Shown one piece after another: positions 1-64,000 of a stretch of 64,000 bases of DNA; within the stretch, counting starts at the first letter, position 1; every line of letters starts with the position of its first letter. The position numbers and the translations under genes are program-made. The stretch lies in contig JANQFL010000087.1 of the NCBI GenBank assembly GCA_028277845.1, positions 13,704-77,703 on the forward strand, read 5' to 3'. The notes under the pieces are model-generated. The model searched no databases, was not told where the DNA came from, and worked only from the letters and a program-made list of their open reading frames with translations. The DNA comes from Sneathiellales bacterium. Its GTDB lineage: Bacteria > Pseudomonadota > Alphaproteobacteria > JANQFL01.

Positions 1-489
1 CGTGTCGACCCCGATCGGAATGCGCACCAGTTTGTCGCGCGGCACGCCCCAGTCCAGCAGTCGCCTCTCCATCACGGACGCGGCCGTGACCACTTTGTCG
101 AGTTTGCCAAGCGTGGCGAGGAACCGCTCGACATGGCGCGCCGCATCAGGGCCGTCTTCCGGTTTGCCGTGGAAGTACGTGACCACATAGCGGTTGGATG
201 CGGACAGGGCTTCGGACCAGACCTCCCACAAATACTGTGAGCCGAAGTGAGCCACGCTATTGAACAGTTGTTCCGGCCGCGACGTCAGCATGGCGGTGCC
301 CGCCGCCAGTGCGTTGACGCCTTCGGTGATGTAGGTGCCGTCCCAACGGGTCGACCAGTTGGCGTTTTCGGCAATAAAGGCGACGGGCGGTGTTGCCGGC
401 CTATACAGTCCGATGGCATGGGCCAGGGCATAGGATCGCCCGGCTAGGTGCCGGGCCATTTGCCGGAGCTGCGGTTGCAACGCGGTCAT
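1..489 (-). CDS. glycosyltransferase (GT4-like), N-terminal ~163 codons only; the 3' end of the gene lies beyond the window start
   Basis: Manual translation of the minus strand from the ATG at 489..487 is open to position 1 (MTALQPQLRQMARHLAGRSY...KLVRIPIGVDT). The start overlaps the upstream methyltransferase stop (ATGA). Absent from the ORF track because no stop falls inside the window. Confidence 0.45.
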   Translation of the reverse strand, partial: MTALQPQLRQMARHLAGRSYALAHAIGLYRPATPPVAFIAENANWSTRWDGTYITEGVNALAAGTAMLTSRPEQLFNSVAHFGSQYLWEVWSEALSASNRYVVTYFHGKPEDGPDAARHVERFLATLGKLDKVVTAASVMERRLLDWGVPRDKLVRIPIGVDT

Positions 490-1286
490 GTATCGGATGC
501 CGGTTTTCTGGCGACGGCCAGATACATGTGAGCGATCAGCCCGCCGGGCACGAACGGTGCCAGAACGACACTCAAGCCCTTGGTCACGAGCCATTCGTAA
601 GGCAGGCCGAATTCGTGATGCAACGACCGCAGGACGCCTTGCCGTTTGTGGATCGGCTTGACCGTTTCTACATCGAAACCGCCGAAGGTCAATTCACGCG
701 CCAGTTCTGCGCGGGTCAGGCGCCACTGGTAGAACTGGGAAACGTCGGTCGTATGCCGCCGCGGCAGGCGGGCAAAGGTTCCCCGCAGGGCATGACGCAA
801 ATTGTCGGCGGGAACCGAAATGAACAGCAACCCGCCCGGCTTGAGAATGCGCCAAGCCTCACGGATGCACGGCTGCAGGCCTTCTTCGAAATGCTCGAAC
901 ACGCCCCACGACAGGTAGGCGTCGAAGGTGTCGTCGGCAAATCCGGTGCCGCGGATGTCGCCGGTCACGAACTCCAGGTCCGGAAACAGTTCGTTGAGCT
1001 TGGCCACCGTTTCCCGGCTCAGGTCGAGGCCGGTCACCTTGTAGCCTTGCTTGGCCAGTTCGACCGGCCAGTCGCCCATGCCACAGCCGCCGTCGAGAAT
1101 ATGTCCGCCCGCCGGGACCGAGGACAGATAGGGCGCGATGACTTTGTACTCGTTCTTGCGGGTGATCGACTTGGTGGCCCGGGTCGGACCGCCCATCTCC
1201 TTCCACTTGTCGGTCCAATAGCGTTCGACAAAGGCGATCGAGGTTTCGTCCGCCGGCAGGTCGCCGACCATTACGTCCTTACGCAT
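486..1286 (-). CDS. class I SAM-dependent methyltransferase
   Basis: 266 aa ORF with glycine-rich SAM-binding motif ILDGGCGMGDW followed by the acidic loop VTGLDLS. Confidence 0.8.
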   Translation of the reverse strand: MRKDVMVGDLPADETSIAFVERYWTDKWKEMGGPTRATKSITRKNEYKVIAPYLSSVPAGGHILDGGCGMGDWPVELAKQGYKVTGLDLSRETVAKLNELFPDLEFVTGDIRGTGFADDTFDAYLSWGVFEHFEEGLQPCIREAWRILKPGGLLFISVPADNLRHALRGTFARLPRRHTTDVSQFYQWRLTRAELARELTFGGFDVETVKPIHKRQGVLRSLHHEFGLPYEWLVTKGLSVVLAPFVPGGLIAHMYLAVARKPASDT

Positions 1287-1316
1287 GCAACGTGTTCCGG
1301 ATTCTTGTGGGCATCG

Positions 1317-2342
1317 TCATACCGGCAACTGGGCGCAGACCGCTTCGACCGGTGCCCGCAACAACCGGCGCCGCGCGACGATGTCGTCCCGGCGCGAAAC
1401 CAGTGTTTCGAACAGGCCCACATAATCGCTGCACATCCGTTCGGCCGTGTAGGGGTAATCTTTCAGAGCGGTGCGGAATTCACCGTAGCGCAGAAACATG
1501 TCCTGCAACGCCGATACGAATTCATCGCCTTCGAATATCAGCCCGAAGCCTTTTCCGTATTCCGGCAACGCGCCGCTGTTACGGTACAGCAAAGGCAACC
1601 CGCACATCGCACCTTCAATGTGATGCATGCCGCCCGGCTCGTTGACGGAACCGGTGATATAGACGTGATGGCGGCGCAGTTCGGCGGCCAGGTTATGGCC
1701 GCCGAGCGGTTGAAGATGCGTGGCGTTGTGGAACGCGAAGCCCTTCGGCACGTTGCCGACATAGGTGAAGGCGATGCGGTCGCGCCAGGCCGGGTCAGCC
1801 AGCATCCGGTCCAACTTCTGGTAGACGTCGAAACCCTTGAGCCAGTTGCCGCCCCAATGATGTGTCACGAGCCGCATGGGTTCGCCGCCGTTCCACTCGG
1901 CGTGGCCGGCGTCATGGAATACCGACGCGTCGGCACCATTGAAAATGACGGAGTGCGAGCGGACATCGTCGGGCTGCCAGACCGCCAGATCCTTGAGCCA
2001 ACTGGCTATGAACACGGTGTGGTCGGCACAGTAGTTGGCCAGGCGCAACCGCCAGTTCATGCCGCGGGTGTTCTTGCGTTCGTCACACTCGTTGATGCGG
2101 TGCACGACGACGGCACGGCGGTTCTTCAGCAATAGGTAGCGGAACGCATGACCATGGGTGAAGCAGGCGACCGGGTTGCGAAACCGCGGATCGGTGATCA
2201 GGATGATGTCGATGTCGCCGTCCTTCAGGTCGAACACGACGTCGTGCCCGGCATCCGTCAAGGCGTCCGCAAGGGCCTTGGCAAATTGATTGCCGCCACC
2301 CCAGGGTCCGTCGTGAACCTGGTGACCCAGCGCGACCTTCAT
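1317..2342 (-). CDS. glycosyltransferase, GT4-like
   Basis: Start placed at internal Met (MKVALGHQ), whose ATG overlaps the stop of the upstream gene by 1 nt; the ORF-track N-terminal extension is Arg/Pro/Gly-rich and looks non-coding. C-terminal EPGGMHHIEGAMCGLPLL resembles the GT4 donor-binding region. Confidence 0.6.
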   Translation of the reverse strand: MKVALGHQVHDGPWGGGNQFAKALADALTDAGHDVVFDLKDGDIDIILITDPRFRNPVACFTHGHAFRYLLLKNRRAVVVHRINECDERKNTRGMNWRLRLANYCADHTVFIASWLKDLAVWQPDDVRSHSVIFNGADASVFHDAGHAEWNGGEPMRLVTHHWGGNWLKGFDVYQKLDRMLADPAWRDRIAFTYVGNVPKGFAFHNATHLQPLGGHNLAAELRRHHVYITGSVNEPGGMHHIEGAMCGLPLLYRNSGALPEYGKGFGLIFEGDEFVSALQDMFLRYGEFRTALKDYPYTAERMCSDYVGLFETLVSRRDDIVARRRLLRAPVEAVCAQLPV

Positions 2343-3478
2343 CAGGCGGCCATCCTCGGACAGCGGTTCTGGATGGTGGCCACCAGGTCTTCGATCGAGC
2401 GGTTCATGCGCGCCAACGGAAAGGCCTGCACCGCGGTCTCCCGCGCCGCGGCGCCGATCTGGCGGCGCATCTCGGAATCGGCGCGCAGGCGGCGGATGGC
2501 ATCGGCCAGATCCGCCCGGTTGCCGGGTTCCACCAGCAGACAGTTCTCGCCGGACCGGAACACGTCGGGGTCCCACAAACCCTTGATGCGCGACAGCACC
2601 ACCGGCTTGCCACACGCCATGGCCTGCAGGGTGACGCTGTAGCCTGTCGGTTGCCAAACGTCCTTCAATGGCACCGCGACAATGGCCGCGCGGCGGTACA
2701 TGTCGCGTAGGACCTCATCGGTGACCTGCGAACCATGGTAGCTGCCGCGGATCAATTCGATCTCGGCGCGGCCGCCGGTGTCGACCGCCAGCCGGGTCAG
2801 AACTTTGATCGCGCCGTCATACCCGCAGGCGAACAGGGACGCATAGTCCCGGCTCGGGTCCGAACCGACCGACAGAACATATTCCTCGGCCAAGCCGTCG
2901 TCCGAGGGCGTCCAGAAATCGGTGTCGATGCCGAACAGAAACAGGCTGGTCTTGCTCTCATCCAGGCCGAAACGGCGCACCGATTCCTGCCGGTCCGCCT
3001 CGCCGAAGAAGAACAGATGATCGAGGCCGGCAAGCGCGTCGCGGACCTTGGTGTTTATGGCCCAACTGACCGGCGGCTTGACCGTCGTACCGATATCCGC
3101 AAGTCCGTGAAATCCGCCGGCGATCACCGACGAAATACCCGCCCGCTTGCCGTACAGGCCGAGGGACAAGCTGAACCAGTCGGTAAAGGTCAGGGCCATC
3201 GCGGCGCTGGAAACTTCGTTGCGCAAGGCGTTCACCCGTTGGCGACTGAATCCCGAGTTGCTCCAGCGGTTGCGCAGAATTTCCCATTGCAGCAGGCCGT
3301 TGTTGACCAGTCCGGGAGGGTCCTGACGCGTGTCGGCCATGGCGACGCGGCCGCCGATGTCGCGCAGATGCAGAAAGCCGTAAAAGAAATCCTTGGGTAC
3401 GGTGCCCGATGCCAACTCGCCCAGCCGCTGCTGGCGGCTGTTGCTGGGGAACAGGAACAGAATTGGGTTGTCGGACAC
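2342..3478 (-). CDS. glycosyltransferase family 4 (GT1-fold)
   Basis: 378 aa ORF with GT4-like C-terminal half (GENCLLVEPGNRADLADAIRRL). Confidence 0.7.
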   Translation of the reverse strand: MSDNPILFLFPSNSRQQRLGELASGTVPKDFFYGFLHLRDIGGRVAMADTRQDPPGLVNNGLLQWEILRNRWSNSGFSRQRVNALRNEVSSAAMALTFTDWFSLSLGLYGKRAGISSVIAGGFHGLADIGTTVKPPVSWAINTKVRDALAGLDHLFFFGEADRQESVRRFGLDESKTSLFLFGIDTDFWTPSDDGLAEEYVLSVGSDPSRDYASLFACGYDGAIKVLTRLAVDTGGRAEIELIRGSYHGSQVTDEVLRDMYRRAAIVAVPLKDVWQPTGYSVTLQAMACGKPVVLSRIKGLWDPDVFRSGENCLLVEPGNRADLADAIRRLRADSEMRRQIGAAARETAVQAFPLARMNRSIEDLVATIQNRCPRMAA

Positions 3479-3492
3479 GGTTATTGCAATGC

Positions 3493-4464
3493 TCAGAACG
3501 TTTGCCGGTACCAGCCGATCATCTTGTCCAGTCCCTGCTCCAGCGAGACCCGAAACGCGAAGTCGGGCACGATGGCGCGGAACCGGCTCATATCGGCGCT
3601 CTTGACGAACCGGCCTTCCGGTCTGGACGTATCGGTCTGCAGCACCGGGTCCAGGCCGCCGAGCCGGCAGATCAGAGCGACCAGATCGGTCATGCAGATG
3701 GTTTCCTCGGTGCCGATATTGATTGCGCCATTGCTGTGCCCGGACGCCACCAGCAACGCCATCATTTGGGCGCAGTCGCTGGCGTGGACGTAACTGCGGC
3801 GCTGTTTGCCGCTGCCCCAGATGACCACCGGATCGGCACCGTCCATCACCCGCTTCACCAGCATGGGGATGGCCTGGCTGAATTCGCCCATCCAGTTGTA
3901 GCGCTCGCCGTAGATGTTGAATGGCCGTACGATCGTCATCGGAATGCCGGACTCGCGGCCGGCGATCAGCGCCTTTTGCTCAAGAAATCGCTTGGCCCAC
4001 CCATAGCCCCAGTTGACCGCCTCGGGGTCGCCTTCGAACAGCGGTAGTTCGGGTACCGTGTCGGGACCGTCATCGGCGTAGACGCAGGACGACGAGGTAA
4101 TGAGAACGTGCTCGGGTTTGTGGACGCAGACGGCATCGAGTACGGCATTGGTGATGCGTTCGTTGTGCTGCAGGATGTCGTAGTGCCGGCCGGCCGCGTA
4201 ACCGACGCCGTAGGCCCGGCTGGCCAAATGAAACACCATTTGGGCATCGGCCAGGGCATCGTGCGCGAATTCGGCGATTTCAAGATTGCCTTCGCGGATA
4301 ATCACCTGGTCCGCAATCTGTTTCAGATTCTCGCGCCGGCCTTTGGAAAAATCGTCGACTACGATCACTTTTGCGCCCGCACCTACCAGCTCGTCGCAGA
4401 GATACGAACCGATCAGTCCGGCGCCGCCGGTCACGGCGACGGTCTTGTCGCGGACATTGGCCAC
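3493..4464 (-). CDS. NAD-dependent sugar epimerase/dehydratase (extended SDR)
   Basis: N-terminal Rossmann motif VTGGAGLIGSYL and catalytic YxxxK (YGWAK). Confidence 0.8.
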   Translation of the reverse strand: MANVRDKTVAVTGGAGLIGSYLCDELVGAGAKVIVVDDFSKGRRENLKQIADQVIIREGNLEIAEFAHDALADAQMVFHLASRAYGVGYAAGRHYDILQHNERITNAVLDAVCVHKPEHVLITSSSCVYADDGPDTVPELPLFEGDPEAVNWGYGWAKRFLEQKALIAGRESGIPMTIVRPFNIYGERYNWMGEFSQAIPMLVKRVMDGADPVVIWGSGKQRRSYVHASDCAQMMALLVASGHSNGAINIGTEETICMTDLVALICRLGGLDPVLQTDTSRPEGRFVKSADMSRFRAIVPDFAFRVSLEQGLDKMIGWYRQTF

Positions 4465-4474
4465 TGTTCAGATC

Positions 4475-5350
4475 CTAGTCGTCCAGTTCATAGCCGACGG
4501 CACGGATCTCGGCCGCGAGTTCTTGTTCGATCAGCCGGCGTTGGTGCGCGTTTAAAGTCTGTTTCCAGCGATACAGCGGCGATTCACTCACCGTGGTCAT
4601 ATTGTCGTAAGACGAATTGGCGGCGATAGGTTTCCCCAACCGAGACGGTTGCAGAACGCAGGGATCGAAATCGATGCCGATGAAGTCGCACAGGCTGCGC
4701 ATGGTCTTTTCGGTATCTTGTACCAAATCCTCGTAACGCAGGCCGTAGGCGTTCGGCTCGGGAGAGATCCAGAACCGGTTGGCCACATTGCGCCACAGGC
4801 CGCAGAAATCAACGAGTTCATTGTCATCGAACGGCCGGTTGCGGGTCTTTTCGCGCAGTTTGGTGTGGCTGGCAAACGTGGCGCGCGGATCGCGGATCGA
4901 CACCACATACTTGGCCGGGCCGAAGATCTTCTCGACATAGGGAGTCGGCCGCTTGCAGATATTGGCGATATGATTGACCGTCACACCGCGCCGGGGATGG
5001 CCGCAGAACGACGGGAAATAGATCTCCTGAAATAAATCATAGAACTCTTGCAAATTGCGTACCGGTCCAACCCGGCGGCCCACTTTCTCGGTCAACTGTC
5101 CATATGCGCCTTCGCCGTGGATCATTGTAATCATGTCCTCGAGGCGCTGGTGAAAACCGGCCTCGCGCAGTTTTAGGCTTCGCGGCAGATAACGGTAGAG
5201 AGCGAAATAGGGCTGCTTGATTTCGTTTTTGTTGCAGGTATTCCAGTATTCGAACGGGAAGACGTTGCATGCGGGATGACCGTCCAGCAGATTGTTGGTC
5301 AACGTGCCGCCGGAGCGGGACATGGACACGATGGAGACGTTGGTGTTCAC
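4475..5350 (-). CDS. sulfotransferase (PAPS-dependent type)
   Basis: N-terminal 5'-PSB-like motif SMSRSGGT and 3'-PB-like SIRDPRA; 291 aa. Confidence 0.7.
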   Translation of the reverse strand: MNTNVSIVSMSRSGGTLTNNLLDGHPACNVFPFEYWNTCNKNEIKQPYFALYRYLPRSLKLREAGFHQRLEDMITMIHGEGAYGQLTEKVGRRVGPVRNLQEFYDLFQEIYFPSFCGHPRRGVTVNHIANICKRPTPYVEKIFGPAKYVVSIRDPRATFASHTKLREKTRNRPFDDNELVDFCGLWRNVANRFWISPEPNAYGLRYEDLVQDTEKTMRSLCDFIGIDFDPCVLQPSRLGKPIAANSSYDNMTTVSESPLYRWKQTLNAHQRRLIEQELAAEIRAVGYELDD

Positions 5351-5402
5351 GTTGCGCAGTACCTAACTTGGTCGAAATGTTGAGTCCGGTTTGACCGGCG
5401 GC

Positions 5403-6776
5403 TCAGGCCGCCTGTTCGGCGACGGTGTCGTCGATCACGTCGACCAGACTCTCACCGTATTCCTTGCCGGTGTCGGCGACGAAATAGCGCGATTCGTCGC
5501 GCAGGCGGTCGGCGACGCACGGGTCGCCGATTTGCGCGATGAGCTCTCCGAACCGCGCCGGGAAATCGTCCTGAGCATCGCATTTAAGGATGCTGGTCTT
5601 GGCGATGAAGTCGTTGAAGTGCACCAGACCGAGATTGTGGTCGTTCGATTGGTTGGAGAGCGGATAGAACATCATCGCCGGCTTGCCGTTGAGCACCGAT
5701 TCAAGCAATACCGTGGAGAGTGGCGACACCACCGCCGAGGCGAGACGCAACAGCCGGTTCATGACATTGTAGTCGGCCAGATACATCGAAGACTTACCGT
5801 CGACGATGCGCTGGCGGTAAAAATCGGCCATGGATGGGTCCATGCTGATATGTTTCCACGGCACGGCAAAGAAGTCTTGTTCCTCGATTCCCAGGCCACG
5901 CCGCCACGGATGCGGTCGGTAAACGACATGAACGTCGGGCGCCTCGCCGCTCTCGATCATGTCGTCCATCATCTTCAGGTAGACGGTTTCGTAGTTGCCC
6001 GAACCGTTGCCGGCATAGAGCACAATACGTTTGCCGTCCGGCACGCCGAACTCGTCGCGCAGGGCCCGCTCGGAGGTATCGGTGGGGCGCCGGTAGACCT
6101 GGAACTGGGCGGCGCCAATCGCGCGCACCCGGTCACCGGCTATCCCCATATACTCGGTCGCCAGGTTCTTGCTGTGCTCGCCCCACACCACCAGGCGGTC
6201 GGGATAGCCCGACGACATGGCCTTGGCCGACGGATTGTCCCACGAGTTCATCAGGGCGATGAACGGGATCTTCCGCCGCTGGCAGATCTGCAGCAGGTCG
6301 TTCATGAAATAACCGCCGAGGACCGACGGATGAACGATGACATCCGGTTGGTGCCGGGCGATGAATTCGTCGAGGGGTTGGTGTGTGCCCATATAGCGGG
6401 TATAGGCGAAGCGGAAAAATGGAAAGACGAAAGGCAAGGCCAGGATGTCGAGGATACGGGTGCGTTTCTCGCCGATGGCGTTGACGACGTAGTTGCGCCG
6501 CGGCTCGTAGTTTCGCTTACCCCTCTGCAGGCGGAGCGCGTTGATCGTCACCAGCCACCACCACATGCCCATGCGCTTGCGCGGTACTTCGACGGTTTCC
6601 ATCTGGGCCAGGCCGAGGGTTGCCGGATCGGTATAGACGCCTTTTTTCTCCGACGTGGTGTCGCTGTGAAACACGTAGGTGACGTCGTAGCGCCGTTCCA
6701 ACGCCTGGAACGCGCCGCTGTGCACGAAATTGCGCACGACGGCATCCATGTCGATGAAGACGAGAGCCTTTTTCAC
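5403..6776 (-). CDS. hypothetical protein, capsule-synthesis/TagF-like fold with RPHP motif; possible (nonulosonic) sugar or glycerophosphate transferase
   Basis: 457 aa ORF with protein-like composition; VVYRPHP motif recalls the KPHP motif of KpsC/KpsS/TagF-type transferases. Family assignment is tentative. Confidence 0.45.
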   Translation of the reverse strand: MKKALVFIDMDAVVRNFVHSGAFQALERRYDVTYVFHSDTTSEKKGVYTDPATLGLAQMETVEVPRKRMGMWWWLVTINALRLQRGKRNYEPRRNYVVNAIGEKRTRILDILALPFVFPFFRFAYTRYMGTHQPLDEFIARHQPDVIVHPSVLGGYFMNDLLQICQRRKIPFIALMNSWDNPSAKAMSSGYPDRLVVWGEHSKNLATEYMGIAGDRVRAIGAAQFQVYRRPTDTSERALRDEFGVPDGKRIVLYAGNGSGNYETVYLKMMDDMIESGEAPDVHVVYRPHPWRRGLGIEEQDFFAVPWKHISMDPSMADFYRQRIVDGKSSMYLADYNVMNRLLRLASAVVSPLSTVLLESVLNGKPAMMFYPLSNQSNDHNLGLVHFNDFIAKTSILKCDAQDDFPARFGELIAQIGDPCVADRLRDESRYFVADTGKEYGESLVDVIDDTVAEQAA

Positions 6777-6820
6777 GATCGGAGTGCGGTGTTGGGCGCC
6801 GGGGCGAAGCGTACCGGGCT

Positions 6821-8950
6821 CTAGACGAATTCGTTGAGGCCGGTCAGGCCGCGGTCGCCGCTGTGCAGGTCCTGGCCGTCGGGCGGCGGCACCAGGTGGC
6901 GGGCCTCGCCGGCATATTCGGGAATGCGGTAGAGGCGGCGAACGTAGATCTTCGACAGGATACGGCCGATGCCGATGACCGAATCGCCGTAGATTTCGAG
7001 AAAGTCGCGGGCGGTTTTCTTCTGTTCGTCGGTCAGATCGAATGAGATATCCGCCGGTTCGGCGAAGCGATAGTCGGCCACGTCGCGCGGCTGCAGGTCA
7101 TCGCTGAAGCGGATGACATCGAATTTGAATGCGCCGCTGGTCGAGGCGTCCAGATTATCGAACAAATGGCTCGCCCGCAGCCTGCCGAACTCGATCAGCT
7201 CGCGGCCCAATTCGATCGCCGCGGCGTCGACGCCCTTGTCGGTGAAATAATCGGTCAGCGTCTTGGTCGCGACCTCGGCCACCTCGTCGACCAAACGGAT
7301 CAGGCCGAGGGTCTTGTATTTGAAGATCAGGTTGGCGCCCAATTCGCCGTCGATATAGCGTTTGACCGTGTCGCGCTGGCGCACGAAGTCTTCCAGATCC
7401 TCGCGTTCGCCCCAAAGCTCCGCCTTGGTTTCGGCGAGGAAATCGGCGATCAGTTGATCGAAGCGGTCATTGCCGCGGAACGCCCAGATCCTTTCGATCC
7501 ATTCGTATTTCGAAAGGCTGAGCAGCTTGATCAGCCGCAGCACCTCCTTGTAGACGGCGTCGTTGTAAAACAGGTTGACGACCAGGTGCATGTGGCGGGC
7601 GCTGAGATATTCGTCGAAAGTGATGGCGTCGTTGCCGACGCAGATTTCCTCTACCTCAGCGGCGTTGATTGCCTCGCCGAGTACGTCGAAATAGCCGTAG
7701 CAGCGCGGCAGGACGCGATACCGATTGACCATCTTCCACTTGTCGACGCTTTCGCGCGTCGCCAGGTCGGTACCCGGCAGCAGCATCAGTTGAAACAGCG
7801 CCACGGTGTTGAAGTCGGCCTCGACGATGGTCCGTATGGTTTTCAGGTGCGCCTGCAGGCTGTCTCCCGGCAGACCGAGGATGATCTCGGAATAGCTGTT
7901 GGCGCCGATTTCGCTCGCCGCCAGGGCCAGGTCGAGAATTTCCTGCTCGTCGATGTTGTTGCGTTCGATGTTTTCCAGAACGTCCTTGTCGAGGCTCTGC
8001 ACCGATCCTGAAATGCGCAGCGAACCGCTGATGATGTTGGCGGCCTCAAGCACCCGGTGTTTTTGGTTCTTGCCGGTGGCGACGTTGATGTATTCGGGAA
8101 AACCGTACGTCTTCTGCACTTCGGCGATGGCGCGGCAGGTGTCGAGATCCTCCTTGTACATGCCGAAATTGGAGTCGGCGATGAACATGTCGGAGCGGGC
8201 CCGGCCGTTGCGGCGCAGTTCGGCCATGCGTGCGCCGATCAGGTTCATCTCGTCGCGCACCCGGTCGGTCTTGCCCTTGGCAACCTTGGAATAGTACTTG
8301 GTGCCCTCGACACAGAAGGTGCAGCGGAATGGACAGCCCCGGTTGGTCTGGATGATCGGCAGCATGACACCGTCGAAAAACTCGTCCATCAGCCCCTGAA
8401 GATAGGGTGACGGGATATCGGACAGATCGAGGCGCGGGGTGGTTTCCTGCGGTCCGTCGAAGCCGCCGTCCGCCATCAGGCGATGCACCGACGGCAAGCC
8501 GTGCGGTACGCCGCCCGGATCGAAGGCGCACGCCTCCAGCCGCTCGACGAGGTCGGCGAAGGCCGCCTCGCCCTCCTTGACGATGAAGAAATCGAACATG
8601 GGGTGGGCGCGGACGAATTCTTCCTGCTCGGCCGGATTTGTCGGATAGTTGGGGCCGCCGAACACGGTCACCACGCCAGGCAGCCTGCGCTTGATGACTG
8701 CCGCGAACTGGCTGCTCAGGTCCCGGTTCCAGATATAGTTGGAAAACCCGATCACCGCCGGTGCCGGTTCGTTGTCCAGGGCCGTGGCCAGCTTTTCCGG
8801 AAATTTGAACAGCCGGAATTGCGGCGGGTTAGGCCGCCTGCTGGCGGTATAACTGGCGATGCAGCCGATCGCCGCCGGCATGACGTCGGACGCAACGGTC
8901 TGCTGTGTATAGGTCAGGTCACATAGCCAGATCGACGGGGCTTCGGTCAA
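6821..8950 (-). CDS. B12-binding domain radical SAM protein
   Basis: CxxxCxxC motif NRGCPFRCTFC at 8312..8335. Start set at in-frame TTG 8950 preceded by GGAG 8 nt upstream; the ORF-track ATG at 9061 would overlap sqdB by 79 nt. A GTG at 9010 is an alternative. Confidence 0.7.
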   Translation of the reverse strand: MTEAPSIWLCDLTYTQQTVASDVMPAAIGCIASYTASRRPNPPQFRLFKFPEKLATALDNEPAPAVIGFSNYIWNRDLSSQFAAVIKRRLPGVVTVFGGPNYPTNPAEQEEFVRAHPMFDFFIVKEGEAAFADLVERLEACAFDPGGVPHGLPSVHRLMADGGFDGPQETTPRLDLSDIPSPYLQGLMDEFFDGVMLPIIQTNRGCPFRCTFCVEGTKYYSKVAKGKTDRVRDEMNLIGARMAELRRNGRARSDMFIADSNFGMYKEDLDTCRAIAEVQKTYGFPEYINVATGKNQKHRVLEAANIISGSLRISGSVQSLDKDVLENIERNNIDEQEILDLALAASEIGANSYSEIILGLPGDSLQAHLKTIRTIVEADFNTVALFQLMLLPGTDLATRESVDKWKMVNRYRVLPRCYGYFDVLGEAINAAEVEEICVGNDAITFDEYLSARHMHLVVNLFYNDAVYKEVLRLIKLLSLSKYEWIERIWAFRGNDRFDQLIADFLAETKAELWGEREDLEDFVRQRDTVKRYIDGELGANLIFKYKTLGLIRLVDEVAEVATKTLTDYFTDKGVDAAAIELGRELIEFGRLRASHLFDNLDASTSGAFKFDVIRFSDDLQPRDVADYRFAEPADISFDLTDEQKKTARDFLEIYGDSVIGIGRILSKIYVRRLYRIPEYAGEARHLVPPPDGQDLHSGDRGLTGLNEFV

Positions 8951-8982
8951 GTCATCTGCTCCACGCTGCAAGGCCGATCGGT

Positions 8983-10149
8983 CTATCGATCCGCTTTCTC
9001 GGACGACCACTGGATCCGTGGGTTCATCACGTTCCGGTCCACGAAGTCTACATGCCGGCATACCGTTTGGTACATGGCGTCCAACACGGCTTCCGTTAGA
9101 AGGTTAGGGCGCAATCCGAGATCGACAAGTTTCGAGTGCTTTGCGTTGTAGTAATGATCCTCCAATTCCACCCGGGGATTCTCCAGGTGGTCGATCTGTG
9201 TATCCTGCCCGTTGCGCTTCGCGGCAGCGACCACCATTTCGGCCAGTTGCAGGACCGAGAACTGTTCGGTGAACTGGTTGAAGACACGGAAATCGCCGCG
9301 ATCGGCCGGATTGTCGACCGCCAGGGCGACGCACTGGATGGTGTCCTTGATATTGAGGAAACCGCGCGTCTGGCCACCCTTGCCGTAAACCGTCAGGGGG
9401 CATCCGATCGCCGCCTGGACCAGAAATCGGTTCAGAACCGTGCCGAACACATCGTCGTAATGGAACGACGTCTCCAGGTCGGGGTGCAGCACGGTCTGAT
9501 CCGTCTCGATACCGTAAACGACTCCCTGGTTGAGGTCGGTCGCCCGCATGTCCCAAATCCGGCAGGTGAATTCGATATTGGCCGAATCGTGCACCTTGGA
9601 CAGGTGGTAAAAACTGCCGGGACGCTTGGGGAACAGGACCCGGTCCTTGCGGCCGTTGTGTTCCAGCTCCAGCCAGCCTTCCTCGATATCGATGTTCGGC
9701 GTGCCGTACTCGCCCATGGTGCCCAGCTTCACCAAATGTGCGTCCGGGCAATGAGCCCGCATGGCGAACAGGACGTTCATCGTGCCTTCGATATTGTTTG
9801 TCTGGGTGTAGACCGCGGTCGTTCTGTCCTGCATCGAATAGGGGGCGGAGGGCTGCTCGCCGTAGTGCACGATGGCGTCGGGCTTGAATTCCCGGATCAC
9901 CTTGTAGACGAAGCGATGGTTACACAGATCCCCGACCATCAGCGCGATGTCGTTACCGCTGATTTCCTTCCAGCGCCGGACGCGCCGGTGCAACGGTGGA
10001 ATGGCCGCCAGCGGCTCGATGCCTTCCTCCAACTCCCATTGCCGTTTGGCGAAATTGTCGACGATGGCAACCTCGTCGCCGCGGGCGGAGAAATGCATGG
10101 CCGTCGGCCAGCCCAGATAACCATCACCACCAAGAACCAATACACGCAT
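8983..10149 (-). CDS. sqdB: UDP-sulfoquinovose synthase (SqdB/SQD1 family)
   Basis: Long blocks match SQD1 as I recall it: GGDGYLGWPTAMH, VKLGTMGEYGTPNIDIEEG, FYHLSKVHDS, RATDLNQGVVYG, LTVYGKGGQTRGFL, FRVFNQFTEQFSV, HYYNAKH. Confidence 0.85.
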   Translation of the reverse strand: MRVLVLGGDGYLGWPTAMHFSARGDEVAIVDNFAKRQWELEEGIEPLAAIPPLHRRVRRWKEISGNDIALMVGDLCNHRFVYKVIREFKPDAIVHYGEQPSAPYSMQDRTTAVYTQTNNIEGTMNVLFAMRAHCPDAHLVKLGTMGEYGTPNIDIEEGWLELEHNGRKDRVLFPKRPGSFYHLSKVHDSANIEFTCRIWDMRATDLNQGVVYGIETDQTVLHPDLETSFHYDDVFGTVLNRFLVQAAIGCPLTVYGKGGQTRGFLNIKDTIQCVALAVDNPADRGDFRVFNQFTEQFSVLQLAEMVVAAAKRNGQDTQIDHLENPRVELEDHYYNAKHSKLVDLGLRPNLLTEAVLDAMYQTVCRHVDFVDRNVMNPRIQWSSEKADR

Positions 10150-10197
10150 GACCTGTCTCTGCTTTTCGTGAAGTTGTTGAGTCTGAAAGCGCCGGAT

Positions 10198-10932
10198 CTA
10201 AAGTCGGGATCCGTCACTCATGTGAGGGAGTTCGATGGCGCCGCTCGACAGCAGCGCCTCCGCAATCGGGAGGTCTTCGGGACCGTCTAGGTCGAGGCCA
10301 TAGCGCGAGTCAATGCCAATTCCCGCGCAGGGCTCCGCATAAAACCCCGATCCATCGCGCAAGGCGTCCGTCCGCGCCGCGATCAGATTGCCGAACACCA
10401 TCAGTTTCGGCTTGTTCTGTTTCAGCCGTGCGCTGCCGCGTTCCTCGGCAAACAGAAAGCCGACCCGGCCGTCGGCATCCAGCTGCCTCTGGTTCCAGGC
10501 GTGGCTGTTGTGTGCCACGGCGATGACGTTGTGGGCCGATCGTGCCGCGCCGTCGCGTTCGAACACGCCCAGCAGTTCCTCGACATGGACGGGCAGAAGA
10601 AACGGCGATGTCGGTTGAATCAGCACGATGACGTCGGGCAGCGTTTCGCCCTGGCCGGCCGCGCGTTCGAGATATTCCCGCACTACGTCGTCGACCTTGA
10701 CCGCGTCGCCGCCCAGGTCGTCGGGCCGCCGATCCACGTCCACCCCGAGCGCTATTGCCCGTTGGGCGATGCGGTCGCTGTCCGTCGAGCAGACGATGCG
10801 GTCGAGGCGCCCGGAGGCGATCGCCGCCGTGATGCCGTAATCGAGCAGCGGCCGGCCGGCGACGGACACCAGGTTTTTCAACGGAATGCTTTTCGATCCG
10901 CCCCGCGCCGGGACGAAACCCCAGGCGTTCAT
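10198..10932 (-). CDS. acylneuraminate cytidylyltransferase family (CMP-nonulosonate synthetase, NeuA/LegF/PseF-like)
   Basis: N-terminal PARGGSKSIPLKN motif typical of CMP-NeuAc/CMP-Kdo-type cytidylyltransferases; start overlaps upstream stop (ATGA). Confidence 0.75.
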   Translation of the reverse strand: MNAWGFVPARGGSKSIPLKNLVSVAGRPLLDYGITAAIASGRLDRIVCSTDSDRIAQRAIALGVDVDRRPDDLGGDAVKVDDVVREYLERAAGQGETLPDVIVLIQPTSPFLLPVHVEELLGVFERDGAARSAHNVIAVAHNSHAWNQRQLDADGRVGFLFAEERGSARLKQNKPKLMVFGNLIAARTDALRDGSGFYAEPCAGIGIDSRYGLDLDGPEDLPIAEALLSSGAIELPHMSDGSRL

Positions 10933-11888
10933 CGGCCGGACTCCCTCGCCAGTGCGCGCAACGCCTTGTCGATGACGAAGGCTTCGGTCTCGCTCCAGGC
11001 GTCGTGGGTCGAACCGCCGATATGCGGCGTCAGGATCAGATTGTCGTGTTCCCGGGCATAGACGGCGACGCGGCTGTCACCGAACGACTGGGCAAAATCG
11101 GTGCGGTATTCGCCGTCGATGGTATCGAGGGCGGCGGCCTGGAGATGGCCCGATTCCAGCAGGTCGAGCAAGGCGTCCAGGTCCAGGAGTTCGCCGCGGG
11201 CCGTGTTGACCACCACGGCGCCCCGGGGCAGCGCCTCCAGCACGGCGCGCGAAACGAGGTTGCGGGTTCCGTCGTTGGCCGGTGCGTGCAGGGACAGGAC
11301 ATCGGAGCCGGCGGCCAGGGCTTCGATTGTGTCCACGCCGCCGTCGACGTAGGGATCGTAGTAGGCCGTCTTCATACCGATGGCTTCGGCGATGCGGGCG
11401 ACCTTGCGGCCCAGCCGGCCATAGCCGACAAGGCCCAGGCGCATACGGGACAACATGCGCGGCGCACCCCACGGCCGCCGGTTCCAGGCACCACTGGCCG
11501 CCGCCGCGTGAGCCGCCGGAATCCGCCGCCAGGCCGCCATCATCAGGCCGATGGCGTGTTCCGCCGTCGGTGTGATGCCGTCGAGAAACTCGGGCTCGTC
11601 GTGCAGGGCGCACACCGCGATATGTCTGCTCGCGGCGGCCTGGGCATCGATATGGGGAATGCCCGTGGTGTTGGACACGACCGCGCGCAGGCGTGGGCAG
11701 CGATCCATCTTGTCCGCGTCCACGGCAAATCCCAGGGGCGCGAACAGCACTTCGGTTTCGGCCAACATGTCCGCCGTGTCGTCGCGCGGGTCATCCAACG
11801 CCGTCAGGTCGAAACAGTCCCGAAGCCGGGCCAGGTTCTCGGGCTGGTAGCTCATGATGCGGTAATAGAGGGCGCGGGGACGGGGCAT
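10929..11888 (-). CDS. D-isomer-specific 2-hydroxyacid dehydrogenase family
   Basis: NAD-binding GLVGYGRLGRKVA and C-terminal catalytic region (LILTPHIGGST). Start set at Met 58 of the ORF (11888) to avoid overlap with the upstream gene; Met 69 (11855) is an alternative. Confidence 0.7.
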   Translation of the reverse strand: MPRPRALYYRIMSYQPENLARLRDCFDLTALDDPRDDTADMLAETEVLFAPLGFAVDADKMDRCPRLRAVVSNTTGIPHIDAQAAASRHIAVCALHDEPEFLDGITPTAEHAIGLMMAAWRRIPAAHAAAASGAWNRRPWGAPRMLSRMRLGLVGYGRLGRKVARIAEAIGMKTAYYDPYVDGGVDTIEALAAGSDVLSLHAPANDGTRNLVSRAVLEALPRGAVVVNTARGELLDLDALLDLLESGHLQAAALDTIDGEYRTDFAQSFGDSRVAVYAREHDNLILTPHIGGSTHDAWSETEAFVIDKALRALARESGR

Positions 11889-11895
11889 CGCGGAG

Positions 11896-13050
11896 TCAGT
11901 AGGCCAGGGTCTTGTCGACCGGTGGCAAAGGCGCGGCAAGGCATGCGGCAATCTGTTCGCCCGCGCGGCCGTCGCCGTAAACCGTATCGGAGGGATAGAC
12001 GCCGTGCGCGATCTGGCGCCGGGTTGCGGCGACGATCTCGTCGGTGTCGTGGCCGACATTGACGACGTTGCCGCCCTGCTGGCGGCCGCGCTGGCGGTTG
12101 CCGATATTGACCACCGGGACTCCGAGGAACGCGCTTTCGCGAATGCCGCTCGACGTGTTGCCGACCAGGCATACCGCGTTCTTGATCAACGCCGCATAAC
12201 GTACGAAGTTCAGCCCCGAAATCGTCCGCACCGGCGGGGCATCGCCGTTCGATTGCAGGGCACTTAAAGGGCCGGCCACCGATTGGGCGCCGGCGTCGTC
12301 GTTGGGCAGCACCCAGATAGTGGGAATGTTCAACTCCACCACGGCATCGGCGGTGTGCGTGAACTGGCGCCGGGCATCGTCGTATTCCGTCACGACGGGA
12401 TGCTGCGACACCACCAGGTATTCCGCCGTCAGATCGACCGCGGCGCCGTTGCCGTTGTCGGTCAAACACCGGTCCAAATCATCACCGGCGGCCAAGTCGA
12501 GACCGGCGAGCTGATCCAGACTCGGCGTGCCGACGACGTGCACGGTGTCGGCAATCTCGCCCAGGCGGATCAGCCGGTCGGCCGCGTCCCTGTTGGCCGG
12601 AAAATGAATGTGGGCCAATTTGGTGATGGCGTGCCGGATGCGTTCGTCGATGGAACCCGAAACCTCGCCGCCCTCCAGATGGGCGATGACGGTATTGCGG
12701 CACATCGCCGCCTGGGCGATCGACAGGCATTCGTACCGGTCGGCGATGACCATCACCACGTCGGGATCGAGCTCGGTCAGAATTCGGCCGAATGCGATCG
12801 TGCAACGGCCGGCCGACTCGACGACCGAGTCGAGCGTCTGCCCAGCGGCGATATAGTCCAGGGTGCGGTCGATGGTGAAACCATCCCATTCGATAACTTC
12901 GACAAAGGAGTCGTAGTCTTGCCCGAGCAGGATACCGCCCACGACCAACTGCAGGGACAAATCGGGGTGGCGCTGAATGGCCGCCATGGTCGATTTCATC
13001 TTGCCGTAATTGCCCCGCGTGGTCAGGACGATGCAGATGCGGCGACTCAC
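11896..13050 (-). CDS. UDP-N-acetylglucosamine 2-epimerase (hydrolysing), NeuC/LegG-like
   Basis: 384 aa; motifs IADRYECLSIAQAA and HLEGGEVSGSIDE typical of the UDP-GlcNAc 2-epimerase family. Confidence 0.75.
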   Translation of the reverse strand: MSRRICIVLTTRGNYGKMKSTMAAIQRHPDLSLQLVVGGILLGQDYDSFVEVIEWDGFTIDRTLDYIAAGQTLDSVVESAGRCTIAFGRILTELDPDVVMVIADRYECLSIAQAAMCRNTVIAHLEGGEVSGSIDERIRHAITKLAHIHFPANRDAADRLIRLGEIADTVHVVGTPSLDQLAGLDLAAGDDLDRCLTDNGNGAAVDLTAEYLVVSQHPVVTEYDDARRQFTHTADAVVELNIPTIWVLPNDDAGAQSVAGPLSALQSNGDAPPVRTISGLNFVRYAALIKNAVCLVGNTSSGIRESAFLGVPVVNIGNRQRGRQQGGNVVNVGHDTDEIVAATRRQIAHGVYPSDTVYGDGRAGEQIAACLAAPLPPVDKTLAY

Positions 13051-14081
13051 GGTTCGAGAACCTCCCAGGTCAGCGGCGCGTCTGCGGCGACCGGTTGCTT
13101 GAGGCGCTTGCCGATCACATCGGCCAGATCACCGGGCGAGATCCCGGTGCCGGGCCGTTTGGCGGCGACATCGGTTTCGGCGATCACGTGACCGGCCGGC
13201 AGATCGTTGCGGGCAACCAGGGATTTCAGCGCCCATTCCATGCCCGGCCGCTCGCTGGCCGCCGGTTCCTTGCGGCCATGCCCGAGCATGGTCTCGACCC
13301 GTCGGATATCGGCCACCAATTGCGGCAGATCCTCGGGGCCGGCCGAGACCTTCCAGTCCTGGGCATTGGGCACGTCGCGCAGAATGGTGATGTGCTTCTC
13401 GATGATCTGGGCGCCGCGGGCGACCGCCGCAAGCACGGCCAAACCGTCTTCCGTGTGATCGGAATAACCGACCGGGCCGGGGAACGCCGTGCGTATATGG
13501 TCCATCGCACTCAGATTGACATCGGCCGGCGGTGCCGGATAGCTGGTGACACAATGCAGCAGGGCGATATCGGCGCATCCGGCGTACAGGCAGGCGTTCG
13601 TCGCTTCGGCGATATCGTCCAGGCCGTACATGCCGGTCGAGATGATCATCGGTTTGCCAAGCGCCGCCAGACGGGCCAGGAAGGCTGGATTGCCGCGCTC
13701 GCCCGAGCCGACCTTGACCGCCGGCACATCCAGGGTTTCGAGCCACGGGATACGGGTCTCGTCATGGGCGGTCGCCATGAACAACAGCCCGCGGGCTTCG
13801 CAGCGTTCTTTCAGTTCGACCGCCTGATCCAAGGTCAGGTTGCGCGGCCGCAACCGGTCCTGCCAGTCGGCGGCCCGGTTGGAGATCAGTGCCTCGACGT
13901 CGAAAAACTGGGTCTTGAAGACATCCGCGTTGGCATCGGCCGCCAGGTCCACCAGGTCACGGGCCAAGCCCATGTCGCCGAAATGGGCGACGCCGGCTTC
14001 GGCGATGAACAGGCAGGGTGCGTCACCGCCGACCCGGCGATCGCCGATGCGGAACGAAGACACCGGCTGAAGGCTGTTCAT
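13047..14081 (-). CDS. N-acetylneuraminate synthase family (NeuB/LegI/PseI-like nonulosonic acid synthase)
   Basis: Start at internal Met (MNSLQPV) giving ATGA overlap with the upstream ABC gene stop; NeuB-like TIM-barrel region plus C-terminal SAF-like domain. Confidence 0.8.
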   Translation of the reverse strand: MNSLQPVSSFRIGDRRVGGDAPCLFIAEAGVAHFGDMGLARDLVDLAADANADVFKTQFFDVEALISNRAADWQDRLRPRNLTLDQAVELKERCEARGLLFMATAHDETRIPWLETLDVPAVKVGSGERGNPAFLARLAALGKPMIISTGMYGLDDIAEATNACLYAGCADIALLHCVTSYPAPPADVNLSAMDHIRTAFPGPVGYSDHTEDGLAVLAAVARGAQIIEKHITILRDVPNAQDWKVSAGPEDLPQLVADIRRVETMLGHGRKEPAASERPGMEWALKSLVARNDLPAGHVIAETDVAAKRPGTGISPGDLADVIGKRLKQPVAADAPLTWEVLEP

Positions 14082-15925
14082 GAGGACCCGCCCTGGCCCG
14101 TGGCGGCCACCGGGGGCTGCTGCGCGAGGGCATGAAACAGCTCGGTCGACCGGTACAGCGACTGATAGGTGCCCTGTGCCGCCAGGCGGCCGTCTTCGAG
14201 GACGAAAATGGTATCGCACTCGGCGATGGTGGAAATGCGGTGGGCGACGGTGATGGTGGTCACTTCGCCTTTCAGTTTGGCCACCGTATCCTGGATCAGT
14301 TTTTCGGTGCCGGTGTCGAGCGAACTTGTCGCCTCGTCCAGCACAAGGATATCGGGCGCGTCATACAGCGCCCGGGCAATGGTGACGCGCTGGCGCTGAC
14401 CGCCGGAAAGCCGCAGGCCGCGGTCTCCCATCACCGTGTCGAGGCCGTCATCCAACTCGGCGACCACGTCGGTCAAGCCGGCCTTGTCGAGGGCGCGGCG
14501 TACCTTGTCGTTGTCGATGTCGGCGTCGGGCACGCCAAAGGCGACATTGCGCCGCAGTGTATCGTTGGCGATGAACGGCGACTGAGGCACATAGCCAATT
14601 CGGCCGAACCAGTTCGATCGGGCGAAGTCGGTGATGTCCGTGTCATCCAAACGCACGTGACCGTCGGTCGGCGGCAAAACACCGAGCAGGATGTCGACGA
14701 ACGTCGACTTGCCCGCGCCCGATGGGCCGACCACGCCGACCGATTGACCGCGGGCTATCGCCAGGGAAATGCGATCGAGCGCGGTGGCGGTCGTGCCCGG
14801 GTAGGAAAAACTGACGGCATCGAAGTGGATGGCCGACCACTCGTCCGGTACCTTGGCGCCACCACTGGGCTTCCCCCATTCCGTTTCCGCCGCCGCCAGT
14901 TCGGCGCGCAAGTCGGCGAGTCCCCTGGTATAGGCCCTGACCTTGGCCAGTTTCGTGATGGTACCGACAACACGGGACAGGGCAGGGATAAGACGGGCGC
15001 TGATCAATCCCAGCAAAGCGACCTGCGAGGCGATTTCGCCGGTGCTGGCACCGGCACCGAACAGGGACACCGCGACGATGATCAGTCCGAGCTGGCCGGT
15101 CAACAGCAGCCCCATCGGCACGGCCCGTTGCAGCAGTTGCGCCTTCATACGGCTTGTGGCGGCCCTGTGATAGAGACGTGTGTACATGCTGGTGAAGAAC
15201 CCTTGACGGGCCTTGACCTGGATATCCTTGATGCCGTTGACCGCCTCGACGCCAAGCTGGCTGCAATGCAGCCATTGGGTCCGTTCGTCGGCGGCGTAGC
15301 GGGCGATGCGTGGGCGAATGACCGCCATCATCATGACGGCGGCGAAGGCGATAATCGCGGCGACGGCAACGATCGCCTGCCACGGCAAGGCAACCGCCAC
15401 CACCGCAAAGGCAAAGACAAGCAGCAGCGAGGTGTACACCAGCTCCATGACCGTCGGATACAGCGACACCGCCGTGTTGGTCGGATCTTTGTAGAGCCGA
15501 TGGGACAGCATCGCCGCATTCTGGCGCAGGAACCAGACATAGGGTGCCTTGAGGCAGCGATTGAGCAGGTCGTTGGCCAGATAACGCCCGATACGGACAC
15601 TGAGGATTTCGGTCATGAACAGCGAGAAATAGCTGCCGATAACGCCCAGAACCAGCAGGCTCGCGGCGATAAGGCCGAGCATCTGGATCAACTCCCGTTC
15701 CGTGTCGGTCGCCAGGATATCGGCGATCTTTTGCAGCCATTCGCTGCGCTGAAGCATGGTCGGTTCGACCACCAGCGTCACGAAAGGCGCCGCCGAGGAT
15801 AGGGCGACCATTTCCAGGGCGCTGGTGAACACGAACAGCAGCAGGATCGCAGCCGCGGCAGTCTTCTGCCGGGCCGTCAGGAACGACCAGCCGATGGCGA
15901 CGATATTGGTTGACGGTTTCGTCAT
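14078..15925 (-). CDS. ABC transporter, fused permease/ATP-binding exporter
   Basis: N-terminal hydrophobic helices; Walker A GPSGAGKST, signature LSGGQRQR, Walker B ILVLDEATS. Start at Met 21 (MTKPSTNIV) avoids overlap with the upstream gene. Confidence 0.85.
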   Translation of the reverse strand: MTKPSTNIVAIGWSFLTARQKTAAAAILLLFVFTSALEMVALSSAAPFVTLVVEPTMLQRSEWLQKIADILATDTERELIQMLGLIAASLLVLGVIGSYFSLFMTEILSVRIGRYLANDLLNRCLKAPYVWFLRQNAAMLSHRLYKDPTNTAVSLYPTVMELVYTSLLLVFAFAVVAVALPWQAIVAVAAIIAFAAVMMMAVIRPRIARYAADERTQWLHCSQLGVEAVNGIKDIQVKARQGFFTSMYTRLYHRAATSRMKAQLLQRAVPMGLLLTGQLGLIIVAVSLFGAGASTGEIASQVALLGLISARLIPALSRVVGTITKLAKVRAYTRGLADLRAELAAAETEWGKPSGGAKVPDEWSAIHFDAVSFSYPGTTATALDRISLAIARGQSVGVVGPSGAGKSTFVDILLGVLPPTDGHVRLDDTDITDFARSNWFGRIGYVPQSPFIANDTLRRNVAFGVPDADIDNDKVRRALDKAGLTDVVAELDDGLDTVMGDRGLRLSGGQRQRVTIARALYDAPDILVLDEATSSLDTGTEKLIQDTVAKLKGEVTTITVAHRISTIAECDTIFVLEDGRLAAQGTYQSLYRSTELFHALAQQPPVAATGQGGSS

Positions 15926-15950
15926 GGATTCAGTTTGGAGTTCGCCCGCC

Positions 15951-17654
15951 TCAATAATCGGCGATGAACTTGTAGCTGTCCGCACGGTCCATCTTGTAGG
16001 AATGGTAGTGCATCCGGTCGGAATGGAACCAGCCGTGCAGCAGATCGGTTTCCTGTTGCAGCGGGGCGGGATTGTCGCTCACGACCTTCCGGTAATCCTC
16101 ATACAGGGCGAAGATCGCCGAATCGTCGCCGGTGACGAAACTGTCCTGCCAATCGGGATGGCAGAAGAACCAACCGGCAAAGACCTTGGCGCTCTCCCGT
16201 GTCTTGGCCAGATCCAGGTCGTTCCACCAGGGCCGTTTGAGGCAATCGATGTATTCTTCGCGGGATCGGCACCAGGTGCCGACGCCGCAATCGTGGAACC
16301 AACCGCGGTCCGCCATCAACGACGGCTTGCCGAGATACGCGTATTCGATGGCGGCGGTGCCGGTACAGGTGATGACGGCGTCGACGCAGTCCATCACCGC
16401 CCGGCCGTTCCAGCCCTGGGGCGCTATCTGGACATGGCCGGCCATGCGCTCGCCGATATAGTCGGCCAACGACGCGCCGCCGTACCACAGATCGCAGGGG
16501 TGGGGCTTGAACAGCCAGTAGACGTCGGTGTTTTGCTTGGCGATATCGACCGTCAGGGAAATCCAGTCGAGATAGTCTGTGAAGTTGTTGAGCCCGAACA
16601 CGTGCGGATAGTCGAACCAGTTGGAGGCATAGACGCCGACGATGGGCTTGTCCTCGGTCCAGCCGAAGCGCTGGCGCAATTGCTCCCGGTCGATGTGGTC
16701 GTTGGCGTTGATGTAGGCATACAAGGTGCCCAGATCCAACGTCTTGCCGTTGAGGCGGTTGTCCAGGTACGAGCCGCCGACCTCGGACAGGGACCCCAGC
16801 TGTTGCGGGCTCAGGTTTCGGGCGTGTTCGACCGGCAGGCGGTCGACCCAATCGAAGATGGCTTCGCGCGAGCGGATCTTCCAGTATCGCGGCACGCCGT
16901 AGCAACCGTACAGCACCACCGCCGGAATACCGAGCGATAGGGCGACATAAGCCAGCGCGCCATAACGGAACTCGATGACATGGCTGAGGATCAGCAGGGA
17001 CGTGCGTTCGGCCGACAATATGCGTTCGGCGGCGTCGATGCTCAGCAAGGCTTCGGCGACGTGGTCCTCCAGTTTCGGGTCCGCCATGTCGATGGTGCCG
17101 AGGCGGCGACGCTTGAGAATGCCGTCATAGACCCAGCCGCCGGGAAAGCCGTGCGGCAGGTCCCATTCCATCATGTCTTCCGGACGATCGGTCATATCCA
17201 GAAGCTGTCGTGCCCGGCGGCGGGCGTCCTTGAGGCCGGAACGGAAGTGTTTTTCAAACCGCACCGTGTCATTGATGCCGAGACGGTTCATGGTCTCCTT
17301 GGCCTCGCGGGTGCGCCACTTGCCGACGATGCCGACCTCGTTGGCGGTCGGCAGCCCGAGGGCCTTGCGCAACAAGGTCAGGCGCCACCAGTAGTTCGGA
17401 TTGAACCACATGCCGTCGATCAGCACCCGGTCCGGGAACGTCTTGTCCGTCGACTCGGCGATCTGCCGGAACAGATTCTCCGCCGGAATTCGCTGGCGTT
17501 GAATCTCCTGCCAGCGCGCCCGTTCGGACGGTGTGATTCGGCGGCGCAGCATTTGGCCCTGGGCGTAAAGGTGCTTCGCCGCGGTTAACATGCGCGAAGA
17601 GGCCTTCGACAAGGGCGACGGACGGGTATTTGATTCTGAGGTGGAAACGGTCAT
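15951..17654 (-). CDS. capsule-polysaccharide-biosynthesis-like protein (KpsC/KpsS/LpsZ-like fold with KPHP motif); candidate glycosyltransferase
   Basis: 567 aa with WLFKPHP motif. Family assignment tentative; start could also be Met 22 (17591). Confidence 0.45.
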   Translation of the reverse strand: MTVSTSESNTRPSPLSKASSRMLTAAKHLYAQGQMLRRRITPSERARWQEIQRQRIPAENLFRQIAESTDKTFPDRVLIDGMWFNPNYWWRLTLLRKALGLPTANEVGIVGKWRTREAKETMNRLGINDTVRFEKHFRSGLKDARRRARQLLDMTDRPEDMMEWDLPHGFPGGWVYDGILKRRRLGTIDMADPKLEDHVAEALLSIDAAERILSAERTSLLILSHVIEFRYGALAYVALSLGIPAVVLYGCYGVPRYWKIRSREAIFDWVDRLPVEHARNLSPQQLGSLSEVGGSYLDNRLNGKTLDLGTLYAYINANDHIDREQLRQRFGWTEDKPIVGVYASNWFDYPHVFGLNNFTDYLDWISLTVDIAKQNTDVYWLFKPHPCDLWYGGASLADYIGERMAGHVQIAPQGWNGRAVMDCVDAVITCTGTAAIEYAYLGKPSLMADRGWFHDCGVGTWCRSREEYIDCLKRPWWNDLDLAKTRESAKVFAGWFFCHPDWQDSFVTGDDSAIFALYEDYRKVVSDNPAPLQQETDLLHGWFHSDRMHYHSYKMDRADSYKFIADY

Positions 17655-17687
17655 AGCTGCGTTAAGTATCGGCGCCGGTCGGGGCGG

Positions 17688-18617
17688 TTAGACTTCATAT
17701 CCCAACGACGTCAGATCGTGGTCGAACATGGTGGCCAGCTTGCGGTTCGATTCGCGCCATTTCTCCCGCGCCCAATCGGGGACATGCCGGTCCACTTGCG
17801 CCAACGTCGTATCGCGCTTGTTGGGAAAACGCGATGACAATAGGCGCGCCGCCTGGCGGGCCCGCAGATGAGCCGAAAACGGCAATATGCCGGCCTCGTT
17901 GTGCTGGGTCTGGCAGAACCGGTTGGCAAACCGGTACAAACCACGCCACGGTTCGGAGAACGACACATTGACCGGTTCCTGACGCGGTTCGAAGTCCGGG
18001 TCGACACCGATGAATTCAAAGATGTCGCGGAAAAACCGGGTCCGATTGGCCTTGAGGTCCTCGAAGAACAGCACCTTGAAGTTTTCGCGGCCGAACTTCT
18101 CCTGGGCATAGGCGACGTAGCGGTCGTAGCACAGCTTCTCGAAGATATTGAGATGGCCGGTGCGCTCGAAATTACCACGCGGAATGTTCATGCTGATGGC
18201 CGGCGACGCGTGCTCGGACAGGAAGCCCTTCACATCGAGTACGCCGCCTTCCATGACATAGGCGTTCCAGGCCGAGCGCACGTAGGATTTCTGTTCGCGC
18301 AGGACGATGAACGCCTTGACGCCCGGCATAAGGTCGCTCAGCAGGTCGATGATCATGCGCGCACCGGCGCCGTCGAAGGCATGACCCGACATCGCTTCGG
18401 CGCTGAACACGGATTTCTTTGCCGCCGGCTTGGCATTCGAGAACGGCATGGCCCGCAGCTTGTCGAGGAACGCCGCACGGTCGAATTCAAAGGAATAGTC
18501 CCGCAATTCGAAGAACAGCCCCTTGTGATCGCGCCAGGAAAAATTGATCTCCGGATGCGCGTCCATGGCCACCATCTGCAGGTACGACGATCCCGTCTTG
18601 GGCAGGCCAAGATGCAA
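17688..18617 (-). CDS. sulfotransferase (second copy, different family from 4475..5350)
   Basis: PAPS-binding-like LHLGLPKTGSSYLQ motif. The ORF-track N-terminus overlaps the upstream gene by ~200 nt and is Arg/Ser/Pro-rich, so a non-ATG start near 18617-18656 is inferred (TTG at 18617 chosen; CTG at 18632 or 18656 possible). Confidence 0.55.
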   Translation of the reverse strand: MHLGLPKTGSSYLQMVAMDAHPEINFSWRDHKGLFFELRDYSFEFDRAAFLDKLRAMPFSNAKPAAKKSVFSAEAMSGHAFDGAGARMIIDLLSDLMPGVKAFIVLREQKSYVRSAWNAYVMEGGVLDVKGFLSEHASPAISMNIPRGNFERTGHLNIFEKLCYDRYVAYAQEKFGRENFKVLFFEDLKANRTRFFRDIFEFIGVDPDFEPRQEPVNVSFSEPWRGLYRFANRFCQTQHNEAGILPFSAHLRARQAARLLSSRFPNKRDTTLAQVDRHVPDWAREKWRESNRKLATMFDHDLTSLGYEV

Positions 18618-18657
18618 GACGTCGAACGGCAGGGCGTTATCCGATCGGCTAGGCAGG

Positions 18658-19365
18658 TTATTGGGCAACGGTGTTCTGCTCCAAGGTCGATGACTTGAGC
18701 GCGCCGATGACCTCGTGCGCGCTCGCCGTGGCCCAGGACGGGCCCAGTGTATCCATGATGCGGTGGGCGCGTTCCAGATCCTCCACGGTATCGACGGAGA
18801 CGTTTTGCTGCGACAGGTCTTCATCGAGGCAAACATTTTCAATGCGAAACGCATCGGTGTAACGGTACATGTGGCGGGTCAGGTGTTCGCGGTCTTCCGG
18901 GTCGTCGCTGGCGGCAATGGCGCGCTGCAGCGCCTGTGTCTGGATCACTTCGACGGTCATGCCGACGGGAAAGGAACGGGGAAACGCATTCGTCGCCAGG
19001 TCTGCACCGGTGTTCTGCTGCAAATCCCGCAACTGTGTCATCACATCGATCGGCACGAACGGACTGTCGCCGGTCACACGGATAAACGTCTCCAGGCCAT
19101 GTAATTGCGCACATGCCAGCGCCCGGCCGGCAACATCATCGCACGATCCACGAAACACGCCGACCTGTTCGTTATCCGCCAGTTCCGCAATGGCGTCGTC
19201 GACCGGTCGGTCCGAGGTGGCGACGAAAATCGGCAGCGCGGGGTGCAAGGCGCGCAACCGTTCGAGCACCCGGCTCAACAACGGTTTTCCGGCCAGGGCG
19301 ATGAGGGCCTTGCCCGGCAGGCGCACCGAGTCGAAGCGGGAAAAGACGAGAATTCCGGCGGTCAT
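18658..19365 (-). CDS. cytidylyltransferase, SpsF/PseF-like (CTP_transf_3 type)
   Basis: Start at internal Met (MTAGILVFSRFDSVRLPGKAL), the characteristic N-terminus of this family; the upstream 104 codons of the ORF are low-complexity. Confidence 0.7.
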   Translation of the reverse strand: MTAGILVFSRFDSVRLPGKALIALAGKPLLSRVLERLRALHPALPIFVATSDRPVDDAIAELADNEQVGVFRGSCDDVAGRALACAQLHGLETFIRVTGDSPFVPIDVMTQLRDLQQNTGADLATNAFPRSFPVGMTVEVIQTQALQRAIAASDDPEDREHLTRHMYRYTDAFRIENVCLDEDLSQQNVSVDTVEDLERAHRIMDTLGPSWATASAHEVIGALKSSTLEQNTVAQ

Positions 19366-19369
19366 GGCG

Positions 19370-20437
19370 TCATGCGTTCGACAGTTGGTCCCACGTTTCC
19401 TTGTACCACTGGCAGTACCGCAGATAGCCGTCCTCGAGTGACCAATTCGGCTCGAAGCCCAGTTCGGTTTGGGCGCGTTCCACCGACAATGTGCCGCGGA
19501 TCGGCTTGTCCTTGGCACGCGGGCGTTCCTCCAGGATGACGTTGGGGACGACCTGCTGCACGACCGATGCAAGTTCGGCGATGGTGCGCGCGCTGCCGCG
19601 CGTGATGTTGAAGGTCTGCGACGCCGGTTTGCCGGGATGGAATGCCAAGGCTCGGATGATTCCCTGTACCAGGTCATCGATATAGGTGAAGTCCAGACGG
19701 CCGTCCCCGCCGCCTTCCAGCAGCAATGGCTTGCCGGTCATGGCGTTCTCGATGAAGATTTGGCTGACCCTGCGGCTGACGCAACGTTCGCCATACAGGG
19801 CGCTGGGGCGGATGATCGACGTGCCGATACCGTGTTGGTGGTTGTAGGTGCGGACCAGCCGTTCAGCCATATATTTGGTGTTGGCGTAGATGCCGCGCGG
19901 CCGCGGACGGGTGCTTTCGTTGACGCTGTCGCCCTCGAAGTCGCCATACACCGTGCTCGAACTCATCAGCATGACAAGATCGACGGGCGCCGCTTCCATG
20001 CGCACCAGTTCGAGCACGTTGCGCAGGGTGATCAGCTGCAAATCGAAACACAGGCCGGGGTCCTTGCGGGCCTGAACGGCGCTGGCGATCGCCGACAGAT
20101 GCACCACCTTGGTCGGCTGGTAGTCATGGAACCAACGCATCAGTTCGACCGGGTCGCGGGCGTCGGCGTTGCACAGTTGGATACCCGCGTCCTTCATCAT
20201 GGCGAACCGCGTCAGCAGGAAGTGCCGGTAGATCCGGCTTTCCAGCGGATCGGTCCGGGCTCCGTAAACGCTGTCGACCAGGCTATTGACCATGAGATTG
20301 TCGAGAACCATGACATCTATGCCCAATCGCCGCAGCTCAAGCGCCAGGTGGTGGCCGATGAAGCCTGCACCGCCGACCAACATGACACGGTCGTTTTCCA
20401 GTTTCTTGGGTACGGCGGCGTAGGAGAGGTCAGTCAT
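19370..20437 (-). CDS. NAD-dependent epimerase/dehydratase (extended SDR); first gene of the glycan island
   Basis: Rossmann motif LVGGAGFIGHHL and catalytic YANTK; AAAGGA-like RBS about 10 nt upstream of the ATG. Confidence 0.8.
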   Translation of the reverse strand: MTDLSYAAVPKKLENDRVMLVGGAGFIGHHLALELRRLGIDVMVLDNLMVNSLVDSVYGARTDPLESRIYRHFLLTRFAMMKDAGIQLCNADARDPVELMRWFHDYQPTKVVHLSAIASAVQARKDPGLCFDLQLITLRNVLELVRMEAAPVDLVMLMSSSTVYGDFEGDSVNESTRPRPRGIYANTKYMAERLVRTYNHQHGIGTSIIRPSALYGERCVSRRVSQIFIENAMTGKPLLLEGGGDGRLDFTYIDDLVQGIIRALAFHPGKPASQTFNITRGSARTIAELASVVQQVVPNVILEERPRAKDKPIRGTLSVERAQTELGFEPNWSLEDGYLRYCQWYKETWDQLSNA

Positions 20438-20467
20438 ACGTTACATCCTTTCAACTTGTCGCGATGC

Positions 20468-20742
20468 TCTGGAGCAATTCCTCTTTAGATGGAATCCATT
20501 CTGTTTCTCGAGCGGCCTGCCCATCCACCAGGAAGACGGGGCCGCGCGATGCCGGGCATCGCGCAAGCCGTCTAACGCCGTGGGGGGCGGCCGCTCGGAA
20601 ACCCGGAGGGACGGGCGTATTGGTGCCAAATCCGGCGGCTGCCGTCTCGGCCATACCCCCGGTATGGCCGTCACCGCCAGCCTTGGCCTTGGCACCAATA
20701 CGCCCGTCAGAATGTTTCCATCTAAAGAGGAATTGCTCTAGG
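20468..20742. repeat. large nested imperfect palindrome in the divergent intergenic region
   Basis: Outer arms 20468-20503 and 20708-20742 (core GAGCAATTCCTCTTTAGATGGAA / TTCCATCTAAAGAGGAATTGCTC, perfect 23 bp). Inner arms GACGGGCGTATTGGTGCCAA 20610-20629 / reverse complement 20689-20708. Central hairpin GGCCATACC-CCC-GGTATGGCC 20649-20669. Left arm carries ~105 bp extra with its own palindrome CGCGATGCCGGGCATCGCG. Confidence 0.75.
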
Positions 20743-20777
20743 TTTCGCCGAGCGATCGTAACGTCCGGAGTCCCGCA

Positions 20778-21197
20778 ATGCCTGTCATGACGGCGGAACA
20801 GATTCACAGCTTCCTGGAAGAACATTTTCCGCAGATTTCCCATCTCGATATGCGCATCGAGGATGTCCGGAAAAACGGCATCACGGTCCGGATTCCCTAT
20901 CACGAACGGCACCTGCGTCCCGGCGGCACCATATCCGGGCCGACCATGATGGCGTTGGCCGACGCCGGCACCTATCTGGCCATATTGGCCCAGCTCGGTC
21001 CGGTCGCCGAGGCCGTCACCACCAATCTGAACATCAATTTCCTCAGGAAACCCGGGCAAAACGACATCGTCGCCCAATGCAATATCCTGAAACTGGGCAA
21101 GCGGCTGGCGGTCGGCGAGGTCACCATTTTCAGCGCCGGCGAAGACGACCCCGTCGCCCACGCCACCATGACCTATTCGATCCCGCCCCGTGAATAG
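20778..21197 (+). CDS. PaaI-family (hotdog fold) thioesterase
   Basis: 139 aa; GGAG 8 nt upstream of the ATG; hotdog-thioesterase-like core (HGGTISGPTMMALADAG). Confidence 0.65.
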   Translation: MPVMTAEQIHSFLEEHFPQISHLDMRIEDVRKNGITVRIPYHERHLRPGGTISGPTMMALADAGTYLAILAQLGPVAEAVTTNLNINFLRKPGQNDIVAQCNILKLGKRLAVGEVTIFSAGEDDPVAHATMTYSIPPRE

Positions 21198-21268
21198 GGT
21201 AATATAATACCGCAATTTCAAGTTATTGAATTTGCAGCGAAATTCTTGCCGATTCTCAAACAAATGTG

Positions 21269-21297
21269 TTGACTTGCCCCTGCACCTCGACTAGAAA
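21269..21297 (+). promoter_or_regulatory. putative sigma70-type promoter for rplM-rpsI
   Basis: TTGACT - 17 nt - TAGAAA located ~70 nt upstream of the rplM ATG in an AT-rich intergenic stretch. Confidence 0.3.
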
Positions 21298-21367
21298 TCG
21301 CGCCCTGAATTCGGCTCGGCGCAGTGCCGGGCACCACGCCTGAATACAGGTTTTTTAAGGACCGACA

Positions 21368-21832
21368 ATGAAAACCTATTCCGCCAAACCCAGCGAGGTC
21401 GAGCGCAAGTGGTTGCTGATCGACGCCGAAGACGTCGTCCTCGGCCGTTTGGCCGTATACGTCGCCGACCGGCTGCGCGGCAAGCACAAGCCGATGTACA
21501 CCCCGCATATCGACTGCGGCGACAACGTCATCGTCATCAACGCCGAGAAGGTCAAGCTGACGGGCCGCAAGCGCACCGACAAGACCTACTACTGGCACAC
21601 CGGCTATCCGGGCGGCATCAAGAGCCGCACCGCCGACAAGATCCTGGACGGCGCCCATCCCGAGCGGGTGGTCGAAGCGGCCGTCAAGCGCATGCTGCCG
21701 GGCGGACCCTTGTCGCGTCAGCAGATGCGCAAGCTGAAGATCTATGCCGGCGCCGAGCACAAACACGAAGCCCAGTCGCCGGAAGTGGTCGACATCGCGG
21801 CATTGAACCCCAAGAACAAGAGGAGCGCGTAA
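21368..21832 (+). CDS. rplM: 50S ribosomal protein L13
   Basis: Conserved L13 sequence ([29 protein letters not shown]...). Confidence 0.95.
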
Positions 21833-21835
21833 TCC

Positions 21836-22336
21836 ATGAGCGAAGAAACGCGCACGTTGGATGACCTGAAAGACCTGGGCGACGCCGTCACCCCGAGTGA
21901 CGAGGCCGCGGCCGCACCGGCTGCGCCGGCGGAACCCCAGAAGGATGAATTCGGCCGGTCCTACGCCACGGGCAAGCGGAAAAACGCCGTGGCCCGCGTT
22001 TGGATCAAGCCCGGCGTCGGCCGTTTCACGGTCAACGGCAAGGACGGCGATGTCTATTTCGCCCGCCCGGTGCTGCGCATGCTGCTGCGCCAGCCGTTCA
22101 ACGCGGTCAACCGCAACGACCAGTTCGACGTGGTCTGCACGGTCAAGGGCGGCGGTCTCTCCGGCCAGGCCGGCGCCGTCCGCCACGGTATTTCCAAGGC
22201 ATTGACCCTGTTCGAGCCGGAACTGCGCCCGGCCCTGAAGCAGGGCGGCTTCCTGACCCGTGACTCCCGTGTAGTCGAGCGTAAGAAGTACGGCCGCCCC
22301 AAGGCGCGCCGCCGCTTCCAGTTCTCGAAACGCTAA
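21836..22336 (+). CDS. rpsI: 30S ribosomal protein S9
   Basis: Conserved S9 C-terminus ([19 protein letters not shown]...[25 protein letters not shown]). Confidence 0.95.
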
Positions 22337-22362
22337 CCCGACTTTACGGTCACACGAAAAAA

Positions 22363-22389
22363 GGGTTGCGTTTCGCAGCCCTTTTTTTT
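22363..22389 (+). terminator. rho-independent terminator after rpsI
   Basis: GGGTTGCG-TTT-CGCAGCCC hairpin followed by an 8-T tract. Confidence 0.6.
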
Positions 22390-22432
22390 CGCCCCGGGGC
22401 TGCGGCAACCCGTTAGGATCAGAGGCAAAACG

Positions 22433-23494
22433 GTGACGGTTATGACCAACGCAAACTCGAAGATCAAAATCGGCGTTCTCGGCGCCAGCGGCTATACGGG
22501 CGCCGATCTCGTGCGGCTCCTGCTGCTGCACCCCAACGCGGAGATCTCGCTGCTGACGGCCGACCGCCGGGCAGGGGAATCTTATGCGGCGGTCTATCCC
22601 CATCTGGCCGGGCGCGGACTGCCTGATCTGGTGGCCATCCAGGACGCCGACTGGTCGGGCGTCGATGCCGTGTTTTGCGGATTGCCCCACGGGACCACCC
22701 AGGAACTGATCGCCGCGCTGCCCGACCAGGTCAAGGTGATCGACCTGTCCGCCGATTTCCGTTTGCGTAACGCCGACACCTACGCCGAATGGTACGGTCA
22801 TGAACACCGGGCGCCGCATCTGCAGGGCGACGCCGTCTACGGCCTGACCGAACATGCCCGGGAGGCCGTCTCCGCCGCCCGCCTGGTGGCCTGCCCCGGC
22901 TGTTACCCGACCGCCGCCCTGATGGCGTTGCTGCCCCTGGTCGGCGGCGGCGTCATTGACCCCGCCGACATCGTCGTCGACGCCAAGTCGGGTGTGACCG
23001 GCGCGGGCCGGGGACTGAAGGAGGCCAATCTGTTCTGCGAGGTCGCCGAAGGCATTCATCCTTACGGAATTGCGTCGCACCGGCACGCGCCCGAAATCGA
23101 GCAGGAACTGAGCTTGGCCGCCGGCAAGGACATCCTGATCAACTTCACGCCGCATCTCATGCCCATGAACCGGGGCGAGTTGCTGACCTGCTATGTGCGC
23201 ATGACCGAGGGCCATACCGCCGACGACCTGCGCGCCACGCTGGCCGAACGGTACGACGACGAATACTTCGTCACGGTGGTCGAACCCGGCGTGGTGCCGG
23301 CGACCCGCCACATACGCGGCTCCAATCACTGCCTGATCGGTGTCTTCGCCGACCGGATACCGGGCCGGGCGATCGTCGTGTCGACGCTGGACAATCTGGT
23401 CAAGGGATCGAGCGGCCAGGCCATCCAGAACATGAACCTGATGTTCGGCCTGCCCGAAACCACGGCGTTGGAACAGGCACCACTGTTTCCGTAA
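22433..23494 (+). CDS. argC: N-acetyl-gamma-glutamyl-phosphate reductase
   Basis: NAD(P)-binding IGVLGASGYTGADLVRLL and the family active-site region; the L13/S9/argC arrangement is common in alphaproteobacteria. Confidence 0.9.
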   Translation: MTVMTNANSKIKIGVLGASGYTGADLVRLLLLHPNAEISLLTADRRAGESYAAVYPHLAGRGLPDLVAIQDADWSGVDAVFCGLPHGTTQELIAALPDQVKVIDLSADFRLRNADTYAEWYGHEHRAPHLQGDAVYGLTEHAREAVSAARLVACPGCYPTAALMALLPLVGGGVIDPADIVVDAKSGVTGAGRGLKEANLFCEVAEGIHPYGIASHRHAPEIEQELSLAAGKDILINFTPHLMPMNRGELLTCYVRMTEGHTADDLRATLAERYDDEYFVTVVEPGVVPATRHIRGSNHCLIGVFADRIPGRAIVVSTLDNLVKGSSGQAIQNMNLMFGLPETTALEQAPLFP

Positions 23495-23517
23495 ATCCAT
23501 AACCGAGTCACAGCCCC

Positions 23518-24051
23518 ATGCAGCCGATCATTCATGCCTACAAAGGCATCTCGCCCATCATCGCCGACGATGCCTTCATCGCTCCCGGCGCCGCCGTCAT
23601 CGGCAACACGCACATCGGCAGCAAGTCGAGCATCTGGTATGCCTGCGTCGTCCGCGGTGATGAAAACAAGATCCGCATCGGCGACAACACCAACATCCAG
23701 GACGGCACGGTCGTGCACATCACCAGCAAGACCCACGGCACGTTCATCGGCAACAACGTGACCGTCGGCCACAGCGCGCTGATCCACGGCTGTACGTTGG
23801 AAGACGGCGCCTTCGTCGGCATGAAGGCGACGGTCATGGACGGCTGCGTGGTGGAAACCGGCGGCATGCTGGCGGCAGGATCGCTGCTCACGCCTGGCAA
23901 GGCCGTCAAGGCGGGTCAGCTATGGTCGGGATCACCGGCTCGCTACACCCGGGACCTGACGGACGAGGAACAGGCCTATTTCAGCGCCGCCGCCGGCCAT
24001 TATGTCGAAATGGCTCAGCAGTTCCGCCGCGACTTGGGCTGGACAGAGTAG
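23518..24051 (+). CDS. gamma-class carbonic anhydrase / hexapeptide-repeat family protein
   Basis: Left-handed beta-helix hexapeptide repeats (IGDNTNIQDGTVVH..., IGNNVTVGHSALIHGC...). Confidence 0.8.
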   Translation: MQPIIHAYKGISPIIADDAFIAPGAAVIGNTHIGSKSSIWYACVVRGDENKIRIGDNTNIQDGTVVHITSKTHGTFIGNNVTVGHSALIHGCTLEDGAFVGMKATVMDGCVVETGGMLAAGSLLTPGKAVKAGQLWSGSPARYTRDLTDEEQAYFSAAAGHYVEMAQQFRRDLGWTE

Positions 24052-24063
24052 GGCCGCGCGGCG

Positions 24064-25869
24064 TCAGTCCATCGCCTGGATCTTGACGTAGGACCCCGGC
24101 GCATCCTCGATCACGTCGAGCTTGCCGTCGCCCGGCACCCGGGCGGGCACCTTCTTGCCCGATTTCTTGGCCAGCCATGCATCCCAATCCTCCCACCAGG
24201 AGCCGGGATGTTCCTCGGCGTCGGCGAACCAGTCGTCGGGCGTCTTGTAGGTTTTTTTCTTTTCGTTGATCCAGTGCTGATATTTCTTCGCCGCCGGCGG
24301 ATTGATCACACCGGCGATGTGGCCGGAGCCGGACAGCACGAACCGCACCGGTCCGCTGTAGAGCCCGGTGGCCTTGAAGGCCGACGGCCAGGGCGCGATG
24401 TGGTCTTCCTTGCTGGCCAGAATGTAGGTCGGCGTCTTGATCCGGCGCAGATCGATTTTCTCGCCGCCCAGTTCCAGGCCATCCGGCGCCGACAACAGGT
24501 TCTTCTGGTACATGTTGCGCAGGTAGTAGCTGTGCATGGCCGCCGGCATGCGGGTGGCGTCCTGGTTCCAGTAGAGCAGATCGAAGGGGAAGGGGTCCTT
24601 GCCCAGCAGGTAGTTGTTTACCACGAACGACCAGATCAGGTCGTTGGCCCGCAGCATGTTGAAGGTCGTCGCCATGGCGCTGCCCTCCAAATAGCCGCTT
24701 TTTTCCATGCGGTTTTCGAGCGATTTGATCTGTTCCTCGTCGACGAAGACCGTCAGTTCGCCGGCCTCGGAGAAATCCACCTGGGCGGCGAAGTAGGTTA
24801 CCGCCTTGATACGGTCGTCGCCGATCGCCGCCATATAGGCCAGCGTCGCCGCCATCAATGTGCCGGCCAGGCAATAGCCGATGGCGGTGACGTTCTTTTC
24901 GCCGGTAGCTAACTCGATAGCATCGAGGGCGGCCAGAATGCCTTCCTGCATGTAGTCCTCGAAGGTCTTGTTGGACAGTTTCTCGTCGGGATTGACCCAG
25001 GAGATGACGAAAACGGTATAGCCGTGATCCACGGCCCATTTGATGAAGGAATTGTCCTGGCGTAGATCGAGGATGTAGAACTTGTTGATCCACGGCGGGG
25101 CGATCAGCAATGGCCGCTTGTACACCTGCTTGGTGGTCGGCGTGTATTGAATCAACTGCATGAGCTCGTTCTGATAAACCACCTTGCCCGGCGTGACGGC
25201 AACGTTCTCACCCAGCGTAAAGGCGTCCAGGTCGGTCATCTTGATGGCCAACTGCCCTTTACCCCGTTCCAGGTCGGACAGCATGTTATTCAGTCCATTG
25301 ACCAGGTTTTCGCCGTTGCTGTCGAAGGTGGAGCGCAGCACCTCGGGGTTTGTCATGACGAAATTGCTGGGCGCCATGGCGTCGACGAATTGACGGGTGT
25401 AGAACTCGACCTTCTGCTTGGACTTGCCGTCCATACCCTCCACATCGGACACCGTCGATTGGAGCCAGCGGGCGGTCAGCAGATAGGATTGCTTGATGAA
25501 GTCGAATATCTGGTTTTCGTCCCAGGCCGAATCCCGGAACCGGCGATCACCCCGTTCCGGCGACACATGGGGATCGACCTCCTGGCCGAGCATGCGTTGC
25601 GTCGTTTTTTGCCATAATTCCAAATAATCTTGCCACAACCCCATCTGCGCTTCGACCAAACGGGTCGGATCGGCCATCATTTTGGCCGTCATATCCAGGA
25701 AAGCGCCGCCGATATTCAGCGGATCGGCATCTCCCGTGGCGGAATCCTCGGTCTGGTTCTTCAGAAACTCGGTAACAAGGCGCTGGCTTTGCGAGGCAAT
25801 TTTTGCCATGTTCTTCGAGAATTCTGCCGGATCGGGGAAGTTAAGGTCGTTGCCTGGTTGATCGGCCAT
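24064..25869 (-). CDS. phaC: class I poly(3-hydroxyalkanoate) synthase
   Basis: Start at internal Met (MADQPGNDL) with AAGGA RBS; lipase box GYCLAG. The 147-codon N-terminal extension in the ORF track is rejected. Confidence 0.85.
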   Translation of the reverse strand: MADQPGNDLNFPDPAEFSKNMAKIASQSQRLVTEFLKNQTEDSATGDADPLNIGGAFLDMTAKMMADPTRLVEAQMGLWQDYLELWQKTTQRMLGQEVDPHVSPERGDRRFRDSAWDENQIFDFIKQSYLLTARWLQSTVSDVEGMDGKSKQKVEFYTRQFVDAMAPSNFVMTNPEVLRSTFDSNGENLVNGLNNMLSDLERGKGQLAIKMTDLDAFTLGENVAVTPGKVVYQNELMQLIQYTPTTKQVYKRPLLIAPPWINKFYILDLRQDNSFIKWAVDHGYTVFVISWVNPDEKLSNKTFEDYMQEGILAALDAIELATGEKNVTAIGYCLAGTLMAATLAYMAAIGDDRIKAVTYFAAQVDFSEAGELTVFVDEEQIKSLENRMEKSGYLEGSAMATTFNMLRANDLIWSFVVNNYLLGKDPFPFDLLYWNQDATRMPAAMHSYYLRNMYQKNLLSAPDGLELGGEKIDLRRIKTPTYILASKEDHIAPWPSAFKATGLYSGPVRFVLSGSGHIAGVINPPAAKKYQHWINEKKKTYKTPDDWFADAEEHPGSWWEDWDAWLAKKSGKKVPARVPGDGKLDVIEDAPGSYVKIQAMD

Positions 25870-26086
25870 TACCCTATCCTTTATTCTTGTGCGCGCCGTA
25901 AGGTTTGGAATTAACGGACAAATTTGAATTTTTATTGAATTTACGGGTGACCACGCGCATTCGCAAGCTTCGGTCTGCACTAGGTTGTCGATGCGGATGA
26001 TGGCATGACGGTGTTTCATGACCGCAAAAGAACGACACGATACCCAGATTGCGGTCTGGTTCGGTCGTGGTTTATGGGGGTGACGT

Positions 26087-27373
26087 ATGTACCATGAGTC
26101 TGACTCTCTTCGCCGAGGGGTCCGCCGGGCGCGCCTTGGTCGGGTTATCGGTCCCATCCTGGCGGTCGGGTTGCTGTCCGGCTGCAGCTCCGTGCCGGAC
26201 TGGGCGAACCCGGTCGACTGGTACGACACGGTCACATCCGATTCGACCCCCCGGCCGGTACAACTGGAAACCGAAGAGGAAAAGGCGGAAGCCGACAAGC
26301 CGTTCCCCAATCTTGGCGCCGTACCGGACCGTCCGGAAGGCGGCAGCGCCGAACAGCGCCGTCAAGTTGCCGAGGGCCTGGTCGCGGACCGGGACAAGGC
26401 GAAATACACGGATGAAACGTTGCGCGCCGAAGGCACCGAGAGCGCACCGTCGGTCACGCCGCCAGCCGCCGCAACACCGCCACAGGCCGCGGCCCCCGTC
26501 CAGCAACCGGTTCAGCCACCGGTTCAGGCACCTGTGGCCGCCACGCCACCGGCCCCGCAACAGCCCACAACGTCGTTCGGTTCAAGTCCGACCCCGATGA
26601 TTGCCGCCATGACCCGCCAGCGCCAGGCCGGCGGGCAGGGCCAGGTGCCGTCGCTTTCGCAAGGAACGGATCAGTCCCGTTATGTGCCGCCGCCGCCGGC
26701 ATCCAGCACCACGCCGCCGTCGACCGTCCCGACGCCGGCCGCTATTCCCAACCAGGCGCCGGCGCTTAATCCGGTGACCCGCCCGTCTTACCCGAATTAT
26801 CCGCAAGCCCAGGCGTCATCGGGCAATATCCTGGGCGATACCTTCAGTTCCCGACTGCGCGATTCGGCCTCAACCGTGACGACGGCGCCGCCGAACGAAC
26901 AGTTCATCAGCTCAACTCAGCCCTATACCCCGACGGAACAGTCTGTCGCCTTTTCGTCGGCTCCGGCGCAGGCCGGATCTCCCGTCGCTTTGCCGTCGCT
27001 GTCGCCTCTGGTCGGCGGATCCCGTCAAATCGCCGTTGTCAAGTTTACCGACGGCTCCCACAACCTGACCGGCAAGGGCCGCTCGCAGCTCAAAAGCGTG
27101 GTCGCGGAATACAAAAAACGCCGCGGTATCATCCGTGTTGTCGGTCATGCCTCCAGCCGGACGCGGGATCTGAGCATTTCCCAGCACAAATTGGTCAATT
27201 TCGATATTTCCCTGAAACGGGCGCAATCGGTGGCCGGCCGGTTGACCCGCATGGGTGTTCGGTCGGAAGACGTACTGATCGAAGCCCGAGGCGACAGCGA
27301 ACCGCTCTATTTCGAAGCCATGCCCCGGGGCGAAGCCGAAAACAGACGGGTTGAAATCTTTCTCGAATATTAG
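26087..27373 (+). CDS. OmpA-family lipoprotein with proline-rich linker
   Basis: Lipobox LLSGC; long Pro/Ala/Gln-rich low-complexity region; C-terminal OmpA/MotB-like domain (RVVGHASSRT...NRRVEI). Confidence 0.75.
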   Translation: MYHESDSLRRGVRRARLGRVIGPILAVGLLSGCSSVPDWANPVDWYDTVTSDSTPRPVQLETEEEKAEADKPFPNLGAVPDRPEGGSAEQRRQVAEGLVADRDKAKYTDETLRAEGTESAPSVTPPAAATPPQAAAPVQQPVQPPVQAPVAATPPAPQQPTTSFGSSPTPMIAAMTRQRQAGGQGQVPSLSQGTDQSRYVPPPPASSTTPPSTVPTPAAIPNQAPALNPVTRPSYPNYPQAQASSGNILGDTFSSRLRDSASTVTTAPPNEQFISSTQPYTPTEQSVAFSSAPAQAGSPVALPSLSPLVGGSRQIAVVKFTDGSHNLTGKGRSQLKSVVAEYKKRRGIIRVVGHASSRTRDLSISQHKLVNFDISLKRAQSVAGRLTRMGVRSEDVLIEARGDSEPLYFEAMPRGEAENRRVEIFLEY

Positions 27374-27442
27374 TCCCGAATCGGCTAGACACAGTCTAAT
27401 TCGCTTCTAACGCCGGAACCCGCCTGGACGGGTTGAATTAGC

Positions 27443-28660
27443 ATGGATATCGACTTTCACCGCATCAAGCGCTTGCCGCCCTACGTCTTCGACGAAGTCA
27501 ATACGATGAAGGCCAAGGCACGTGCCGACGGCGAGGACATCATCGATTTCGGCATGGGCAACCCGGACCGGCCCACGCCGCCGCATATCGTCGAAAAACT
27601 GGTGGAAACAGTCCGCGACCCGCGTACCCACCGCTATTCGACATCGCGCGGCATCCCGGGTCTGCGCCGGGCCGTAGCGGCCTATTACCAACGCCGGTTC
27701 GGCGTGGATATCAATCCCGAGACGGAAGCCATCGTGACACTCGGGTCCAAGGAAGGGCTGGCCAATCTGGCGATGGCCATCACCACCCCCGGTGACGTCA
27801 TTCTAGCACCCAATCCAAGCTACCCGATCCATCCCTACGGTTTCATGATCGCCGGCGCCGTCATCCGCCACGTACCGATCGACCCTCTCGACGAATTTCT
27901 GCCGCGGCTCGAATACGCCGTGCGTCACAGCGTGCCGAAACCGGTGGCTCTGGTCCTGAATTTTCCGGCCAATCCGACGGCCCTGACGGTCGACCTGGAC
28001 TTCTACGAGGACGTGATCGCCTTCGCCCGCAGGCACGAGATGTTCATCCTCTCGGACCTGGCCTACGCCGAAATCTACTATGACGGCAACCCGCCACCGT
28101 CGATCCTCGAACTGCCTGGCGCCAAGGATGTGGCCATCGAATTCACGTCCATGAGCAAAACGTTTTCCATGCCGGGCTGGCGCATCGGCTTCGCCGCAGG
28201 CAATACCAAACTGGTCAGCGCCCTGCGACGGATCAAATCCTATCTGGACTACGGCGCATTCACGCCGGTGCAGGTGGCGGCAACGGCGGCGCTCAACGGC
28301 CCGCAGGACTGTATCGAGGAAAACCGGCAAGTCTACCAGTCGCGCCGCGACGTCCTGATCAAGGGTCTTGCGGCTGCGGGTTGGGACGTTCCGGCCCCAC
28401 CGGCCACCATGTTCGCCTGGGCCCCGATTCCGGAACCGTTGGCCGAACTGGGCAGCCTGGAATTTTCGAAACTGCTGCTCACGGAAGCCAAGGTTGCCGT
28501 CGCGCCGGGTCTCGGGTTCGGTGAACACGGCGAAGGTTTCGTCCGCATTGCCCTGGTGGAGAACGAACAGCGCATCCGCCAGGCCTGCAAAAGTATCAAA
28601 CGCTTTTTCGCGGAGTACCAGTCGGCGCGAAACCCCGGCAGTAAGGCGATGGCATCGTGA
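27443..28660 (+). CDS. PLP-dependent aminotransferase, class I (aspartate/alanine aminotransferase-like)
   Basis: Class I aminotransferase features including the Schiff-base lysine region SMSKTFSMPGWRIG. Confidence 0.8.
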   Translation: MDIDFHRIKRLPPYVFDEVNTMKAKARADGEDIIDFGMGNPDRPTPPHIVEKLVETVRDPRTHRYSTSRGIPGLRRAVAAYYQRRFGVDINPETEAIVTLGSKEGLANLAMAITTPGDVILAPNPSYPIHPYGFMIAGAVIRHVPIDPLDEFLPRLEYAVRHSVPKPVALVLNFPANPTALTVDLDFYEDVIAFARRHEMFILSDLAYAEIYYDGNPPPSILELPGAKDVAIEFTSMSKTFSMPGWRIGFAAGNTKLVSALRRIKSYLDYGAFTPVQVAATAALNGPQDCIEENRQVYQSRRDVLIKGLAAAGWDVPAPPATMFAWAPIPEPLAELGSLEFSKLLLTEAKVAVAPGLGFGEHGEGFVRIALVENEQRIRQACKSIKRFFAEYQSARNPGSKAMAS

Positions 28661-29949
28661 GCAATTCACTGAATATCGGTATCGCCGGGCTGGGTACGGT
28701 CGGCGCCAGCGTGGTCAAACTCCTGCAGGACCATGCCGACTTGCTGACTGCACGGTGCGGCCGTCCCGTCAACGTCGCCGCGGTGTCGGCACGAAGCCGC
28801 AACAAGGACCGCGGCGTCGACATCAGCCAATTGCGCTGGCACGACGACCCGATGGATATGACGCGCGATGCAGATATCGACGTTGTCGTCGAACTGATCG
28901 GCGGCGAGGACGGTGTCGCCAAGGCCCTGGCGGAAAACGCTCTGCAAGCCGGCAAGTCATTCGTGACGGCCAACAAGGCGCTTTTGGCCCATCATGGCAC
29001 CGCCCTGGCACGAATCGCCGAAAGCAATGGCAGCCAATTGAGTTACGAGGCCGCCGTCGCCGGCGGCATCCCCATCGTCAAGGCTATCCGCGAAGGTCTG
29101 GCCGGCAACAGCCTGTCACGCGTCTACGGAATCCTAAACGGCACCTGCAACTACATCCTGAGCGTCATGCGCGACACCGGCCGTGATTTCGCCGACGTTC
29201 TGGAGGAAGCCCAGAAAATGGGTTACGCCGAAGCGGATCCGGCGTTTGACATCGATGGCGTCGACGCGGCTCATAAGCTGGCCATCCTGACCAGTCTGGC
29301 ATTCGGCTGTCCCGTCGATTTCGGCAATGTTCACGTCGAAGGCGTGCGCGACGTTTCGGCCCTGGACATCGAATACGCCGAGGAACTCGGCTACCGCATC
29401 AAACTGCTGGCCATCACCAACAAGACGGAAAACGGCGTCGAGCAACGGGTGCACCCGTGCATGGTTCCGGAAGGCACGCCGATTGCCCACGTCGATGGCG
29501 TGTTCAACGCGGTGGTCGCCGAGGGCGATTTCGTCGGTCAGACCGTCTATGAGGGCCAGGGCGCCGGCGCCGGCCCGACCGCGTCCGCCGTGGTCGCCGA
29601 CTTGGTGGACATCGCCTGTGGCCGGCGCACCCATGCATTCGGCATTCCCGTGGAGGACTTCGGCCCTCCGCAACCCGCTGCCATGTCGCAGCACCAGGGC
29701 GCGTATTACCTGCGTTTCATGGTTCAGGACCGCCCCGGCGTTCTGGCCGATATCGCCAGTGTGTTGCGCGATGAGGAAGTCTCCATCGAATCCCTGTTGC
29801 AGCGCGCCCGTTCGCCGGAAGATCCGGTCCCGGTGGTCATGATCACGCACGAAACCCAGGAAGACAGGATGAGCCGGGCGGTCAGTGCGATCGGCGCCTT
29901 GAACGCGGTTTTGTCCAAACCCACACTCATTCGCATTGAACACCTCTGA
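28657..29949 (+). CDS. hom: homoserine dehydrogenase
   Basis: NAD-binding IGIAGLGTVGASV, catalytic domain and C-terminal ACT domain; GTG start overlaps the upstream stop (GTGA). Confidence 0.9.
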   Translation: MSNSLNIGIAGLGTVGASVVKLLQDHADLLTARCGRPVNVAAVSARSRNKDRGVDISQLRWHDDPMDMTRDADIDVVVELIGGEDGVAKALAENALQAGKSFVTANKALLAHHGTALARIAESNGSQLSYEAAVAGGIPIVKAIREGLAGNSLSRVYGILNGTCNYILSVMRDTGRDFADVLEEAQKMGYAEADPAFDIDGVDAAHKLAILTSLAFGCPVDFGNVHVEGVRDVSALDIEYAEELGYRIKLLAITNKTENGVEQRVHPCMVPEGTPIAHVDGVFNAVVAEGDFVGQTVYEGQGAGAGPTASAVVADLVDIACGRRTHAFGIPVEDFGPPQPAAMSQHQGAYYLRFMVQDRPGVLADIASVLRDEEVSIESLLQRARSPEDPVPVVMITHETQEDRMSRAVSAIGALNAVLSKPTLIRIEHL

Positions 29950-29957
29950 GGAAAACT

Positions 29958-30947
29958 ATGTCTCCCCAAGCAACACTCGATAGAAACCTTGCACTCGAAG
30001 CGGTTCGCGTGACCGAAGCGGCGGCACTGGCGGCTTCCAAGCTCATGGGCCGTGGCGACGAGAAAGCCGCCGATCAGGCCGCCGTCGACGCCATGCGCGG
30101 CGCGCTGAACAGCCTGCAGATCGAAGGCAAAGTGGTGATCGGAGAAGGGGAACGCGACGAAGCGCCGATGTTGTATATCGGCGAAGAGGTGGGCGCCGGC
30201 AACGGCCCGCGTGTCGACATCGCGCTGGATCCGCTGGAAGGCACGACCCTGACCGCCAAGGGTGGCCCCAACGCCCTCGCCGTCATCGCACTGGCCAGCG
30301 AAGGCGGTTTCCTGTTCTCGCCCGATGTCTACATGGACAAGATCGCCGTCGGTGGCGGTCTGCCGGAAAACGTCGTCGACCTGGATGCCAGTCCGGTGGA
30401 CAACGTCAATGCCCTGGCGGAAGCCAAGGGTTGCCGGCCGGACGATCTGGTCGTGTGCATTCTCGACCGTTCGCGCCACGGCGACCTGATCGATGCCGTC
30501 CGCTCGTCCGGCGCGCGGATCAAACTGATCAGCGACGGCGACGTCGCCGGTGTCATTGCGACATCGACGCCGTCGGCCGGTATCGACATGTACATGGGAT
30601 CGGGCGGTGCGCCAGAAGGTGTTTTGGCCGCGGCGGCACTGCGTTGCATCGGCGGCCAGATGCAGGGACGACTGTTGTTCCGTAACAACGACGAAAAGGA
30701 CCGGGCGGAACGCTGCGGCATTACCGACTTCGATCGCAAGTATTCGTTGCTCGACCTGGCCAGTGGCGATGTCATGTTCGCCGCCACGGGCGTGACCGAC
30801 GGCTCCATGCTCGACGGTGTGCGCATCGACGCCAGCGGTGCACGCACGCAGTCCATCGTAATGCGGTCAAAAACCGGCACTGTGCGCTGGGTGACAACGC
30901 ACCACGACTTCGTCCGGGCGCCCAGTTACGACATCCACAAATCCTAG
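29958..30947 (+). CDS. glpX: fructose-1,6-bisphosphatase class II
   Basis: GlpX-type N-terminus (LALEAVRVTEAAALAASK) and conserved core. Confidence 0.9.
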   Translation: MSPQATLDRNLALEAVRVTEAAALAASKLMGRGDEKAADQAAVDAMRGALNSLQIEGKVVIGEGERDEAPMLYIGEEVGAGNGPRVDIALDPLEGTTLTAKGGPNALAVIALASEGGFLFSPDVYMDKIAVGGGLPENVVDLDASPVDNVNALAEAKGCRPDDLVVCILDRSRHGDLIDAVRSSGARIKLISDGDVAGVIATSTPSAGIDMYMGSGGAPEGVLAAAALRCIGGQMQGRLLFRNNDEKDRAERCGITDFDRKYSLLDLASGDVMFAATGVTDGSMLDGVRIDASGARTQSIVMRSKTGTVRWVTTHHDFVRAPSYDIHKS

Positions 30948-30952
30948 CGACG

Positions 30953-32731
30953 ATGGAGGATTCGGCACCGCCGTTTCTTGGTGTTGAACACTCGCTGAGC
31001 GGCAAGCGCTGGCGATCCAGGCTGACCGACGAACGGCTCGCCGCCGCCATCGCGCAGAAACTGTCGGTGCCTGAGATCATCGGCAGAGTTCTCGCGGCAC
31101 GGGACGTCGGGTTGGACGAATGCGGCCGGTACCTGGATCCCACGCTCAAGGACCTGATGCCCGATCCGTCGTGTTTGATGGAGATGGACCAGGCGTGCGA
31201 CCGTCTCGCCCGATGCATCACGGACGGCAAAACCGTCGGGGTTTTCGGCGACTACGATGTCGACGGAGCGACATCCGCGGCGGTGCTTCACCGCTTCGTC
31301 TCTATGGCGGGCGGAACCTGTCACAGCTATATTCCAGACCGGATCAAGGAAGGCTACGGCCCCAATCTTCCCGCGCTCGAGAAACTGCATGGGGACGGCG
31401 CGGACGTGATCGTGACCGTGGATTGCGGCATCACGGCGTTCGACGTTATCGATGCGGCAACCGAGCGCGGCATCGATATTATCGTGATCGATCATCACCT
31501 GGCGGAAGTGCGCCTGCCGAAGGCCGTCGCGGTCGTCAATCCAAACCGTCTGGACGACGAGAGCGGCCTCGGGCAGTTGGCCGCGGTCGGTGTAACGTTC
31601 ATGTTGATCGTCGGCGTGAACCGTCATCTGCGCCAAGCCGGATGGTACCAAACGCGGCCGGAGCCGAAACTGCAATCGCTGTTGGACCTGGTCGCACTGG
31701 GAACCGTCTGTGATGTCGTGCCTCTCAAAGGGCTGAACCGGGCGTTGGTGACGCAGGGCCTGAAAATCATGGCCAAGCGACTCAATCCCGGCCTGGTCGC
31801 CCTATCGGATGTTGCCGGCATTCACGAGCCTCCGGCGGCGTTTCATCTCGGCTACATCCTGGGTCCCAGGGTCAATGCCGGAGGACGGGTGGGTCAGCCG
31901 GATCTGGGCGCACGTCTGCTGTCGTCCGACGATCCCGATCTCGTACGGCCCATCGCACAGCGGCTGGACGACTACAACCTGGAACGCCGTGCCATCGAAG
32001 CGGCCGTGCTGGAGGAGGCGTCGCTGCAAGTAGAGACAACTGCTACGGGCGAGCCCAACGCGCCTACAATCGCCGTCGGCCAGGATTGGCATCCGGGTGT
32101 CATTGGTATCGTTGCCAGCCGCCTTAAGGACCGTTTCGGCAAACCTGCGATCGTCATTTCGCTGTCTGACGGAATAGGCAAGGGGTCTGGCCGGTCCATT
32201 CCCGGCGTCGACCTGGGCGCCGCCGTGACGGCCGCCCGCCAGGCCGGCCATCTCATCAATGGCGGCGGACACAAGATGGCAGCCGGCCTGACCGTCGATG
32301 AAGCGTCGGTTCCCGTCCTGCAAGCCTTTCTGTCGGAACGACTATCCGATGCCATTGCCGCAAGCACCCGCGGTGCCAGTCTGGGCCTGGACGGCTCCGT
32401 GACGGCTGCCGGCGCCAATCTGGATTTCGTCGGAACCTTGCAGAAGGCCGGCCCGTACGGTGCCGGAAATCCAGAGCCCCGATTCGTTATTCCCAATGCG
32501 CAAATCGTGAAGGCGGACATCGTCGGCGAAAACCATGTCCGCTGTATCATCACCGACTCGACCCGGGCACGCCTCAACACCATCGCGTTCCGGTCGGCGG
32601 ACACGGAAATGGGCCGCAACTTGTTAAACCATGGCGGGTTGACATTCCACTTGGCTGGGCATTTGCGGACCAATTTCTGGCGTGGCGAAGCCAGTGTTCA
32701 GCTTACGGTGGACGACGCGGCCAAGGCTTGA
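30953..32731 (+). CDS. recJ: single-stranded-DNA-specific exonuclease RecJ
   Basis: DHH motif (VIDHH) and DHHA1-type C-terminal region; 592 aa. Confidence 0.9.
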   Translation: MEDSAPPFLGVEHSLSGKRWRSRLTDERLAAAIAQKLSVPEIIGRVLAARDVGLDECGRYLDPTLKDLMPDPSCLMEMDQACDRLARCITDGKTVGVFGDYDVDGATSAAVLHRFVSMAGGTCHSYIPDRIKEGYGPNLPALEKLHGDGADVIVTVDCGITAFDVIDAATERGIDIIVIDHHLAEVRLPKAVAVVNPNRLDDESGLGQLAAVGVTFMLIVGVNRHLRQAGWYQTRPEPKLQSLLDLVALGTVCDVVPLKGLNRALVTQGLKIMAKRLNPGLVALSDVAGIHEPPAAFHLGYILGPRVNAGGRVGQPDLGARLLSSDDPDLVRPIAQRLDDYNLERRAIEAAVLEEASLQVETTATGEPNAPTIAVGQDWHPGVIGIVASRLKDRFGKPAIVISLSDGIGKGSGRSIPGVDLGAAVTAARQAGHLINGGGHKMAAGLTVDEASVPVLQAFLSERLSDAIAASTRGASLGLDGSVTAAGANLDFVGTLQKAGPYGAGNPEPRFVIPNAQIVKADIVGENHVRCIITDSTRARLNTIAFRSADTEMGRNLLNHGGLTFHLAGHLRTNFWRGEASVQLTVDDAAKA

Positions 32732-32824
32732 CCGGGAGCGAAGAAAGTTAAGGAATTTCTGGCCCGTAGCCGTGAATATCTATTGATTTTGCCAGACGAT
32801 CCGTTTAAGACCTCGTGACCTCGC

Positions 32825-32902
32825 GACCCCATCGTCTAGCCAGGTCTAGGACGTCAGCCTTTCACGCTGAAAACACGGGTTCGAATCCCGTTGGGGTCGC
32901 CA
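32825..32902 (+). tRNA. tRNA-Glu (anticodon TTC)
   Basis: Cloverleaf read by hand: acceptor GACCCCA/TGGGGTC, anticodon stem TCAGC/GCTGA with loop CTTTCAC, T-arm ACGGG-TTCGAAT-CCCGT, discriminator G and encoded CCA. Confidence 0.8.
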
Positions 32903-33015
32903 TTTCTCCCTTCCAAACTACGGTATGGACTCCGATCTCCGGTGTTTGCATAACCGCGCCGAATCCAGCACACTCGCGGCCCAAACACCGTATCTGGCCG
33001 AACGAGGAGCGGATT

Positions 33016-33990
33016 TTGTCAGCAGACCCAAAAGGCGATAACGCGTTTACCCGCACCAATCCATACGGTACGGCCGTGGAGCCGATGTATTCGGGCGCCC
33101 TCAGTTTCATGCGCCGCCGTTACAGCCGCGACCTCGCCGACGCCGACGTGGCCGTCACCGGTATCCCGTTCGACACGGCAACGACGAACCGGCCGGGTGC
33201 CCGCTTCGGTCCCCGTTCGATACGGGCTGCCTCGACCAATCTGGCCTGGGAACGGGCGTGGCCCTGGACGTTCGATCCGTTTCGGCGCCTCAATGTGATC
33301 GACTATGGCGACTGCGTCTTCGACCACGGGCGGCCTGAATCGGTACCGGCGGAAATAGAAGCGTATGCCCGGACCATTCTCGAAAGCGGCACGGCCATGC
33401 TGGCACTGGGTGGGGACCACTTCGTGACATACCCCATCCTGAAAGCAACCGCCGCCATGCACGGCCCCCTGTCTTTGATCCACTTCGATGCGCATTCCGA
33501 TACATGGCACGACGAAACAGGCCGGATCGACCATGGAACCATGTTCTTCCATGCCGCGAAGGACGGCATCGTCGATCCGAGCCGGTCGATCCAGATCGGA
33601 CTGAGAACCACGAACGAGGAAACCCATGGGTTCAACATCCTCGACGCACGCTCGGTTCATAAAAACGGGGTGGACGCCGTGGTCGAGAAAATTCATGAGG
33701 TGGTTGGGACCAACAATTGTTATCTGACGTTCGATATCGATTGCCTGGATCCCGCTTATGCACCGGGCACCGGAACGCCGGTATGTGGCGGTCTGACGAT
33801 CGTTCAGGCGCTGGAGATCCTCCGGGGCCTTCCGGGGATTGCGTTGAAGGGCATGGATTTGGTCGAGGTTTCACCGCCATACGATGTCGGCGATATCACG
33901 TCGTTGGCCGGTGCGACGATTGCGCTGGATATGCTGGGTATCTATGCCGCGCAGTTTCCGGAACGGGACGATTCCGATGACGGCAAATGA
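33016..33990 (+). CDS. agmatinase / ureohydrolase (arginase family)
   Basis: Mn-binding motifs GGDHFVTYP, HFDAHSDT and TFDIDCLDPAYAPG. Start set at TTG 33016 with GAGGAG 6 nt upstream; the ORF-track N-terminus overlaps the tRNA and is rejected. Confidence 0.75.
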   Translation: MSADPKGDNAFTRTNPYGTAVEPMYSGALSFMRRRYSRDLADADVAVTGIPFDTATTNRPGARFGPRSIRAASTNLAWERAWPWTFDPFRRLNVIDYGDCVFDHGRPESVPAEIEAYARTILESGTAMLALGGDHFVTYPILKATAAMHGPLSLIHFDAHSDTWHDETGRIDHGTMFFHAAKDGIVDPSRSIQIGLRTTNEETHGFNILDARSVHKNGVDAVVEKIHEVVGTNNCYLTFDIDCLDPAYAPGTGTPVCGGLTIVQALEILRGLPGIALKGMDLVEVSPPYDVGDITSLAGATIALDMLGIYAAQFPERDDSDDGK

Positions 33991-33997
33991 CTGGGCC

Positions 33998-34447
33998 TCA
34001 GTTACAGCCTTTGCTCCAGGTACCGACCGGAGCGCCCTTGTCGCACATGCCGTCTTTCTTAAGTTCATAGACATGGACGCGGGCGATTTTCTGGCCACCG
34101 ACGACGCGGATGACGCGATCCAGCAAGCGGTCGCCGATGGCCGCGACGTCGATTACATTGTCCTTGCGGTTCGGCGGTATCGGATTGGCGTAGAGGTCGC
34201 GCAACACCGTATCGCGCAGGCGCAACAAATGCCGGGTCACACTGCGGCGCGAGGTGTTTTCCGTGATTTCCAGAGATATGATCAGATTCACATAGTTTCC
34301 GGCGCTTGGCGGACGCAGGAGGGGCGCCTTAATCACGCCGAGGCTGACAACCTTGTCGATATCGTTTGACTTGGCACTCACGGAAGCCGTTGTTCCGGCG
34401 ACCGCCAGCACGGCAATCGTCATAAACACGGTCAGAATTCGCCGCAT
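33998..34447 (-). CDS. membrane-anchored protein, FliL-like (tentative)
   Basis: Single N-terminal TM helix (ILTVFMTIAVLAVAG) and C-terminal region resembling FliL (YVNLIISLEI...RLRDTVLRDL...ARVHVYE). Low confidence. Confidence 0.35.
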   Translation of the reverse strand: MRRILTVFMTIAVLAVAGTTASVSAKSNDIDKVVSLGVIKAPLLRPPSAGNYVNLIISLEITENTSRRSVTRHLLRLRDTVLRDLYANPIPPNRKDNVIDVAAIGDRLLDRVIRVVGGQKIARVHVYELKKDGMCDKGAPVGTWSKGCN

Positions 34448-34488
34448 CGACCGAGGATACGTCGGTACGATTGCGCTGATAAGGCCGA

Positions 34489-34728
34489 CTATTTTGGGAG
34501 CGGGGTGCGGACCCATCCTGAATAACTCAAGTAAGTGGAAGCCATGGCGAGAAAGCGCTGACCGGCGCGGCCGTTCAGATCGTTTACGGTGGGTTGGTTT
34601 GATGCAATGGATTCCCCGGCCAGGGCGATGGCCTTGGGATCGTCATGAGCCAATTCGTCGAGCAAGCGCGACGCTTCCTCAAGATGGCGGATAAATTCAC
34701 TTATCTTATTGTTTTCAAGCGTTTCCAT
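34489..34728 (-). CDS. hypothetical small protein
   Basis: 79-codon ORF from Met 8 (METLENNKISEF...), followed on the coding strand by an AT-rich promoter-like stretch; no recognisable motif. Confidence 0.3.
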   Translation of the reverse strand: METLENNKISEFIRHLEEASRLLDELAHDDPKAIALAGESIASNQPTVNDLNGRAGQRFLAMASTYLSYSGWVRTPLPK

Positions 34729-34859
34729 GATTACGATGCTACACCGCAATCACAAAAGAAGCGTAAACAATACTCGCTGAAGATAATTACGTCACTGCAG
34801 CGCTGTACTTGCACTATTCAAGATGAATTACACGAATATAATTCTACCGGATCGCGAGA

Positions 34860-35828
34860 TTACTGCGCGTTACCTGCCAGGGACTTTCTCACCCGCTCCG
34901 CATTCAGCTTCGCAAAATAGTCCTGCAACGTCTTGTTGAGCGCACGGATTTTTTCATCCGAAAGCTTTTTTGTCACTTCGTGTAACGCGTTGGCCGCATC
35001 CTTGATACCGTTGTAAATCGCGATACTGAGCCAGTAATAGGCCTTTTCGTGGTCGATGGTCTTACTGTTTCCAAAGGCATAGATCAGGCCGAGATTGTGT
35101 TGTGCTTTCGGGTCGCCTTCTTTGGCGGCCTGCGCATAAAACCCAATCGCCGTCTGATGATCGCGCTCGACTCCGTATCCTTCGCCATAGACATAACCCA
35201 GCGCCGTTTTGGCCCCGGTGTGGTTTTGCTTGGCGGAAGCACGAAACCATTTGACCGCCTTTTTGATGTCACGGGGGATGATCTTACCGCGAACATATTC
35301 CGAGGCCAGCCGGTATTGGGCTTCGGCTTGACCCAGATTGGCGGCCTTGATCAGCCAATTCACACCCGACCGACGGTCGCCTTCCTCGTCTTCAAGATGA
35401 AACCGGGCAAATCGCAGGGCGGCATCCGGATGCCCCAGATTGGCGGCGCTTCTGAGCCACATCAGGCCCATTTCCCGGTCCTTGAAGACCTCTTCGCCGT
35501 CCAGATAGATCTGGGCCAGACGCATCTGGGCGTCCACCGAGTTCTGGCCGCCCGCCTTGCGGTACCAGTCTATGGCCGTCTGGGCGCTTTTCGGCAATCC
35601 CAAACCATCCTGATACATGGTTCCGACATAGTATTGCGCCTGCGGATTTCCGTCCTGGGCGAGTGGCATAAATTGAACGAAAGCATCAACATAATCACCG
35701 TTCTTGAGAGATTGCTTTGCATTCTCCAGGCTCGGCGTAGCCCATGAACACGGCGCGGCCAAGACAGCGGCCAGGCAGCACACGGCGGCAAGGCCTCGGC
35801 GTATCCTATGACTGATCGATTTATCCAT
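34860..35828 (-). CDS. Sel1-repeat (TPR-like) secreted protein
   Basis: Signal peptide then repeated Sel1 units (AQYYVGTMYQDGLGLPKS...AIDWYRKAGGQN..., AQYRLASEY..., AQHNLGLIYAFG...). Confidence 0.7.
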   Translation of the reverse strand: MDKSISHRIRRGLAAVCCLAAVLAAPCSWATPSLENAKQSLKNGDYVDAFVQFMPLAQDGNPQAQYYVGTMYQDGLGLPKSAQTAIDWYRKAGGQNSVDAQMRLAQIYLDGEEVFKDREMGLMWLRSAANLGHPDAALRFARFHLEDEEGDRRSGVNWLIKAANLGQAEAQYRLASEYVRGKIIPRDIKKAVKWFRASAKQNHTGAKTALGYVYGEGYGVERDHQTAIGFYAQAAKEGDPKAQHNLGLIYAFGNSKTIDHEKAYYWLSIAIYNGIKDAANALHEVTKKLSDEKIRALNKTLQDYFAKLNAERVRKSLAGNAQ

Positions 35829-36119
35829 CGTTCTATTCCAGCGGGCAGTTGACACCGATTTGCCACGGAAAGATTAGGGCCGGTTAAGCAACCCGTTGCA
35901 CAGTGCATCCCATGCCGAATCTAATCGGCAATGTAAAAGACACCGTTAAGCAAAGGTCACGAAGTCCATAAAAATTGATGAAAACTCGACCCAATTGCGG
36001 TCCGAATAGTTAAATGTTTTGAAAACGTTATCCGGTTTACTCCGGTTCAAAGAGGTTGCGTACCCATGTTGCAGACGCCACACGACGAAAACGCTATCCC
36101 GGCTCCCAGGCCCAAGGGC

Positions 36120-36572
36120 ATGGAACGCCGGTTGACCTTGAGGCTCCTGAATTACTGGCAGGAGATCAAAGGCGTTCGCACGTTTCCGTCCCGTTTGGAC
36201 GTCAACGCCCAGGCCATCGCAGATATTTGGCCCAACTGCTATCTGTTGAAGATCGAAAAGGACGGCGAAGAGCCGATCTTCGACTACTTGGGACAGGATC
36301 TGGCCAAATTTTCCGGGGTATTCGTCAGCGGCAACACGGTTTCCGAAACACATCACAACACCCTGCTCGACCAGGCCATCCGCTATTTCAGCGAGGCTCT
36401 GGCGACTCGGGCGCCGGTCATCGGCGACGACGAATTCGTCCGCTTCGACGGGACGCGTATTATTTACCGCAGCATCATTCTGCCGTTGAGCGAGGACCAG
36501 GAGCACATCACGCATCTGCTGGGCGCCGCCAACGGCAAGGAAGTCGCTGCGTTCGAAGACGAAGGCGAATAG
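36120..36572 (+). CDS. PAS-like small sensor-domain protein (tentative)
   Basis: ~150 aa single-domain protein whose pattern suggests a PAS-type fold (LLNYWQEIKG...CYLLKIEKDGEEPIFDYLGQDL); start at Met 19 of the ORF. Confidence 0.35.
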   Translation: MERRLTLRLLNYWQEIKGVRTFPSRLDVNAQAIADIWPNCYLLKIEKDGEEPIFDYLGQDLAKFSGVFVSGNTVSETHHNTLLDQAIRYFSEALATRAPVIGDDEFVRFDGTRIIYRSIILPLSEDQEHITHLLGAANGKEVAAFEDEGE

Positions 36573-36582
36573 GAAACCTCAC

Positions 36583-37407
36583 ATGATCGGATTCCGCAAA
36601 GCCGTCCTGGGTTTGTCGATCGCAGCCATTGCCGCCGTGGCGAGCGGCGCGGCGGATGCCAAGATGCCCCGTTCGCTGCTCGGGTCGGTCGGCAAGGCGA
36701 CCGGAGCCGCTGCCGGCAGGGCCGCGGCGAAAATGATCATGCGATCCGGCTCGGAACGGCAGGACAGCCAAATCCAATCCGGGAGCCGCGCAAAGATCAG
36801 AACGGCCACGCGGACCGTGACCGTCGCGCCATCGCCATTCATCAGCCAAGGCGACAACCCGCAAATCCGGATGATTTTGACGAAAGCGGAACGGCATTTC
36901 GTCATGCAGGACTACGACAACAGCTTGAAACTGCTGTCCGGACAGACGGTACAGGACCATCCGCACGCCAAGTTTCTCACCGGTATTCATCACGAATACG
37001 GACTGGCCACCACGCGGGACGATGCCAAGGCAGCGGAACACTACGAAGTGGCCGCCGCCAAAGGGCATGCCGCCGCGCAATACAATCTCGGCCTGATGTA
37101 CAGCGACGGGCGCGGCGTCGACCGCATGCCCGACCGGGCTCTGTTGTGGATCGAACTGGCCGCCAATCAGGGACTGCCAGATGCGCAATATGCCCTGGGC
37201 CTGCTGTACTACAATGGCAAGGGCGCCGAACAGGACCTGGTGGTCGCCCTGAAATGGTTTGAAGTCGCCGCCGGCTACGGCCATACCAGCAGCGAACAGA
37301 ATATTGCCCCCTTGTCCAAGTCGATGAAAAAGGACGACGTGGTCCGGGCCCGGCAATTGGCCTCCATCTGGCGGCCGTCGAAACGCAATCCCGCGGCACC
37401 ACGCTAG
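36583..37407 (+). CDS. Sel1-repeat secreted protein
   Basis: Signal peptide (AIAAVASGAADA) and Sel1 repeats (AQYNLGLMYSDGRGVD..., AQYALGLLYYNGKGAEQD...). Confidence 0.7.
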   Translation: MIGFRKAVLGLSIAAIAAVASGAADAKMPRSLLGSVGKATGAAAGRAAAKMIMRSGSERQDSQIQSGSRAKIRTATRTVTVAPSPFISQGDNPQIRMILTKAERHFVMQDYDNSLKLLSGQTVQDHPHAKFLTGIHHEYGLATTRDDAKAAEHYEVAAAKGHAAAQYNLGLMYSDGRGVDRMPDRALLWIELAANQGLPDAQYALGLLYYNGKGAEQDLVVALKWFEVAAGYGHTSSEQNIAPLSKSMKKDDVVRARQLASIWRPSKRNPAAPR

Positions 37408-37486
37408 CCGCAACCGCAGACCAACCAGACCCAGCAAAACCGTAAACCGTCAGCAGCGGCGCGTAGTGCCGGTGCGGAGTATAGGT

Positions 37487-37894
37487 ATGAGTTCTGTGTT
37501 CAACATCGGTGTCTCGGGCCTGCATGCGGCCGTGACGCGCACGTCGGTATCCGCCAACAACATCGTCAACGCACGCAGCAATCCGGTCCGCCCCGCCTCG
37601 GCTCCGCCGCCGGCCAACCCCGATCCGGCGCAAACGGAATTCCAAGCCCTGAAGGTTTATCAGAAAGCCGTGGAAGGCGGGGGGACACAGGCCTACACCA
37701 GACCGGTGACACCGCCGGCTGTTCAGGTACCCGATCCGTATGCCGAGGACGGTTCCGGCGTCAGCTACGTGCCCAACGTGTCCTACGAAGTGGAATTCGT
37801 TGAACAGATCCGTGCCGAACATGCCTACAAGGCCTCGGCCAAGGTGATCGAAACGGCCAAGGAAATGGACGAGACCCTGCTCGACATTATCTAG
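37487..37894 (+). CDS. flagellar basal-body rod protein, FlgC-like
   Basis: N-terminal rod motif (FNIGVSGLHAAVTRTSVSANNIVNA) and C-terminal rod motif (DPYAEDGSGVSYVPNVSYEVEFVEQIRAEHAYKASAKV); the middle is proline-rich. ORF could start 7 codons earlier (37466). Confidence 0.55.
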   Translation: MSSVFNIGVSGLHAAVTRTSVSANNIVNARSNPVRPASAPPPANPDPAQTEFQALKVYQKAVEGGGTQAYTRPVTPPAVQVPDPYAEDGSGVSYVPNVSYEVEFVEQIRAEHAYKASAKVIETAKEMDETLLDII

Positions 37895-37950
37895 ACCACG
37901 ACAACTGCCGGTTTGATGCTATGCTGCGCGCACCCTCAAATCGGCGCGTC

Positions 37951-38763
37951 ATGGATACTTTCATTCGCATCGCCATTTATGTCGGCATCGGTTATGTGCT
38001 GATCGTGATTTTGGCCGCCTGTTTCCAGCGCTCTTTGCTGTACTTTCCCGACCAGAACCTGCCGGCGCCGCAGGCGGTCGGCGCAACCGGGTTTGCCGCG
38101 GTCAGGTTGACCACCACCGACGGGCTCGACCTGACATCCTGGTACCTGCCGCCGCGATCGGAAGAGAACCCGGTGATCGTGCTGTTTCACGGCAACGCGG
38201 GCAATATCGCACACCGGCTTTTCAAGGCGGTGCCGCTGGCGAGTTCGGGCTACGGTATCCTATTGCTGGAGTACCGCGGCTATGGCGGGAACCCCGGCAG
38301 TCCGACGGAGGAAGGGCTGTATCACGACGGCCGGGCGGCGATCGCGTTCCTGCGCGCGAACGGCGTGTTCGAAAACCGTATCGTCTTGTACGGCGAATCT
38401 CTCGGCAGTGGCGTCGCGGTGCAGATGGCGACAGAGATCACGGCGGGTGCCTTGATACTCGAGGCGCCCTATACCTCCATCCCCGAGGTTGCCGGCAAGC
38501 ACTATCCCATCCTGCCGACCGAATGGCTGACCAAGGACAAGTTCCGCAACAAGGACAAGATTACGGACCTGAACGAGCCGCTGCTTATCGTGCATGGCGC
38601 CAAGGACGACATCATCCCCGTGCAAATGGGCCGCCAGCTCTATGCCCTGGCGCCGACGCCCAAGAAATCCTTCTGGGTGCTGGGCGCTGGACACAATGAC
38701 GTGTTCGGCCCCGAGGTAGCCGACGAGGTGCTCATGTTCATCGACAAATACGTAAATGGCTAA
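37951..38763 (+). CDS. alpha/beta-fold hydrolase with N-terminal membrane anchor
   Basis: TM helix (IAIYVGIGYVLIVILAA), HGNAGN oxyanion-region motif and nucleophile elbow GESLGSG. Confidence 0.7.
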   Translation: MDTFIRIAIYVGIGYVLIVILAACFQRSLLYFPDQNLPAPQAVGATGFAAVRLTTTDGLDLTSWYLPPRSEENPVIVLFHGNAGNIAHRLFKAVPLASSGYGILLLEYRGYGGNPGSPTEEGLYHDGRAAIAFLRANGVFENRIVLYGESLGSGVAVQMATEITAGALILEAPYTSIPEVAGKHYPILPTEWLTKDKFRNKDKITDLNEPLLIVHGAKDDIIPVQMGRQLYALAPTPKKSFWVLGAGHNDVFGPEVADEVLMFIDKYVNG

Positions 38764-39194
38764 AACGCGCCAGCCTCTTCAAATGCTTTCGATATGGCCT
38801 GAAACGGCAGCATGACGCAGATATGACGGCTTTTGTGGCCGGCGACCGGCGTGAACGCATCCAGTTCGGCCCATTCGCCGTCGGGCGGGTTTTCACCCTT
38901 CTTCAGAATGGCCTCCAATTGCGCGGCGACGGCGGCGATTTCTTTCGCGTCGTGTCCCTTGGCGTGGCCGCCGACGACGGAAGCCGAAGCCTGGCACAAC
39001 ACGCAAGCGCGTACCTTGTGGGCAAGCTCGATGACCCGGCCGTTTTCATCCAGCTTGATTTCCAGGGTAATGCGGTCGCCGCACAGGGGATTGTCCACCG
39101 TCACCTTGGCATCGGGCTGGTCCAGTTGACCGGCGCCCACGGCATCGGCAGCCAGGCGCAACAATTGTTTCTGATAGATCTCGTCACTCATCAT
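38760..39194 (-). CDS. Fe-S cluster assembly scaffold/sulfur-acceptor protein (NifU N-terminal/SufU-like)
   Basis: Three conserved Cys contexts (NPLCGD, ACVLCQAS, HICVML); immediately downstream of the cysteine desulfurase with 7 nt spacing. Confidence 0.65.
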   Translation of the reverse strand: MMSDEIYQKQLLRLAADAVGAGQLDQPDAKVTVDNPLCGDRITLEIKLDENGRVIELAHKVRACVLCQASASVVGGHAKGHDAKEIAAVAAQLEAILKKGENPPDGEWAELDAFTPVAGHKSRHICVMLPFQAISKAFEEAGAF

Positions 39195-39200
39195 CCGTAC

Positions 39201-40436
39201 TCAAACAAGTTTACCCATGGCGTCGTCCAAACCGCTCAATAGCGCTTCCACGTCGGCATCGTCGTTGTAAACGGCGAGGCTGGCCCGCGTCGTGCCGATG
39301 ACGTCGTAGAAGTCCATCAGCGGCTGGGCGCAATGATGGCCACCGCGTAATGCCACGCCATGACCGTCGAGGATTTGGCAAATGTCGTGCGGGTGTGCGC
39401 CTTCGATATCGAAGGAAATGACCGGTAGGCGTGATTGCAACCCTTTCGGCCCGATCAGCCTGATGATGCCGCGGCCTTTGTCGAGATTGTCCAGGCCGTC
39501 GATGATGCGTCCGGTGAGACGGCTGAGATGCCCGGCCACCGCCGCCGTATCCACGCCCTGCAGCCATTCCGCCGCCGCCGCCATGCCGACCGCTTGGGCA
39601 ATGGGCGGGGTGCCCGCCTCGAACCGGTGGGGCGGTGGGGCGAATACGGTTTCCTCGATGGTCACCCGGTGAATCATTTCGCCGCCGCCATGGAAGGGCG
39701 GCATGTCGGCCAGAAGCTCGGCTCGGCCCCACAACACGCCGATGCCGTTGGGTCCGAACATCTTGTGGCCGGAGAAGGCGTAGAAATCCACGTCCAGCGC
39801 CTGTACGTCGATGGCGCCGTGGGGCACCCGCTGGGCACCGTCGAGCAACACCTTGGCGCCCACGGCCCGGGCCGCCTCGACCACCCGGCCGACGGCGGTT
39901 TCCGCGCCGGTGACGTTGGAGACATGGGTAACCGCGACCAGCTTGCACTTCTCCGTCACCAGATCGGCCAGGGCGTCCACGTCCAGCCGGCCATCAGGCG
40001 TGGCCGGCACGACCTTGAGCACCACGCCGGTGAGGTCGCGCAATAACTGCCACGGCACGATGTTCGAATGATGCTCGAGCACCGAAATGACGATCTCGTC
40101 ACCCGCACTCAAACCATTGCCGAAGCTGTGCGCCACCAGGTTGATGGCGCCTGTCGTGCCGGAGGTGAAAACCACCTCGTCGGCATCCGCCGCGTTGACG
40201 AACCGGGCCAGGGTATGACGGGCCTGCTCGAACGCCTCGGTCGCTTCCTCGGCCAGGGTGTGCACGCTGCGCAGCACGTTTGCCCGGTGCCGGGTCTCGT
40301 GCTGTTGTATAGCGTCGAGCACGGCCGCCGGCATTTGCGCCGTCGCACCGTTGTCCAGGTAGTGCAGGGCGCTACCCTGAATGTCGCGGTCCAGTATCGG
40401 GAACTGCCGGCGGATCGGCGTCGGGTCAAACCCCAT
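39201..40436 (-). CDS. sufS: cysteine desulfurase, SufS type (class V aminotransferase)
   Basis: PLP-lysine region FYAFSGHKMFGPNGIGVL and active-site Cys region RGGHHCAQP. Confidence 0.85.
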   Translation of the reverse strand: MGFDPTPIRRQFPILDRDIQGSALHYLDNGATAQMPAAVLDAIQQHETRHRANVLRSVHTLAEEATEAFEQARHTLARFVNAADADEVVFTSGTTGAINLVAHSFGNGLSAGDEIVISVLEHHSNIVPWQLLRDLTGVVLKVVPATPDGRLDVDALADLVTEKCKLVAVTHVSNVTGAETAVGRVVEAARAVGAKVLLDGAQRVPHGAIDVQALDVDFYAFSGHKMFGPNGIGVLWGRAELLADMPPFHGGGEMIHRVTIEETVFAPPPHRFEAGTPPIAQAVGMAAAAEWLQGVDTAAVAGHLSRLTGRIIDGLDNLDKGRGIIRLIGPKGLQSRLPVISFDIEGAHPHDICQILDGHGVALRGGHHCAQPLMDFYDVIGTTRASLAVYNDDADVEALLSGLDDAMGKLV

Positions 40437-42076
40437 TACGTTGCTGCCTTCTTGTAATCGCTGAGTGCCTGAACGGTGTCGATATCGATCAGGATGGCGT
40501 CGTCCTCGACGGGCACTTCACAGACCATTTCCTCGTTTTCGCCGATAATGTGCCGGGCCCCCACATCGCCGGAAATCTTCCGCATGGCGGAAAACAGTTC
40601 GGCCGGCCACAGCACCGGATTGCCGCGCTTGCCGTCATAAGTGGGTACGCAGACGCCGCGGCCCTCCAGCGGATTGAAGGCGGCAATCAGCTTGTTGACC
40701 AAGGATGCCGATACCCTGGGCATATCGCCGAGACAGACGACCGCACCGTCGACGTCGCTGCCGAACGCGGATTCCACGTGACCGATGCCGACTTTCAGCG
40801 ATGTGCTCAAGCCGGCGGCGTAGTCGGGGTTGTGCACGAAACGCACGTCCAGATCCTTGAGAATGTCACGGACATTGTCCTGTTCGTGCCCGGTGACGAC
40901 GACGATATCGCGGACATGACTGGCCGAGACGTTTTCCACCACCCGGCGCACCATGGCGATGCCGTCGATATCGGCCAAAAGCTTGTTGATGGCGCCCATG
41001 CGCCGGGACTGGCCGGCGGCCAGGATGACGGCGGCAATTCGCGGTTCGTGGGGCACGACAGGCTCCAACTTTTCCCGGGGTTGCGGACGGCTGACGATTT
41101 CCTTGAGCAACCCGCCGCCACCCATGCGCATGATGTCGGTGCGTGAGGTGTCGATCCCGGCGGCAATACGCTGCAGCACCCAGTCGAAGCCATTCAGCTT
41201 CAGCGACCGGGCACAGCCGGGCACGCCGATGACCGGATCGTCGCCATGATGGGCCAGCAGCAGCAGATTGCCCGGATCGACAGGCATGCCGAAATGGTCG
41301 ACCGTGCCGCCGGCATCCTCGATGCCGGCCGGCACCACGTCGCGGCGGTCGACGATGGCGGAGGCGCCGAAGACCAGGATCGGACTGTAGCCTTGCGCCT
41401 TCAACGAGCCGACGGCCGCCGCGATTTCGTCCTGCCGGTGCCGGCAACGCAGTTCAATACCCAACGTACTGTCGAGCGCCGCAAGCCGGGTCCGCACGGT
41501 CTCCGAGGTTTTGTCGAGAATGCTCTCCTTCATGCCCTCGACGCTGGTCAGCACCAGGCCGGCGTTCATCGGCTTATACGCGGCCAGCTGCAGCAACGGC
41601 GCATTGTCCGCCGCGACCTGCTCCCAGGCATCCAGGGTGGCTTCAGGCGTGGAGAAGGGGATGATCTTGATGGTCGCCACCAGTTGTCCGGCCCGCACGG
41701 GCTCGTAGCGGTTCAGGGTAGCGATAGTCACGGTTTCGTCGATCAGGTTGAGCGCATCGATGCATTCGGGATCGAAATCCAGCAGGCCGTCGCCGTCGGC
41801 CACCAGGTTGCATCGGCCGGTGAACGGCACCGCCATACGCAGGCCTTCACCGCAGACCGCGGCGGCGATGCGGGCGGCGGCTTCGTCCTCGTGTACGTCG
41901 CCGTCTTCGAGCCGGGCCGCGATGACTTCGGTGACGCCGGCCGCCGTCAGGGCCGCGACGTCGTCCTCGTTCAGCAGACGCCCCTTTTTGAACCGGGCGC
42001 CCGACGCATTGGTACTGTGGGCCAGTATGGCGCCAGCGGCGTCCGCGACCGGGATGGTGCCGAAGCGCACGGTCAA
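40436..42076 (-). CDS. molybdopterin-binding domain fused to MobA/MocA-like nucleotidyltransferase (molybdenum cofactor cytidylyltransferase-like)
   Basis: N-terminal MoeA/CinA-like molybdopterin-binding region; C-terminal NTP-transferase motif AAVILAAGQSRRMG. Confidence 0.65.
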   Translation of the reverse strand: MTVRFGTIPVADAAGAILAHSTNASGARFKKGRLLNEDDVAALTAAGVTEVIAARLEDGDVHEDEAAARIAAAVCGEGLRMAVPFTGRCNLVADGDGLLDFDPECIDALNLIDETVTIATLNRYEPVRAGQLVATIKIIPFSTPEATLDAWEQVAADNAPLLQLAAYKPMNAGLVLTSVEGMKESILDKTSETVRTRLAALDSTLGIELRCRHRQDEIAAAVGSLKAQGYSPILVFGASAIVDRRDVVPAGIEDAGGTVDHFGMPVDPGNLLLLAHHGDDPVIGVPGCARSLKLNGFDWVLQRIAAGIDTSRTDIMRMGGGGLLKEIVSRPQPREKLEPVVPHEPRIAAVILAAGQSRRMGAINKLLADIDGIAMVRRVVENVSASHVRDIVVVTGHEQDNVRDILKDLDVRFVHNPDYAAGLSTSLKVGIGHVESAFGSDVDGAVVCLGDMPRVSASLVNKLIAAFNPLEGRGVCVPTYDGKRGNPVLWPAELFSAMRKISGDVGARHIIGENEEMVCEVPVEDDAILIDIDTVQALSDYKKAAT

Positions 42077-42762
42077 CCCCGCCGGAAGGTCTGTACGACC
42101 TCCGCCAACACGGACACGGCGATCTCGGCGGGCGACTTAGCGCCGATATCCAGGCCGATGGGGCCATGGATGCGGGCCATGTCGTCGTCCGTGAAGCCTT
42201 CCGCCCGCAGTCGTTCCAACCGGGCGGCGTGGGTGCGGTTGCTGCCCAGCGCGCCGATATAACTGGCGTTGGAGCGTAAGGCGGTGACCAGGGCCGGATC
42301 GTCGATCTTGGGATCGTGGGTGAGGGTGACGATGGCGCACTGGCTGTCGAGGGACCGTTCCGCCAGGGCGTCATCGGGCCAGTCGTTGGACAGGTCGATG
42401 CCGGGAAAACGCTGTTCGTTGGCAAAAGCCCGGCGCGGATCGATAACCGAGACCTGAAAACCGGCCACGGACGCCATGGAAACCAGGGCCTGGGTTATGT
42501 GCACGGCGCCGACCACGAACATGCGTTTCGGCGGATTGAAGACATTGAGAAACAGCTTGTCGCCGGCCACCTCGACCACGCCGCCGCGATCCGAGCGGAA
42601 GGCATTGCGCACGGCGTCGACCAGCACCGGATCGGCGTCCGAGGTATCCAGTTCCGATTCGTAGAAGAACGCCTGATCCCCGGACTCCAGGTTCGTCGCC
42701 AATACGACCGGCACCTTGCCGGCGCGGTCGGCGATGAGCTGTTCGAGATCCTGGGTTCTCAT
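42073..42762 (-). CDS. XdhC/CoxI-family accessory protein, Rossmann-like C-terminal part
   Basis: XdhC C-terminal-like sequence (MFVVGAVHITQALVSMA...GALGS); overlapping stop/start with neighbours. Confidence 0.6.
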   Translation of the reverse strand: MRTQDLEQLIADRAGKVPVVLATNLESGDQAFFYESELDTSDADPVLVDAVRNAFRSDRGGVVEVAGDKLFLNVFNPPKRMFVVGAVHITQALVSMASVAGFQVSVIDPRRAFANEQRFPGIDLSNDWPDDALAERSLDSQCAIVTLTHDPKIDDPALVTALRSNASYIGALGSNRTHAARLERLRAEGFTDDDMARIHGPIGLDIGAKSPAEIAVSVLAEVVQTFRRG

Positions 42763-42780
42763 CCGGTTCTATCCGCCCGC

Positions 42781-43128
42781 TCAGTCGATTTTTTCCACGA
42801 AGACTTGAATCTTACCGCCGCAGGCCAGGCCCACTTCCCAGGCCTCGCTGTTGCTGACGCCGAATTCCAGCAGCCGGGGTTTGCCCTCCTGGATGACTTC
42901 CTGGGCTTCCTGCACGACGGCGCCTTCGATGCAACCGCCGCTAACTGATCCCGCCATCTGGCCGTCCTCGTCGATGGCCAGCAGGCTGCCGACCGGCCGA
43001 GGGGCCGATCCCCAGGTCGATACGACCGTCGCCAGAGCGACTTGCTTGCCGTCGCGGGTCCACGTTGCGGCTTTCTCCAAAATATCGTCGTGGCCGCCGG
43101 GATCGATGGTCGCTGTCGCCTGTGTCAT
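42781..43128 (-). CDS. XdhC/CoxI-family accessory protein, N-terminal domain (split gene)
   Basis: XdhC N-terminal-like motif (VALATVVSTWGSAPRPVGSLLAI); start at Met 7 gives ATGA overlap with the coxE stop. Confidence 0.6.
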   Translation of the reverse strand: MTQATATIDPGGHDDILEKAATWTRDGKQVALATVVSTWGSAPRPVGSLLAIDEDGQMAGSVSGGCIEGAVVQEAQEVIQEGKPRLLEFGVSNSEAWEVGLACGGKIQVFVEKID

Positions 43129-44339
43129 GCCGCTTGTGTGCTCCATTCCGAGACGCTTTCTTCGGTCCGCGGGCCCTGTTTCATCAAGGCATCCGCCAGG
43201 TCCTGCAGACTATTCAAGTTATGAACCGGCCGGAAATCGTCAACATGGGGAAGAATGGCCTGTATGCCCTTTGATTTGGGCTCGAAGCCGCTGTAACGCA
43301 ACAAGGGATTAAGCCAGATCAGCCGACGGCACGACTTGTGCAGCCGCTCCATCTGGCTGTCCAGGCCTTCGCCGGCGTCCCGGTCCAAACCGTCGCTGAT
43401 CAGCAGCAATACGGCGCCTTGCCCCAGAACCCGGCGCGACCAAACGGTGTTGAACTCTTTCAGGCATTCGCCGATGCGGGTGCCGCCGGACCAGTCCTCG
43501 ACCACTTCGCCGACCTTTTGCAGCGCTACGTCGACGTCGCTTTGCCGCAGATACCGGGTCACGTTGGTCAAACGGGTGCCGAAAGTAAAGGTATGCACCC
43601 GGTCCCGGTCGTTGGTGATGGCGTGCAGGAAATGCAGGAACATGCGCGAATAGTGGCTCATGGAGCCGGACACGTCGCACAGGATGACCAGCGGCGGGTG
43701 CCGGAGCGAGCGGGATCGCCGGCGCAACGGGATCTGGCTGCCGCCGGTACGCAGGCCTGCACGCATGGACCGGCGCATATCGATGCGCGGGCCACTGGGA
43801 TCGGCGACGAACCGCCGGGTCGGCACCTGCATGATGGGCAGGCGCATGCGGGCGATGATGGCCTTGGCCTTGGCAATTTCCTCGGCGGACATGGATTCGA
43901 AATCCATGGTGCGCAGCATTTCCTTGTCGGAATAGGTCAGGGTGGCATCGAGCTCGACCTCCCGCTCATCACCTTCGCGCTCGCTGACATCCGGCGTATC
44001 GCCGAACATGGCATCGGCAAGACGCTTGTCGCCGGCCGCCTTCTCCTTTTCCTCGCCTTCGGTCCGCACGGTCGGCAGCAGCATGGCCATGGCCTTTTCC
44101 AGCATCTGCGGATTGCGCCAGAAGACATGAAATGCTTGATCGAACAACTCGCGCTGGTCGCGCCGGTTGACGAACACGCAGTGCAGGGCCCAGTAGAAAT
44201 CCTGACGGTTTTCCAGCCCGGCCGCCTCGACCGCGCGGACGGCGTCGATCACCCGGCCGGGTCCGACCGGCAGACCGGCCGCGCGCAAGACCCGCGCGAA
44301 GTACATGATGTTCTCGAAGAGGCGACCGTGCACTGCCAT
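43125..44339 (-). CDS. coxE: VWA-domain CO dehydrogenase accessory protein CoxE
   Basis: C-terminal VWA domain with MIDAS-like DVSGSMS. Confidence 0.75.
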   Translation of the reverse strand: MAVHGRLFENIMYFARVLRAAGLPVGPGRVIDAVRAVEAAGLENRQDFYWALHCVFVNRRDQRELFDQAFHVFWRNPQMLEKAMAMLLPTVRTEGEEKEKAAGDKRLADAMFGDTPDVSEREGDEREVELDATLTYSDKEMLRTMDFESMSAEEIAKAKAIIARMRLPIMQVPTRRFVADPSGPRIDMRRSMRAGLRTGGSQIPLRRRSRSLRHPPLVILCDVSGSMSHYSRMFLHFLHAITNDRDRVHTFTFGTRLTNVTRYLRQSDVDVALQKVGEVVEDWSGGTRIGECLKEFNTVWSRRVLGQGAVLLLISDGLDRDAGEGLDSQMERLHKSCRRLIWLNPLLRYSGFEPKSKGIQAILPHVDDFRPVHNLNSLQDLADALMKQGPRTEESVSEWSTQAA

Positions 44340-44354
44340 GGAACTGCCGCCGCT

Positions 44355-45275
44355 CTACTTGGGTGCTGCCGCCATCTCCTGGTCGATGGCTTTCAGCATG
44401 TTGGCGGCCTCGCTGCCCTGAACCTTGGCGATATCGTCCTGGTATTTGAGCAGCGCGCCGAGGGTGTTGTTGACCGTCTCGGGGTCGAGCACCATGACGT
44501 CCAGTTGCTGCAGGGCCTTGGCCCAATCGATGGTCTCGGCGATGCCGGGCAGTTTGAACAGGTCGCCGGTGCGCAGTTTCTGCACGAAGGCGACGATCTG
44601 TTCGGCCAGACGCTCATCCGCACCGGGCACCTTGCGCTCGAGGATTTCCAGTTCGCGGGCGGCATCCGGGTAGTCGACCCAGTGATACAGACAACGCCGC
44701 TTCAGGGCGTCGTGAATCTCGCGGGTCCGGTTCGAGGTGACGATGACGATGGGCGGTTCCGGGGCTTTGATGGTGCCGATTTCCGGGATGGTGATCTGGT
44801 TGTCGGCCAGGACCTCGAGCAGGAAGGCCTCGAACGCCTCGTCGGAGCGGTCCAGTTCGTCGATCAGCAGCACGGGCGCGCCGCCGGCATGAGGTTCGAG
44901 CGCCTGCAATAGGGGCCGCTCGATCAGGAACTTGCGGGAGAAGATGTCCTTGCTGAGCACGTCGCGGTCGGTGACTCCTTCCGCCTCCGCCAGGCGGATT
45001 TCGATCATCTGGGCTTGGTAATTCCATTCGTAGACGGCGGAAGCGGAATCCAGGCCCTCGTAACACTGCAGACGGACCAGATCGCGGCCCAGAACCTCCG
45101 AGAGGACCTTGGCGATTTCGGTCTTGCCGACCCCGGCTTCCCCTTCCAGGAACAACGGGCGTTGCAGCGATAGGCTGAGGTAAAGCGTCGTCGCCAGAGA
45201 GCGGTCGGAGACATAGTCCCCTTCGGTCAGCATGGCCAGGGTGTCGTCAACGGATGAGGGCAGGGGTCGTGTCAT
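44355..45275 (-). CDS. coxD: MoxR-like AAA+ ATPase CoxD
   Basis: Walker A GEAGVGKT and Walker B LLIDELDR. Confidence 0.8.
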   Translation of the reverse strand: MTRPLPSSVDDTLAMLTEGDYVSDRSLATTLYLSLSLQRPLFLEGEAGVGKTEIAKVLSEVLGRDLVRLQCYEGLDSASAVYEWNYQAQMIEIRLAEAEGVTDRDVLSKDIFSRKFLIERPLLQALEPHAGGAPVLLIDELDRSDEAFEAFLLEVLADNQITIPEIGTIKAPEPPIVIVTSNRTREIHDALKRRCLYHWVDYPDAARELEILERKVPGADERLAEQIVAFVQKLRTGDLFKLPGIAETIDWAKALQQLDVMVLDPETVNNTLGALLKYQDDIAKVQGSEAANMLKAIDQEMAAAPK

Positions 45276-45401
45276 CGGGGCACCGGTACAGATCGGACAA
45301 ACGGAAACGAGGGGAGGCGGTGCCTCCCCTCGTTCAACTTAGTGACGAATCCCCCTGCCGACCAGCCCAAAAGGCCTATTTCGGCTAAGGATTCCGCGTC
45401 A

Positions 45402-46199
45402 TCAGCCGCCCGCGGCGTCCGCCGCCCGGCCGGCCATGACCTTGACCAGATGGGCGCGGTATTCCGGCGTGGCGTGAATATCGCTATTGAGGCCATCGGC
45501 GGATACCGAAGCGCCGTCCAACGCCGACGACGACAGACCACCGGCCAGAGCCTGTTCCAGCGAGGACGCCCGGAACACACACGGTCCCGCGCCGGTCACG
45601 GCCACGCGCACGCCGCCGCCGGTCTTGGCCACCATGACACCTACTAGGGCATAACGGGATGCCGGATTGTGGAACTTCTGGTAATTGGCTGCCTCCGGAA
45701 CCGGGAAGGAAACCGAGGTGATCAGTTCCCCTTCTTCCAACGCGGTTTCGAACATGCCGGTGAAGAAGTCATCCGCGGCGATGCTACGCTTGTTGGTGTT
45801 GACCGTGGCGTTGAGTCCGAGCACCGCCGCCGGATAGTCCGCCGCCGGGTCGTTGTTGGCGATGGAGCCCCCGATGGTGCCACGGTTGCGGACCTGGGGG
45901 TCGCCAATGCCGCCGGCGAGGGCGGCGAGGGCGAGAATGGCCGCAGCCACATCGCCGGATGCCGCCACGTCGGCGTGCCTGGTCATGGCGCCGATGGTCA
46001 CCGAATCGCCGGACACGGTAATGCCCTGCAATTCGGATACACCGGACAGGTCGACCAAGTCGGACGGCGCCGCCAGACGCTGTTTCAGCGTCGGGATCAG
46101 CGTCTGTCCACCGGCAAGGAAACTGCCGTCTTCTGCGCCCGCCGCTGCTGCAGCCGCATCAGCGACACTGCCGGGCTTGTGATATTGAAAGTCATGCAT
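45402..46199 (-). CDS. coxM: CO dehydrogenase/xanthine dehydrogenase-family FAD-binding medium subunit
   Basis: FAD-binding LAGGQTLIP motif and medium-subunit C-terminal region. Confidence 0.8.
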   Translation of the reverse strand: MHDFQYHKPGSVADAAAAAAGAEDGSFLAGGQTLIPTLKQRLAAPSDLVDLSGVSELQGITVSGDSVTIGAMTRHADVAASGDVAAAILALAALAGGIGDPQVRNRGTIGGSIANNDPAADYPAAVLGLNATVNTNKRSIAADDFFTGMFETALEEGELITSVSFPVPEAANYQKFHNPASRYALVGVMVAKTGGGVRVAVTGAGPCVFRASSLEQALAGGLSSSALDGASVSADGLNSDIHATPEYRAHLVKVMAGRAADAAGG

Positions 46200-46211
46200 G
46201 ATTCGCTTCCC

Positions 46212-48575
46212 TTATTCCGCAGCAGCCTTGGCGCTGTTCAGTGTCTGCCAAACCTTCAAAGGCGTGGCCGGCATGTCGATGTCGGCACCGATGGCATCGG
46301 TCACGGCGTTGATCACCGCGGCCGGCGAGGCGATGGCGCCCGCTTCGCCCGCACCCTTGACGCCCAACGGATTGAGAGGCGAGGGAACCGGCGACATGCC
46401 GATGTCGATGCTGGGCAGGTCGTCGGCCCGCGGCATGGCGTAATCCATGTACGAACCGGTGACCAACTGGCCGCTATCGTCGTCGTAGACGCAGCCTTCC
46501 AGCAACGCCTGGCCGACGCCCTGGGCGATACCGCCATGGACCTGGCCTTCGACGATCATCGGATTGATGACGTTGCCGAAATCGTCGACCGCAGAATACT
46601 TGATGATATCGACGACGCCGGTATCGGGATCGACTTCCACCTCGGCGATATGCACACCCGACGGGAAGGAGAAGTTGAGCGGATCATAGAACGCGGTTTC
46701 GTCCAGACCCGGCTCGAGGCCTTCCGGATAGTTGTGCGGGACATAGGCCGCAAAGGCGACTTCGCCGATATTCATGGCCTTATCGGTACCGGCCACCGAG
46801 AAATTGCCGCCCGAGAACTCTATGTCCTCCTCGGCGGCTTCGAGCGCGTGCGCCGCGATCTTCTTGCCTTTCTCGATGATCTTGTCGGCTGCCTTCATGA
46901 TAGCGGAGCCGCCGACGGCGATCGACCGGGAACCGTAGGTGCCCATCCCGAACGGACCCTTGTCGGTGTCGCCTTCGACGACCTCGACGTTTTCGTAGGG
47001 CACGCCTAGTTTGTCTGCGACCACCTGGGCGAACGTCGTGGCGTGGCCCTGGCCGTGGCTGTGGGTACCGGCCAAAACGGTCACATTGCCGGTCGGGTTG
47101 AAGCGGATTTGCGCCGCCTCCCACAGACCGACGCCGCCGCCCAGCGCACCGACCGCCGCCGACGGCGCGATGCCGCAGGCTTCGATGTAGGCGCTCAGGC
47201 CGACACCGCGCAGCTTGCCGCGCGATTGCGCATCCGCCTTACGGGCCGCCAGGCCGTCATAATCGGCCAGCTTGAGAGCTTCCTCGAGGGCCTTGGGGTA
47301 ATCGCCGCAGTCGTAGGTGTGCACGACCGGTGTCTCGTACGGGAACGCGTCATTGGGAATGAAGTTCCGCCGGCGGATTTCCGCCGGATCCAAGCCCATT
47401 TCCCGGGCCGCATTCTCGACCAAGCGCTCGACCACATAGGTCGCTTCCGGCCGTCCGGCGCCGCGATAGGCATCCACCGGTGACGTGTTGGTGTAGACAC
47501 CCTTGACCTCGGCATAGATGACCGGCGTGGTGTACTGGCCGGCCAGCAACGTGGCGTACAGGTAGGTCGGCACCGCCGACGCGAAGGTCGACAGATAGGC
47601 GCCCAGATTGGCGATGGTGCTGACCCGCATGGCGATGAACTTGCCGTTCTCGTCCATGGCCATTTCGGCGTGGGTCACGTGGTCGCGGCCGTGGGCGTCG
47701 GAGAGGAACGATTCGGACCGTTCCGCCACCCACTTGATCGGCCGGTTGACCCGGCGCGAGGCCCAAAGCGTGGCCGTTTCCTCGGCATAGACGAAGATCT
47801 TCGAGCCGAAGCCGCCGCCCACATCCGGCGCGATCACGCGCAGTTTGTGTTCCGGCGCGACCTGCAGGAAGGCCGACATGATCAGACGGCAGACATGCGG
47901 ATTCTGGCTGGTGGTGTACAGCGTCATGTCCTCGGTGCCGGGGTCGTACTCGGCAACCGCTGCCCGCGGCTCCATGGCGTTGGGAATCAGCCGGTTGTTG
48001 ATCATGTCCAAGGATGTGACGTGATGGGCCTTCGAGAACGCCTCGTCGACCACCGCCTTGTCGCCCAGCTCCCAGTCGTAGCAGATGTTGCCGGGGATAT
48101 CGGCGTGGATCTGTGGCGCACCGGCCGCGGCGGCACCGGCGGTATCGGTCACGCTCGGCAGTTCGTCGTAGTCGACCTCGACCAACTCGGCGGCATCTTT
48201 CGCCTGGTTGTAGGTGTCAGCAACCACGATGGCGACATGGTCGCCGACATAGTTGACCTTGTCGACGGCGAGGGCCGGGTGCGCCGGCGCGTTCATCGGC
48301 GATCCGTCCTTGGAGCTGATCATCCAGCCGCAGATCAACGGGCCGATGCCGTCGGCGGCCATTTCCTGGCCGGTCAGAACGGCGACCACACCCGGCGCGG
48401 CCGCGGCGGCGCTGGTGTCGACGCCATTGATCTTGGCGTTGGCGTACGGCGAACGGACGAAGTAGGCGTAAGCCTGTCCGGGCCTGTTGATGTCGTCGAG
48501 ATAGTTGCCCTTGCCGGTCAGGAAGCGTTGGTCTTCCTTACGGACGGTGCGGGTGCCAATTCCATTGTCAGCCAT
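46212..48575 (-). CDS. coxL: aerobic-type CO dehydrogenase large subunit, form II (molybdopterin-binding)
   Basis: 787 aa molybdopterin-binding subunit; active-site loop AYRGAGR (47451-47471) is the form II signature rather than AYRCSFR of form I. Confidence 0.85.
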
Positions 48576-48576
48576 A

Positions 48577-49044
48577 TCAGCCTCCCATACCTTGCGCGCC
48601 GGCCTTCACGGCTTTGACGATGTTGTGGTAGCCCGTACAGCGGCAGATATTGCCATCCAGGTTTTCGCGGATGGTCTCTTCCGACGGATTGGGGTTGTTG
48701 TTGACCAGATCCACGGCGCTCATGACCATGCCCGGCGTGCAAAAACCGCATTGCAGTCCATGGTTTTCGCGGAATGCTTCCTGCATCGGATGCAGCTGAC
48801 CGTCCTTGGCCAGACCTTCGATGGTGGTGACGTCGGCGCCGTCGGCCTGCAAAGCCAGGGTCGTGCAGGATTTGACGCTGCGGCCGTCGACGTGGACGAC
48901 GCAGGCGCCGCATTGGCTGGTGTCGCAACCGATGTGCGTGCCGGTCAGTCCGAGTTGGTCCCGAATAAACTGCGAAAGCAGAGTCCGCGCTTCGACTTCG
49001 CCGGAATACTGCTTTCCGTTCACCGACATGGAGACGGTGGGCAT
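48577..49044 (-). CDS. coxS: CO dehydrogenase small subunit, [2Fe-2S]-binding
   Basis: Two [2Fe-2S] motifs (CDTSQCGAC and CGFCTPGM...CRCTGY); start at Met 12 of the ORF. Confidence 0.85.
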
Positions 49045-49250
49045 AAGGCTCCTCCCTTTGTCGCGATCCGGGTTCATGGCCCGGATGCTGGATTTGTGAA
49101 TGACAGATTTTTGGGATTAGTCCGCCAAATCTGCCCATAGTTTCAAACTGTTAATCAGCGGGGTCAACACAGAATTTGCGCAACCCCAGGCAATGCTTCT
49201 AAATTTTCTGTGGTCCTCCCCTCGAACGGTCTTTTTGTCCCGACACGAAA

Positions 49251-49859
49251 TCAGCCGCCGCGGGAAATGAAAAACAAGACGACCACGACAACGGCCGCCA
49301 GCACGAGCCCCCAAATCAATGAATTAGACTTGCCTGCGTTTTCCGCAAGGGCCGGCACGGCTTCAGCCTGCAATTCTTCCATGACAGTTTCGGGTATATC
49401 TTCCGCCGCCGCTTCCGCACCGCCGCCGACCAGTTCCCGGAAGGTGGAGAAAAACTCATCCGCCATCTTGCGAGCGGTACCATCCACCAGGCGCGATCCG
49501 ATCTGCGCCAGCTTGCCGCCGACTTTGGCTTCAACGGCGTAACGCAGGACGGTTGCAGTACCGTCTTCTTCCAGCGTCACCTTGGCTTCGCCCTTGCCGA
49601 AACCGGCAGCACCGCCTTTGCCTTCGCCGGAAAGGGTGTAGCCGTTCGGCGGATCCAGGTCGGACAGAGTCACGTGGCCTTTGAATTTGGCCTTCACCGG
49701 ACCGACTTTCGCGGTGACGTCGGCACTGAATTCGGTGTCTGAAATCTTTTCCAAGGATTCACAGCCGGGAATACATTGTTTGAGGATTTCGGGATCGTTG
49801 AGCGCTTCCCAGACTTGTGTCCGGCTGGCCGAAATCCGCTGCTCCCCGGTTAGCTCCAT
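49251..49859 (-). CDS. coxG: CoxG-family (SRPBCC) protein with C-terminal membrane anchor
   Basis: CoxG-like N-terminus (MELTGEQRISASRTQVWEALNDPEILKQCIPGCE) and C-terminal TM helix; start at Met 52 of the ORF. Confidence 0.7.
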   Translation of the reverse strand: MELTGEQRISASRTQVWEALNDPEILKQCIPGCESLEKISDTEFSADVTAKVGPVKAKFKGHVTLSDLDPPNGYTLSGEGKGGAAGFGKGEAKVTLEEDGTATVLRYAVEAKVGGKLAQIGSRLVDGTARKMADEFFSTFRELVGGGAEAAAEDIPETVMEELQAEAVPALAENAGKSNSLIWGLVLAAVVVVVLFFISRGG

Positions 49860-50047
49860 GCCTGATCCCCTCCGTGCCCTATTTTCCGTTAGGCTAACGG
49901 CCAGCATCTCAGTGGGCAAGCCCTGTGTACAGTATACAATAAATTTTCGATGATCGAGGTGAGGCCCTTGCGACGATATTGCTGTGGTTCTAGTTTCAGT
50001 CTCTCCGCGCACTGAGCGCGCGCTCCAAACAACAACAGAGTAGGCTT

Positions 50048-52138
<2,091 letters not shown>

Positions 52139-52216
52139 GACGCTGTCAGGTCCGCATTAATCCGCCATTAACCATAACCGGAGACCATTCCTGCCGATGA
52201 CGGCGAGAATGGTCTC

Positions 52217-52873
52217 ATGAGTTACGCGGTACGCTCCAGCATCGACGTAGCGCTCTGGTTTCACGACCGGGCGGATACCGGCGGCCGGCATCTATCCGCC
52301 CAAAAACTGCAAAGGCTGTTGCTGTTGACGCAAGCCGGGTATGCGCCGCAGGGCCTGGAAATCGCCTTCATGCCGGCGATATTCGTTCCTTCATCCATGG
52401 GGCCGGTGGACCCCAACATCTTCGCCTTGTTCGAGAACGGACTTCCCGCCATGACGCGCCACCCCATGTCGGAGAGGGCGGACGCGCACTTGAACGCCGT
52501 GTGGAATACATACGGTACTGCCGGCGCGGAGGACTTACGCGCCACAATCGACGGGAATCTGAGCTGCATGCGCCTGGTCGCAGGAAATGATTCGGCGGTT
52601 CCCAAACCGTCGGTGCCGCAAAACGCCAACGACGCGCCCAACAAAGAAACACATACCGTACCACCCAAGCCCAAACAGCCGGTGAAACCGCATATCATCA
52701 AAGGACAATCGGAGCGCGATTCGGGCAAATCCGATAAGGGCGGCAGTGTTCTGGCAGACCTTGCCCGGGATCTGCAAGACATGCAGAAACCAAAAAAGAA
52801 GACGGCGAAGAGCCCCATCTCGATCGGTCGCAAGGACGTGCGCAAATGGCATCCGCACAAGCGCGCCGACTAA
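52217..52873 (+). CDS. Panacea (DUF4065, SocA-like) domain protein with Lys/Pro-rich basic C-terminal tail
   Basis: N-terminal ~90 aa match the Panacea pattern as I recall it (DVALWFHDRA...LSAQKLQRLLLLTQAGY...MGPVDPNIFALF); C-terminal ~90 aa are low-complexity and basic. Confidence 0.5.
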   Translation: MSYAVRSSIDVALWFHDRADTGGRHLSAQKLQRLLLLTQAGYAPQGLEIAFMPAIFVPSSMGPVDPNIFALFENGLPAMTRHPMSERADAHLNAVWNTYGTAGAEDLRATIDGNLSCMRLVAGNDSAVPKPSVPQNANDAPNKETHTVPPKPKQPVKPHIIKGQSERDSGKSDKGGSVLADLARDLQDMQKPKKKTAKSPISIGRKDVRKWHPHKRAD

Positions 52874-52928
52874 GCCCACGAACGACCATCCCAAAACACG
52901 TTAACTATATGAAATATCGTTGAAATTT

Positions 52929-52960
52929 TGTCCGGACACATTAACTCGGGTGTCGGGACA
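52929..52960 (+). promoter_or_regulatory. pair of operator-like 10 bp palindromes upstream of the RHH-encoding ORF
   Basis: TGTCCGGACA (52929-52938, perfect palindrome) and TGTCGGGACA (52951-52960), centres 22 bp apart, ~100 bp upstream of the ATG at 53058. Confidence 0.3.
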
Positions 52961-53057
52961 CGATAGACGGTACGTTCCCACACGAAATGTGTTGTGATGA
53001 TTGCGTTGCGGCCGACATTGGCGGGAGCGCAACGAATTGCTGCAAGGACGACCAGCG

Positions 53058-53891
53058 ATGAGCAAGAAGACGGAAACACTCGAAGTCCGCGTGTCACCGG
53101 AACTGAAGGCCAGATTCACGGCCGTAAGCCGGGAGCGAGGCCAGCCCATGAGCCATATCATCCGGCATTTGATGCAACAGGAAATCGATTCGTATGCGCC
53201 AGACCCTCACCAGCACGGAGTACGCGCTATGAATTCATGGAAATTACACCGGTTCGGCACCATCGCAGCATCGGGACTCGTCGTTCTAGGCTTGGCACTC
53301 GCCATGAACGCGGCCACCCAGTCCACCGTTTCGGCCCGGGCGGACGTTCGCGTGACGTTTGCCGAAATGGACGTCAACGACGACGGCAAGATCACACAAC
53401 AGGAATACGAAACGTTCTGGAAGCAGATGGAGGAAGACTTCGAGCAGGAAGAGGACATTGCTCACGCGGACGACACTCCCGCGGCGTGCAAGGCCGATTT
53501 CGCCAAACTCGAAGAACTGGACCGCCATCACGGCCACGACCAATACCGTTATGATTTCTCGGCGGTCGACGGCAACAAGGATGGCGCCGTTCGTTATGCC
53601 GAGCTACAGTCCGCCTTCGACGTGATGCACACGGCCGAATTCCGGGAGATCGACCGGAACCAGGACGCGTTCCTGGACACCGGCGAACTCATGCGGGCTT
53701 TTCAGGAAGACGAACCCAGCCTCAGCAAGGCCTGTAAGGACGCCATGCTCGAATCCCACCCGGATGCGTTCGAGTTTCACGAAGACGATGCGCGGTTGAT
53801 CCTGGCGCAATTCGACGAAAACCGCGACCGGAAGATCAGCTTGCAGGAGTTTATCGAAAATCAGCCCGCCGATATCGGTTTCGGCGACTGA
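53058..53891 (+). CDS. predicted RHH (CopG-like) domain fused to a transmembrane helix and a periplasmic EF-hand domain; alternatively a signal-peptide EF-hand protein starting at 53229
   Basis: In-frame N-terminal RHH-like segment (LEVRVSPELKARFTAVSRERGQPMSHIIRHLMQQEI) with AAGGA RBS, then a hydrophobic helix with positive residues on the N-side, then canonical EF-hand loops (DVNDDGKITQQE, DGNKDGAVRYAE, DENRDRKISLQE). Confidence 0.5.
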   Translation: MSKKTETLEVRVSPELKARFTAVSRERGQPMSHIIRHLMQQEIDSYAPDPHQHGVRAMNSWKLHRFGTIAASGLVVLGLALAMNAATQSTVSARADVRVTFAEMDVNDDGKITQQEYETFWKQMEEDFEQEEDIAHADDTPAACKADFAKLEELDRHHGHDQYRYDFSAVDGNKDGAVRYAELQSAFDVMHTAEFREIDRNQDAFLDTGELMRAFQEDEPSLSKACKDAMLESHPDAFEFHEDDARLILAQFDENRDRKISLQEFIENQPADIGFGD

Positions 53892-53933
53892 TTGCCGGAC
53901 ATCGTTCGACGGTTACTTCGCAATGGAAGGCCC

Positions 53934-53964
53934 GGCCGGTGGGAGCGTGTTTTTCCCTCCGGCC
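53934..53964. terminator. possible bidirectional hairpin between convergent genes
   Basis: GGCCGGTGGGA - 9 nt loop - TCCCTCCGGCC (10/11 bp stem), with the T-run inside the loop. Confidence 0.3.
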
Positions 53965-53968
53965 GTCG

Positions 53969-54940
53969 TCATTCCGCCTTCTTTTTCATCTTCTCAAGCT
54001 GCTTTTTGAACTGCTCGCACGGATCGTTCGTGTCGACCCTGGGCGTGAACCACACGAAGTCGAATTTGTCCGCGTCTTCGTACGCGGCGATGTCCGTGGC
54101 ATCGTGGGAAACCTCGCGAAATCCGACACTGACAACGGTTCCATCCGGATCGATGATGCGCAGATAGAAGGGTACGCCACGATCCAACCTGGCGTGGCCG
54201 GCGCCGGTAATGAGAACGGCGCCGTCACGGCTCCCACCGTAGACCATGCGCTCCGACATCACCGCGTCGCGTGCACGCTGCACACGGGCAATGGCTGGAA
54301 CCGCATTGGGCGGTATCTGGTTGCAGTGAGACACGACGATTTCGTCCTCGAGTTCTTTCTGCAGCACTTCGGGAAACGGCTTGTCCAGCCCGGATTTACC
54401 GACCAAGTCCTGACCGAGGACAGCAAATCCCTGACGGGCGACACCGCGGTTGTTCTTACGCGGCAGGTTGGCCGCTACGACAGTCGCTCCGGCGGCGACA
54501 GCCGCATCGGCAATCGGTTGGTAGTTGGACCAGTCGGGCCAGCCGGATCGTTTCCATTCAATCCGTTCTCCGAGCCTACCCGCATCCGAATGCCCCTCGG
54601 ACAAATACGCGTCGATGACCGGCTGCTTGTCGGTTTCGATCATTTCGAAAGCCAAATCGGGCCGCCGGCCAGTGGCATAGACCGTCCGTGCCAGTTTGGC
54701 CTGAAGTCGGTGGTGATCGCGGTTGTCATGTTTCTCCCCAAGCAGAACATACCTGGCCCGCCGGACCGCGGCGGCGACGTCTTCCGCGGTGACAAACTGT
54801 TGCGTGCGTGTGGACCATATCTTGCCAATCAAGGGATGATCGGCGAGCGCCGAGTGATGCCAGTCGGACGCATCGGCCGAAAGCGGCCATACGAAGGCCA
54901 GAAGCGCGACAAGGAAGCCTTTGAACCCGCGCCTAGGCAT
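53969..54940 (-). CDS. ChaN-family (haem-binding/Tiki-like) periplasmic protein
   Basis: Signal peptide from internal Met (MPRRGFKGFLVALLAFVWPLSADA) and ChaN-like motif YVLLGEKHDNRDHH. Confidence 0.55.
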   Translation of the reverse strand: MPRRGFKGFLVALLAFVWPLSADASDWHHSALADHPLIGKIWSTRTQQFVTAEDVAAAVRRARYVLLGEKHDNRDHHRLQAKLARTVYATGRRPDLAFEMIETDKQPVIDAYLSEGHSDAGRLGERIEWKRSGWPDWSNYQPIADAAVAAGATVVAANLPRKNNRGVARQGFAVLGQDLVGKSGLDKPFPEVLQKELEDEIVVSHCNQIPPNAVPAIARVQRARDAVMSERMVYGGSRDGAVLITGAGHARLDRGVPFYLRIIDPDGTVVSVGFREVSHDATDIAAYEDADKFDFVWFTPRVDTNDPCEQFKKQLEKMKKKAE

Positions 54941-56615
54941 AATAAAGCAGCAGATAGATGGCGAGCAGGACCGCCACCCACAGTACCGTACTGCCCGTGG
55001 GCCAGGTGCGTGCCAGAATGCCTTGCGGTCCATGATGGCGGAAAACACCGGCAACGATGGTGTCGAGGTTGCGCCGGGTCCAAACGCTTGCCGACTTGTT
55101 GAACTGGACGATGGCATCGGTCAACCGGTCGACGATCACATATCCGAACACCCGGTAGAACCAATCGAAGTCCAGCGTGATGGTCAGCGTGCGTTTCATC
55201 ATCGGCAGCAGCACGAAGAAGGCCAGCCCTGCAAACAACAGCAATTGAAGCATATTGATCACGTGGGCAGCGGTGTACGGCGCGTACTGGACCGGATACG
55301 GCAATAGATCGTAGAGGAACTGGGGCCATAGTCCGATGCCGATGCAGGCCGCCGCGAACAGAATCATGGCGAGCCGCATATTCCACGGCGGATCGGGGGG
55401 CCGCATGCCGGAATCCTTCTGGAAGAACACGAACCACGGGAACTTGATGCCGGCATGCAGGAAGACGCCGGCGGACGCGGCGGTCAGCAGGAACCAGATG
55501 ATGGCCATGTGCTCGTCCGCCGCGCCTTGGCTGATCATGGATTTCGATACGAATCCCGATGTCCACGGGAACGACGAAATGGCCAGGGCACCGATGGTAC
55601 CGCATAGTGCCGTCAGCGGCATGCTTTGAAACAGTCCGCCGAGGTCGGTGCATTTGCGCTTGCCGGTCATGTACAGCACCGCACCGGCCGACATGAGCAG
55701 CAACGCCTTGTAGATGATGTGGGTAAAGGCATGGGCGGCGGCGCCATTCAGGCTCATCTCCGTACCGATGCCGATGCCCGTGACCATGAACCCGACCTGA
55801 TTGACGATGCTGTAGGCGAGAATGCGCCGCATGTCGTTTTCCAGCAGCGCATAGACGATGCCGTAGAACACCATGAAGATGCCGATATAGATCAGGATCT
55901 CGGTGCCGGGAAACCCGCGCATGAGGACATAGACCGCCGTCTTGGTGGTAAAGGCGGAGAGGAACACCGTACCGCTCCACGACGCCTCGGGATAGGCATC
56001 GGGCAGCCAGGCCGAGAGCGGCGGCGCACCGGCGTTGAGCAGGAAACCGGCGAGGATCATCCAGGTCCCGAAACTGTCGGCTTCCATGGCGCCGAAAGCC
56101 AGCGATCCGGTATCCGCCACATGGGCGACGATGCCGGTCATCAGCACGACGCCGCCCAGCAAGTGTATGATCAGATAGCGGATGGAGGCGCGGTAGGCCG
56201 CGGTCGTGGCGGCGCTCCAAATCACCATGGTCGACGCCACCGCCATGATTTCCCAGAACACGAAGGCGGTGAACAGATCACCGGCCATGGCCACGCCGAT
56301 GGCGCTGCCCGCATACACGAACCCCGCGACCAGTTCGACGGTGCGGTCCTGATTGAGCGCGAACAGGCCGCCGCCGAATGCCATGATGGCGAAGATGGTG
56401 GCGAACAGCCGTCCCAGCGAATCGGCCCGGACCGGCTCTATCACGTAGTCGAGGAACGGCAAAGCCGAAACCATGTCGCCCGGCACCTGCCAGATCGCGA
56501 ACAAAGCGAGCAACGGGAGCGCCAGAGTAAACACGGCGCGGATAGTCCGTCCGCCAAATAGAAGCAACGCGGCACCGAGGATCAGGATGAGGCCGGGCGG
56601 AAGGCTAGTCAGCAT
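54933..56615 (-). CDS. proton-pumping antiporter-like subunit (MrpD/NuoL/M/N family)
   Basis: 560 aa polytopic membrane protein with antiporter-module-like helices. Confidence 0.75.
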   Translation of the reverse strand: MLTSLPPGLILILGAALLLFGGRTIRAVFTLALPLLALFAIWQVPGDMVSALPFLDYVIEPVRADSLGRLFATIFAIMAFGGGLFALNQDRTVELVAGFVYAGSAIGVAMAGDLFTAFVFWEIMAVASTMVIWSAATTAAYRASIRYLIIHLLGGVVLMTGIVAHVADTGSLAFGAMEADSFGTWMILAGFLLNAGAPPLSAWLPDAYPEASWSGTVFLSAFTTKTAVYVLMRGFPGTEILIYIGIFMVFYGIVYALLENDMRRILAYSIVNQVGFMVTGIGIGTEMSLNGAAAHAFTHIIYKALLLMSAGAVLYMTGKRKCTDLGGLFQSMPLTALCGTIGALAISSFPWTSGFVSKSMISQGAADEHMAIIWFLLTAASAGVFLHAGIKFPWFVFFQKDSGMRPPDPPWNMRLAMILFAAACIGIGLWPQFLYDLLPYPVQYAPYTAAHVINMLQLLLFAGLAFFVLLPMMKRTLTITLDFDWFYRVFGYVIVDRLTDAIVQFNKSASVWTRRNLDTIVAGVFRHHGPQGILARTWPTGSTVLWVAVLLAIYLLLYYA

Positions 56616-56859
56616 CGTAGTAACGATCCTTCCGCTTCAAGAACACGCCCAGCCCCTTGGCGAAAAACACCATGACCGCGCAGGTCACAAAGCCGTACCA
56701 GGAAAAGAACCCGAACGTTCCATCGAGCCCGAAATGCGGGTGGCCGACGAGCCAGATGTCGGCAAGGACAAACAGGGCAAGCCCCGCCAGCCCGCCACGC
56801 CAGAGCCAGCGGATCGTGTTGGGCCGGACCAGCCAATGCAGGTCTTGTTGCTTGCTCAT
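56605..56859 (-). CDS. small hypothetical membrane protein
   Basis: 84 codons from internal Met (MSKQQDLHWLVRP...), two predicted TM helices, overlapping-stop arrangement between two antiporter-like genes. Confidence 0.35.
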   Translation of the reverse strand: MSKQQDLHWLVRPNTIRWLWRGGLAGLALFVLADIWLVGHPHFGLDGTFGFFSWYGFVTCAVMVFFAKGLGVFLKRKDRYYDAD

Positions 56860-58337
56860 TGCGGCATTCCCGTCAAAAAGCGCGCCAGGGTCAATGGCAA
56901 ATCGGGCGTGAACGCGAGAACGACCGTACCTGCCGCGGTCAATGTGAGCGCCGCGACACAGGTCCACGGGGCTTCGCCGTGATCATGGTCGTGACCATGG
57001 CCATGGGATTGGTCCGACGCATGTCCATCCTCGGGCTTGAAAAACGCGGCGTAGATGATCGGAACGAAATATCCGGCGTTCAATAGCGTACTGATGATCA
57101 AAACACCCGCGGCCACCATTTGGCCGCTATCGACCGCACCCATCAGGATGTACCACTTGCTGATGAAACCGGCCGTCGGTGGCAATCCGATCATGGACAG
57201 GGCGGCCACGGCGAAGGCGCCCATGGTCCATGGCATGCGCCGGCCGATGCCGTTGAGCTGGCTGACCTCCGTCTTGTGGCTGGCGACCAGTATGGCGCCG
57301 GCGCAAAAAAACAGCGTGATCTTGCCGAACGCATGCATGGCGACATGCAGGGTGCCGCCGACGATCCCCAGCGGCGTGGCCAGCATGGCGGCCAGAACGA
57401 TGTAGGACAACTGGCTCACCGTGGAGTAGGCGAGGCGCCGCTTGATATTGTCCTGGCGCAGGGCGACCAGAGACGCGATCACGATGGTGGCCCCGGCCAG
57501 ATAGACGAAGAACTGCCCGGAAGCCAGACCGGACACCACGTCGATCCCGAACACATAGACGACCACCTTGAGCACCGAGAATACGCCGGCCTTGACCACG
57601 GCCACGGCATGCAGCAAGGCACTGACCGGCGTCGGCGCCACCATGGCGGCCGGCAACCAGCGATGGAACGGCATGACGGCCGCCTTGCCGATGCCGAAGA
57701 CGTACAGAGCCAGCAGGACGGATAGGACGGTGCCCGATGCGCCCTGGCCGAAAATACCGCCGTCCTGGAAGTCGAGGGTGCCCGCCAAGTGCATGGTCCA
57801 GATGACCGCCGGCAGCAGGAAACCGATGGACGTGGCCAAAAGAATGCCCAGATAGGTCCGGCCGCCGGCCTTGGCGTTGTCGGTGCCGGCGTGGGTCACC
57901 AGCGGATAGGTGGACAGGGTCAGGACTTCGTAGAACACCAGCAGCGAAAACAGGTTGCCGGAAAACGCGACGCCGATGGCCGCCGAGATGGCGATGGCGA
58001 AACACACATAAAAACGGGTCTGGTTCTGCTCGTTATGTCCGCGCATGTAGCCGATGGCGTAGACCGAGGTCACGATCCACAAGAAACTGGCGACCAGGGC
58101 GAACAGCATGCCCAGGGGTTCGAGTGTGAACGAAAGCGTAATCGCGGGCAGCACTTCGAACAGCAACACCGCCGGCCGCTGGCCGTCCATAACGCCGGAC
58201 ACCAGGGAGGCCACGGTCAGAAACGTGATGGTCGCCGTGGACAGGGTGACGGCTTCACGCAGGTTCGGTGAGCGCCCGGTCACGGCGATCAGCACCGCGC
58301 CGATGAGCGGCGCCACGAACGCAACGATCATCGCCAT
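56856..58337 (-). CDS. proton-pumping antiporter-like subunit (MrpD/NuoM-like) with His-rich segment near the C-terminus
   Basis: Polytopic membrane protein of the MrpD/NuoM type; HASDQSHGHGHDHDHGEAP at ~56966-57025. Confidence 0.75.
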   Translation of the reverse strand: MAMIVAFVAPLIGAVLIAVTGRSPNLREAVTLSTATITFLTVASLVSGVMDGQRPAVLLFEVLPAITLSFTLEPLGMLFALVASFLWIVTSVYAIGYMRGHNEQNQTRFYVCFAIAISAAIGVAFSGNLFSLLVFYEVLTLSTYPLVTHAGTDNAKAGGRTYLGILLATSIGFLLPAVIWTMHLAGTLDFQDGGIFGQGASGTVLSVLLALYVFGIGKAAVMPFHRWLPAAMVAPTPVSALLHAVAVVKAGVFSVLKVVVYVFGIDVVSGLASGQFFVYLAGATIVIASLVALRQDNIKRRLAYSTVSQLSYIVLAAMLATPLGIVGGTLHVAMHAFGKITLFFCAGAILVASHKTEVSQLNGIGRRMPWTMGAFAVAALSMIGLPPTAGFISKWYILMGAVDSGQMVAAGVLIISTLLNAGYFVPIIYAAFFKPEDGHASDQSHGHGHDHDHGEAPWTCVAALTLTAAGTVVLAFTPDLPLTLARFLTGMPQ

Positions 58338-58345
58338 CTGGTCCG

Positions 58346-59827
58346 TCACGGCGCGAGTCCCAACAATTGCACCGCCGCTTGCTTGGCCACCGACACCGAC
58401 AGGTCCGTGTGAATGCCGAAATAGACGTTGGCGCCGATCAGCACCCAAGTCGGAATGAGCATGGAGAGCGGTGCTTCCTCGACGGTCGTCGCGCCGTCAG
58501 GCGATGGCCGGAAATAGGCCGCTTCCACCACCCGCCAGACATACACGACCGCAAGCAGCGACCCGACAAGCACGATCACGGCCGCCGGCCACCAGCCTTT
58601 TTCCATGGCACCCAGCAGCAGGTACCATTTGGACACGAAGCCCGCCGTCAACGGCACACCGATCAGACTGAGCCCGCCGATGACGAAAGCGAACATGGTC
58701 AGCGGCATGCGCCGTCCGGCGCCGGCGACCTGCTCGATACTGGTGGCGCCCAGCCGATAGGCGATGCAACCCAGAGCCATAAACAGGCCGCCTTTCATCA
58801 AGGCGTGGTTGAACAGGTGCAGGATGCCCGCGGTCAGGCCGCTGACATTCACCATGGCGATACCGAACACCATGTAGCCGATCTGCGCCACACTGGAATA
58901 GGCCAGCATGCGTTTCAGGTTGTTCTGGAAAATGGCGACGGTCGACGCCGTCAGGATGGCAAGCGACGCCAGGAAGATCAGGATGGGCGATTCCGGCAGG
59001 AATTCGAACGTGAAGAACTTGCCGAACACCGTGAACATGAAGCGCAGCATGACGTAGACCGAAACCTTGGTCGCCGTTGCCGCCAGAAACGCCGACACCA
59101 TCGACGGCGCGAAGGTGTACGCGTTCGGCAGCCACAAATGCAGCGGAAACAAGGCCAGCTTCAAGCCGACACCGACGAAGATAAATGCGGCCGCCGCGAC
59201 CGTGGTCGGCGAGGTCGAGACCGCCTCGATACGCACCGCCATGTCGGCGATGTTCAGGGTGCCGGTCATCATGTAGATCAAGCCGATGCCGATGAGGATA
59301 AACGTGGCACCGATGGTACCCATCACCAGGTACTGGAACGCCGCGGTCAACGCCCGCCGGTCGCGCCCCATGGCGATCAGGGCGTAGGACGACAGAGAGG
59401 AAATCTCCAGGAAAACAAAGATGTTGAAAGCATCGCCGGTGATGGTGATGCCGAGCAAACCGGTCAAACACAACAGAAATGCGGAATAGAACAGGACCTG
59501 CTTGTCCTCGGGAATTTCCTTCTCGACGCTGGCCCTGGCGAAAGTAGCGACTATGGCGGCTATGGCCGAAACGATCAGCAGCACGAAAGCATTGATCTTG
59601 TCGACCCTGTATTCGATGCCCCACGGCGGCGCCCAGTCACCGATGGCATACGATATCTCGCCGGCGTCCATGACCTGACCCAGCAGGGCGACGGATATGG
59701 CCAGGGCGAACCAGCTGACGGCAAAGGAAATGAACCAGGCCACCGTACCGTTGCGGAACAGAACCACGAACGGGGCCGCCATGAGCGGCACGACCACCTG
59801 CAATATCGGGAAGTGCGCGGCGATCAT
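58346..59827 (-). CDS. proton-pumping antiporter-like subunit (MrpA N-terminal/MrpD/NuoL-like)
   Basis: 493 aa polytopic membrane protein of the same family; first of three consecutive paralogs. Confidence 0.75.
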   Translation of the reverse strand: MIAAHFPILQVVVPLMAAPFVVLFRNGTVAWFISFAVSWFALAISVALLGQVMDAGEISYAIGDWAPPWGIEYRVDKINAFVLLIVSAIAAIVATFARASVEKEIPEDKQVLFYSAFLLCLTGLLGITITGDAFNIFVFLEISSLSSYALIAMGRDRRALTAAFQYLVMGTIGATFILIGIGLIYMMTGTLNIADMAVRIEAVSTSPTTVAAAAFIFVGVGLKLALFPLHLWLPNAYTFAPSMVSAFLAATATKVSVYVMLRFMFTVFGKFFTFEFLPESPILIFLASLAILTASTVAIFQNNLKRMLAYSSVAQIGYMVFGIAMVNVSGLTAGILHLFNHALMKGGLFMALGCIAYRLGATSIEQVAGAGRRMPLTMFAFVIGGLSLIGVPLTAGFVSKWYLLLGAMEKGWWPAAVIVLVGSLLAVVYVWRVVEAAYFRPSPDGATTVEEAPLSMLIPTWVLIGANVYFGIHTDLSVSVAKQAAVQLLGLAP

Positions 59828-60183
59828 GGTTCATCGTCCATGTGCTGGATCTCATCTTCCTCGGTCGTACCGTAGGATTCGTTGATGCGCACGATGAAGG
59901 ACAGACCCAGTGCCGTGGTGGCCACGCCGACAACGATCGCCGTCAGAATAAGGACGTGAGGCAGGGGATTGGAGAACACTTCGGGCTTACCGCTGAGAAT
60001 GGGCGCGGTGCCGCCTTCCACCTTGCCCATGCTGATATACAGCAGAAACACCGATGCCTGAAAAATGTTCAAGCCAACGATCTTTTTGACCAGGTTGCCC
60101 CGGGCCACGACGGTGTAGAACCCGGCCATCATGAGAAAGATGGCGATCCAGTAGTTGTAGTGTTCCAGAAACGCCGTCATCAC
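59824..60183 (-). CDS. mrpC: Na+/H+ antiporter subunit C (MrpC/NuoK-like)
   Basis: 119 aa, three TM helices, NuoK-like sequence (IGLNIFQASVFLLYI). Confidence 0.75.
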   Translation of the reverse strand: MMTAFLEHYNYWIAIFLMMAGFYTVVARGNLVKKIVGLNIFQASVFLLYISMGKVEGGTAPILSGKPEVFSNPLPHVLILTAIVVGVATTALGLSFIVRINESYGTTEEDEIQHMDDEP

Positions 60184-60596
60184 CGGCCCCGTCCGGTAAA
60201 CATCAGGAACACCATGATCATGACGGCGGCAACCGTGATACCGACACCCAATTCAATGAGCAGAATGCCCAGGTGCTGCCCGGCGACGCCGTCGGCCCGC
60301 AACACGCTGTAGTTCAGGAAATTGCCGCCGTTGATCATACCGACCACGCCCACCGAGGCGTACAACAGCAAGCCGAACGCCATCAGGGCCTGCAGCACCC
60401 TCGGCGGCGTCACCTTGACCGCGTTCTCGCGGCCGAAAATCAGTGCATACAGAATGAAGCCGGCGGCGAAGATGACTCCGGCCTGGAAACCGCCGCCCGG
60501 TCCGAAGTCGCCATGAAACTGAACGTACAGGCCGAACAACAGAATAAACGGGATCAGAAGCTTGGAGACGACACGGAGGACGAGATGATGCCTCAT
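60180..60596 (-). CDS. mrpB: Na+/H+ antiporter subunit B (MrpB/MnhB domain)
   Basis: MnhB-domain motif GPGGGFQAGVIFA. Confidence 0.75.
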   Translation of the reverse strand: MRHHLVLRVVSKLLIPFILLFGLYVQFHGDFGPGGGFQAGVIFAAGFILYALIFGRENAVKVTPPRVLQALMAFGLLLYASVGVVGMINGGNFLNYSVLRADGVAGQHLGILLIELGVGITVAAVMIMVFLMFTGRGR

Positions 60597-61063
60597 ACAC
60601 CGTCCTCCTTGTCACTGTCCCGGCGGCGCTTGCGCCCGCCCAGCATCAGCATGACACCGACGCCGGCGGTAAAGATTACCGTGACTTCACCCATGGTGTC
60701 GTAACCGCGATAGCTGGCCAGCACGGCGGTGACGATATTGGGCACGTCGATCTTTTCGGGCGTTTCCTCGATATAGCGCGGCGCCACGTGCGTATGGACC
60801 GGCGCGTCGGGATCGCCGAACGCCGGCATGCCCGTCGTGGCGTATAACAGGATGCCACCGGTCAACAGCACCACGGCCAGCGGCAGGAACGCGCCGTGAG
60901 TCGGGATCTTTTCCCGGCTGCGGGTGAGGTGCAGAGTACCCAGCATCAAAACGGTCGAAATACCGGCCCCGACGGCGGCTTCGGTAAACGCTACGTCGAC
61001 GGCATCCAGTACGACGAACGCACCGGCCATCAACAGGCTGTAGATGCCGGACAGCATAACCAC
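60593..61063 (-). CDS. MrpA C-terminal-domain-like / MbhD-like (DUF4040-type) membrane protein
   Basis: 156 aa hydrophobic protein located where Mbh-type operons carry MbhD; assignment is positional plus composition. Confidence 0.45.
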   Translation of the reverse strand: MVMLSGIYSLLMAGAFVVLDAVDVAFTEAAVGAGISTVLMLGTLHLTRSREKIPTHGAFLPLAVVLLTGGILLYATTGMPAFGDPDAPVHTHVAPRYIEETPEKIDVPNIVTAVLASYRGYDTMGEVTVIFTAGVGVMLMLGGRKRRRDSDKEDGV

Positions 61064-61140
61064 CGCGAACAGATTGCGCAGCCGGATGATGGCAATCGCG
61101 GTGATGACGAGAAACGCCAGCAGAATGATATCGACGAAGG

Positions 61141-61464
61141 TTACGATGACATGTCTTCCTTCTTCGCCGTAAGAGGACGCAATCCGGCGCTCAGCGCTGC
61201 GTTGGCCAGTGCGTAGGACGATGTCGGGCTGGTCACGAACAGGAATACAAGGATCAGGATCAGTTTGACCGTGATCAGCGTGAATCCGCTTTGCAGCGCC
61301 AGCCCCAATATGATCAGGCCGGCTCCGAGCGTGTCGGTGATGCCGGCGCCATGCATACGCGAGAACAGATCAGGCAGGCGCAGCACGCCCAGACCGCCGA
61401 TCATGGCAAACAATCCGCCACCGACGATCGCGATCCAACTGAAGATATCGAGCACCGTTTCCAT
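61141..61464 (-). CDS. mrpG: Na+/H+ antiporter subunit G (MrpG/MnhG)
   Basis: MnhG-like N-terminus (IAIVGGGLFAMIGGLGVLRLPDLFSRMH). Confidence 0.75.
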   Translation of the reverse strand: METVLDIFSWIAIVGGGLFAMIGGLGVLRLPDLFSRMHGAGITDTLGAGLIILGLALQSGFTLITVKLILILVFLFVTSPTSSYALANAALSAGLRPLTAKKEDMSS

Positions 61465-61468
61465 GGGA

Positions 61469-61771
61469 TCAGTCGTTCTCCCCGGCGGACGGATGGCCGA
61501 GGTCGCCGAATTTGAGAAACTTGAGCACCGCGATGATGCCGACGAAGTTGATCAGGGCGTACACAAGCGCGATATCGAGGAAGTCGGGCCGGCCGGTCAG
61601 AAATCCCAATACGGAAATCAACAGGACTGTTTTGGTGCCGAACATATTGACCGCCAAAATGCGGTCGAACACCGTCGGTCCGAGCAGGGCGCGGAGGATC
61701 GCCATGAACATGGTGACAAGCACGGCCAGCGCGGCGGCCAAATACATCAACGATCCGTCAATCATCGGCAT
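61469..61771 (-). CDS. mrpF: Na+/H+ antiporter subunit F (MrpF)
   Basis: 100 aa, three TM helices, MrpF-like. Confidence 0.7.
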   Translation of the reverse strand: MPMIDGSLMYLAAALAVLVTMFMAILRALLGPTVFDRILAVNMFGTKTVLLISVLGFLTGRPDFLDIALVYALINFVGIIAVLKFLKFGDLGHPSAGEND

Positions 61772-62240
61772 GGCCTTCGATGGCGGTCACCTTGCGATCC
61801 ATGGAGCCTTCTTCCAGGTCGGCGATGCCGCCGCCGGTCAGGGCATGGACGAGAATTTCGTCGTCGAGAACACGCAGGGAAACGGTGCCGGGTGTAAGGG
61901 TAATCGAATTGGCATAGATTACCCGGCCGAGGTCCGATCGTTGCGTGCAGGGGATCTGTTTGACCGTCGGATCGATCGGCAGAGACGGTGCGAGAATGCG
62001 CCGCGCCACATCGATGTTGGACAAAACGATCTGCCAGACCAGCCATGGCAGATAGGACGCGGAACGCCATCCGATATGAATAGGATGGCCTTCATGATCG
62101 ATCACGTCCATTCGGGCAGCAATCAGCACGACGCCGACGCACGACAGGACGCCCAACGTGATCAATAAACCGGTGAAATAGCCGGAAAGGAGTAGCCAGG
62201 TGGCGAATAGGAACGCCGCCAAACTAACTGCACGAAACAA
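61758..62240 (-). CDS. mrpE: Na+/H+ antiporter subunit E (MrpE/MnhE)
   Basis: MnhE-like motif ITLTPGTVSL; first gene of the module. Confidence 0.7.
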   Translation of the reverse strand: MFRAVSLAAFLFATWLLLSGYFTGLLITLGVLSCVGVVLIAARMDVIDHEGHPIHIGWRSASYLPWLVWQIVLSNIDVARRILAPSLPIDPTVKQIPCTQRSDLGRVIYANSITLTPGTVSLRVLDDEILVHALTGGGIADLEEGSMDRKVTAIEGHADD

Positions 62241-62493
62241 AATCCGACCTCTCTTTTACTGCCTGAACATGGCGCTTGTAATGTGACGATTCCATGTTCT
62301 GCCCGCATTTTGTGCGCGGAACATAATATGTTGCGAAAGAATCATTCAATGGAAATCGTTCGTCGGTGTATATAAAGCTGATATCGCTGGTATTTGTTTC
62401 AAGTTGTGTGCTTACTTTCGTTATACGGTTTATTTGAGACACAAAGAAAACCGTGTTAAGCTTCGGCATTCACGGGAGGAAAGAGCGCCAGTA

Positions 62494-63027
62494 ATGGAAG
62501 AGCGGGAAGTCAACCCGGAAGGCGCCCGGCAGGAAACTGTTGAGATAAACGGCACTGTTAAGTGGTTCAACAGGGTTAAGGGCTTCGGGTTTATTGTGCC
62601 AGTAGATGGCACCGGGGATGTATTTCTTCATTTATCTGCTTTGAGACAAGCCGGATACGACGCGGTCGATGAAGGCGCGACCGTGCGGTGCGAGGCAATC
62701 GAAAGAGATAAAGGACTGCAAGCGGTACGCGTGCTGGACGTCGACACCAGCACGGCCATTACTTCCGTGGAAGCGACCGAATCGGCGTCTTCCAAATTTC
62801 CTCCGGTAGACGCGGAAGGCGATTTCATGGAAGCCAAAGTCAAATGGTTCAACCGAACCAAGGGATATGGCTTCGTGACGCGCGGCGAGGGCACGCGCGA
62901 CGTGTTCGTCCACATGGAAACGCTGCGCCGCATGGGTATTTTGGAATTGCAGCCCGGCCAGGACGTCCGGGTGCGTATTGGGAACGGGCCCAAGGGCCCT
63001 CAGGTCGCCGAAATCGAAACAACCTGA
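62494..63027 (+). CDS. tandem cold-shock-domain protein (two CspA-like domains)
   Basis: Two CSDs with RNP1-like motifs ([12 protein letters not shown] and [12 protein letters not shown]); start at Met 31 of the ORF with GGAGG RBS; ~250 nt AT-rich leader upstream. Confidence 0.85.
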
Positions 63028-63050
63028 CGACCGTTACAAATGACCGGTCC

Positions 63051-63080
63051 GGGGCCCGCCAACGCGGGCCCCTTTGTTTT
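63051..63080. terminator. rho-independent terminator between convergent genes
   Basis: GGGGCCCGC-CAAC-GCGGGCCCC perfect 9 bp stem followed by TTTGTTTT. Confidence 0.6.
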
Positions 63081-63082
63081 GG

Positions 63083-64000
63083 CTATTTCAACTCCACGGC
63101 ATAGTCGGCGATCGGCAGTGCCTTGCCGATCTGCTTCTGTTCGACCAGGAACCTGGCAAAGCGCGCGTACCGCGCGCTGTCCAGCGATGCCGGCCGCAAG
63201 GCGAATCGGGGCAGGGTGTCCTTCCAGGCCCGGCGGTTCAATTCATCGTCCAGGTCCTTGTGGGCCTTGATGAACAATTGCCAGCTCTCATCGGGGTGAT
63301 TGACCAGATACTGCACGGCCCGTTCCAGGGCATCCAGGAAACGCCGGTTCTTGCCGTCCGTCACCTTGTCTTTGTGGGCCACCAAAATCAGTTCGTCATA
63401 GGCCGGTACACCTTCCTCCTCCACATAGAAGGCACGGCCGGGCCGTTTGACGATGTCCATCTGATTGAGCTCGAAATTGCGGAAGGCGCCGATCACGGCA
63501 TCGACCTGGCCGCTGATCAGCGACGGCGAAAGGCTGAAATTGACATTGACCAGGGTAATGTCTTTGAGGCCCAATCCGTGCCGCGCCAGCATGGCCGCCA
63601 GCAAGGCGTCTTCAAACCCGCCAACGGAAAAACCGACCTTTTTACCTTTCAGGTCGGCGATCGACCGGATCGGGCTTTCTTTCAACACTACAAGGCTGTT
63701 CAAGGGTGTCGCCACCAAAGTGCCAATACGGCGCAACGGGAGGCCCTGGTCGACCTGGACATGCAGTTGAGGCTGGTACGACACGGCCAGATCCGCTTTG
63801 CCGGCGGCCACCAGCTTGGGCGGCAGGTTGGGATCGGCCGGCGGGATCAGTTCGACTTCCAACCCGGCGTCCTTGAAGTAGCCCTTTTCCTGGGCCACGA
63901 TCAGCGTCGCATGGTCGGGATTGACGAACCAGTCCAGCAAAACGGTCAACTTGTCCGCGCCGTGCGCAAATGTCGACACCGTCATGGCGGCGGCCAGAAC
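63083..64000 (-). CDS. periplasmic substrate-binding protein (NMT1/THI5-like, nitrate/sulfonate/bicarbonate-type ABC transporter), 5' end beyond window
   Basis: Reading frame continues to the window end with a signal-peptide-like N-terminus; NMT1-like core (KVGFSVGGFEDALLAAMLARHGL). Confidence 0.65.
   Translation of the reverse strand, partial: VLAAAMTVSTFAHGADKLTVLLDWFVNPDHATLIVAQEKGYFKDAGLEVELIPPADPNLPPKLVAAGKADLAVSYQPQLHVQVDQGLPLRRIGTLVATPLNSLVVLKESPIRSIADLKGKKVGFSVGGFEDALLAAMLARHGLGLKDITLVNVNFSLSPSLISGQVDAVIGAFRNFELNQMDIVKRPGRAFYVEEEGVPAYDELILVAHKDKVTDGKNRRFLDALERAVQYLVNHPDESWQLFIKAHKDLDDELNRRAWKDTLPRFALRPASLDSARYARFARFLVEQKQIGKALPIADYAVELK

Follow-up and report, generated by a model that had tools for sequence, protein, structure and literature searches.

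KpsC is a CMP-Kdo transferase and, like ABC exporters and nonulosonic acid (NulO) genes, is familiar from capsule loci. Flagellin is often the target of NulO islands, and the Leg and Pse pathways begin with an SDR dehydratase. In archaea, sulfoquinovose is put into glycans via Agl3, and the R101A variant of Agl3 is inactive on UDP-Glc (PMC4388408). Arg101 lies within the post-beta4 motif, which serves as a signature of sugar binding among nucleotide-sugar SDRs (PMC12820599). For NeuB, E134 adjoins the expected place of the ManNAc-6-phosphate group, and the alpha2-beta2 loop is tied to phosphate use in animal NANS (PMC8208679).

The locus described here lies in a 64,000-nucleotide stretch of DNA (the window), in which 18 tightly packed minus-strand genes occupy positions 1-20437 (Table 1). 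All 17 gaps between these genes are 96 bp or shorter. ATGA overlaps are found at 486-489, 10929-10932, and 14078-14081, a GTGA overlap at 13047-13050, and a TGATG overlap at 2340-2344. An intergenic scan detected no terminator-like site between the genes. The best explanation is that they are the promoter-proximal part of one operon that starts at 20437 and whose far end lies beyond the window. The island is cut off by the window start and so measures at least 20 kb, with at least 18 genes. The right end adjoins the core genes PaaI, rplM, rpsI, and argC, and the family scan of the rest of the window, which covered ~20 of its larger ORFs, found housekeeping genes. With GC3 at 0.72-0.83 for the island and 0.73-0.88 for the flanks, there is no compositional sign of recent horizontal transfer. 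The nested palindromic element upstream of the operon has 26-nt terminal inverted repeats (96%), inner arms of 48 nt and 28 nt, and an RNA fold of -198 kcal/mol (z = -15); it matched no Rfam family. The original prediction had placed a single-strand glycan island here, and the genes, their packing, and their families bear this out and support an operon for making and exporting a glycan, with the genes at or near the coordinates it gave and all five stop/start overlaps where it put them. The locus likewise combines a B12 radical SAM enzyme and two sulfotransferase-like proteins with NulO genes and a member of the SQD1 family, and Pfam and NCBIfam agree with the family assignments, some through matches under cutoff. 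The operon is best explained as building and exporting a strongly anionic surface glycan.

Table 1. Features of the locus, in window coordinates
Feature	Coordinates	Strand	Remarks
GT4-type glycosyltransferase, N-terminal 163 aa	1..489	-	gene runs past window start
SAM-dependent methyltransferase, class I	486..1286	-	PF13649 + PF08241, ~72 bits
GT-B-like glycosyltransferase, weak GT1 C-terminal signature	1317..2344	-	PF00534, only 19.8 bits
GT4 glycosyltransferase	2342..3478	-	PF13692 + PF00534
Extended SDR sugar-nucleotide epimerase/reductase, GDP-fucose-synthase-like	3493..4464	-	PF01370, 157 bits
PAPS-type sulfotransferase 1	4475..5350	-	PF13469, 69 bits
HP457, GT-B glycosyltransferase, 457 aa, RPHP motif	5403..6776	-	
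B12-binding radical SAM enzyme, class B, methyltransferase-like	6821..~8950	-	PF02310 + PF04055
SqdB-P, SQD1/SqdB-family SDR, Pro at Arg101 position	8983..10149	-	512 bits vs SQD1
NeuA/PseF-like CMP-nonulosonate synthetase	10198..10932	-	PF02348
D-isomer 2-hydroxyacid dehydrogenase (2-HADH), PGDH-like	10929..11888	-	PF02826, 146 bits
NeuC-type hydrolysing UDP-GlcNAc 2-epimerase	11896..13050	-	TIGR03568, 347 bits, above cutoff 236
NeuB-S, nonulosonate synthase, SAF domain	13047..14081	-	PF03102 + SAF
Fused TMD-NBD ABC exporter, HepA/MsbA/PglK-like	14078..15925	-	PF00664 + PF00005
KpsC-like GT-B protein, 546 aa, KPHP motif (FKPHPC)	15951..17591	-	
Sulfotransferase 2, divergent, probable	17688..18668	-	PKTGSS 5'-PSB motif
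Second CTP_transf_3 cytidylyltransferase, SpsF/KdsB-like	18658..19365	-	PF02348, 72 bits, + PF12804
Extended SDR epimerase/dehydratase, first operon gene visible	19370..20437	-	PF01370, 140 bits
Nested palindromic element, 273 bp	20469..20741	.	upstream intergenic region of operon, right island boundary

SqdB-P is ~63% identical to Arabidopsis SQD1 (1QRR) and keeps the TMG/YHxxK residues T145, M146, Y182, H183, and K186; it scores 464 bits against NF041015, below the cutoff of 575. Arg101 is replaced by Pro in all 46 locus-associated SqdB-P sequences, even where identity is only 43-59%, and in 120 of 120 of the closest database homologues. SQD1, Agl3, S. meliloti sqdBDC, Palleronia, and a Pseudonocardia protein of 59% identity all have Arg there. 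The equivalent position, which we take to be K84 in GalE and G102 in WbpP, is presumably a specificity wall. The change to Pro may admit a 2-acetamido group. In the loci examined, the sulfolipid genes sqdD/sqdX are never adjacent to SqdB-P, and the enzyme is predicted to be a UDP-6-deoxy-6-sulfo-sugar synthase that feeds the NulO pathway.

NeuB-S keeps all PEP, metal, and catalytic residues as well as Arg314, and its match to TIGR03569 (298 bits) is below the cutoff of 400. It carries the changes F112H, C135R, N184T, I248W, V249K, and F288W and a shortened, Arg-rich alpha2-beta2 loop (LRPRN). N. meningitidis NeuB has C135/N136/N137/F288, shared by the Neu5Ac-type NeuBs of other loci with the same layout, whereas NeuB-S differs. 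All 46 motif-seeded sequences have H112, and 43 of the 46 have R or K135; one is truncated at 288, and the remaining 45 all have W288. W248/K249 served as the bait for the metagenome loci, so counting this pair as part of the signature is circular for those loci. Judged from these residues, the sugar pocket is remodelled and more cationic.

NeuB-S and SqdB-P are found together, and a hydrolysing NeuC and a CMP-transferase nearly always accompany them. In loci seeded on the KpsC-like protein, SqdB lies within 0-3 genes in all seven that have NeuB-S (65-71% identity) and in 0 of ~30 or more that have only other NeuB types (25-39% identity; Fisher p ~1e-7). Seeding on the NeuB-S motif gave metagenome loci in which SqdB is seen in 15 of 47; where at least 4 kb of downstream sequence is present, SqdB is found in 7/9, NeuC in 9/9, and NeuA in 9/9. 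The NeuB-S loci L084 and L100 extend >3 kb past NeuA with no SqdB. In the reverse direction, four of five SqdB-P contexts contain NeuB, NeuC, and NeuA. In the fifth, L111, a NeuC-type hydrolysing epimerase (TIGR03568, 349 bits) lies immediately upstream of SqdB-P, with cysD/cysNC nearby.

The Pro at Arg101, the lack of sqdD/sqdX, the place of SqdB-P in the NulO cassette, and the NeuB-S pocket point to one pathway for a sulfonated nonulosonic acid. The original prediction was right about the SQD1 and NulO families, and its parsing into separate sulfoquinovose and sialic acid pathways is probably wrong. Under the single-pathway reading, which on this sequence evidence we consider to have about an even chance of being correct, SqdB-P would oxidise C4 of a UDP-hexose, most likely UDP-GlcNAc, dehydrate C5-C6, add sulfite at C6, and reduce C4 again at the end, giving UDP-6-deoxy-6-sulfo-GlcNAc. 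NeuC would release UDP and invert C2 to yield 6-deoxy-6-sulfo-ManNAc, which NeuB-S would condense with PEP to a 9-deoxy-9-sulfo-neuraminic-acid-like sugar with the expected formula C11H19NO11S and a mass of 373.07 Da. Binding of the sulfonate would fall to the Arg, Lys, and His that NeuB-S has gained near the C6 end of its pocket. NeuA would then make the CMP donor, with 2-HADH and the B12 radical SAM enzyme as optional tailoring steps. HP457, and perhaps the KpsC-like enzyme, would transfer the sugar onto an oligosaccharide made by the GT4 enzymes; the donor of the KpsC-like enzyme may instead derive from the second cytidylyltransferase. The glycan would be modified by the two PAPS sulfotransferases and the methyltransferase, and the product, free or lipid-linked, would cross the inner membrane through the fused ABC exporter. 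Candidate final acceptors are LPS, a capsule-like polymer, a glycolipid, or a protein. The ~63% identity of SqdB-P to plant SQD1, which uses UDP-glucose, counts against UDP-GlcNAc as the substrate.

Two independent sugars are a less probable explanation, though a real possibility. SqdB would make UDP-sulfoquinovose from UDP-glucose, NeuC/NeuB/NeuA would make a non-sulfonated NulO (Neu5Ac or a tailored variant), and a GT4 enzyme would insert sulfoquinovose into the glycan. The co-occurrence could then reflect one cassette inherited as a block, with the glycan containing sulfoquinovose and, separately, an unusual NulO. The 512-bit match to SQD1 with its conserved catalytic motifs, a NeuC above the TIGR03568 cutoff, a NeuB whose best NCBIfam match is Neu5Ac synthase, and GT4 genes in most loci agree with this, as does the archaeal precedent of Agl3 (PMC4388408). 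However, it leaves unexplained why every linked SqdB, even at 43-59% identity, has Pro where Arg is essential in Agl3, and why the cationic pocket of the linked NeuB is distinct from that of Neu5Ac-type NeuBs. Also against it are the location of SqdB within the donor cassette, with the ABC exporter on one side and the HP-motif transferase on the other, and the pairing of SqdB-P with a hydrolysing NeuC in L111, where no NeuB lies within 10 kb. It is improbable that SqdB-P adds no sulfite and acts as a UDP-GlcNAc 4,6- or 5,6-dehydratase, so that the cassette yields a 9-deoxy or otherwise modified, non-sulfonated NulO and all glycan sulfur comes from the two sulfotransferases. An SDR dehydratase would fit the opening step of the Leg and Pse routes. 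The Arg-to-Pro change lowers the positive charge of the active-site region and could mean that sulfite binding is lost; without sulfite, Agl3 and SQD1 themselves behave as 5,6-dehydratases (PMC8987622). Yet SqdB-P retains the SQD1-specific TMG motif and H183, an aminotransferase, acetyltransferase, or 4-reductase that would complete a deoxy-sugar route is missing from the cassette, and cysD/cysNC adjoin SqdB-P in L111. The Arg, Lys, and His gained in the NeuB-S pocket fit an anionic rather than a deoxy substituent.

A conventional group-2-like capsule or flagellin-glycosylation island, its special features being sequence drift, is very unlikely. The KpsC-like fold, the ABC exporter, and the NulO genes are present, and NulO islands do frequently serve flagellin, but a family scan of the 20 kb found no KpsM/KpsT (ABC-2), KpsE/KpsD, Wza, Maf/PF01973, flagellin, or flagellar genes, and the scanned ORFs elsewhere are housekeeping. 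The ABC exporter is a fused protein of the MsbA/PglK/HepA type, and the KpsC-like protein falls short of PF05159. The subfamily signatures are kept across phyla and are thus not drift.

The proteins proposed to assemble the glycan recur in other loci. The GT4 fragment at the window start scores 27.9 bits for PF13439 and 20.7 bits for PF13579, both just under the Pfam cutoff, and its 42%-identical homologues adjoin the GT1-like gene in L025 and L028. The GT1-like protein has 37-53%-identical homologues in L011, L025, L028, L029, and L056, and the complete GT4 enzyme is found again after the HP-motif protein in L015, L032, and L090. HP457 is the predicted transferase for the CMP-activated sulfo-NulO; its fold match is generic GT-B, with 2-epimerases rather than sialyltransferases as best matches. 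The KpsC-like protein had no Pfam hit; the data show it to be a GT-B enzyme with a fold closest to KpsC, and it is predicted to be a CMP-ulosonic-acid-dependent glycosyltransferase. Of the two KPHP-motif proteins originally proposed, the 546-aa protein has the motif and the 457-aa protein carries RPHP. Sulfotransferase 1 stands: it matches PDB CurM/OLS sulfotransferases (E 2e-10), has SRSGGT and RDPR motifs, and is beside the HP-motif protein also in L002 and L003. The second proposed sulfotransferase is a weak match, with ~19 bits for PF00685 and PF13469 (below the Pfam cutoffs), PDB 3RNL at E 3e-4, and 55-64%-identical homologues in L002 and L003. The exporter scores 300 bits for HepA, 286 for MsbA, and 242 for PglK, none reaching cutoff.

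The methyltransferase gene shares an ATGA overlap with its downstream gene. The GDP-fucose-synthase-like SDR reaches 109 bits for NF047922 (cutoff 500), and NeuA 92 bits for TIGR03584, also below cutoff. The radical SAM enzyme, whose start codon is uncertain (the ORF reaches 9061), has CxxxCxxC as CPFRCTFC, 28.1 bits for PF02310 (just short of the Pfam cutoff of 32.1), and 145 bits for the KedN5 family, below cutoff. It is seen again in the cassettes of L017, L067, L081, L090, L094, L104, and L114. 2-HADH occurs in ~15 NeuB-S loci and is missing from marine minimal cassettes. The second cytidylyltransferase elsewhere usually adjoins a second, Leg/Pse-type NeuB, and the window locus has no such NeuB. 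The first visible SDR is 72% identical in L002 and L003, in the same place before the cytidylyltransferase.

The original prediction knew of no characterised locus with this gene combination, and none was found in the literature, nor was a publication matching the sulfonated NulO reading. The combination is not unique. Metagenome contigs L002 and L003 carry the module too, with protein identities of 41-75% (median ~55-60%) and an almost unchanged gene order: SDR, cytidylyltransferase, (sulfotransferase), KpsC-like, ABC, NeuB, and NeuC, followed by 2-HADH, NeuA, SqdB, a position denoted x, HP-motif protein, and sulfotransferase. Dozens of loci across many phyla share its core, and Thalassospira sp. 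MCCC 1A01148 (L050) is one cassette-bearing strain. In a census seeded on the KpsC-like protein only, which covered 38 loci with a minimum length of 15 kb, NeuB is present in 35, the second cytidylyltransferase alongside the KpsC-like gene in 27, the ABC exporter between that gene and NeuB in 23, and HP457 in 17. The layout of KpsC-like protein, fused ABC exporter, CMP-NulO cassette, and HP-motif GT-B, seen in >100 loci from many phyla, is widespread and uncharacterised. The joint travel of SqdB-P and NeuB-S in many uncultured bacteria suggests that they make a sialic-acid-like sugar, as yet undescribed, whose sulfonate is bound to carbon.

The glycan operon is a single transcription unit on the minus strand, and its far end lies past the start of the window. 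The original prediction of 18 consecutive minus-strand genes was borne out, with the expected open reading frames (ORFs) present and the named families recovered by Pfam and NCBIfam searches. The five start/stop overlaps it had listed are all real. Gaps between the genes are all 96 bp or less, and a scan found no terminator-like site between them. A promoter scan of positions 1-20000 returned no sigma-70-like site. The right flank encodes a PaaI thioesterase, RplM, RpsI, ArgC, a gamma-carbonic anhydrase and PhaC, and a family scan of ~20 of the larger ORFs found housekeeping genes in the rest of the window. The genes from PaaI to ArgC, together with the relatives of the locus, would point to an alphaproteobacterium. 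Composition lends no support to recent horizontal transfer: GC and GC3 of the operon equal those of the flanks, and the right boundary has no tRNA or integrase.

Coordinates of the operon genes (in left-to-right order) and of other features in the window and in comparison loci
Feature	Coordinates	Strand	Remarks
Glycan operon	1-20437	minus	18 genes
GT4 fragment		minus	cut by the window
SAM methyltransferase		minus
GT1-like protein		minus	weak match
GT4		minus
SDR		minus
Sulfotransferase	4475-5350	minus	PF13469, 69 bits
HP457	5403-6776	minus	457 aa, RPHP motif; glycosyltransferase matches weak only
B12-binding radical SAM enzyme		minus
SqdB-P	8983-10149	minus	SQD1-like SDR
NeuA		minus	cytidylyltransferase
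2-HADH	10929-11888	minus	D-2-hydroxyacid dehydrogenase
NeuC		minus
NeuB	13047-14081	minus	with SAF domain
ABC exporter		minus	fused
KpsC-like protein	15951-17591	minus	546 aa, KPHP motif; no family match
Second sulfotransferase candidate	17688-18668	minus	weak
Second cytidylyltransferase		minus
Second SDR		minus
Nested palindromic element	20469-20741		273 bp
ORF of 760 aa	21218-23500	minus	artefact
ORF of 370 aa	23981-25093	minus	artefact
tRNA-Glu(UUC)	32825-32902
Low-GC stretch	33000-37500		GC 0.54-0.57
Sel1-repeat protein	34860-35855	minus
Sel1-repeat protein	36583-37407	plus
EF-hand protein	53001-53891		296 aa
ORF next after EF-hand protein	53939-55102		no Pfam family
Positive AT-skew region	55000-61000		0.2-0.27
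Mrp/NADH-quinone-oxidoreductase-type membrane subunit	56856-58448	minus
L084, NeuB-S locus	1-3650		marine clade
L100, NeuB-S locus	1-3350		marine clade
L111, SqdB-P context	7358-15679		ENA ERZ25084437
L112, Sulfuritalea-like contig	15578-21002		minimal cassette

The 340-bp gap between the first gene of the operon and PaaI contains a nested palindromic element with terminal inverted repeats of 26 nt (96%) and inner arms of 48 nt and 28 nt. The element folds at -198 kcal/mol (z = -15) and is the sole copy in the window. An Rfam search of the element and operon boundary gave no real match. A MITE- or REP-like insertion is one possible origin, and a structured leader at the operon boundary is another. 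Farther right, the longest call for an arginase-family ORF overlaps tRNA-Glu(UUC) at its 5' end, so the true start of that gene must be later. The drop in GC that includes the two Sel1-repeat proteins may mark a small tRNA-adjacent islet. The EF-hand protein carries several calcium-binding motifs, unusual for a bacterium, and the strongly positive AT skew extends over ~6 kb. The 760- and 370-aa ORFs, which are antisense to or overlap rplM, rpsI, argC and phaC, are low-complexity, high-GC artefacts and were discarded as genes.

The assignment of one operon protein, SqdB-P, to the SQD1/SqdB family in the original prediction is right, because it scores 512 bits against Arabidopsis SQD1 at ~63% identity and retains the TMG and YHxxK signatures. 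Aligned to 1QRR, it reads GGDGYLG (GxxGxxG), GTMGEYG and FYHLSKVHDS, as in an extended SDR of this family. Its NF041015 score of 463.8 bits is below the equivalog cutoff of 575. The motif GEQRSAPYS of canonical enzymes is GEQPSAPYS in SqdB-P, which places Pro at the position of Arg101. This Pro is found in 46 of 46 locus-associated sequences, including members at only 43-59% identity, and in all 120 of the closest database homologues; R229S, D231H and E80R go with it in 44 of the 46. Arg101 is kept in SQD1, Agl3, S. meliloti SqdB (from an sqdB-glycosyltransferase operon), the Palleronia sqdB-GT8-oxidoreductase operon and a Pseudonocardia protein at 59% identity. Residue 101, which falls within the post-beta4 motif, aligns with K84 of E. 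coli GalE, and we take UDP-GlcNAc-specific WbpP to have Gly (G102) there. The post-beta4 motif is a sugar-binding signature of nucleotide-sugar SDRs (PMC12820599). Sulfolobus Agl3 reads AEQRSAP in published mutagenesis primers, and its R101A substitution abolishes activity on UDP-glucose (PMC4388408).

SqdB-P has NeuA, the B12 radical SAM enzyme, NeuC, NeuB and HP457 as neighbours and never adjoins sqdD, sqdC or sqdX. No UDP-sulfoquinovose-using partner (sqdD/sqdC, sqdX or agl N-glycan genes) was found at the locus. In the operons of S. meliloti and Palleronia such genes (sqdD, sqdC, sqdX) do trail sqdB, and the canonical sqdB-GT8-sqdC layout was seen in two comparison loci (L108 and L110). 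Judged by its sequence, the SqdB here is not a canonical SqdB.

NeuC scores 347.5 bits with TIGR03568, above the equivalog cutoff of 235.9, and only 69.7 bits with the non-hydrolysing wecB model. NeuA, a candidate CMP-nonulosonate synthetase, matches PF02348 at 63.9 bits, and its best equivalog is PseF (92.5 bits; cutoff 205.7). NeuB has a TIM-barrel NeuB domain and a SAF domain, and it keeps the PEP, metal and catalytic residues E25, K53, Q55, K129, S132, E134, S154, Y186, S213, H215, E234, H236, D247 and R314. Arg314 is the residue that we take to contact the N-acetyl group in the N. meningitidis NeuB structure. The TIGR03569 score is 297.7 bits, below the Neu5Ac-synthase equivalog cutoff of 399.65. 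The pocket of the window NeuB is H112, R135-G136-N137 and W288, not the ManNAc-type F112, C135-N136-N137 and F288. Its subfamily, NeuB-S, differs from N. meningitidis NeuB by F112H, C135R/K, N184T, I248W, V249K/R and F288W, with the alpha2-beta2 loop shortened to W-x-x-R-L-R-P-R-N. A true Neu5Ac-type pocket is present in NeuBs of other loci (e.g., L016, L032, L036 and L052). Among the non-S NeuBs of the same gene layout, some show the pocket of N. meningitidis (C-N-N, F288) and the rest another with x-x-D at 135-137, which we take to be Leg/Pse-like. F112 and F288 count as substrate-lining residues, E134 adjoins the expected site of the ManNAc-6-P phosphate, and the alpha2-beta2 loop is tied to phosphate use by animal NANS (PMC8208679).

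The KpsC-like protein has 113 homologues, almost all unnamed, and ~15 of them carry PF05159. A profile scan of GTDB species genomes with this protein yielded 57 loci, the best match being 44% identical. They derive from Methylomirabilota, Binatia, Nitrospiraceae, Sulfuritalea, many Rhodospirillales, Elusimicrobia, Verrucomicrobiota, Planctomycetota, Halobacteriovorax, SAR116, Prochlorococcus single cells and two cultured Thalassospira. The 18 window proteins were compared with the KpsC-seeded loci by tblastn. Among the 38 loci that span 15 kb or more, 35 hold a NeuB, 27 the second cytidylyltransferase and 23 the ABC exporter, while HP457 is found in 17 and NeuA likewise in 17. The common gene order is KpsC-like, ABC, [NeuB ... 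NeuA], HP457. In two metagenome loci, L002 and L003, a run of 12 genes that takes in SqdB, 2-HADH and both sulfotransferases is near-collinear with the window, and the KpsC-like proteins are 51-54% identical. In uncultured Prochlorococcus single-cell genomes (L053-L055, L059), the KpsC-like/ABC/NeuB layout is found at 30-31% identity with NeuB of the non-sulfo type, which suggests that marine picocyanobacteria use the layout too. The locus is of a known kind, a glycan biosynthesis operon, and both its SqdB-P/NeuB-S cassette and its KpsC-like/ABC/HP-transferase layout appear undescribed.

NeuB in the KpsC-seeded loci falls into two groups, 65-71% identical to the window NeuB (7 loci) versus 25-39% (all others). 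SqdB (70-77% identity) lies within 0-3 genes in 7 of 7 NeuB-S loci versus 0 of ~30 or more others (Fisher p ~1e-7). A DNA-pattern scan of metagenomes for PNAQDW[KR]VSAG recovered 47 NeuB-S loci. W248 and K249 are part of this pattern, so that conservation there is circular; H112, R/K135, W288 and the LRPRN loop lie outside it. H112 is present in 46/46 of these sequences, R/K135 in 43/46 and W288 in 45/45 (one sequence ends before it), and the LRPRN loop is conserved. All of these features persist in members of only 38-51% identity. Of the 47 loci, 15 show an SqdB, and most others are too short to show one. Where at least 4 kb is available downstream of NeuB, SqdB is found in 7 of 9 loci, and NeuC and NeuA in 9 of 9 each. 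The two exceptions, L084 and L100, are from one marine clade and have NeuB-S without SqdB in more than 3 kb after NeuA. Both are ordered NeuB, NeuC, 2-HADH, NeuA and then other genes: a TPP-dependent enzyme and a 322-aa protein without a family (possibly P-loop) in L100, and an SGNH-like protein, a radical SAM/SPASM protein and a CapD-like fragment in L084.

When the linkage is traced from the SqdB side, NeuB, NeuC and NeuA surround SqdB in four of five contexts of close homologues. The orders in these four include a minimal ABC, NeuB, NeuC, NeuA, SqdB, HP protein and one resembling the window, with both 2-HADH and the B12 radical SAM enzyme. In the fifth, L111 (a 7.3 Mb contig), a hydrolysing NeuC (TIGR03568, 349 bits) is directly upstream of SqdB, and there is no NeuB within 10 kb of SqdB-P. 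L111 may represent a second use of the 6-sulfo sugar. Its genes are MBOAT/DltB-like, hydrolysing NeuC, SqdB-P and a GmhA-like isomerase, with cysNC, cysD, kdsD and then a WecA/MraY-type transferase on the opposite strand. In L112, six class I SAM methyltransferase genes in a row come after the minimal cassette.

Four enzymes make up the minimal conserved set: SqdB-P, NeuC of the hydrolysing type, NeuB-S and a CMP-transferase. The set amounts to the Neu5Ac pathway preceded by an SQD1-type step. We infer every chemical step from sequence. SqdB-P would convert UDP-GlcNAc and sulfite to UDP-6-deoxy-6-sulfo-GlcNAc, from which NeuC would produce 6-sulfo-ManNAc. NeuB-S would condense this sugar with PEP to 9-deoxy-9-sulfo-Neu5Ac, and NeuA would then form the CMP donor. 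In NeuB-S, the sulfonate would be held by the Arg-rich loop together with the new Arg, Lys and His residues, by analogy to NANS with ManNAc-6-phosphate. NeuC-type enzymes act through a 2-acetamidoglucal intermediate and need a 2-acetamido sugar; together with the retention of Arg314 in NeuB-S and the loss of a bulky pocket residue in SqdB-P, this makes the route from UDP-GlcNAc the most economical. This NeuC mechanism and Arg314 are also the reasons for not adopting a Kdn-type route that starts from UDP-sulfoquinovose itself. That bacteria of many phyla make a C-S-bonded nonulosonic acid (NulO), 9-deoxy-9-sulfo-Neu5Ac or a tailored derivative, through SqdB-P acting on UDP-GlcNAc and NeuB-S acting on 6-sulfo-ManNAc is a tentative proposal, to which we give slightly less than an even chance. 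The literature searched contained no SQD1-family enzyme in NulO synthesis, natural C-sulfonated NulO, pairing of sulfoquinovose with NulO, or 6-sulfo-GlcNAc sulfonate. A Haloquadratum genome paper lists sqdB and neuB, but only separately.

Block inheritance alone can produce the linkage of SqdB and NeuB, and the high identity to SQD1 would fit an operon that makes an independent sulfoquinovose residue beside an ordinary NulO. We consider independent sugars rather unlikely, as they do not account for the invariant change of Arg to Pro, the altered pocket of NeuB, the placement of SqdB within the donor cassette or the pairing of NeuC with SqdB in L111. The loss of the cation at residue 101 would also suit a plain dehydratase, but such an activity gives no account of the cationic NeuB pocket, and the downstream deoxy-sugar enzymes are missing, which makes it improbable. 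None of the genes that mark a known capsule or flagellin island is present here, and such an island is very improbable: the flagellin-glycosylation and group-2-capsule readings were dropped in view of the absence of maf, flagellar and kpsMTED genes, and no kpsM/T/E/D-like gene was found in the locus or among the family-scanned ORFs of the rest of the window.

Around the proposed sulfonated-NulO cassette, the KpsC-like protein has no Pfam match, PF05159 included, and a PDB sequence search gave none. Only the fold search was informative, and it revealed a KpsC-like GT-B fold with the HP motif. HP457 is a distant relative of the KpsC-like protein, and the HP motifs of the two align (hhalign 76%). 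The confident predicted structure of HP457 (pLDDT 92) is that of a GT-B enzyme. Against the BFO_1060 family model, HP457 gives a weak partial match (36 bits; cutoff 200) and is not a member. On the basis of fold, motif and genomic context, the KpsC-like protein and HP457 are best read as putative transferases for CMP-activated ulosonic acids.

The first sulfotransferase matches PF13469 at 69.4 bits (cutoff 27), has SRSGGT and RDPR motifs, and aligns to the CurM ST (E 2e-10). The second candidate scores 18.7 bits with PF00685 and 19.5 bits with PF13469, both below the cutoffs, and has PKTGSS and a match to PDB 3RNL (E 3e-4). Both would add sulfate esters. They occur together only in L002 and L003, and the first also has a weak 29% match in L032. 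The radical SAM enzyme, a candidate class B (cobalamin-dependent) methyltransferase, passes PF04055 (36 bits), scores 28.1 bits with PF02310 (cutoff 32.1) and 144.7 with KedN5 (cutoff 700), and has the motif CPFRCTFC. It is found in at least 7 loci and 2-HADH in ~15, and both are optional. The second cytidylyltransferase is usually beside a second, Leg/Pse-type NeuB, which is absent in the window.

Sialic-acid-like sugars, through host mimicry and surface charge, and sulfoquinovose, through the global sulfur cycle, are each major topics, and the literature searched yielded nothing that connects the two. A C-sulfonated NulO, if true, would be a new class of monosaccharide and would require two new specificities, a UDP-GlcNAc 6-sulfonate synthase and a 6-sulfo-ManNAc-dependent NeuB. 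It would give SQD1-type sulfite chemistry a second biological fate besides sulfoquinovose, and soil, freshwater and marine bacteria, including Thalassospira, a new organosulfonate pool or source. Genes that currently carry the annotation 'UDP-sulfoquinovose synthase' or 'NAD-dependent epimerase' could be misread as evidence of sulfolipid synthesis; the SqdB motif GEQPSAPYS and the NeuB markers H112/R135/W288 plus LRPRN permit their re-annotation. Thalassospira sp. MCCC 1A01148 (L050), a cultured strain that carries the cassette, makes the proposal directly testable, as would four recombinant enzymes. The KpsC-like/ABC/NulO-cassette/HP-transferase layout is a widespread, unstudied surface-glycan system in its own right.

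The window ABC protein shares the fused TMD-NBD architecture and full-length alignment of the PglK/MsbA/HepA exporters but scores far below all of their equivalog cutoffs. Only ~10-13% identical to KpsC/KpsS of group 2 capsules, the retaining beta-Kdo transferases (GT107) that work with KpsMT/KpsED on a lyso-phosphatidylglycerol poly-Kdo linker, the KpsC-like protein has an extra N-terminal helical region and is partnered with a NeuB-type nine-carbon sugar pathway instead of the Kdo pathway. Tannerella members of the BFO_1060 family are transferases of Pse/Leg derivatives with a sialyltransferase HP motif, and HP457 shares with the T. forsythia enzymes (Tanf_01245/BFO_1060) the GT-B/TagB-like fold, the HP motif and a CMP-NulO synthetase neighbour. 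SqdB-P has the SDR fold and TMG...YHxxK of the SQD1/SqdB/Agl3 enzymes, with ~63% identity to SQD1, but differs in Pro101, R229S, D231H and E80R and in its place with NeuC and NeuB. The CMP-Neu5Ac pathway of E. coli K1 and N. meningitidis uses the same NeuC/NeuB/NeuA families in the same order of action, whereas the window NeuB has the H112, R135, T184, W248, K249 and W288 pocket with the LRPRN loop, and its cassette embeds an SQD1-family enzyme, often with 2-HADH and the B12 radical SAM enzyme. There is a likeness in concept to animal Neu5Ac-9-phosphate synthase (NANS) and bacterial Kdn-9-P synthase, where a NeuB-type aldol condensation on a C6-anionic hexosamine yields a C9-anionic NulO, and in NANS recognition of the anion has been linked to the alpha2-beta2 loop (PMC8208679). 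In those pathways the phosphate is removed by a phosphatase; the window cassette has no kinase or phosphatase, and its proposed anion, a C-bonded sulfonate, would stay on the sugar.

Follow-up and report, generated by a model that had tools for sequence, protein, structure and literature searches.

Identification of a sulfotransferase gene in a glycan array

Does the gene at positions 4475 to 5350 of a 64-kb stretch of DNA from a Sneathiellales bacterium (the window, 64,000 nt) encode a sulfotransferase, and what would such an enzyme sulfate? The first-pass annotation had called its product, here termed ST1, a PAPS-type sulfotransferase lying next to glycosyltransferases (GTs), and had added that sulfated bacterial polysaccharides are uncommon. 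The latter remark was somewhat overstated, since sulfated glycans, with their sulfotransferases, have been described from rhizobia, mycobacteria and marine bacteria, and sludge EPS contains sulfated glycoconjugates (PMC11625862, PMC11641403, PMC10483923). Acceptors have been established for few of the bacterial carbohydrate sulfotransferases, and most of these enzymes are missed by standard references (PMC11625862, PMC10483923). Sulfotransferase genes within bacterial glycan loci have precedents (PMC11625862, PMC11641403). Rhizobial NodH and KpsS (Mesorhizobium loti), which we liken to ST1 by their description, are PAPS-dependent sulfotransferases of surface or secreted glycoconjugates; NodH is detected by PF13469 only, via its RxG motif for 5'-phosphosulfate binding (PSB), and fucosyl sulfotransferase activity on capsule has been reported for KpsS (PMC11625862). 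In capsule and O-antigen loci of the Vibrio sp. KMM 8419 type, sulfotransferase genes stand among GT, sugar-nucleotide and ABC-transporter genes, and cytoplasmic sulfation before export has been proposed for marine sulfated-glycan loci (PMC11641403).

Family, fold and predicted active site of ST1

The gene and the motifs discussed below are located in the window as follows.

4475-5350, minus strand: ST1 sulfotransferase gene, GTG start, 291 aa
5303-5326, minus strand: PSB loop SMSRSGGT, residues 9-16 (Arg12, Gly14, Thr16), placed by alignment and model
5249-5251, minus strand: Glu34 of P32-x-E34, candidate general base
4970-4975, minus strand: Asn126-His127, a clade-specific pair where TPST has Asn-Lys158 (TPST1 profile alignment)
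4868-4894, minus strand: 3'-phosphate-binding (3'-PB) motif RDPRATFAS (Arg153...Ser161), aligned with TPST1 and CurM/OLS

The HMM search against the Sulfotransfer families that the first-pass annotation had suggested was positive: the match of ST1 to Sulfotransfer_3 (PF13469) had an E-value of 7.1e-19 and a score of 69.4 bits, where the cutoff is 27, and spanned positions 2-216 of the 216 in the profile; Sulfotransfer_1 (PF00685) was matched with E 2.3e-11 (44 bits, cutoff 22). The NCBIfam search returned no model naming ST1. The open reading frame is not a chance one, because an identical protein (P0001) and homologues at 82, 55 and 45 % identity are on record. An AlphaFold (AF2) model of ST1 had a pLDDT of 91 and a pTM of 0.89. 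When this model was compared with the PDB by Foldseek, the best 50 listed matches were all PAPS sulfotransferases (CurM ST, TPST1/2, OLS ST), 49 of the PDB matches having E<=1e-3, and LGS1 and retinol dehydratase were among the fold matches; sequence searches of the PDB likewise returned sulfotransferases only. ST1 is therefore a PAPS-type sulfotransferase of the Sulfotransfer_3 family, as had been claimed, and it would be expected to use PAPS. No hydrophobic segment was found (maximum KD19 = 0.65), and the protein is predicted to be soluble.

The assignment of SMSRSGGT and RDPRA as the 5'-PSB and 3'-PB elements was borne out by alignment with the TPST1/2, CurM and OLS motifs and by conservation among homologues. 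The counterparts of SMSRSGGT in the alignments are PRSGTT in TPST1 and PRSGST in the CurM/OLS sulfotransferases, and in the model the loop S11-R12-S13-G14-G15-T16 is flanked by strand 3-9 and helix 15-22, the strand-loop-helix arrangement of the [KR]-x-G-[ST]-[ST] element that binds 5'-phosphosulfate. R153 and S161 fall opposite the corresponding Arg and Ser in VRDGRASVHS (TPST1) and VRHPY.VIES (CurM/OLS), in keeping with the 3'-phosphate-binding motif, an Arg at a strand end and a Ser in the next helix. RDPRA occupies residues 153-157 (window 4880-4894), and both motifs were checked by hand against the DNA. Across 40 ST1 homologues, G14, R153 and D208 are invariant, R12 is nearly so, and P32, P155, Y206 and E207 are conserved at 90 % or more.

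ST1 has its fold, the R-S-G-x-T PSB loop and the R...S 3'-PB element in common with human and tick TPST1/2 and with the CurM and Synechococcus OLS domains. All of these carry a PSB Arg where cytosolic SULTs have Lys, followed by an L-D/A-G/A-H-P helix after the loop. Identity between ST1 and these enzymes is, however, about 17-20 %, and the catalytic residues differ. The catalytic triad of TPST2 consists of Arg78, Glu99 and Lys158 (PMC10951654). A PxE acidic residue of ST1, E34, falls at the position of Glu99 by manual spacing from the PSB arginine (+22 vs +21) rather than by a tool alignment, and it is invariant in the ST1 clade. In the profile alignment, ST1 'tvnhvan' faces TPST1 'YLCNKDP', so that N126-H127-I128 stand opposite C-N-K; the equivalent of Lys158 is replaced by Asn-His, and the catalytic constellation is thus not canonical. 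N126 and H127 are invariant in the five-member ST1 clade, and EKTP occurs there in more distant homologues.

The gene array around ST1

ST1 belongs to an array of genes on one strand, listed here in order of position; transcription would run from the last entry to the first.

486-1286, minus strand: SAM methyltransferase; the array runs past the window start
1317-2342, minus strand: GT-like 341-aa protein
2342-3478, minus strand: GT4 glycosyltransferase
3493-4464, minus strand: SDR epimerase/reductase, GDP-fucose-synthase-like
5403-6776, minus strand: GTB457, GT-B fold transferase of a family without a Pfam model
6821-8950, minus strand: B12-binding radical-SAM enzyme, KedN5-like C-methyltransferase family (709-aa call from locus L001)
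8983-10149, minus strand: UDP-sulfoquinovose synthase (SQD1/SqdB orthologue), matching Arabidopsis SQD1
10198-10932, minus strand: cytidylyltransferase 1, CMP-ulosonic acid synthetase type (PF02348; PseF-like TIGR03584 at 92 bits, below cutoff)
10929-12059, minus strand: D-2-hydroxyacid dehydrogenase, an accessory gene whose start is probably internal
11896-13050, minus strand: NeuC-type hydrolysing UDP-GlcNAc 2-epimerase (TIGR03568, 347.5 bits, cutoff 235.9)
13047-14219, minus strand: NeuB-family nonulosonic acid synthase with SAF domain (PF03102, PF08666)
14078-15985, minus strand: fused TMD-NBD ABC exporter, MsbA/PglK/HepA-like, with ABC_membrane and ABC_tran domains only
15951-17654, minus strand: unk567, a distant GTB457 paralogue with a KPHP motif, directly downstream of ST2
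17688-18668, minus strand: ST2, a highly divergent sulfotransferase of 326 aa, TTG start (GLPKTGSSYLQ, VLREQKSYVRS)
18658-19365, minus strand: cytidylyltransferase 2 (PF02348; KdsB-like, sub-threshold)
19370-20437, minus strand: SDR sugar-nucleotide dehydratase/epimerase, first array gene in the window

The proximity to glycosyltransferases noted at first pass holds: the GTB457 gene lies 52 nt upstream of ST1, and the SDR gene, 10 nt downstream, is followed by the GT4 gene, all on the same strand. ST1 is probably co-transcribed with this glycan-assembly array. In locus L001, two additional GT4 genes were found further along it. Structure comparison singled out no donor for GTB457. The unk567 protein had no Pfam or NCBIfam match, and its relation to GTB457 emerged from profile comparison (hhalign probability 92.3 %, E 5.6e-7). 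For the NeuB-family gene, TIGR03569 scored 298 bits, below its cutoff of 400; its start is probably internal, near 14080, the orthologues having 343-345 aa.

From its gene content, the island is predicted to make a nonulosonic acid and UDP-sulfoquinovose, a feature absent from the first-pass annotation. The UDP-sulfoquinovose synthase gene is a full-length, high-identity orthologue of the enzyme of the SQD1/SqdB/Agl3 systems, which serve plant and bacterial sulfolipid and the Sulfolobus N-glycan: it matched Arabidopsis SQD1 (1qrr) with E 9.5e-153 over residues 2-382, with GTMGEYGTP and FYHLSKVHDS kept, and scored 464 bits with NF041015, under the cutoff of 575. In the Pfam/NCBIfam annotation no sqdD/sqdX-type gene stands beside it. 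Since it adjoins NeuB, NeuC and GT-B genes and not a sulfolipid glycosyltransferase, the sulfoquinovose seems destined for a glycan, as in Sulfolobus, and not for SQDG lipid. It would supply a second, sulfite-dependent route of sulfur onto the same glycan.

ST2 was spotted by eye from its GLPKTGSS motif, its Pfam sulfotransferase matches being sub-threshold. A phmmer --max search of the 64-kb window with ST1 as query found ST1 itself as the sole match. Profile methods nevertheless placed ST2 among the sulfotransferases: against the ST1-family profile, hhalign gave 96.6 % and E 5.8e-10, and for PDB 3rnl the E-value of 2.8e-4 obtained from the ST2 sequence alone improved to 7.5e-8 when a profile was used. 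The naming of ST1 as the "first" sulfotransferase of the island was therefore apt. The ST2 family has four known members, one per ST1-type locus and one on a short contig of about 3 kb.

Genes for PAPS synthesis were also searched for. A Pfam scan of all larger open reading frames in the 64-kb window revealed no cysD, cysN, cysC or cysQ; the fetched parts of L002, L003 and L021 likewise held no PAPS-synthesis genes. Co-located cysDNC has been called a hallmark of sulfated-CPS loci (PMC11641403), a hallmark that the window array lacks. The marine loci carry their own cysDNC copies with NeuB and SQD1 not reported, whereas the window has NeuB and SQD1 and no cysDNC. The array also differs from the rhizobial systems, as it has no nod or rkp genes and ST1 sits inside a NeuB/SQD1 cluster.

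Distribution and synteny

The ST1 clade has eight representatives at E<=1e-30 among the 1.84 billion (1.84e9) searched, the number of matching representatives rising to 240 at E<=1e-10, and GTB457, the GT-B protein of the core cluster, has at least 999 homologues; by these database counts the core cluster is widespread and the ST1 clade rare. Orthologues of ST1 at 45-55 % identity occur in L002 and L003 with synteny to the array kept, so that co-oriented linkage with GT, sugar-nucleotide and export genes is found across species in the window, L002 and L003. In all three loci ST1 adjoins the GT-B gene, and in L003 the ST1 start overlaps the GT-B stop. The radical-SAM gene adjoins ST1 in L002 and L003 and is one gene away in the window. 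L002 and L003 also have the D-2-hydroxyacid dehydrogenase gene, but L019 and L020 lack it; in the latter two, the core cluster lies beside lptE/lptD without ST1 and ST2. More distant ST1 homologues are found in Wzx/Wzy or GT polysaccharide clusters, and with increasing relatedness to ST1 the location of homologues in glycan or nonulosonic-acid clusters becomes more consistent. We also considered a sulfotransferase-radical-SAM pairing in L004 and rejected it, the upstream 713-aa ORF being unrelated to the radical-SAM protein.

Proposed role of ST1

Because the ST1 gene lies within a glycan-assembly array, with which it probably shares a transcript, the function proposed at first pass, glycan O-sulfation, is the most plausible interpretation; both acceptor and activity are predicted. 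We give a probability of about 0.65 to the proposal that ST1 is soluble and cytoplasmic, works as a PAPS-dependent O-sulfotransferase and decorates the array glycan before export. An enzyme of the Sulfotransfer_3 (TPST / CurM-ST / NodH) lineage would hold the 5'-phosphosulfate with Arg12 and the backbone of the SRSGGT loop, and the 3'-phosphate with Arg153 and Ser161. A carboxylate or imidazole (Glu34 and/or His127) may deprotonate the acceptor hydroxyl, followed by in-line sulfuryl transfer. The acceptor would be a sugar of the array glycan, whose predicted components are a NeuC/NeuB nonulosonic acid, SQD1-derived sulfoquinovose, GT4-added hexoses and methyl groups; candidates are the nonulosonic acid or a neighbouring sugar. 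Each sulfotransferase adjoins one of two paralogous 'HP-motif' GT-B transferases, and therefore the residue that they install, or its neighbour, is the most likely target. Sulfation could take place on the cytoplasmic side, while the intermediate is still linked to a nucleotide or lipid, and the MsbA/PglK-like ABC exporter would then export the product. The Sneathiellales bacterium thus probably has a sulfur-rich surface glycan, in which ST1, ST2 and the 2-hydroxyacid dehydrogenase may be accessory decorations of a rare variant of a widespread cluster. ST1 is a clean, testable candidate. Its close relatives are found only in this variant, whose context is unusually informative: two sulfotransferases beside two paralogous GT-Bs, with a UDP-sulfoquinovose synthase and a sialic-acid-like pathway.

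TPST is a Golgi enzyme that sulfates tyrosine and CurM/OLS are PKS modules acting on beta-hydroxyacyl-ACP, whereas the bacterial ST1 stands alone, is encoded within a glycan array and probably has a sugar as acceptor. We consider it unlikely that ST1 sulfates a peptide tyrosine (as TPST or RaxST), a RiPP, a lipid or a small metabolite and that its place in the array is incidental. TPST1/2 are among its best structural matches, an ABC exporter is near, and two remote homologues lie in other surroundings, P0024 beside PqqD, HprK-C-like and Asn-synthase genes, a setting that resembles a RiPP locus, and P0015 among housekeeping genes. However, the TPST lysine is missing, the exporter lacks a C39 peptidase domain, and annotation of the larger ORFs of the window showed no raxX-like precursor-peptide gene; where raxX-raxSTAB pairs a peptide substrate gene with a peptidase-containing exporter, the neighbours of ST1 are sugar-nucleotide and GT genes. 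Linkage to glycan genes is moreover kept at 45-55 % identity and is more consistent among closer homologues. Assignment of ST1 to the TPST/RaxST type was rejected for want of the catalytic Lys; of the other triad residues, R12 is present and E34 plausible by manual spacing.

Transient sulfation, in which ST1 would sulfate a hydroxyl of the nonulosonic acid or another sugar just to let it leave in an elimination, deoxygenation or ring-forming step, perhaps together with the B12-radical-SAM enzyme, would leave a final glycan without ST1-derived sulfate. Its appeal is that the closest solved relatives in sequence and fold are the activating sulfotransferases of CurM and OLS, that the activating LGS1 (sorghum) and retinol dehydratase are among the fold matches, and that the radical-SAM gene is next to ST1 in L002/L003, with a sulfotransferase, NeuB and a radical-SAM homologue together in L014. 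Yet only some 20 % of residues are identical between ST1 and CurM ST, the TPSTs, whose product keeps a stable sulfate, match the structure equally well, and the array offers no PKS, ACP or thioesterase partner. L019 has the radical-SAM gene without any sulfotransferase, and therefore this gene is independent of ST1. We regard such a role as quite improbable; a CurM/OLS-type assignment was rejected, ST1 being a stand-alone protein of 291 aa with no PKS/ACP/TE domain in the array. That ST1 is a dead or decaying, recently acquired passenger gene would fit its missing Lys158 equivalent, the rarity of its clade and its base composition, with GC (55.9 %) and GC3 (71.9 %) both lower than in any other gene of the island. 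Against this, the ORF and the PSB, PB and PxE motifs are all intact, the model is confident, and the position beside the GT-B gene is kept in three loci; all five orthologues, some with as little as 35 % identity, keep the Asn-His pair, a sign of purifying selection. Decay thus seems very unlikely.

A possible link to nonulosonic acids

Distant relatives of ST1 recur beside NeuB and cytidylyltransferase (CTP_transf_3) genes in at least three other cluster architectures. As raw counts, uncorrected for the background rate of PF13469 genes, linkage of a sulfotransferase to NeuB/CMP-NulO synthetase was found in the window type (three loci), in L004, in the Pse-type loci L005, L009, L011 and L015, and in L014. 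L010 has a cytidylyltransferase and no NeuB match, its upstream region being cut off; L017 has a cytidylyltransferase with a weak GTB457-like protein and no NeuB match; and L006, the P0009 locus, L016 and L018 show no NeuB/cytidylyltransferase linkage. We tentatively suggest that ST1 and its distant relatives could form a bacterial nonulosonic-acid O-sulfotransferase family; the rare cluster variant, with ST2 and the SQD1 orthologue, would then build a surface glycan, possibly LPS-linked, with both sulfated sialic-acid-like residues and a C-sulfonated sugar. The acceptor of ST1 would be either the sugar itself, free or CMP-activated, or the newly attached residue once the adjacent HP-motif GT-B has transferred it.

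To our knowledge, sulfated sialic-acid-like residues and a C-sulfonated sugar on one surface glycan are undescribed in bacteria. In the literature we found no description of a cluster of this kind combining a sulfotransferase with nonulosonic or pseudaminic acid, SQD1 with NeuB, or sulfoquinovose in LPS. If a nonulosonic acid is sulfated, the vertebrate sialate O-sulfotransferases WSCD1/WSCD2 would be functional analogues (PMC9304399), although for ST1 it is solely the gene neighbourhood that points to this acceptor. ST1 and its relatives would then be the first bacterial sialate-type O-sulfotransferases, which would explain environmental bacteria with both 'sialylated' and sulfated glycoconjugates and supply the missing genes for their co-occurrence in EPS; otherwise ST1 would be one more polysaccharide-decorating sulfotransferase.

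The widespread core cluster is probably LPS-associated, a destination suggested by the adjacency to lptD/lptE in just two related loci, L019 and L020. The latter cluster is carried by a Rhodospirillales MAG, which, with the rplM-rpsI-argC and hom-glpX-recJ gene groups of the window, would be in keeping with an alphaproteobacterial source. Counter to an LPS link, the array in the window adjoins rplM-rpsI-argC, which lie beyond its first gene on the opposite strand.

Sequence and Structural Assignment of ST1

The sulfotransferase gene flagged by the first-pass annotation, here ST1, is a single ORF of 291 aa (4475-5350, minus strand, GTG start) with the lowest GC (55.9%) and GC3 (71.9%) among the island genes. 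It is a genuine gene; an identical protein is on record, and further homologues share 82, 55 and 45% identity with it. The two PAPS-binding elements read in it by the annotation, SMSRSGGT and RDPRA, were checked in the reverse-complemented DNA and are present at residues 9-16 (5303-5326) and 153-157 (4880-4894), respectively. Membership in the Sulfotransfer families was borne out by HMM comparison: Pfam Sulfotransfer_3 (PF13469) matched end to end (profile positions 2-216 of 216; E 7.1e-19, 69.4 bits, cutoff 27) and Sulfotransfer_1 also scored above its cutoff; an NCBIfam scan returned no model for the protein. Significant PDB sequence matches were sulfotransferases without exception, the best being the OLS (1.7e-10) and CurM (6.7e-9) sulfotransferase domains together with TPST1/2, and a five-sequence ST1 profile strengthened the OLS/CurM/TPST matches to 1e-12 through 1e-10. 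When a confident AlphaFold2 model (pLDDT 91, pTM 0.89; 40-sequence alignment as input) was compared with the PDB by Foldseek, the best 50 matches were all PAPS-dependent sulfotransferases, including CurM ST, TPST1/2, OLS ST, SULT2A1, Stf1/Stf9 and heparan-sulfate 3-OST.

In this model SRSGGT follows strand 3-9 and leads into helix 15-22, the placement expected of the proposed 5'-phosphosulfate-binding loop, and it aligned to PRSGTT of TPST and PRSGST of CurM/OLS. The reading of RDPRA as the 3'-phosphate-binding motif likewise holds: IRDPRATFAS of ST1 aligned to VRDGRASVHS, so that Arg153 and Ser161 form this motif. Over 40 ST1 homologues, G14, L17, D23, R153, D208 and V210 are invariant, and conservation reaches at least 90% at P32, P155 and Y206-E207.

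The catalytic residues of TPST are Arg78, Glu99 and Lys158 (PMC10951654). The arginine has its counterpart in R12 of ST1. Judged by manual spacing, E34 in a conserved PxE motif may be the equivalent of TPST2 Glu99, the Arg-to-Glu distance being 22 in ST1 and 21 in TPST2. In a profile alignment, Asn126-His127-Ile128 occupies the position of the Asn-Lys in TPST1. All five members of the ST1 clade keep N126-H127, and more distant homologues have EKTP there. Having Arg12 and the candidate E34 but Asn-His-Ile at the lysine site, ST1 belongs to the superfamily and to PF13469, and its identification as a TPST was rejected. Glu34 and/or His127 may provide the general acid/base.

Genomic Context of ST1

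All genes from 20437 to the window start lie on the minus strand, closely spaced or overlapping, and form a glycan array.

Genes of the array, in gene order (all minus strand)
SDR dehydratase/epimerase
Cytidylyltransferase 2
17688-18668 (-), ST2, second sulfotransferase
15951-17654 (-), 567-aa HP-motif GT-B protein without a match to any family (KPHPCD)
MsbA/PglK/HepA-like ABC exporter
NeuB with SAF domain
NeuC (TIGR03568, 347 bits, above cutoff)
10929-12059 (-), D-2-hydroxyacid (phosphoglycerate-type) dehydrogenase
Cytidylyltransferase 1
8983-10149 (-), SQD1 orthologue
6821-8950 (-), B12-binding radical-SAM enzyme, ~709 aa
5403-6776 (-), GTB457, 457-aa HP-motif GT-B protein without a Pfam family (RPHPWR)
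4475-5350 (-), ST1
SDR epimerase
GT4
GT-like protein
SAM methyltransferase

The L001 contig, from the same organism, has two further GT4 genes past the window edge, and rplM, rpsI and argC flank the array upstream. No sulfate-activation genes were found in the window. Several mechanical ORF calls (13047-14219, 14078-15985, 10929-12059 and 18658-19677) have over-extended N-termini overlapping their upstream neighbors, and the NeuB call is 390 aa vs. 343-345 aa in orthologues; the true starts are probably internal.

The SQD1 orthologue matched Arabidopsis SQD1 (1qrr) over its full length with high identity (E 9.5e-153) and retains GTMGEYGTP and FYHLSKVHDS; on this sequence basis we treat its product as a true UDP-sulfoquinovose synthase. 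It is enclosed by the NeuB/NeuC/GT array and adjoins no recognized sulfolipid glycosyltransferase gene, a placement that suggests a bacterial glycan containing sulfoquinovose. The neighboring radical-SAM enzyme, whose best NCBIfam match (KedN5-family C-methyltransferase) is far below cutoff, could perform sugar C-methylation; it was also found in L002, L003 and L019.

The invariant RPHPWR of GTB457 offers a lead in its resemblance to the HP motif common to CMP-sialic-acid and CMP-Kdo transferases (PMC2169525, PMC10148158). Family matches of GTB457 were weak (a BFO_1060-family GT, Glyphos_transf and Capsule_synth), and structure comparison revealed no donor sugar. The family has at least 999 uncharacterized homologues and travels with NeuB, NeuC, cytidylyltransferase and SQD1. 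The 567-aa protein is its distant paralogue (hhalign 92.3%, E 5.6e-7, the alignment running through KPHP). ST2 is very divergent and below Pfam cutoffs; it carries GLPKTGSSYLQ and VLREQKSYVRS, and its profile matched an Alicyclobacillus sulfotransferase (3rnl, 7.5e-8) and the ST1-family profile (hhalign probability 96.6%). With a GTB457 paralogue and a second sulfotransferase, the array thus holds two modules of like logic: cytidylyltransferase 2/ST2/HP-motif GT-B and HP-motif GT-B/ST1.

Distribution of the Cluster

Nearly the whole array is common to two metagenomic loci, L002 (a 1.1-Mb contig) and L003/L021, with proteins 41-75% identical. ST1 directly follows the GT-B gene in L002 and L003, overlapping it by 4 nt in the latter, and ST2 is found in both loci. 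The ST2 family comprises four proteins among 5.8 billion, one per ST1-type locus (the window, L002, L003/L021) and a fourth on a short contig. Two genomes retrieved via GTB457, L019 (4.45 Mb) and L020 (a Rhodospirillales MAG), carry ABC, NeuB, NeuC, cytidylyltransferase, SQD1 (69-74% identity), GTB457, GT4, SDR and methyltransferase genes, with SQD1 directly upstream of GTB457 or even overlapping it; in both, this GTB457-type cluster adjoins lptD/lptE. ST1, ST2 and the 2-hydroxyacid dehydrogenase are absent from L019 and L020. An exhaustive HMMER search with ST1 over 1.84 billion representatives gave 3462 matches at E<=1e-3, 240 at 1e-10 and 8 at 1e-30. Given this scarcity and the absence from L019/L020, ST1 is an accessory decoration that rarely accompanies an otherwise common core pathway, and both sulfotransferases are accessory genes of the widespread NeuB/SQD1/GT-B cluster. 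The dehydrogenase occurs only in the variants with ST1 and ST2 (the window, L002, L003).

Association with Nonulosonic Acid Genes

Distant ST1 relatives (24-35% identity), collected without reference to NeuB, occur in a number of distinct architectures as neighbors of NeuB-family and CTP_transf_3 genes. A Pse-type cluster (ABC, PseB-like, PseC-like, unknown, methyltransferase, NeuB, sulfotransferase, DUF4910, cytidylyltransferase) occurs in L005 (a Pseudorhodoplanes MAG) and in other MAGs (L009, L011 and L015). In all four a Sulfotransfer_3 gene is wedged between synthase and cytidylyltransferase (L005, 9968-10966; L015, 8001-9008). L004 (a Desulfuromonadales MAG) has the order sulfotransferase, TPR protein, ABC, PLD, cytidylyltransferase, HAD, NeuB-cupin, GFO oxidoreductase, and L014 sulfotransferase, NeuB, PseG-like, with a shorter radical-SAM homologue further on. 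Linkage is partial in L010, where a cytidylyltransferase is present and the sequence ends before the expected NeuB region, and in L017, which gave no NeuB match and where a cytidylyltransferase and a weak GTB457-like protein lie between a pair of sulfotransferases. NeuB is lacking in L006 (Wzx/Wzy cluster), the P0009 locus (sulfatases and three sulfotransferases), L016 (housekeeping genes) and L018 (RiPP-like context). The lineage shows a repeated association with nonulosonic acid (NulO) biosynthesis, an enrichment that is suggestive only. A literature search found no paper on a sulfotransferase within a NulO cluster. It was not until 2022 that sialate O-sulfotransferases of vertebrates were identified (PMC9304399), and environmental EPS have been reported as sialylated and sulfated, the responsible sulfotransferases being unknown (PMC10483923).

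Predicted Role of ST1

As regards family and probable role, the original proposal of a sulfotransferase serving a glycan locus has support: ST1 is a bacterial glycan-locus sulfotransferase of PF13469, a known kind. No hydrophobic segment was found in ST1. Since ST1 is soluble and PAPS cytoplasmic, sulfation would precede export; the acceptor of ST1 would be a nucleotide-activated sugar or lipid-linked oligosaccharide, and the ABC transporter would then export the sulfated product. We give this pre-export glycan sulfation a probability of roughly 65%. The likeliest target would be the residue that the adjacent GT-B enzyme adds (NulO or sulfoquinovose) or a neighboring one; that the acceptor is specifically a NulO is a tentative proposal, and rather doubtful.

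A non-carbohydrate acceptor, a reading to which the RiPP-like context of one relative might point, is unlikely for a gene lying among glycosyltransferases. Transient activating sulfation, as in CurM/LGS1, is still less probable. That ST1 is a dead enzyme is the most improbable of these. Beyond the predicted pre-export glycan sulfation by ST1, the added value lies in context: a second sulfotransferase, an authentic SQD1 inside a glycan array, the accessory nature of both sulfotransferases, and the repeated, unproven association of the lineage with NulO biosynthesis.

Other Genes in the Window

The remaining genes are housekeeping (phaC, hom, glpX, recJ, a molybdo-hydroxylase/Cox cluster and Mrp antiporter genes). 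Three features are unrelated to ST1.

34860-35855 (-), 331-aa Sel1-repeat protein
42073-50012, molybdo-hydroxylase/CO-dehydrogenase-like cluster (XdhC, CoxE-like VWA, MoxR-type AAA, FAD subunit, large MoCo subunit, CoxG)
53001-53891 (+), 296-aa protein carrying several EF-hand calcium-binding motifs

Follow-up and report, generated by a model that had tools for sequence, protein, structure and literature searches.

A predicted cobalamin-dependent radical SAM enzyme of the TokK/CysS type, probably a C-methylase, encoded in a conserved six-gene nonulosonic-acid cassette

The window analysed in this study, which is the whole 64,000-nucleotide stretch of DNA, carries a minus-strand gene for an enzyme of the TokK/ThnK/CysS cluster of (iterative) methylases, which does not belong with GenK or Fom3. 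This gene is one member of a conserved six-gene cassette. The protein is probably a methylcobalamin-dependent C-methylase acting on an intermediate of a nonulosonic-acid pathway, where the chemistry is assigned by homology and the substrate by gene neighbourhood. Judged from its sequence, the gene is real and under selection; to our knowledge, its subfamily has no characterised member. Nonulosonic acids (sialic, legionaminic and pseudaminic acids) are surface decorations of bacteria and archaea that influence recognition by hosts and phages. The modifications known for them consist of N-acyl and O-linked groups; we know of no radical SAM step described for these sugars. Literature searches for radical SAM enzymes, with or without cobalamin, linked to nonulosonic acid found no report, and the same was true of searches for sulfoquinovose together with nonulosonic; broader searches returned nothing relevant. 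The gene, its ribosome-binding site and its neighbours were as follows.

5403..6776, minus strand: 457-aa protein directly 3' of the radical SAM gene, weakly like the BFO_1060 family glycosyltransferase and TIGR04396
6821..8950, minus strand: gene for a predicted cobalamin-dependent radical SAM enzyme, TokK/CysS-type (709 aa, stop TAG 6823-6821)
8959..8962, minus strand: Shine-Dalgarno sequence GGAG, 8 nt 5' of TTG 8950, read from the sequence
8983..10149, minus strand: sqdB, UDP-sulfoquinovose synthase, cassette partner
10198..10932, minus strand: CMP-nonulosonate synthetase-like cytidylyltransferase, cassette partner
10929..12059, minus strand: D-2-hydroxyacid dehydrogenase (PGDH-like), cassette partner
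11896..13050, minus strand: NeuC-type hydrolysing UDP-sugar 2-epimerase, cassette partner
13047..14219, minus strand: NeuB-type nonulosonate synthase, cassette partner

The open frame of the radical SAM gene spans 6821..9061 on the minus strand, and the start at TTG 8950 yields a product of 709 aa, in agreement with the length of about 710 aa given in an earlier note on this DNA. The same note had preferred TTG 8950 with its GGAG, a choice that was borne out by the GGAG at 8962-8959, by the N-termini of homologs, which fall 7-30 residues ahead of the invariant DLTYTQQT motif, and by the NCBI-derived record P0001, an identical 709-aa protein with the same start. Two other starts were rejected: ATG 8881 would cut off the invariant motif, and ATG 9061 would create a 79-nt overlap with sqdB and add unconserved residues. 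The in-frame TTG 8971 (716 aa), which has no Shine-Dalgarno sequence, may serve as an alternative start, a minor possibility. The opposite-strand ORFs at 7166-8011, 7899-8294 and 8483-8926 were set aside as high-GC shadow ORFs, the homologs conserving the minus-strand frame. No paralog of the radical SAM gene was found elsewhere in the window.

The protein is divided into three domains, as listed here with the elements of the active site.

8396..8950, minus strand: predicted N-terminal cobalamin-binding Rossmann domain, about residues 1-185
8312..8335, minus strand: Cys loop CPFRCTFC, with Cys206, Cys210 and Cys213 as ligands of the [4Fe-4S] cluster
8306..8308, minus strand: codon of Glu215, a subfamily-specific acidic residue that aligns to TokK Trp215 and CysS Trp206
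7631..8395, minus strand: radical SAM core, about residues 186-440
6824..7630, minus strand: C-terminal domain, mainly helical, about residues 441-709

The N-terminal domain contains DLTYTQQT (residues 11-18), SNYIWN with Trp74 (codon 8731-8729), GG (98-99) and GE (127-128). The codons of the three cysteines (Cys206, 8335-8333; Cys210, 8323-8321; Cys213, 8314-8312) agree with the position at which the CPFRCTFC motif had first been noticed. None of these cysteines varies among 52 close homologs, and all three are kept in 127/127 distant representatives. The Pfam Radical_SAM model (PF04055) matched residues 201-373 with 36.2 bits, above its gathering score of 29.5, as the HMM check proposed in the earlier note called for. 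The B12-binding model (PF02310) matched residues 52-134 with 28.3 bits (E 1.8e-6), just below its gathering score of 32.1, and it is listed for most homologs in the precomputed Pfam annotation. Homology to TokK and CysS, the SxYxWN, GG and GE motifs and a fold match also support the B12-type N-terminal region first suspected from the sequence. In the AlphaFold2 model (pLDDT 88.1, pTM 0.88), the final 25 residues are disordered, and the C-terminal domain has, by Foldseek, the fold of the substrate-binding C-terminal domains in TokK and CysS.

Comparison with characterised class B methylases, another check suggested at the outset, gave TokK and CysS as the sole strong matches in the PDB. A search with the single sequence found TokK (E 1.6e-41) and CysS (E 3.8e-33) and no other entry below E 0.01; the family profile found the same two (2.9e-57 and 4.5e-50), the sole further match at E<=0.01 being HemN (E 0.0096). 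Foldseek superposed the model on TokK over 667-679 aligned columns (TM 0.68-0.73) and on CysS over 728-733 (TM 0.65-0.74), and these were the only whole-length superpositions of all three domains; OxsB and TsrM reached only about 0.4-0.56, and AprD4, a radical SAM sugar 1,2-diol dehydratase, was among the weaker fold matches. The top NCBIfam match was the KedN5 family (NF033712; E 2.7e-42, residues 52-399), with a score of 144.8 bits that lies far under the cut-off of 700. The motifs of the TokK cluster were defined after PMC9204698 and bioRxiv 10.1101/2021.07.10.451909; this cluster comprises TokK, ThnK and CysS together with Swb9 and PctJ, and in it D-A-N (TokK 250-252) replaces the GGE motif (PMC9204698). 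In the present protein, D259-S-N261 of the radical SAM core aligns with TokK D250-A-N252. Distant conservation was counted over 127 family representatives with identities down to 28%. Among these, Trp74, the equivalent of TokK Trp76, is kept in 126, Asp at the position of D259 in 126 and Asn at that of N261 in 125, and SxYxWN, G98-G99 and G127-E128 are conserved at no less than 95%.

The family is large. An initial homolog search returned 1626 homologs, and a profile search returned 2020 clusters at 50% identity with E<=1e-30, of which the top 150 were mostly full length. Relatives occur in 144 species genomes of many phyla, with carriers among Alpha- and Betaproteobacteria, Nitrospira, Omnitrophota, Saccharibacteria, SAR11 and archaea. 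The JGI label 'YgiQ (UPF0313)' attached to relatives was discarded as unsupported by domain evidence. Distant members lie in other contexts, for example paired with a MurG-like glycosyltransferase gene in Streptomyces, or at loci that also encode carbamoyltransferase and SPASM radical SAM proteins; therefore, a single substrate for the whole family is impossible. A known antibiotic cluster was sought around the Streptomyces relatives (about 40% identity), and only the conserved pair with the MurG-like glycosyltransferase was found.

The close context was defined by nine loci whose radical SAM relative is at least 50% identical and whose 10-kb flanks are complete. All nine encode SqdB, NeuB, NeuC and a CMP-sugar synthetase (CTP_transf_3), and 8/9 encode the 2-hydroxyacid dehydrogenase, in a gene order that differs between lineages. 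In the window, sqdB lies directly upstream of the radical SAM gene, as had been described, at a distance of 32 nt, and its product is genuine, since it matched Arabidopsis SQD1 (PDB 1QRR) over its full length (511 bits, residues 2-382) and keeps the catalytic Thr and Y-H-x-x-K (GTMGEYG and SFYHLSKVHDS); its score on NCBIfam NF041015 was 463.8, under the cut-off of 575. The glycan island recognised earlier contains nonulosonic-acid genes. Translation of the dehydrogenase probably begins some 50 codons downstream of 12059, and the first 50-70 residues of the NeuB ORF are probably untranslated. Downstream, the gap to the next gene is 44 nt, and from its sequence the 457-aa protein encoded there is a possible nonulosonate transferase. 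A scan of both flanking gaps found no promoter-like or terminator-like sites, the counts being at chance level. No SPASM radical SAM, DegT, Gfo/Idh/MocA or carbamoyltransferase partner was present in the window, and GC content gave no signal of horizontal transfer (0.58-0.66 in the island, the same as in the remaining window).

In the mechanism assigned by homology, the [4Fe-4S] cluster ligated by Cys206, Cys210 and Cys213 would cleave one SAM to give a 5'-deoxyadenosyl radical, which would remove hydrogen from an unactivated substrate carbon; methylcobalamin would then give its methyl group to the substrate radical. The Rossmann domain at the N-terminus is predicted to bind the cobalamin base-off, with Trp74 beneath the cobalt, and cob(I)alamin would be re-methylated by a second SAM. 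The neighbourhood suggests as substrate an intermediate, probably in nucleotide-activated form, on the way to a neuraminic/Kdn-type nonulosonic acid whose makers would be the co-transcribed and evolutionarily linked NeuC, NeuB, CMP-synthetase, 2-hydroxyacid dehydrogenase and SqdB. The product may be an acidic sugar with one added C-methyl group, or possibly several, destined for a sulfated surface polysaccharide. The earlier note had guessed that a sugar, possibly sulfoquinovose or the nonulosonic acid, is C-methylated or otherwise modified, and the conserved neighbourhood is consistent with this. As a speculative extension, to which we give a rather low probability, the six genes may produce a sugar acid of a new class, a 9-deoxy-9-sulfo nonulosonic acid that is C-methylated, perhaps repeatedly, by the TokK-like enzyme. 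SqdB would then stand in for the 4,6-dehydratase and aminotransferase that the legionaminic-acid pathway uses. The NeuC homolog would hydrolyse and 2-epimerise UDP-sulfoquinovose, the NeuB homolog would carry out the condensation with PEP, and activation with CMP would follow.

It is also conceivable, and unlikely, that a methylase of the same type acts on sulfoquinovose itself, as UDP-sulfoquinovose or as a glycan residue, and not on a nonulosonic acid. The bona fide sqdB next to the radical SAM gene and the presence of SqdB in all nine close loci speak for such a substrate, and SqdB also occurs in about 21/82 loci of the wider family at 45-75% identity. However, some 60/82 loci have no SqdB within 10 kb, and NeuB and CMP-synthetase genes are the commoner neighbours, including in legionaminic-type clusters where a DegT aminotransferase stands in place of SqdB. 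Within three genes at 73 loci, the commonest identified families were cytidylyltransferase (17), SPASM radical SAM protein (17) and NeuB (15), and the cytidylyltransferase adjoins the radical SAM gene in 8 loci versus 2 for SqdB.

With respect to the chemistry, the feature Cys-x3-Cys-x2-Cys-x-Trp of the TokK cluster is absent from the present protein. Substitution of TokK Trp215 slowed methylation dramatically (bioRxiv 10.1101/2021.07.10.451909), and this residue has been predicted as a mark of iterative methylases (PMC9204698). Glu215 is invariant in close relatives, and among the 127 representatives the residue is E in 75, D in 25, Q in 8 and A in 5. Since TokK Trp215 is replaced by Glu here, the enzyme may depart from TokK in its chemistry. 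The reaction could be a rearrangement, ring contraction, epimerisation or dehydration of a sugar intermediate, as in OxsB, HpnJ and BchE, with the acidic residue 215 as general base, which we regard as improbable. Glu or Asp takes the place of the catalytically important Trp in 100/127 representatives, non-methylase cobalamin-dependent radical SAM enzymes are known (PMC9204698), and AprD4 appeared among the fold matches. Nevertheless, TokK and CysS are much nearer than OxsB in both sequence and fold, neither the Trp beneath the cobalt nor D-x-N has been lost, and all characterised members of the TokK cluster in the review are proven or proposed methylases (PMC9204698).

An alkyl extension like that of CysS or KedN5, in which a class-I SAM methyltransferase adds an O- or N-methyl group that the radical SAM enzyme builds up to ethyl, isopropyl or larger, is quite improbable. 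The nearest characterised relatives (TokK, ThnK and CysS) are all iterative methylases, and a class-I methyltransferase adjoins the radical SAM gene in 7/73 loci (e.g. L009, L010, L014, L021, L026, L029 and L031), with a related one in the same island at 486-1286. The latter is 5.5 kb away from the radical SAM gene, however; methyltransferases are frequent in glycan islands anyway, and the Trp predicted to mark iterative methylases is missing. Finally, the B12-binding score under the gathering threshold could be read as a degenerate Rossmann fold that has lost cobalamin binding in an ordinary radical SAM enzyme, which is extremely improbable, because conservation of the SxYxWN motif with Trp74, of GG and of GE at no less than 95% down to 28% identity speaks for selection on cofactor binding.

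If the preferred reading, a C-methylase of the nonulosonic-acid pathway, is correct, a widespread cobalamin-dependent enzyme in nonulosonate clusters would point to C-alkylated, perhaps sulfonated, sugar acids unreported in glycan chemistry. Such an enzyme would tie surface-glycan structure to vitamin B12 supply and carry the TokK/CysS enzyme type beyond antibiotic pathways into primary cell-envelope biosynthesis. Moreover, the change from Trp215 to Glu offers a natural variant for probing the role of that residue. Should the speculative extension hold, no sulfonated nonulosonic acid, no cobalamin-dependent radical SAM step in the making of nonulosonates and no TokK-type enzyme with a nucleotide-sugar substrate would have been known before.

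Among known systems, GenK and GenD1 of gentamicin biosynthesis C-methylate a sugar carbon by cobalamin-dependent radical SAM chemistry (PMC9204698). They are functional analogues of a different family cluster, belong to aminoglycoside secondary metabolism and have no TokK-like full-length relationship in fold or sequence to the present protein. Fom3 of the fosfomycin pathway, as described by way of reference 39 in PMC9204698, methylates cytidylyl-2-hydroxyethylphosphonate, whose CMP handle comes from a neighbouring cytidylyltransferase; this too is only a functional analogy, as Fom3 lies in another sequence cluster and no Fom3 model was among the NCBIfam matches. The KedN5 family consists of methylcobalamin-dependent radical SAM C-methyltransferases and leaves the C-terminal third of the protein unmatched. 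CysS, the methylase of the cystobactamid alkoxy group (PDB 9N1B, 9N1C and 9N1D), has the same three domains and the same lower-axial Trp (CysS Trp75, Trp74 here), whereas its Trp206 corresponds to Glu215 and its gate residue Trp271 to Asn289; its substrate is the O-methyl group on a carrier-linked aromatic acid. TokK and ThnK, the carbapenem C6 methylases of Streptomyces (PDB 7KDX and 7KDY), likewise share the three domains over the full length, and TokK is homologous through the cobalamin and radical SAM domains with about 22% identity. TokK and the present protein have in common the Trp under the cobalt, GG, GE, the Cys loop and D-x-N. They differ at Trp215, which is Glu215 here, and at the substrate-anchoring Arg280, which is Asn289 here; neither this contact nor CysS Trp271 is conserved, and Asn289 varies across the family. 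A pantetheinylated substrate, as in TokK, is unlikely for the present enzyme. Furthermore, TokK is encoded in a beta-lactam cluster, whereas the radical SAM gene described here lies in a glycan and nonulosonic-acid cluster.

The radical SAM gene (rSAM) lies in the minus-strand open reading frame 6821-9061, and translation from TTG 8950 gives a 709-aa product, close to the roughly 710 aa stated in an earlier note on this DNA. TTG 8950, which that note had preferred for its GGAG ribosome-binding site, is the best start, because GGAG (8962-8959) stands 8 nt 5' of it, the stop codon of the upstream gene falls at 8985-8983, homologs start 7-30 residues ahead of an invariant DLTYTQQT motif, and a protein recorded by NCBI (P0001) is identical to this reading. 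ATG 8881, from which invariant residues would be lost, and ATG 9061, which runs into the upstream gene, were rejected; the in-frame TTG 8971, devoid of a Shine-Dalgarno sequence, could strictly speaking still serve as an alternative start.

The CPFRCTFC motif was read exactly at 8335-8312, as had been claimed. Of the two Pfam domains expected, Radical_SAM scored above threshold (36.2 vs 29.5 bits), whereas B12-binding fell slightly below it (28.3 vs 32.1 bits, E 1.8e-6). The top NCBIfam match was the KedN5 family of methylcobalamin-dependent C-methyltransferases, at 144.8 bits and far under the family cut-off of 700. A single-query search of the PDB returned TokK (E 1.6e-41, query residues 59-463) and CysS (E 3.8e-33), two cobalamin-dependent radical SAM methylases from antibiotic pathways, with the next match at E 0.017. 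A 52-homolog profile gave 2.9e-57 and 4.5e-50, respectively; the sole further match at E<=0.01 was HemN (1OLT, E 0.0096), and TsrM, OxsB and MgmA were absent from the profile matches. An AlphaFold2 model built on the 52-homolog alignment was confident (mean pLDDT 88.1, pTM 0.88), with disorder limited to the last 25 residues. In Foldseek alignments it matched TokK with TM 0.68-0.73 (667-679 columns) and CysS with TM 0.65-0.74 (728-733 columns), and OxsB, TsrM, MgmA and AprD4 trailed far behind. All three proteins therefore share a cobalamin-binding Rossmann domain, a radical SAM barrel and a substrate-binding C-terminal domain.

The enzyme type is known, and the subfamily is widespread and uncharacterised; no characterised member was found. 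A word-indexed protein search gave 1626 matches, the best 120 of which were full length (700-730 aa) and 49-63% identical. Exhaustive searching with a profile yielded 2020 clusters (50% identity) at E<=1e-30, of which the top 150 all exceeded 499 bits and were mostly full length. Among GTDB contigs, one genome per species, 144 stretches encode a relative, in bacteria (Rhodospirillales, Pelagibacteraceae, Betaproteobacteria, Nitrospira, Nitrospina, Omnitrophota, Saccharibacteria, Parcubacteria, Planctomycetota, Streptomyces and Entotheonella) and archaea (Promethearchaeota and Nanoarchaeota). Names in the databases are either generic ('B12-binding domain-containing radical SAM protein', 'cobalamin-dependent protein') or, in the case of 'YgiQ' on some homologs, wrong.

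The gene belongs to an island of about twenty minus-strand genes, arranged head to tail with tiny gaps from about 23.5 kb leftwards past the window start.

Genes of the glycan island in the window
21218-23500, minus: protein without Pfam match, 760 aa
20451-21263, minus: protein without Pfam match, 270 aa
19370-20437, minus: SDR
18658-19677, minus: cytidylyltransferase
17688-18854, minus: sulfotransferase-like protein
15951-17654, minus: protein without Pfam match, 567 aa
14078-15985, minus: MsbA-type ABC exporter
13047-14219, minus: NeuB, closest to Neu5Ac synthases
11896-13050, minus: NeuC
10929-12059, minus: D-2-hydroxyacid dehydrogenase (2HADH), closest to phosphoglycerate dehydrogenases
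10198-10932, minus: CMP-nonulosonate synthetase-like cytidylyltransferase (CMPt), closest to CMP-Neu5Ac synthetases
8983-10149, minus: SqdB, whole-length match to Arabidopsis SQD1
6821-8950, minus: rSAM enzyme
5403-6776, minus: 457-aa protein, weakly like the Tannerella BFO_1060 nonulosonate-transferase family
4475-5350, minus: sulfotransferase
3493-4464, minus: SDR
down to window start, minus: glycosyltransferases and a class-I methyltransferase (486-1286)

The placement immediately downstream of sqdB was borne out, the upstream gene being a genuine SqdB (511 bits against Arabidopsis SQD1 over the whole length, catalytic residues kept). No legionaminic- or pseudaminic-type aminotransferase or N-acetyltransferase was found in the window, no anomaly in the base composition of the island, and no promoter-like or terminator-like site in the two gaps flanking the rSAM gene. 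The longest ORFs of NeuB and 2HADH run 141 and 163 nt into the genes before them, their homology starts only at about residue 53 and residues 70-100, and their homologs have 308-347 aa; the true starts therefore probably lie about 50 or more codons downstream. The 457-aa protein is a candidate nonulosonate transferase, with weak matches to the BFO_1060 family (36 bits vs a cut-off of 200), TIGR04396 and Glyco_transf_4; its homologs, 41-46% identical, recur at cassette loci. Homologs of the 567-aa protein occur in three related loci (L009, L024 and L039). With SqdB and two sulfotransferase-family genes (4475-5350 and 17688-18854) in one island, the glycan probably bears sulfate as well as sulfonate groups; the related locus L083 has a fused ATP-sulfurylase gene nearby.

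The genes on the island's right have housekeeping roles (PhaC, OmpA-family protein, homoserine dehydrogenase, GlpX and RecJ). The ORF for the polyhydroxyalkanoate synthase PhaC (24064-26310, minus; 748 aa) matches PhaC_N from residue 255 only, which reflects either a long N-terminal extension or a start codon placed too far upstream. The strong positive AT skew of the plus strand at 56000-62000 (0.18-0.27) falls where the minus strand encodes membrane subunits of Mrp/Nuo-type antiporters (Proton_antipo_M), and was therefore rejected as a separate feature, being a codon-composition effect of hydrophobic proteins.

The island proteins were compared by tblastn with 82 related loci; neighbours were also clustered de novo, and called genes and precomputed Pfam matches were inspected for five homologs. 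In all nine distinct loci with full 10-kb flanks and rSAM identity of at least 50% (L004, L083, L010, L085, L007, L038, L084, L009 and L014), SqdB (54-74% identical), NeuB, NeuC and a CTP_transf_3 protein were present in 9/9 and 2HADH in 8/9. The order NeuB-NeuC-2HADH-CMPt-SqdB-rSAM of the window recurs in L083 and L039, with 2HADH-CMPt-rSAM-NeuB-SqdB-NeuC in L084 and NeuC ... 2HADH-rSAM-CMPt-SqdB-NeuB in L085. Since linkage persists despite shuffled order, the six genes carry the hallmark of a functional unit. The cassette, 8983-14219 (minus) in the window, was likewise seen in L004, L007, L009, L014, L038, L039 and L083-L085; whole or partial at 39-47% rSAM identity, it extends to Betaproteobacteria, a deltaproteobacterial MAG, Omnitrophota and Saccharibacteria, besides Alphaproteobacteria, and it appears not to have been described previously. 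Distant members lie in other nonulosonate clusters, and in L024 and L070 a dehydratase and a DegT aminotransferase hold the place of SqdB. In Streptomyces the sole companion is a MurG-like glycosyltransferase. Across 73 loci, a small SPASM radical SAM protein lies within three genes in 17 and a second TokK-like paralog beside the gene in 14. Many loci (L024, L025, L030, L033, L050, L051, L057, L063, L067, L070-L075 and L084) carry two or three TokK-like paralogs per glycan cluster, often with the SPASM protein, a pattern suggesting that one sugar undergoes several radical modifications in succession.

Given the observed fold, motifs, conservation and linkage, the finding of the earlier note is real and its interpretation is supported; we consider it fairly probable that rSAM is a methylase acting on the nonulosonate pathway. 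By homology to TokK and CysS, the [4Fe-4S] cluster would reductively cleave SAM, the 5'-deoxyadenosyl radical would take hydrogen off an unactivated carbon, methylcobalamin, base-off above Trp74, would donate the methyl group, and a second SAM would re-methylate cob(I)alamin. Gene context suggests a neuraminic/Kdn-type pathway intermediate as substrate, probably nucleotide-linked because a cytidylyltransferase is the commonest annotated gene adjoining rSAM. PMC9204698 describes Fom3 as methylating a cytidylylated phosphonate, which shows that a handle of this kind suits the enzyme class. Sulfoquinovose as the substrate is unlikely. By mechanism, SqdB counts as a sulfite-adding 4,6-dehydratase. 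This mechanism, with a cassette lacking amination genes, suggests that sulfoquinovose may be the nonulosonate precursor and that the six genes may form one pathway: NeuC would turn UDP-sulfoquinovose into 6-sulfo-mannose, NeuB would turn this into 9-deoxy-9-sulfo nonulosonic acid, and CMP activation and C-methylation would follow. Such a pathway, a parallel to the legionaminic one, where related loci have a dehydratase and an aminotransferase in the position of SqdB, is a speculative proposal of low probability. In literature lying mostly outside subscription journals, no link of radical SAM or cobalamin radical SAM enzymes with nonulosonic acids was found, nor sulfoquinovose together with nonulosonic acids, and broader queries gave nothing relevant, an absence that is no proof.

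The cluster that comprises TokK, ThnK, CysS and Swb9 together with PctJ is defined by five features, namely a Trp beneath cobalt (TokK Trp76), the two motifs GG and GE, the Cys loop, D250-A-N252 replacing GGE, and Trp215, one residue past the Cys loop, which is sandwiched between cluster and cobalamin and whose substitution slows methylation dramatically (bioRxiv 10.1101/2021.07.10.451909; PMC9204698). In pairwise and profile alignments, rSAM carries Trp74 in SNYIWN, G98-G99, G127-E128, Cys206, Cys210, Cys213 and D259-S-N261. In a set of 126 full-length sequences that represent 50%-identity clusters and share 28-47% identity with rSAM, these residues are kept at no less than 95% (counts out of 127), with Trp74 in 126/127 and the CxxxCxxC cysteines singled out by the earlier note in 127/127; a degenerate cobalamin domain is very improbable. 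A CysS-like extension of a methyl group put on by the neighbouring methyltransferase is improbable too. A class-I methyltransferase is adjacent in 7 of the 73 loci. Position 215 is Glu in rSAM, invariant among the 52 close homologs, and among the 127 sequences E 75, D 25, Q 8 and A 5; it suggests non-methylase cobalamin chemistry, which nevertheless has a small probability. Asn289, at a position variable in the family, aligns with the residues that contact the substrate in TokK (Arg280) and CysS (Trp271). Thus rSAM combines cofactor machinery like that of the TokK cluster with a different, more polar active-site lining, the main unexplained feature of the protein. Where TokK and CysS have Trp at the position equivalent to 215, rSAM has Glu215, and the subfamily departs from its nearest relatives at this catalytically important residue.
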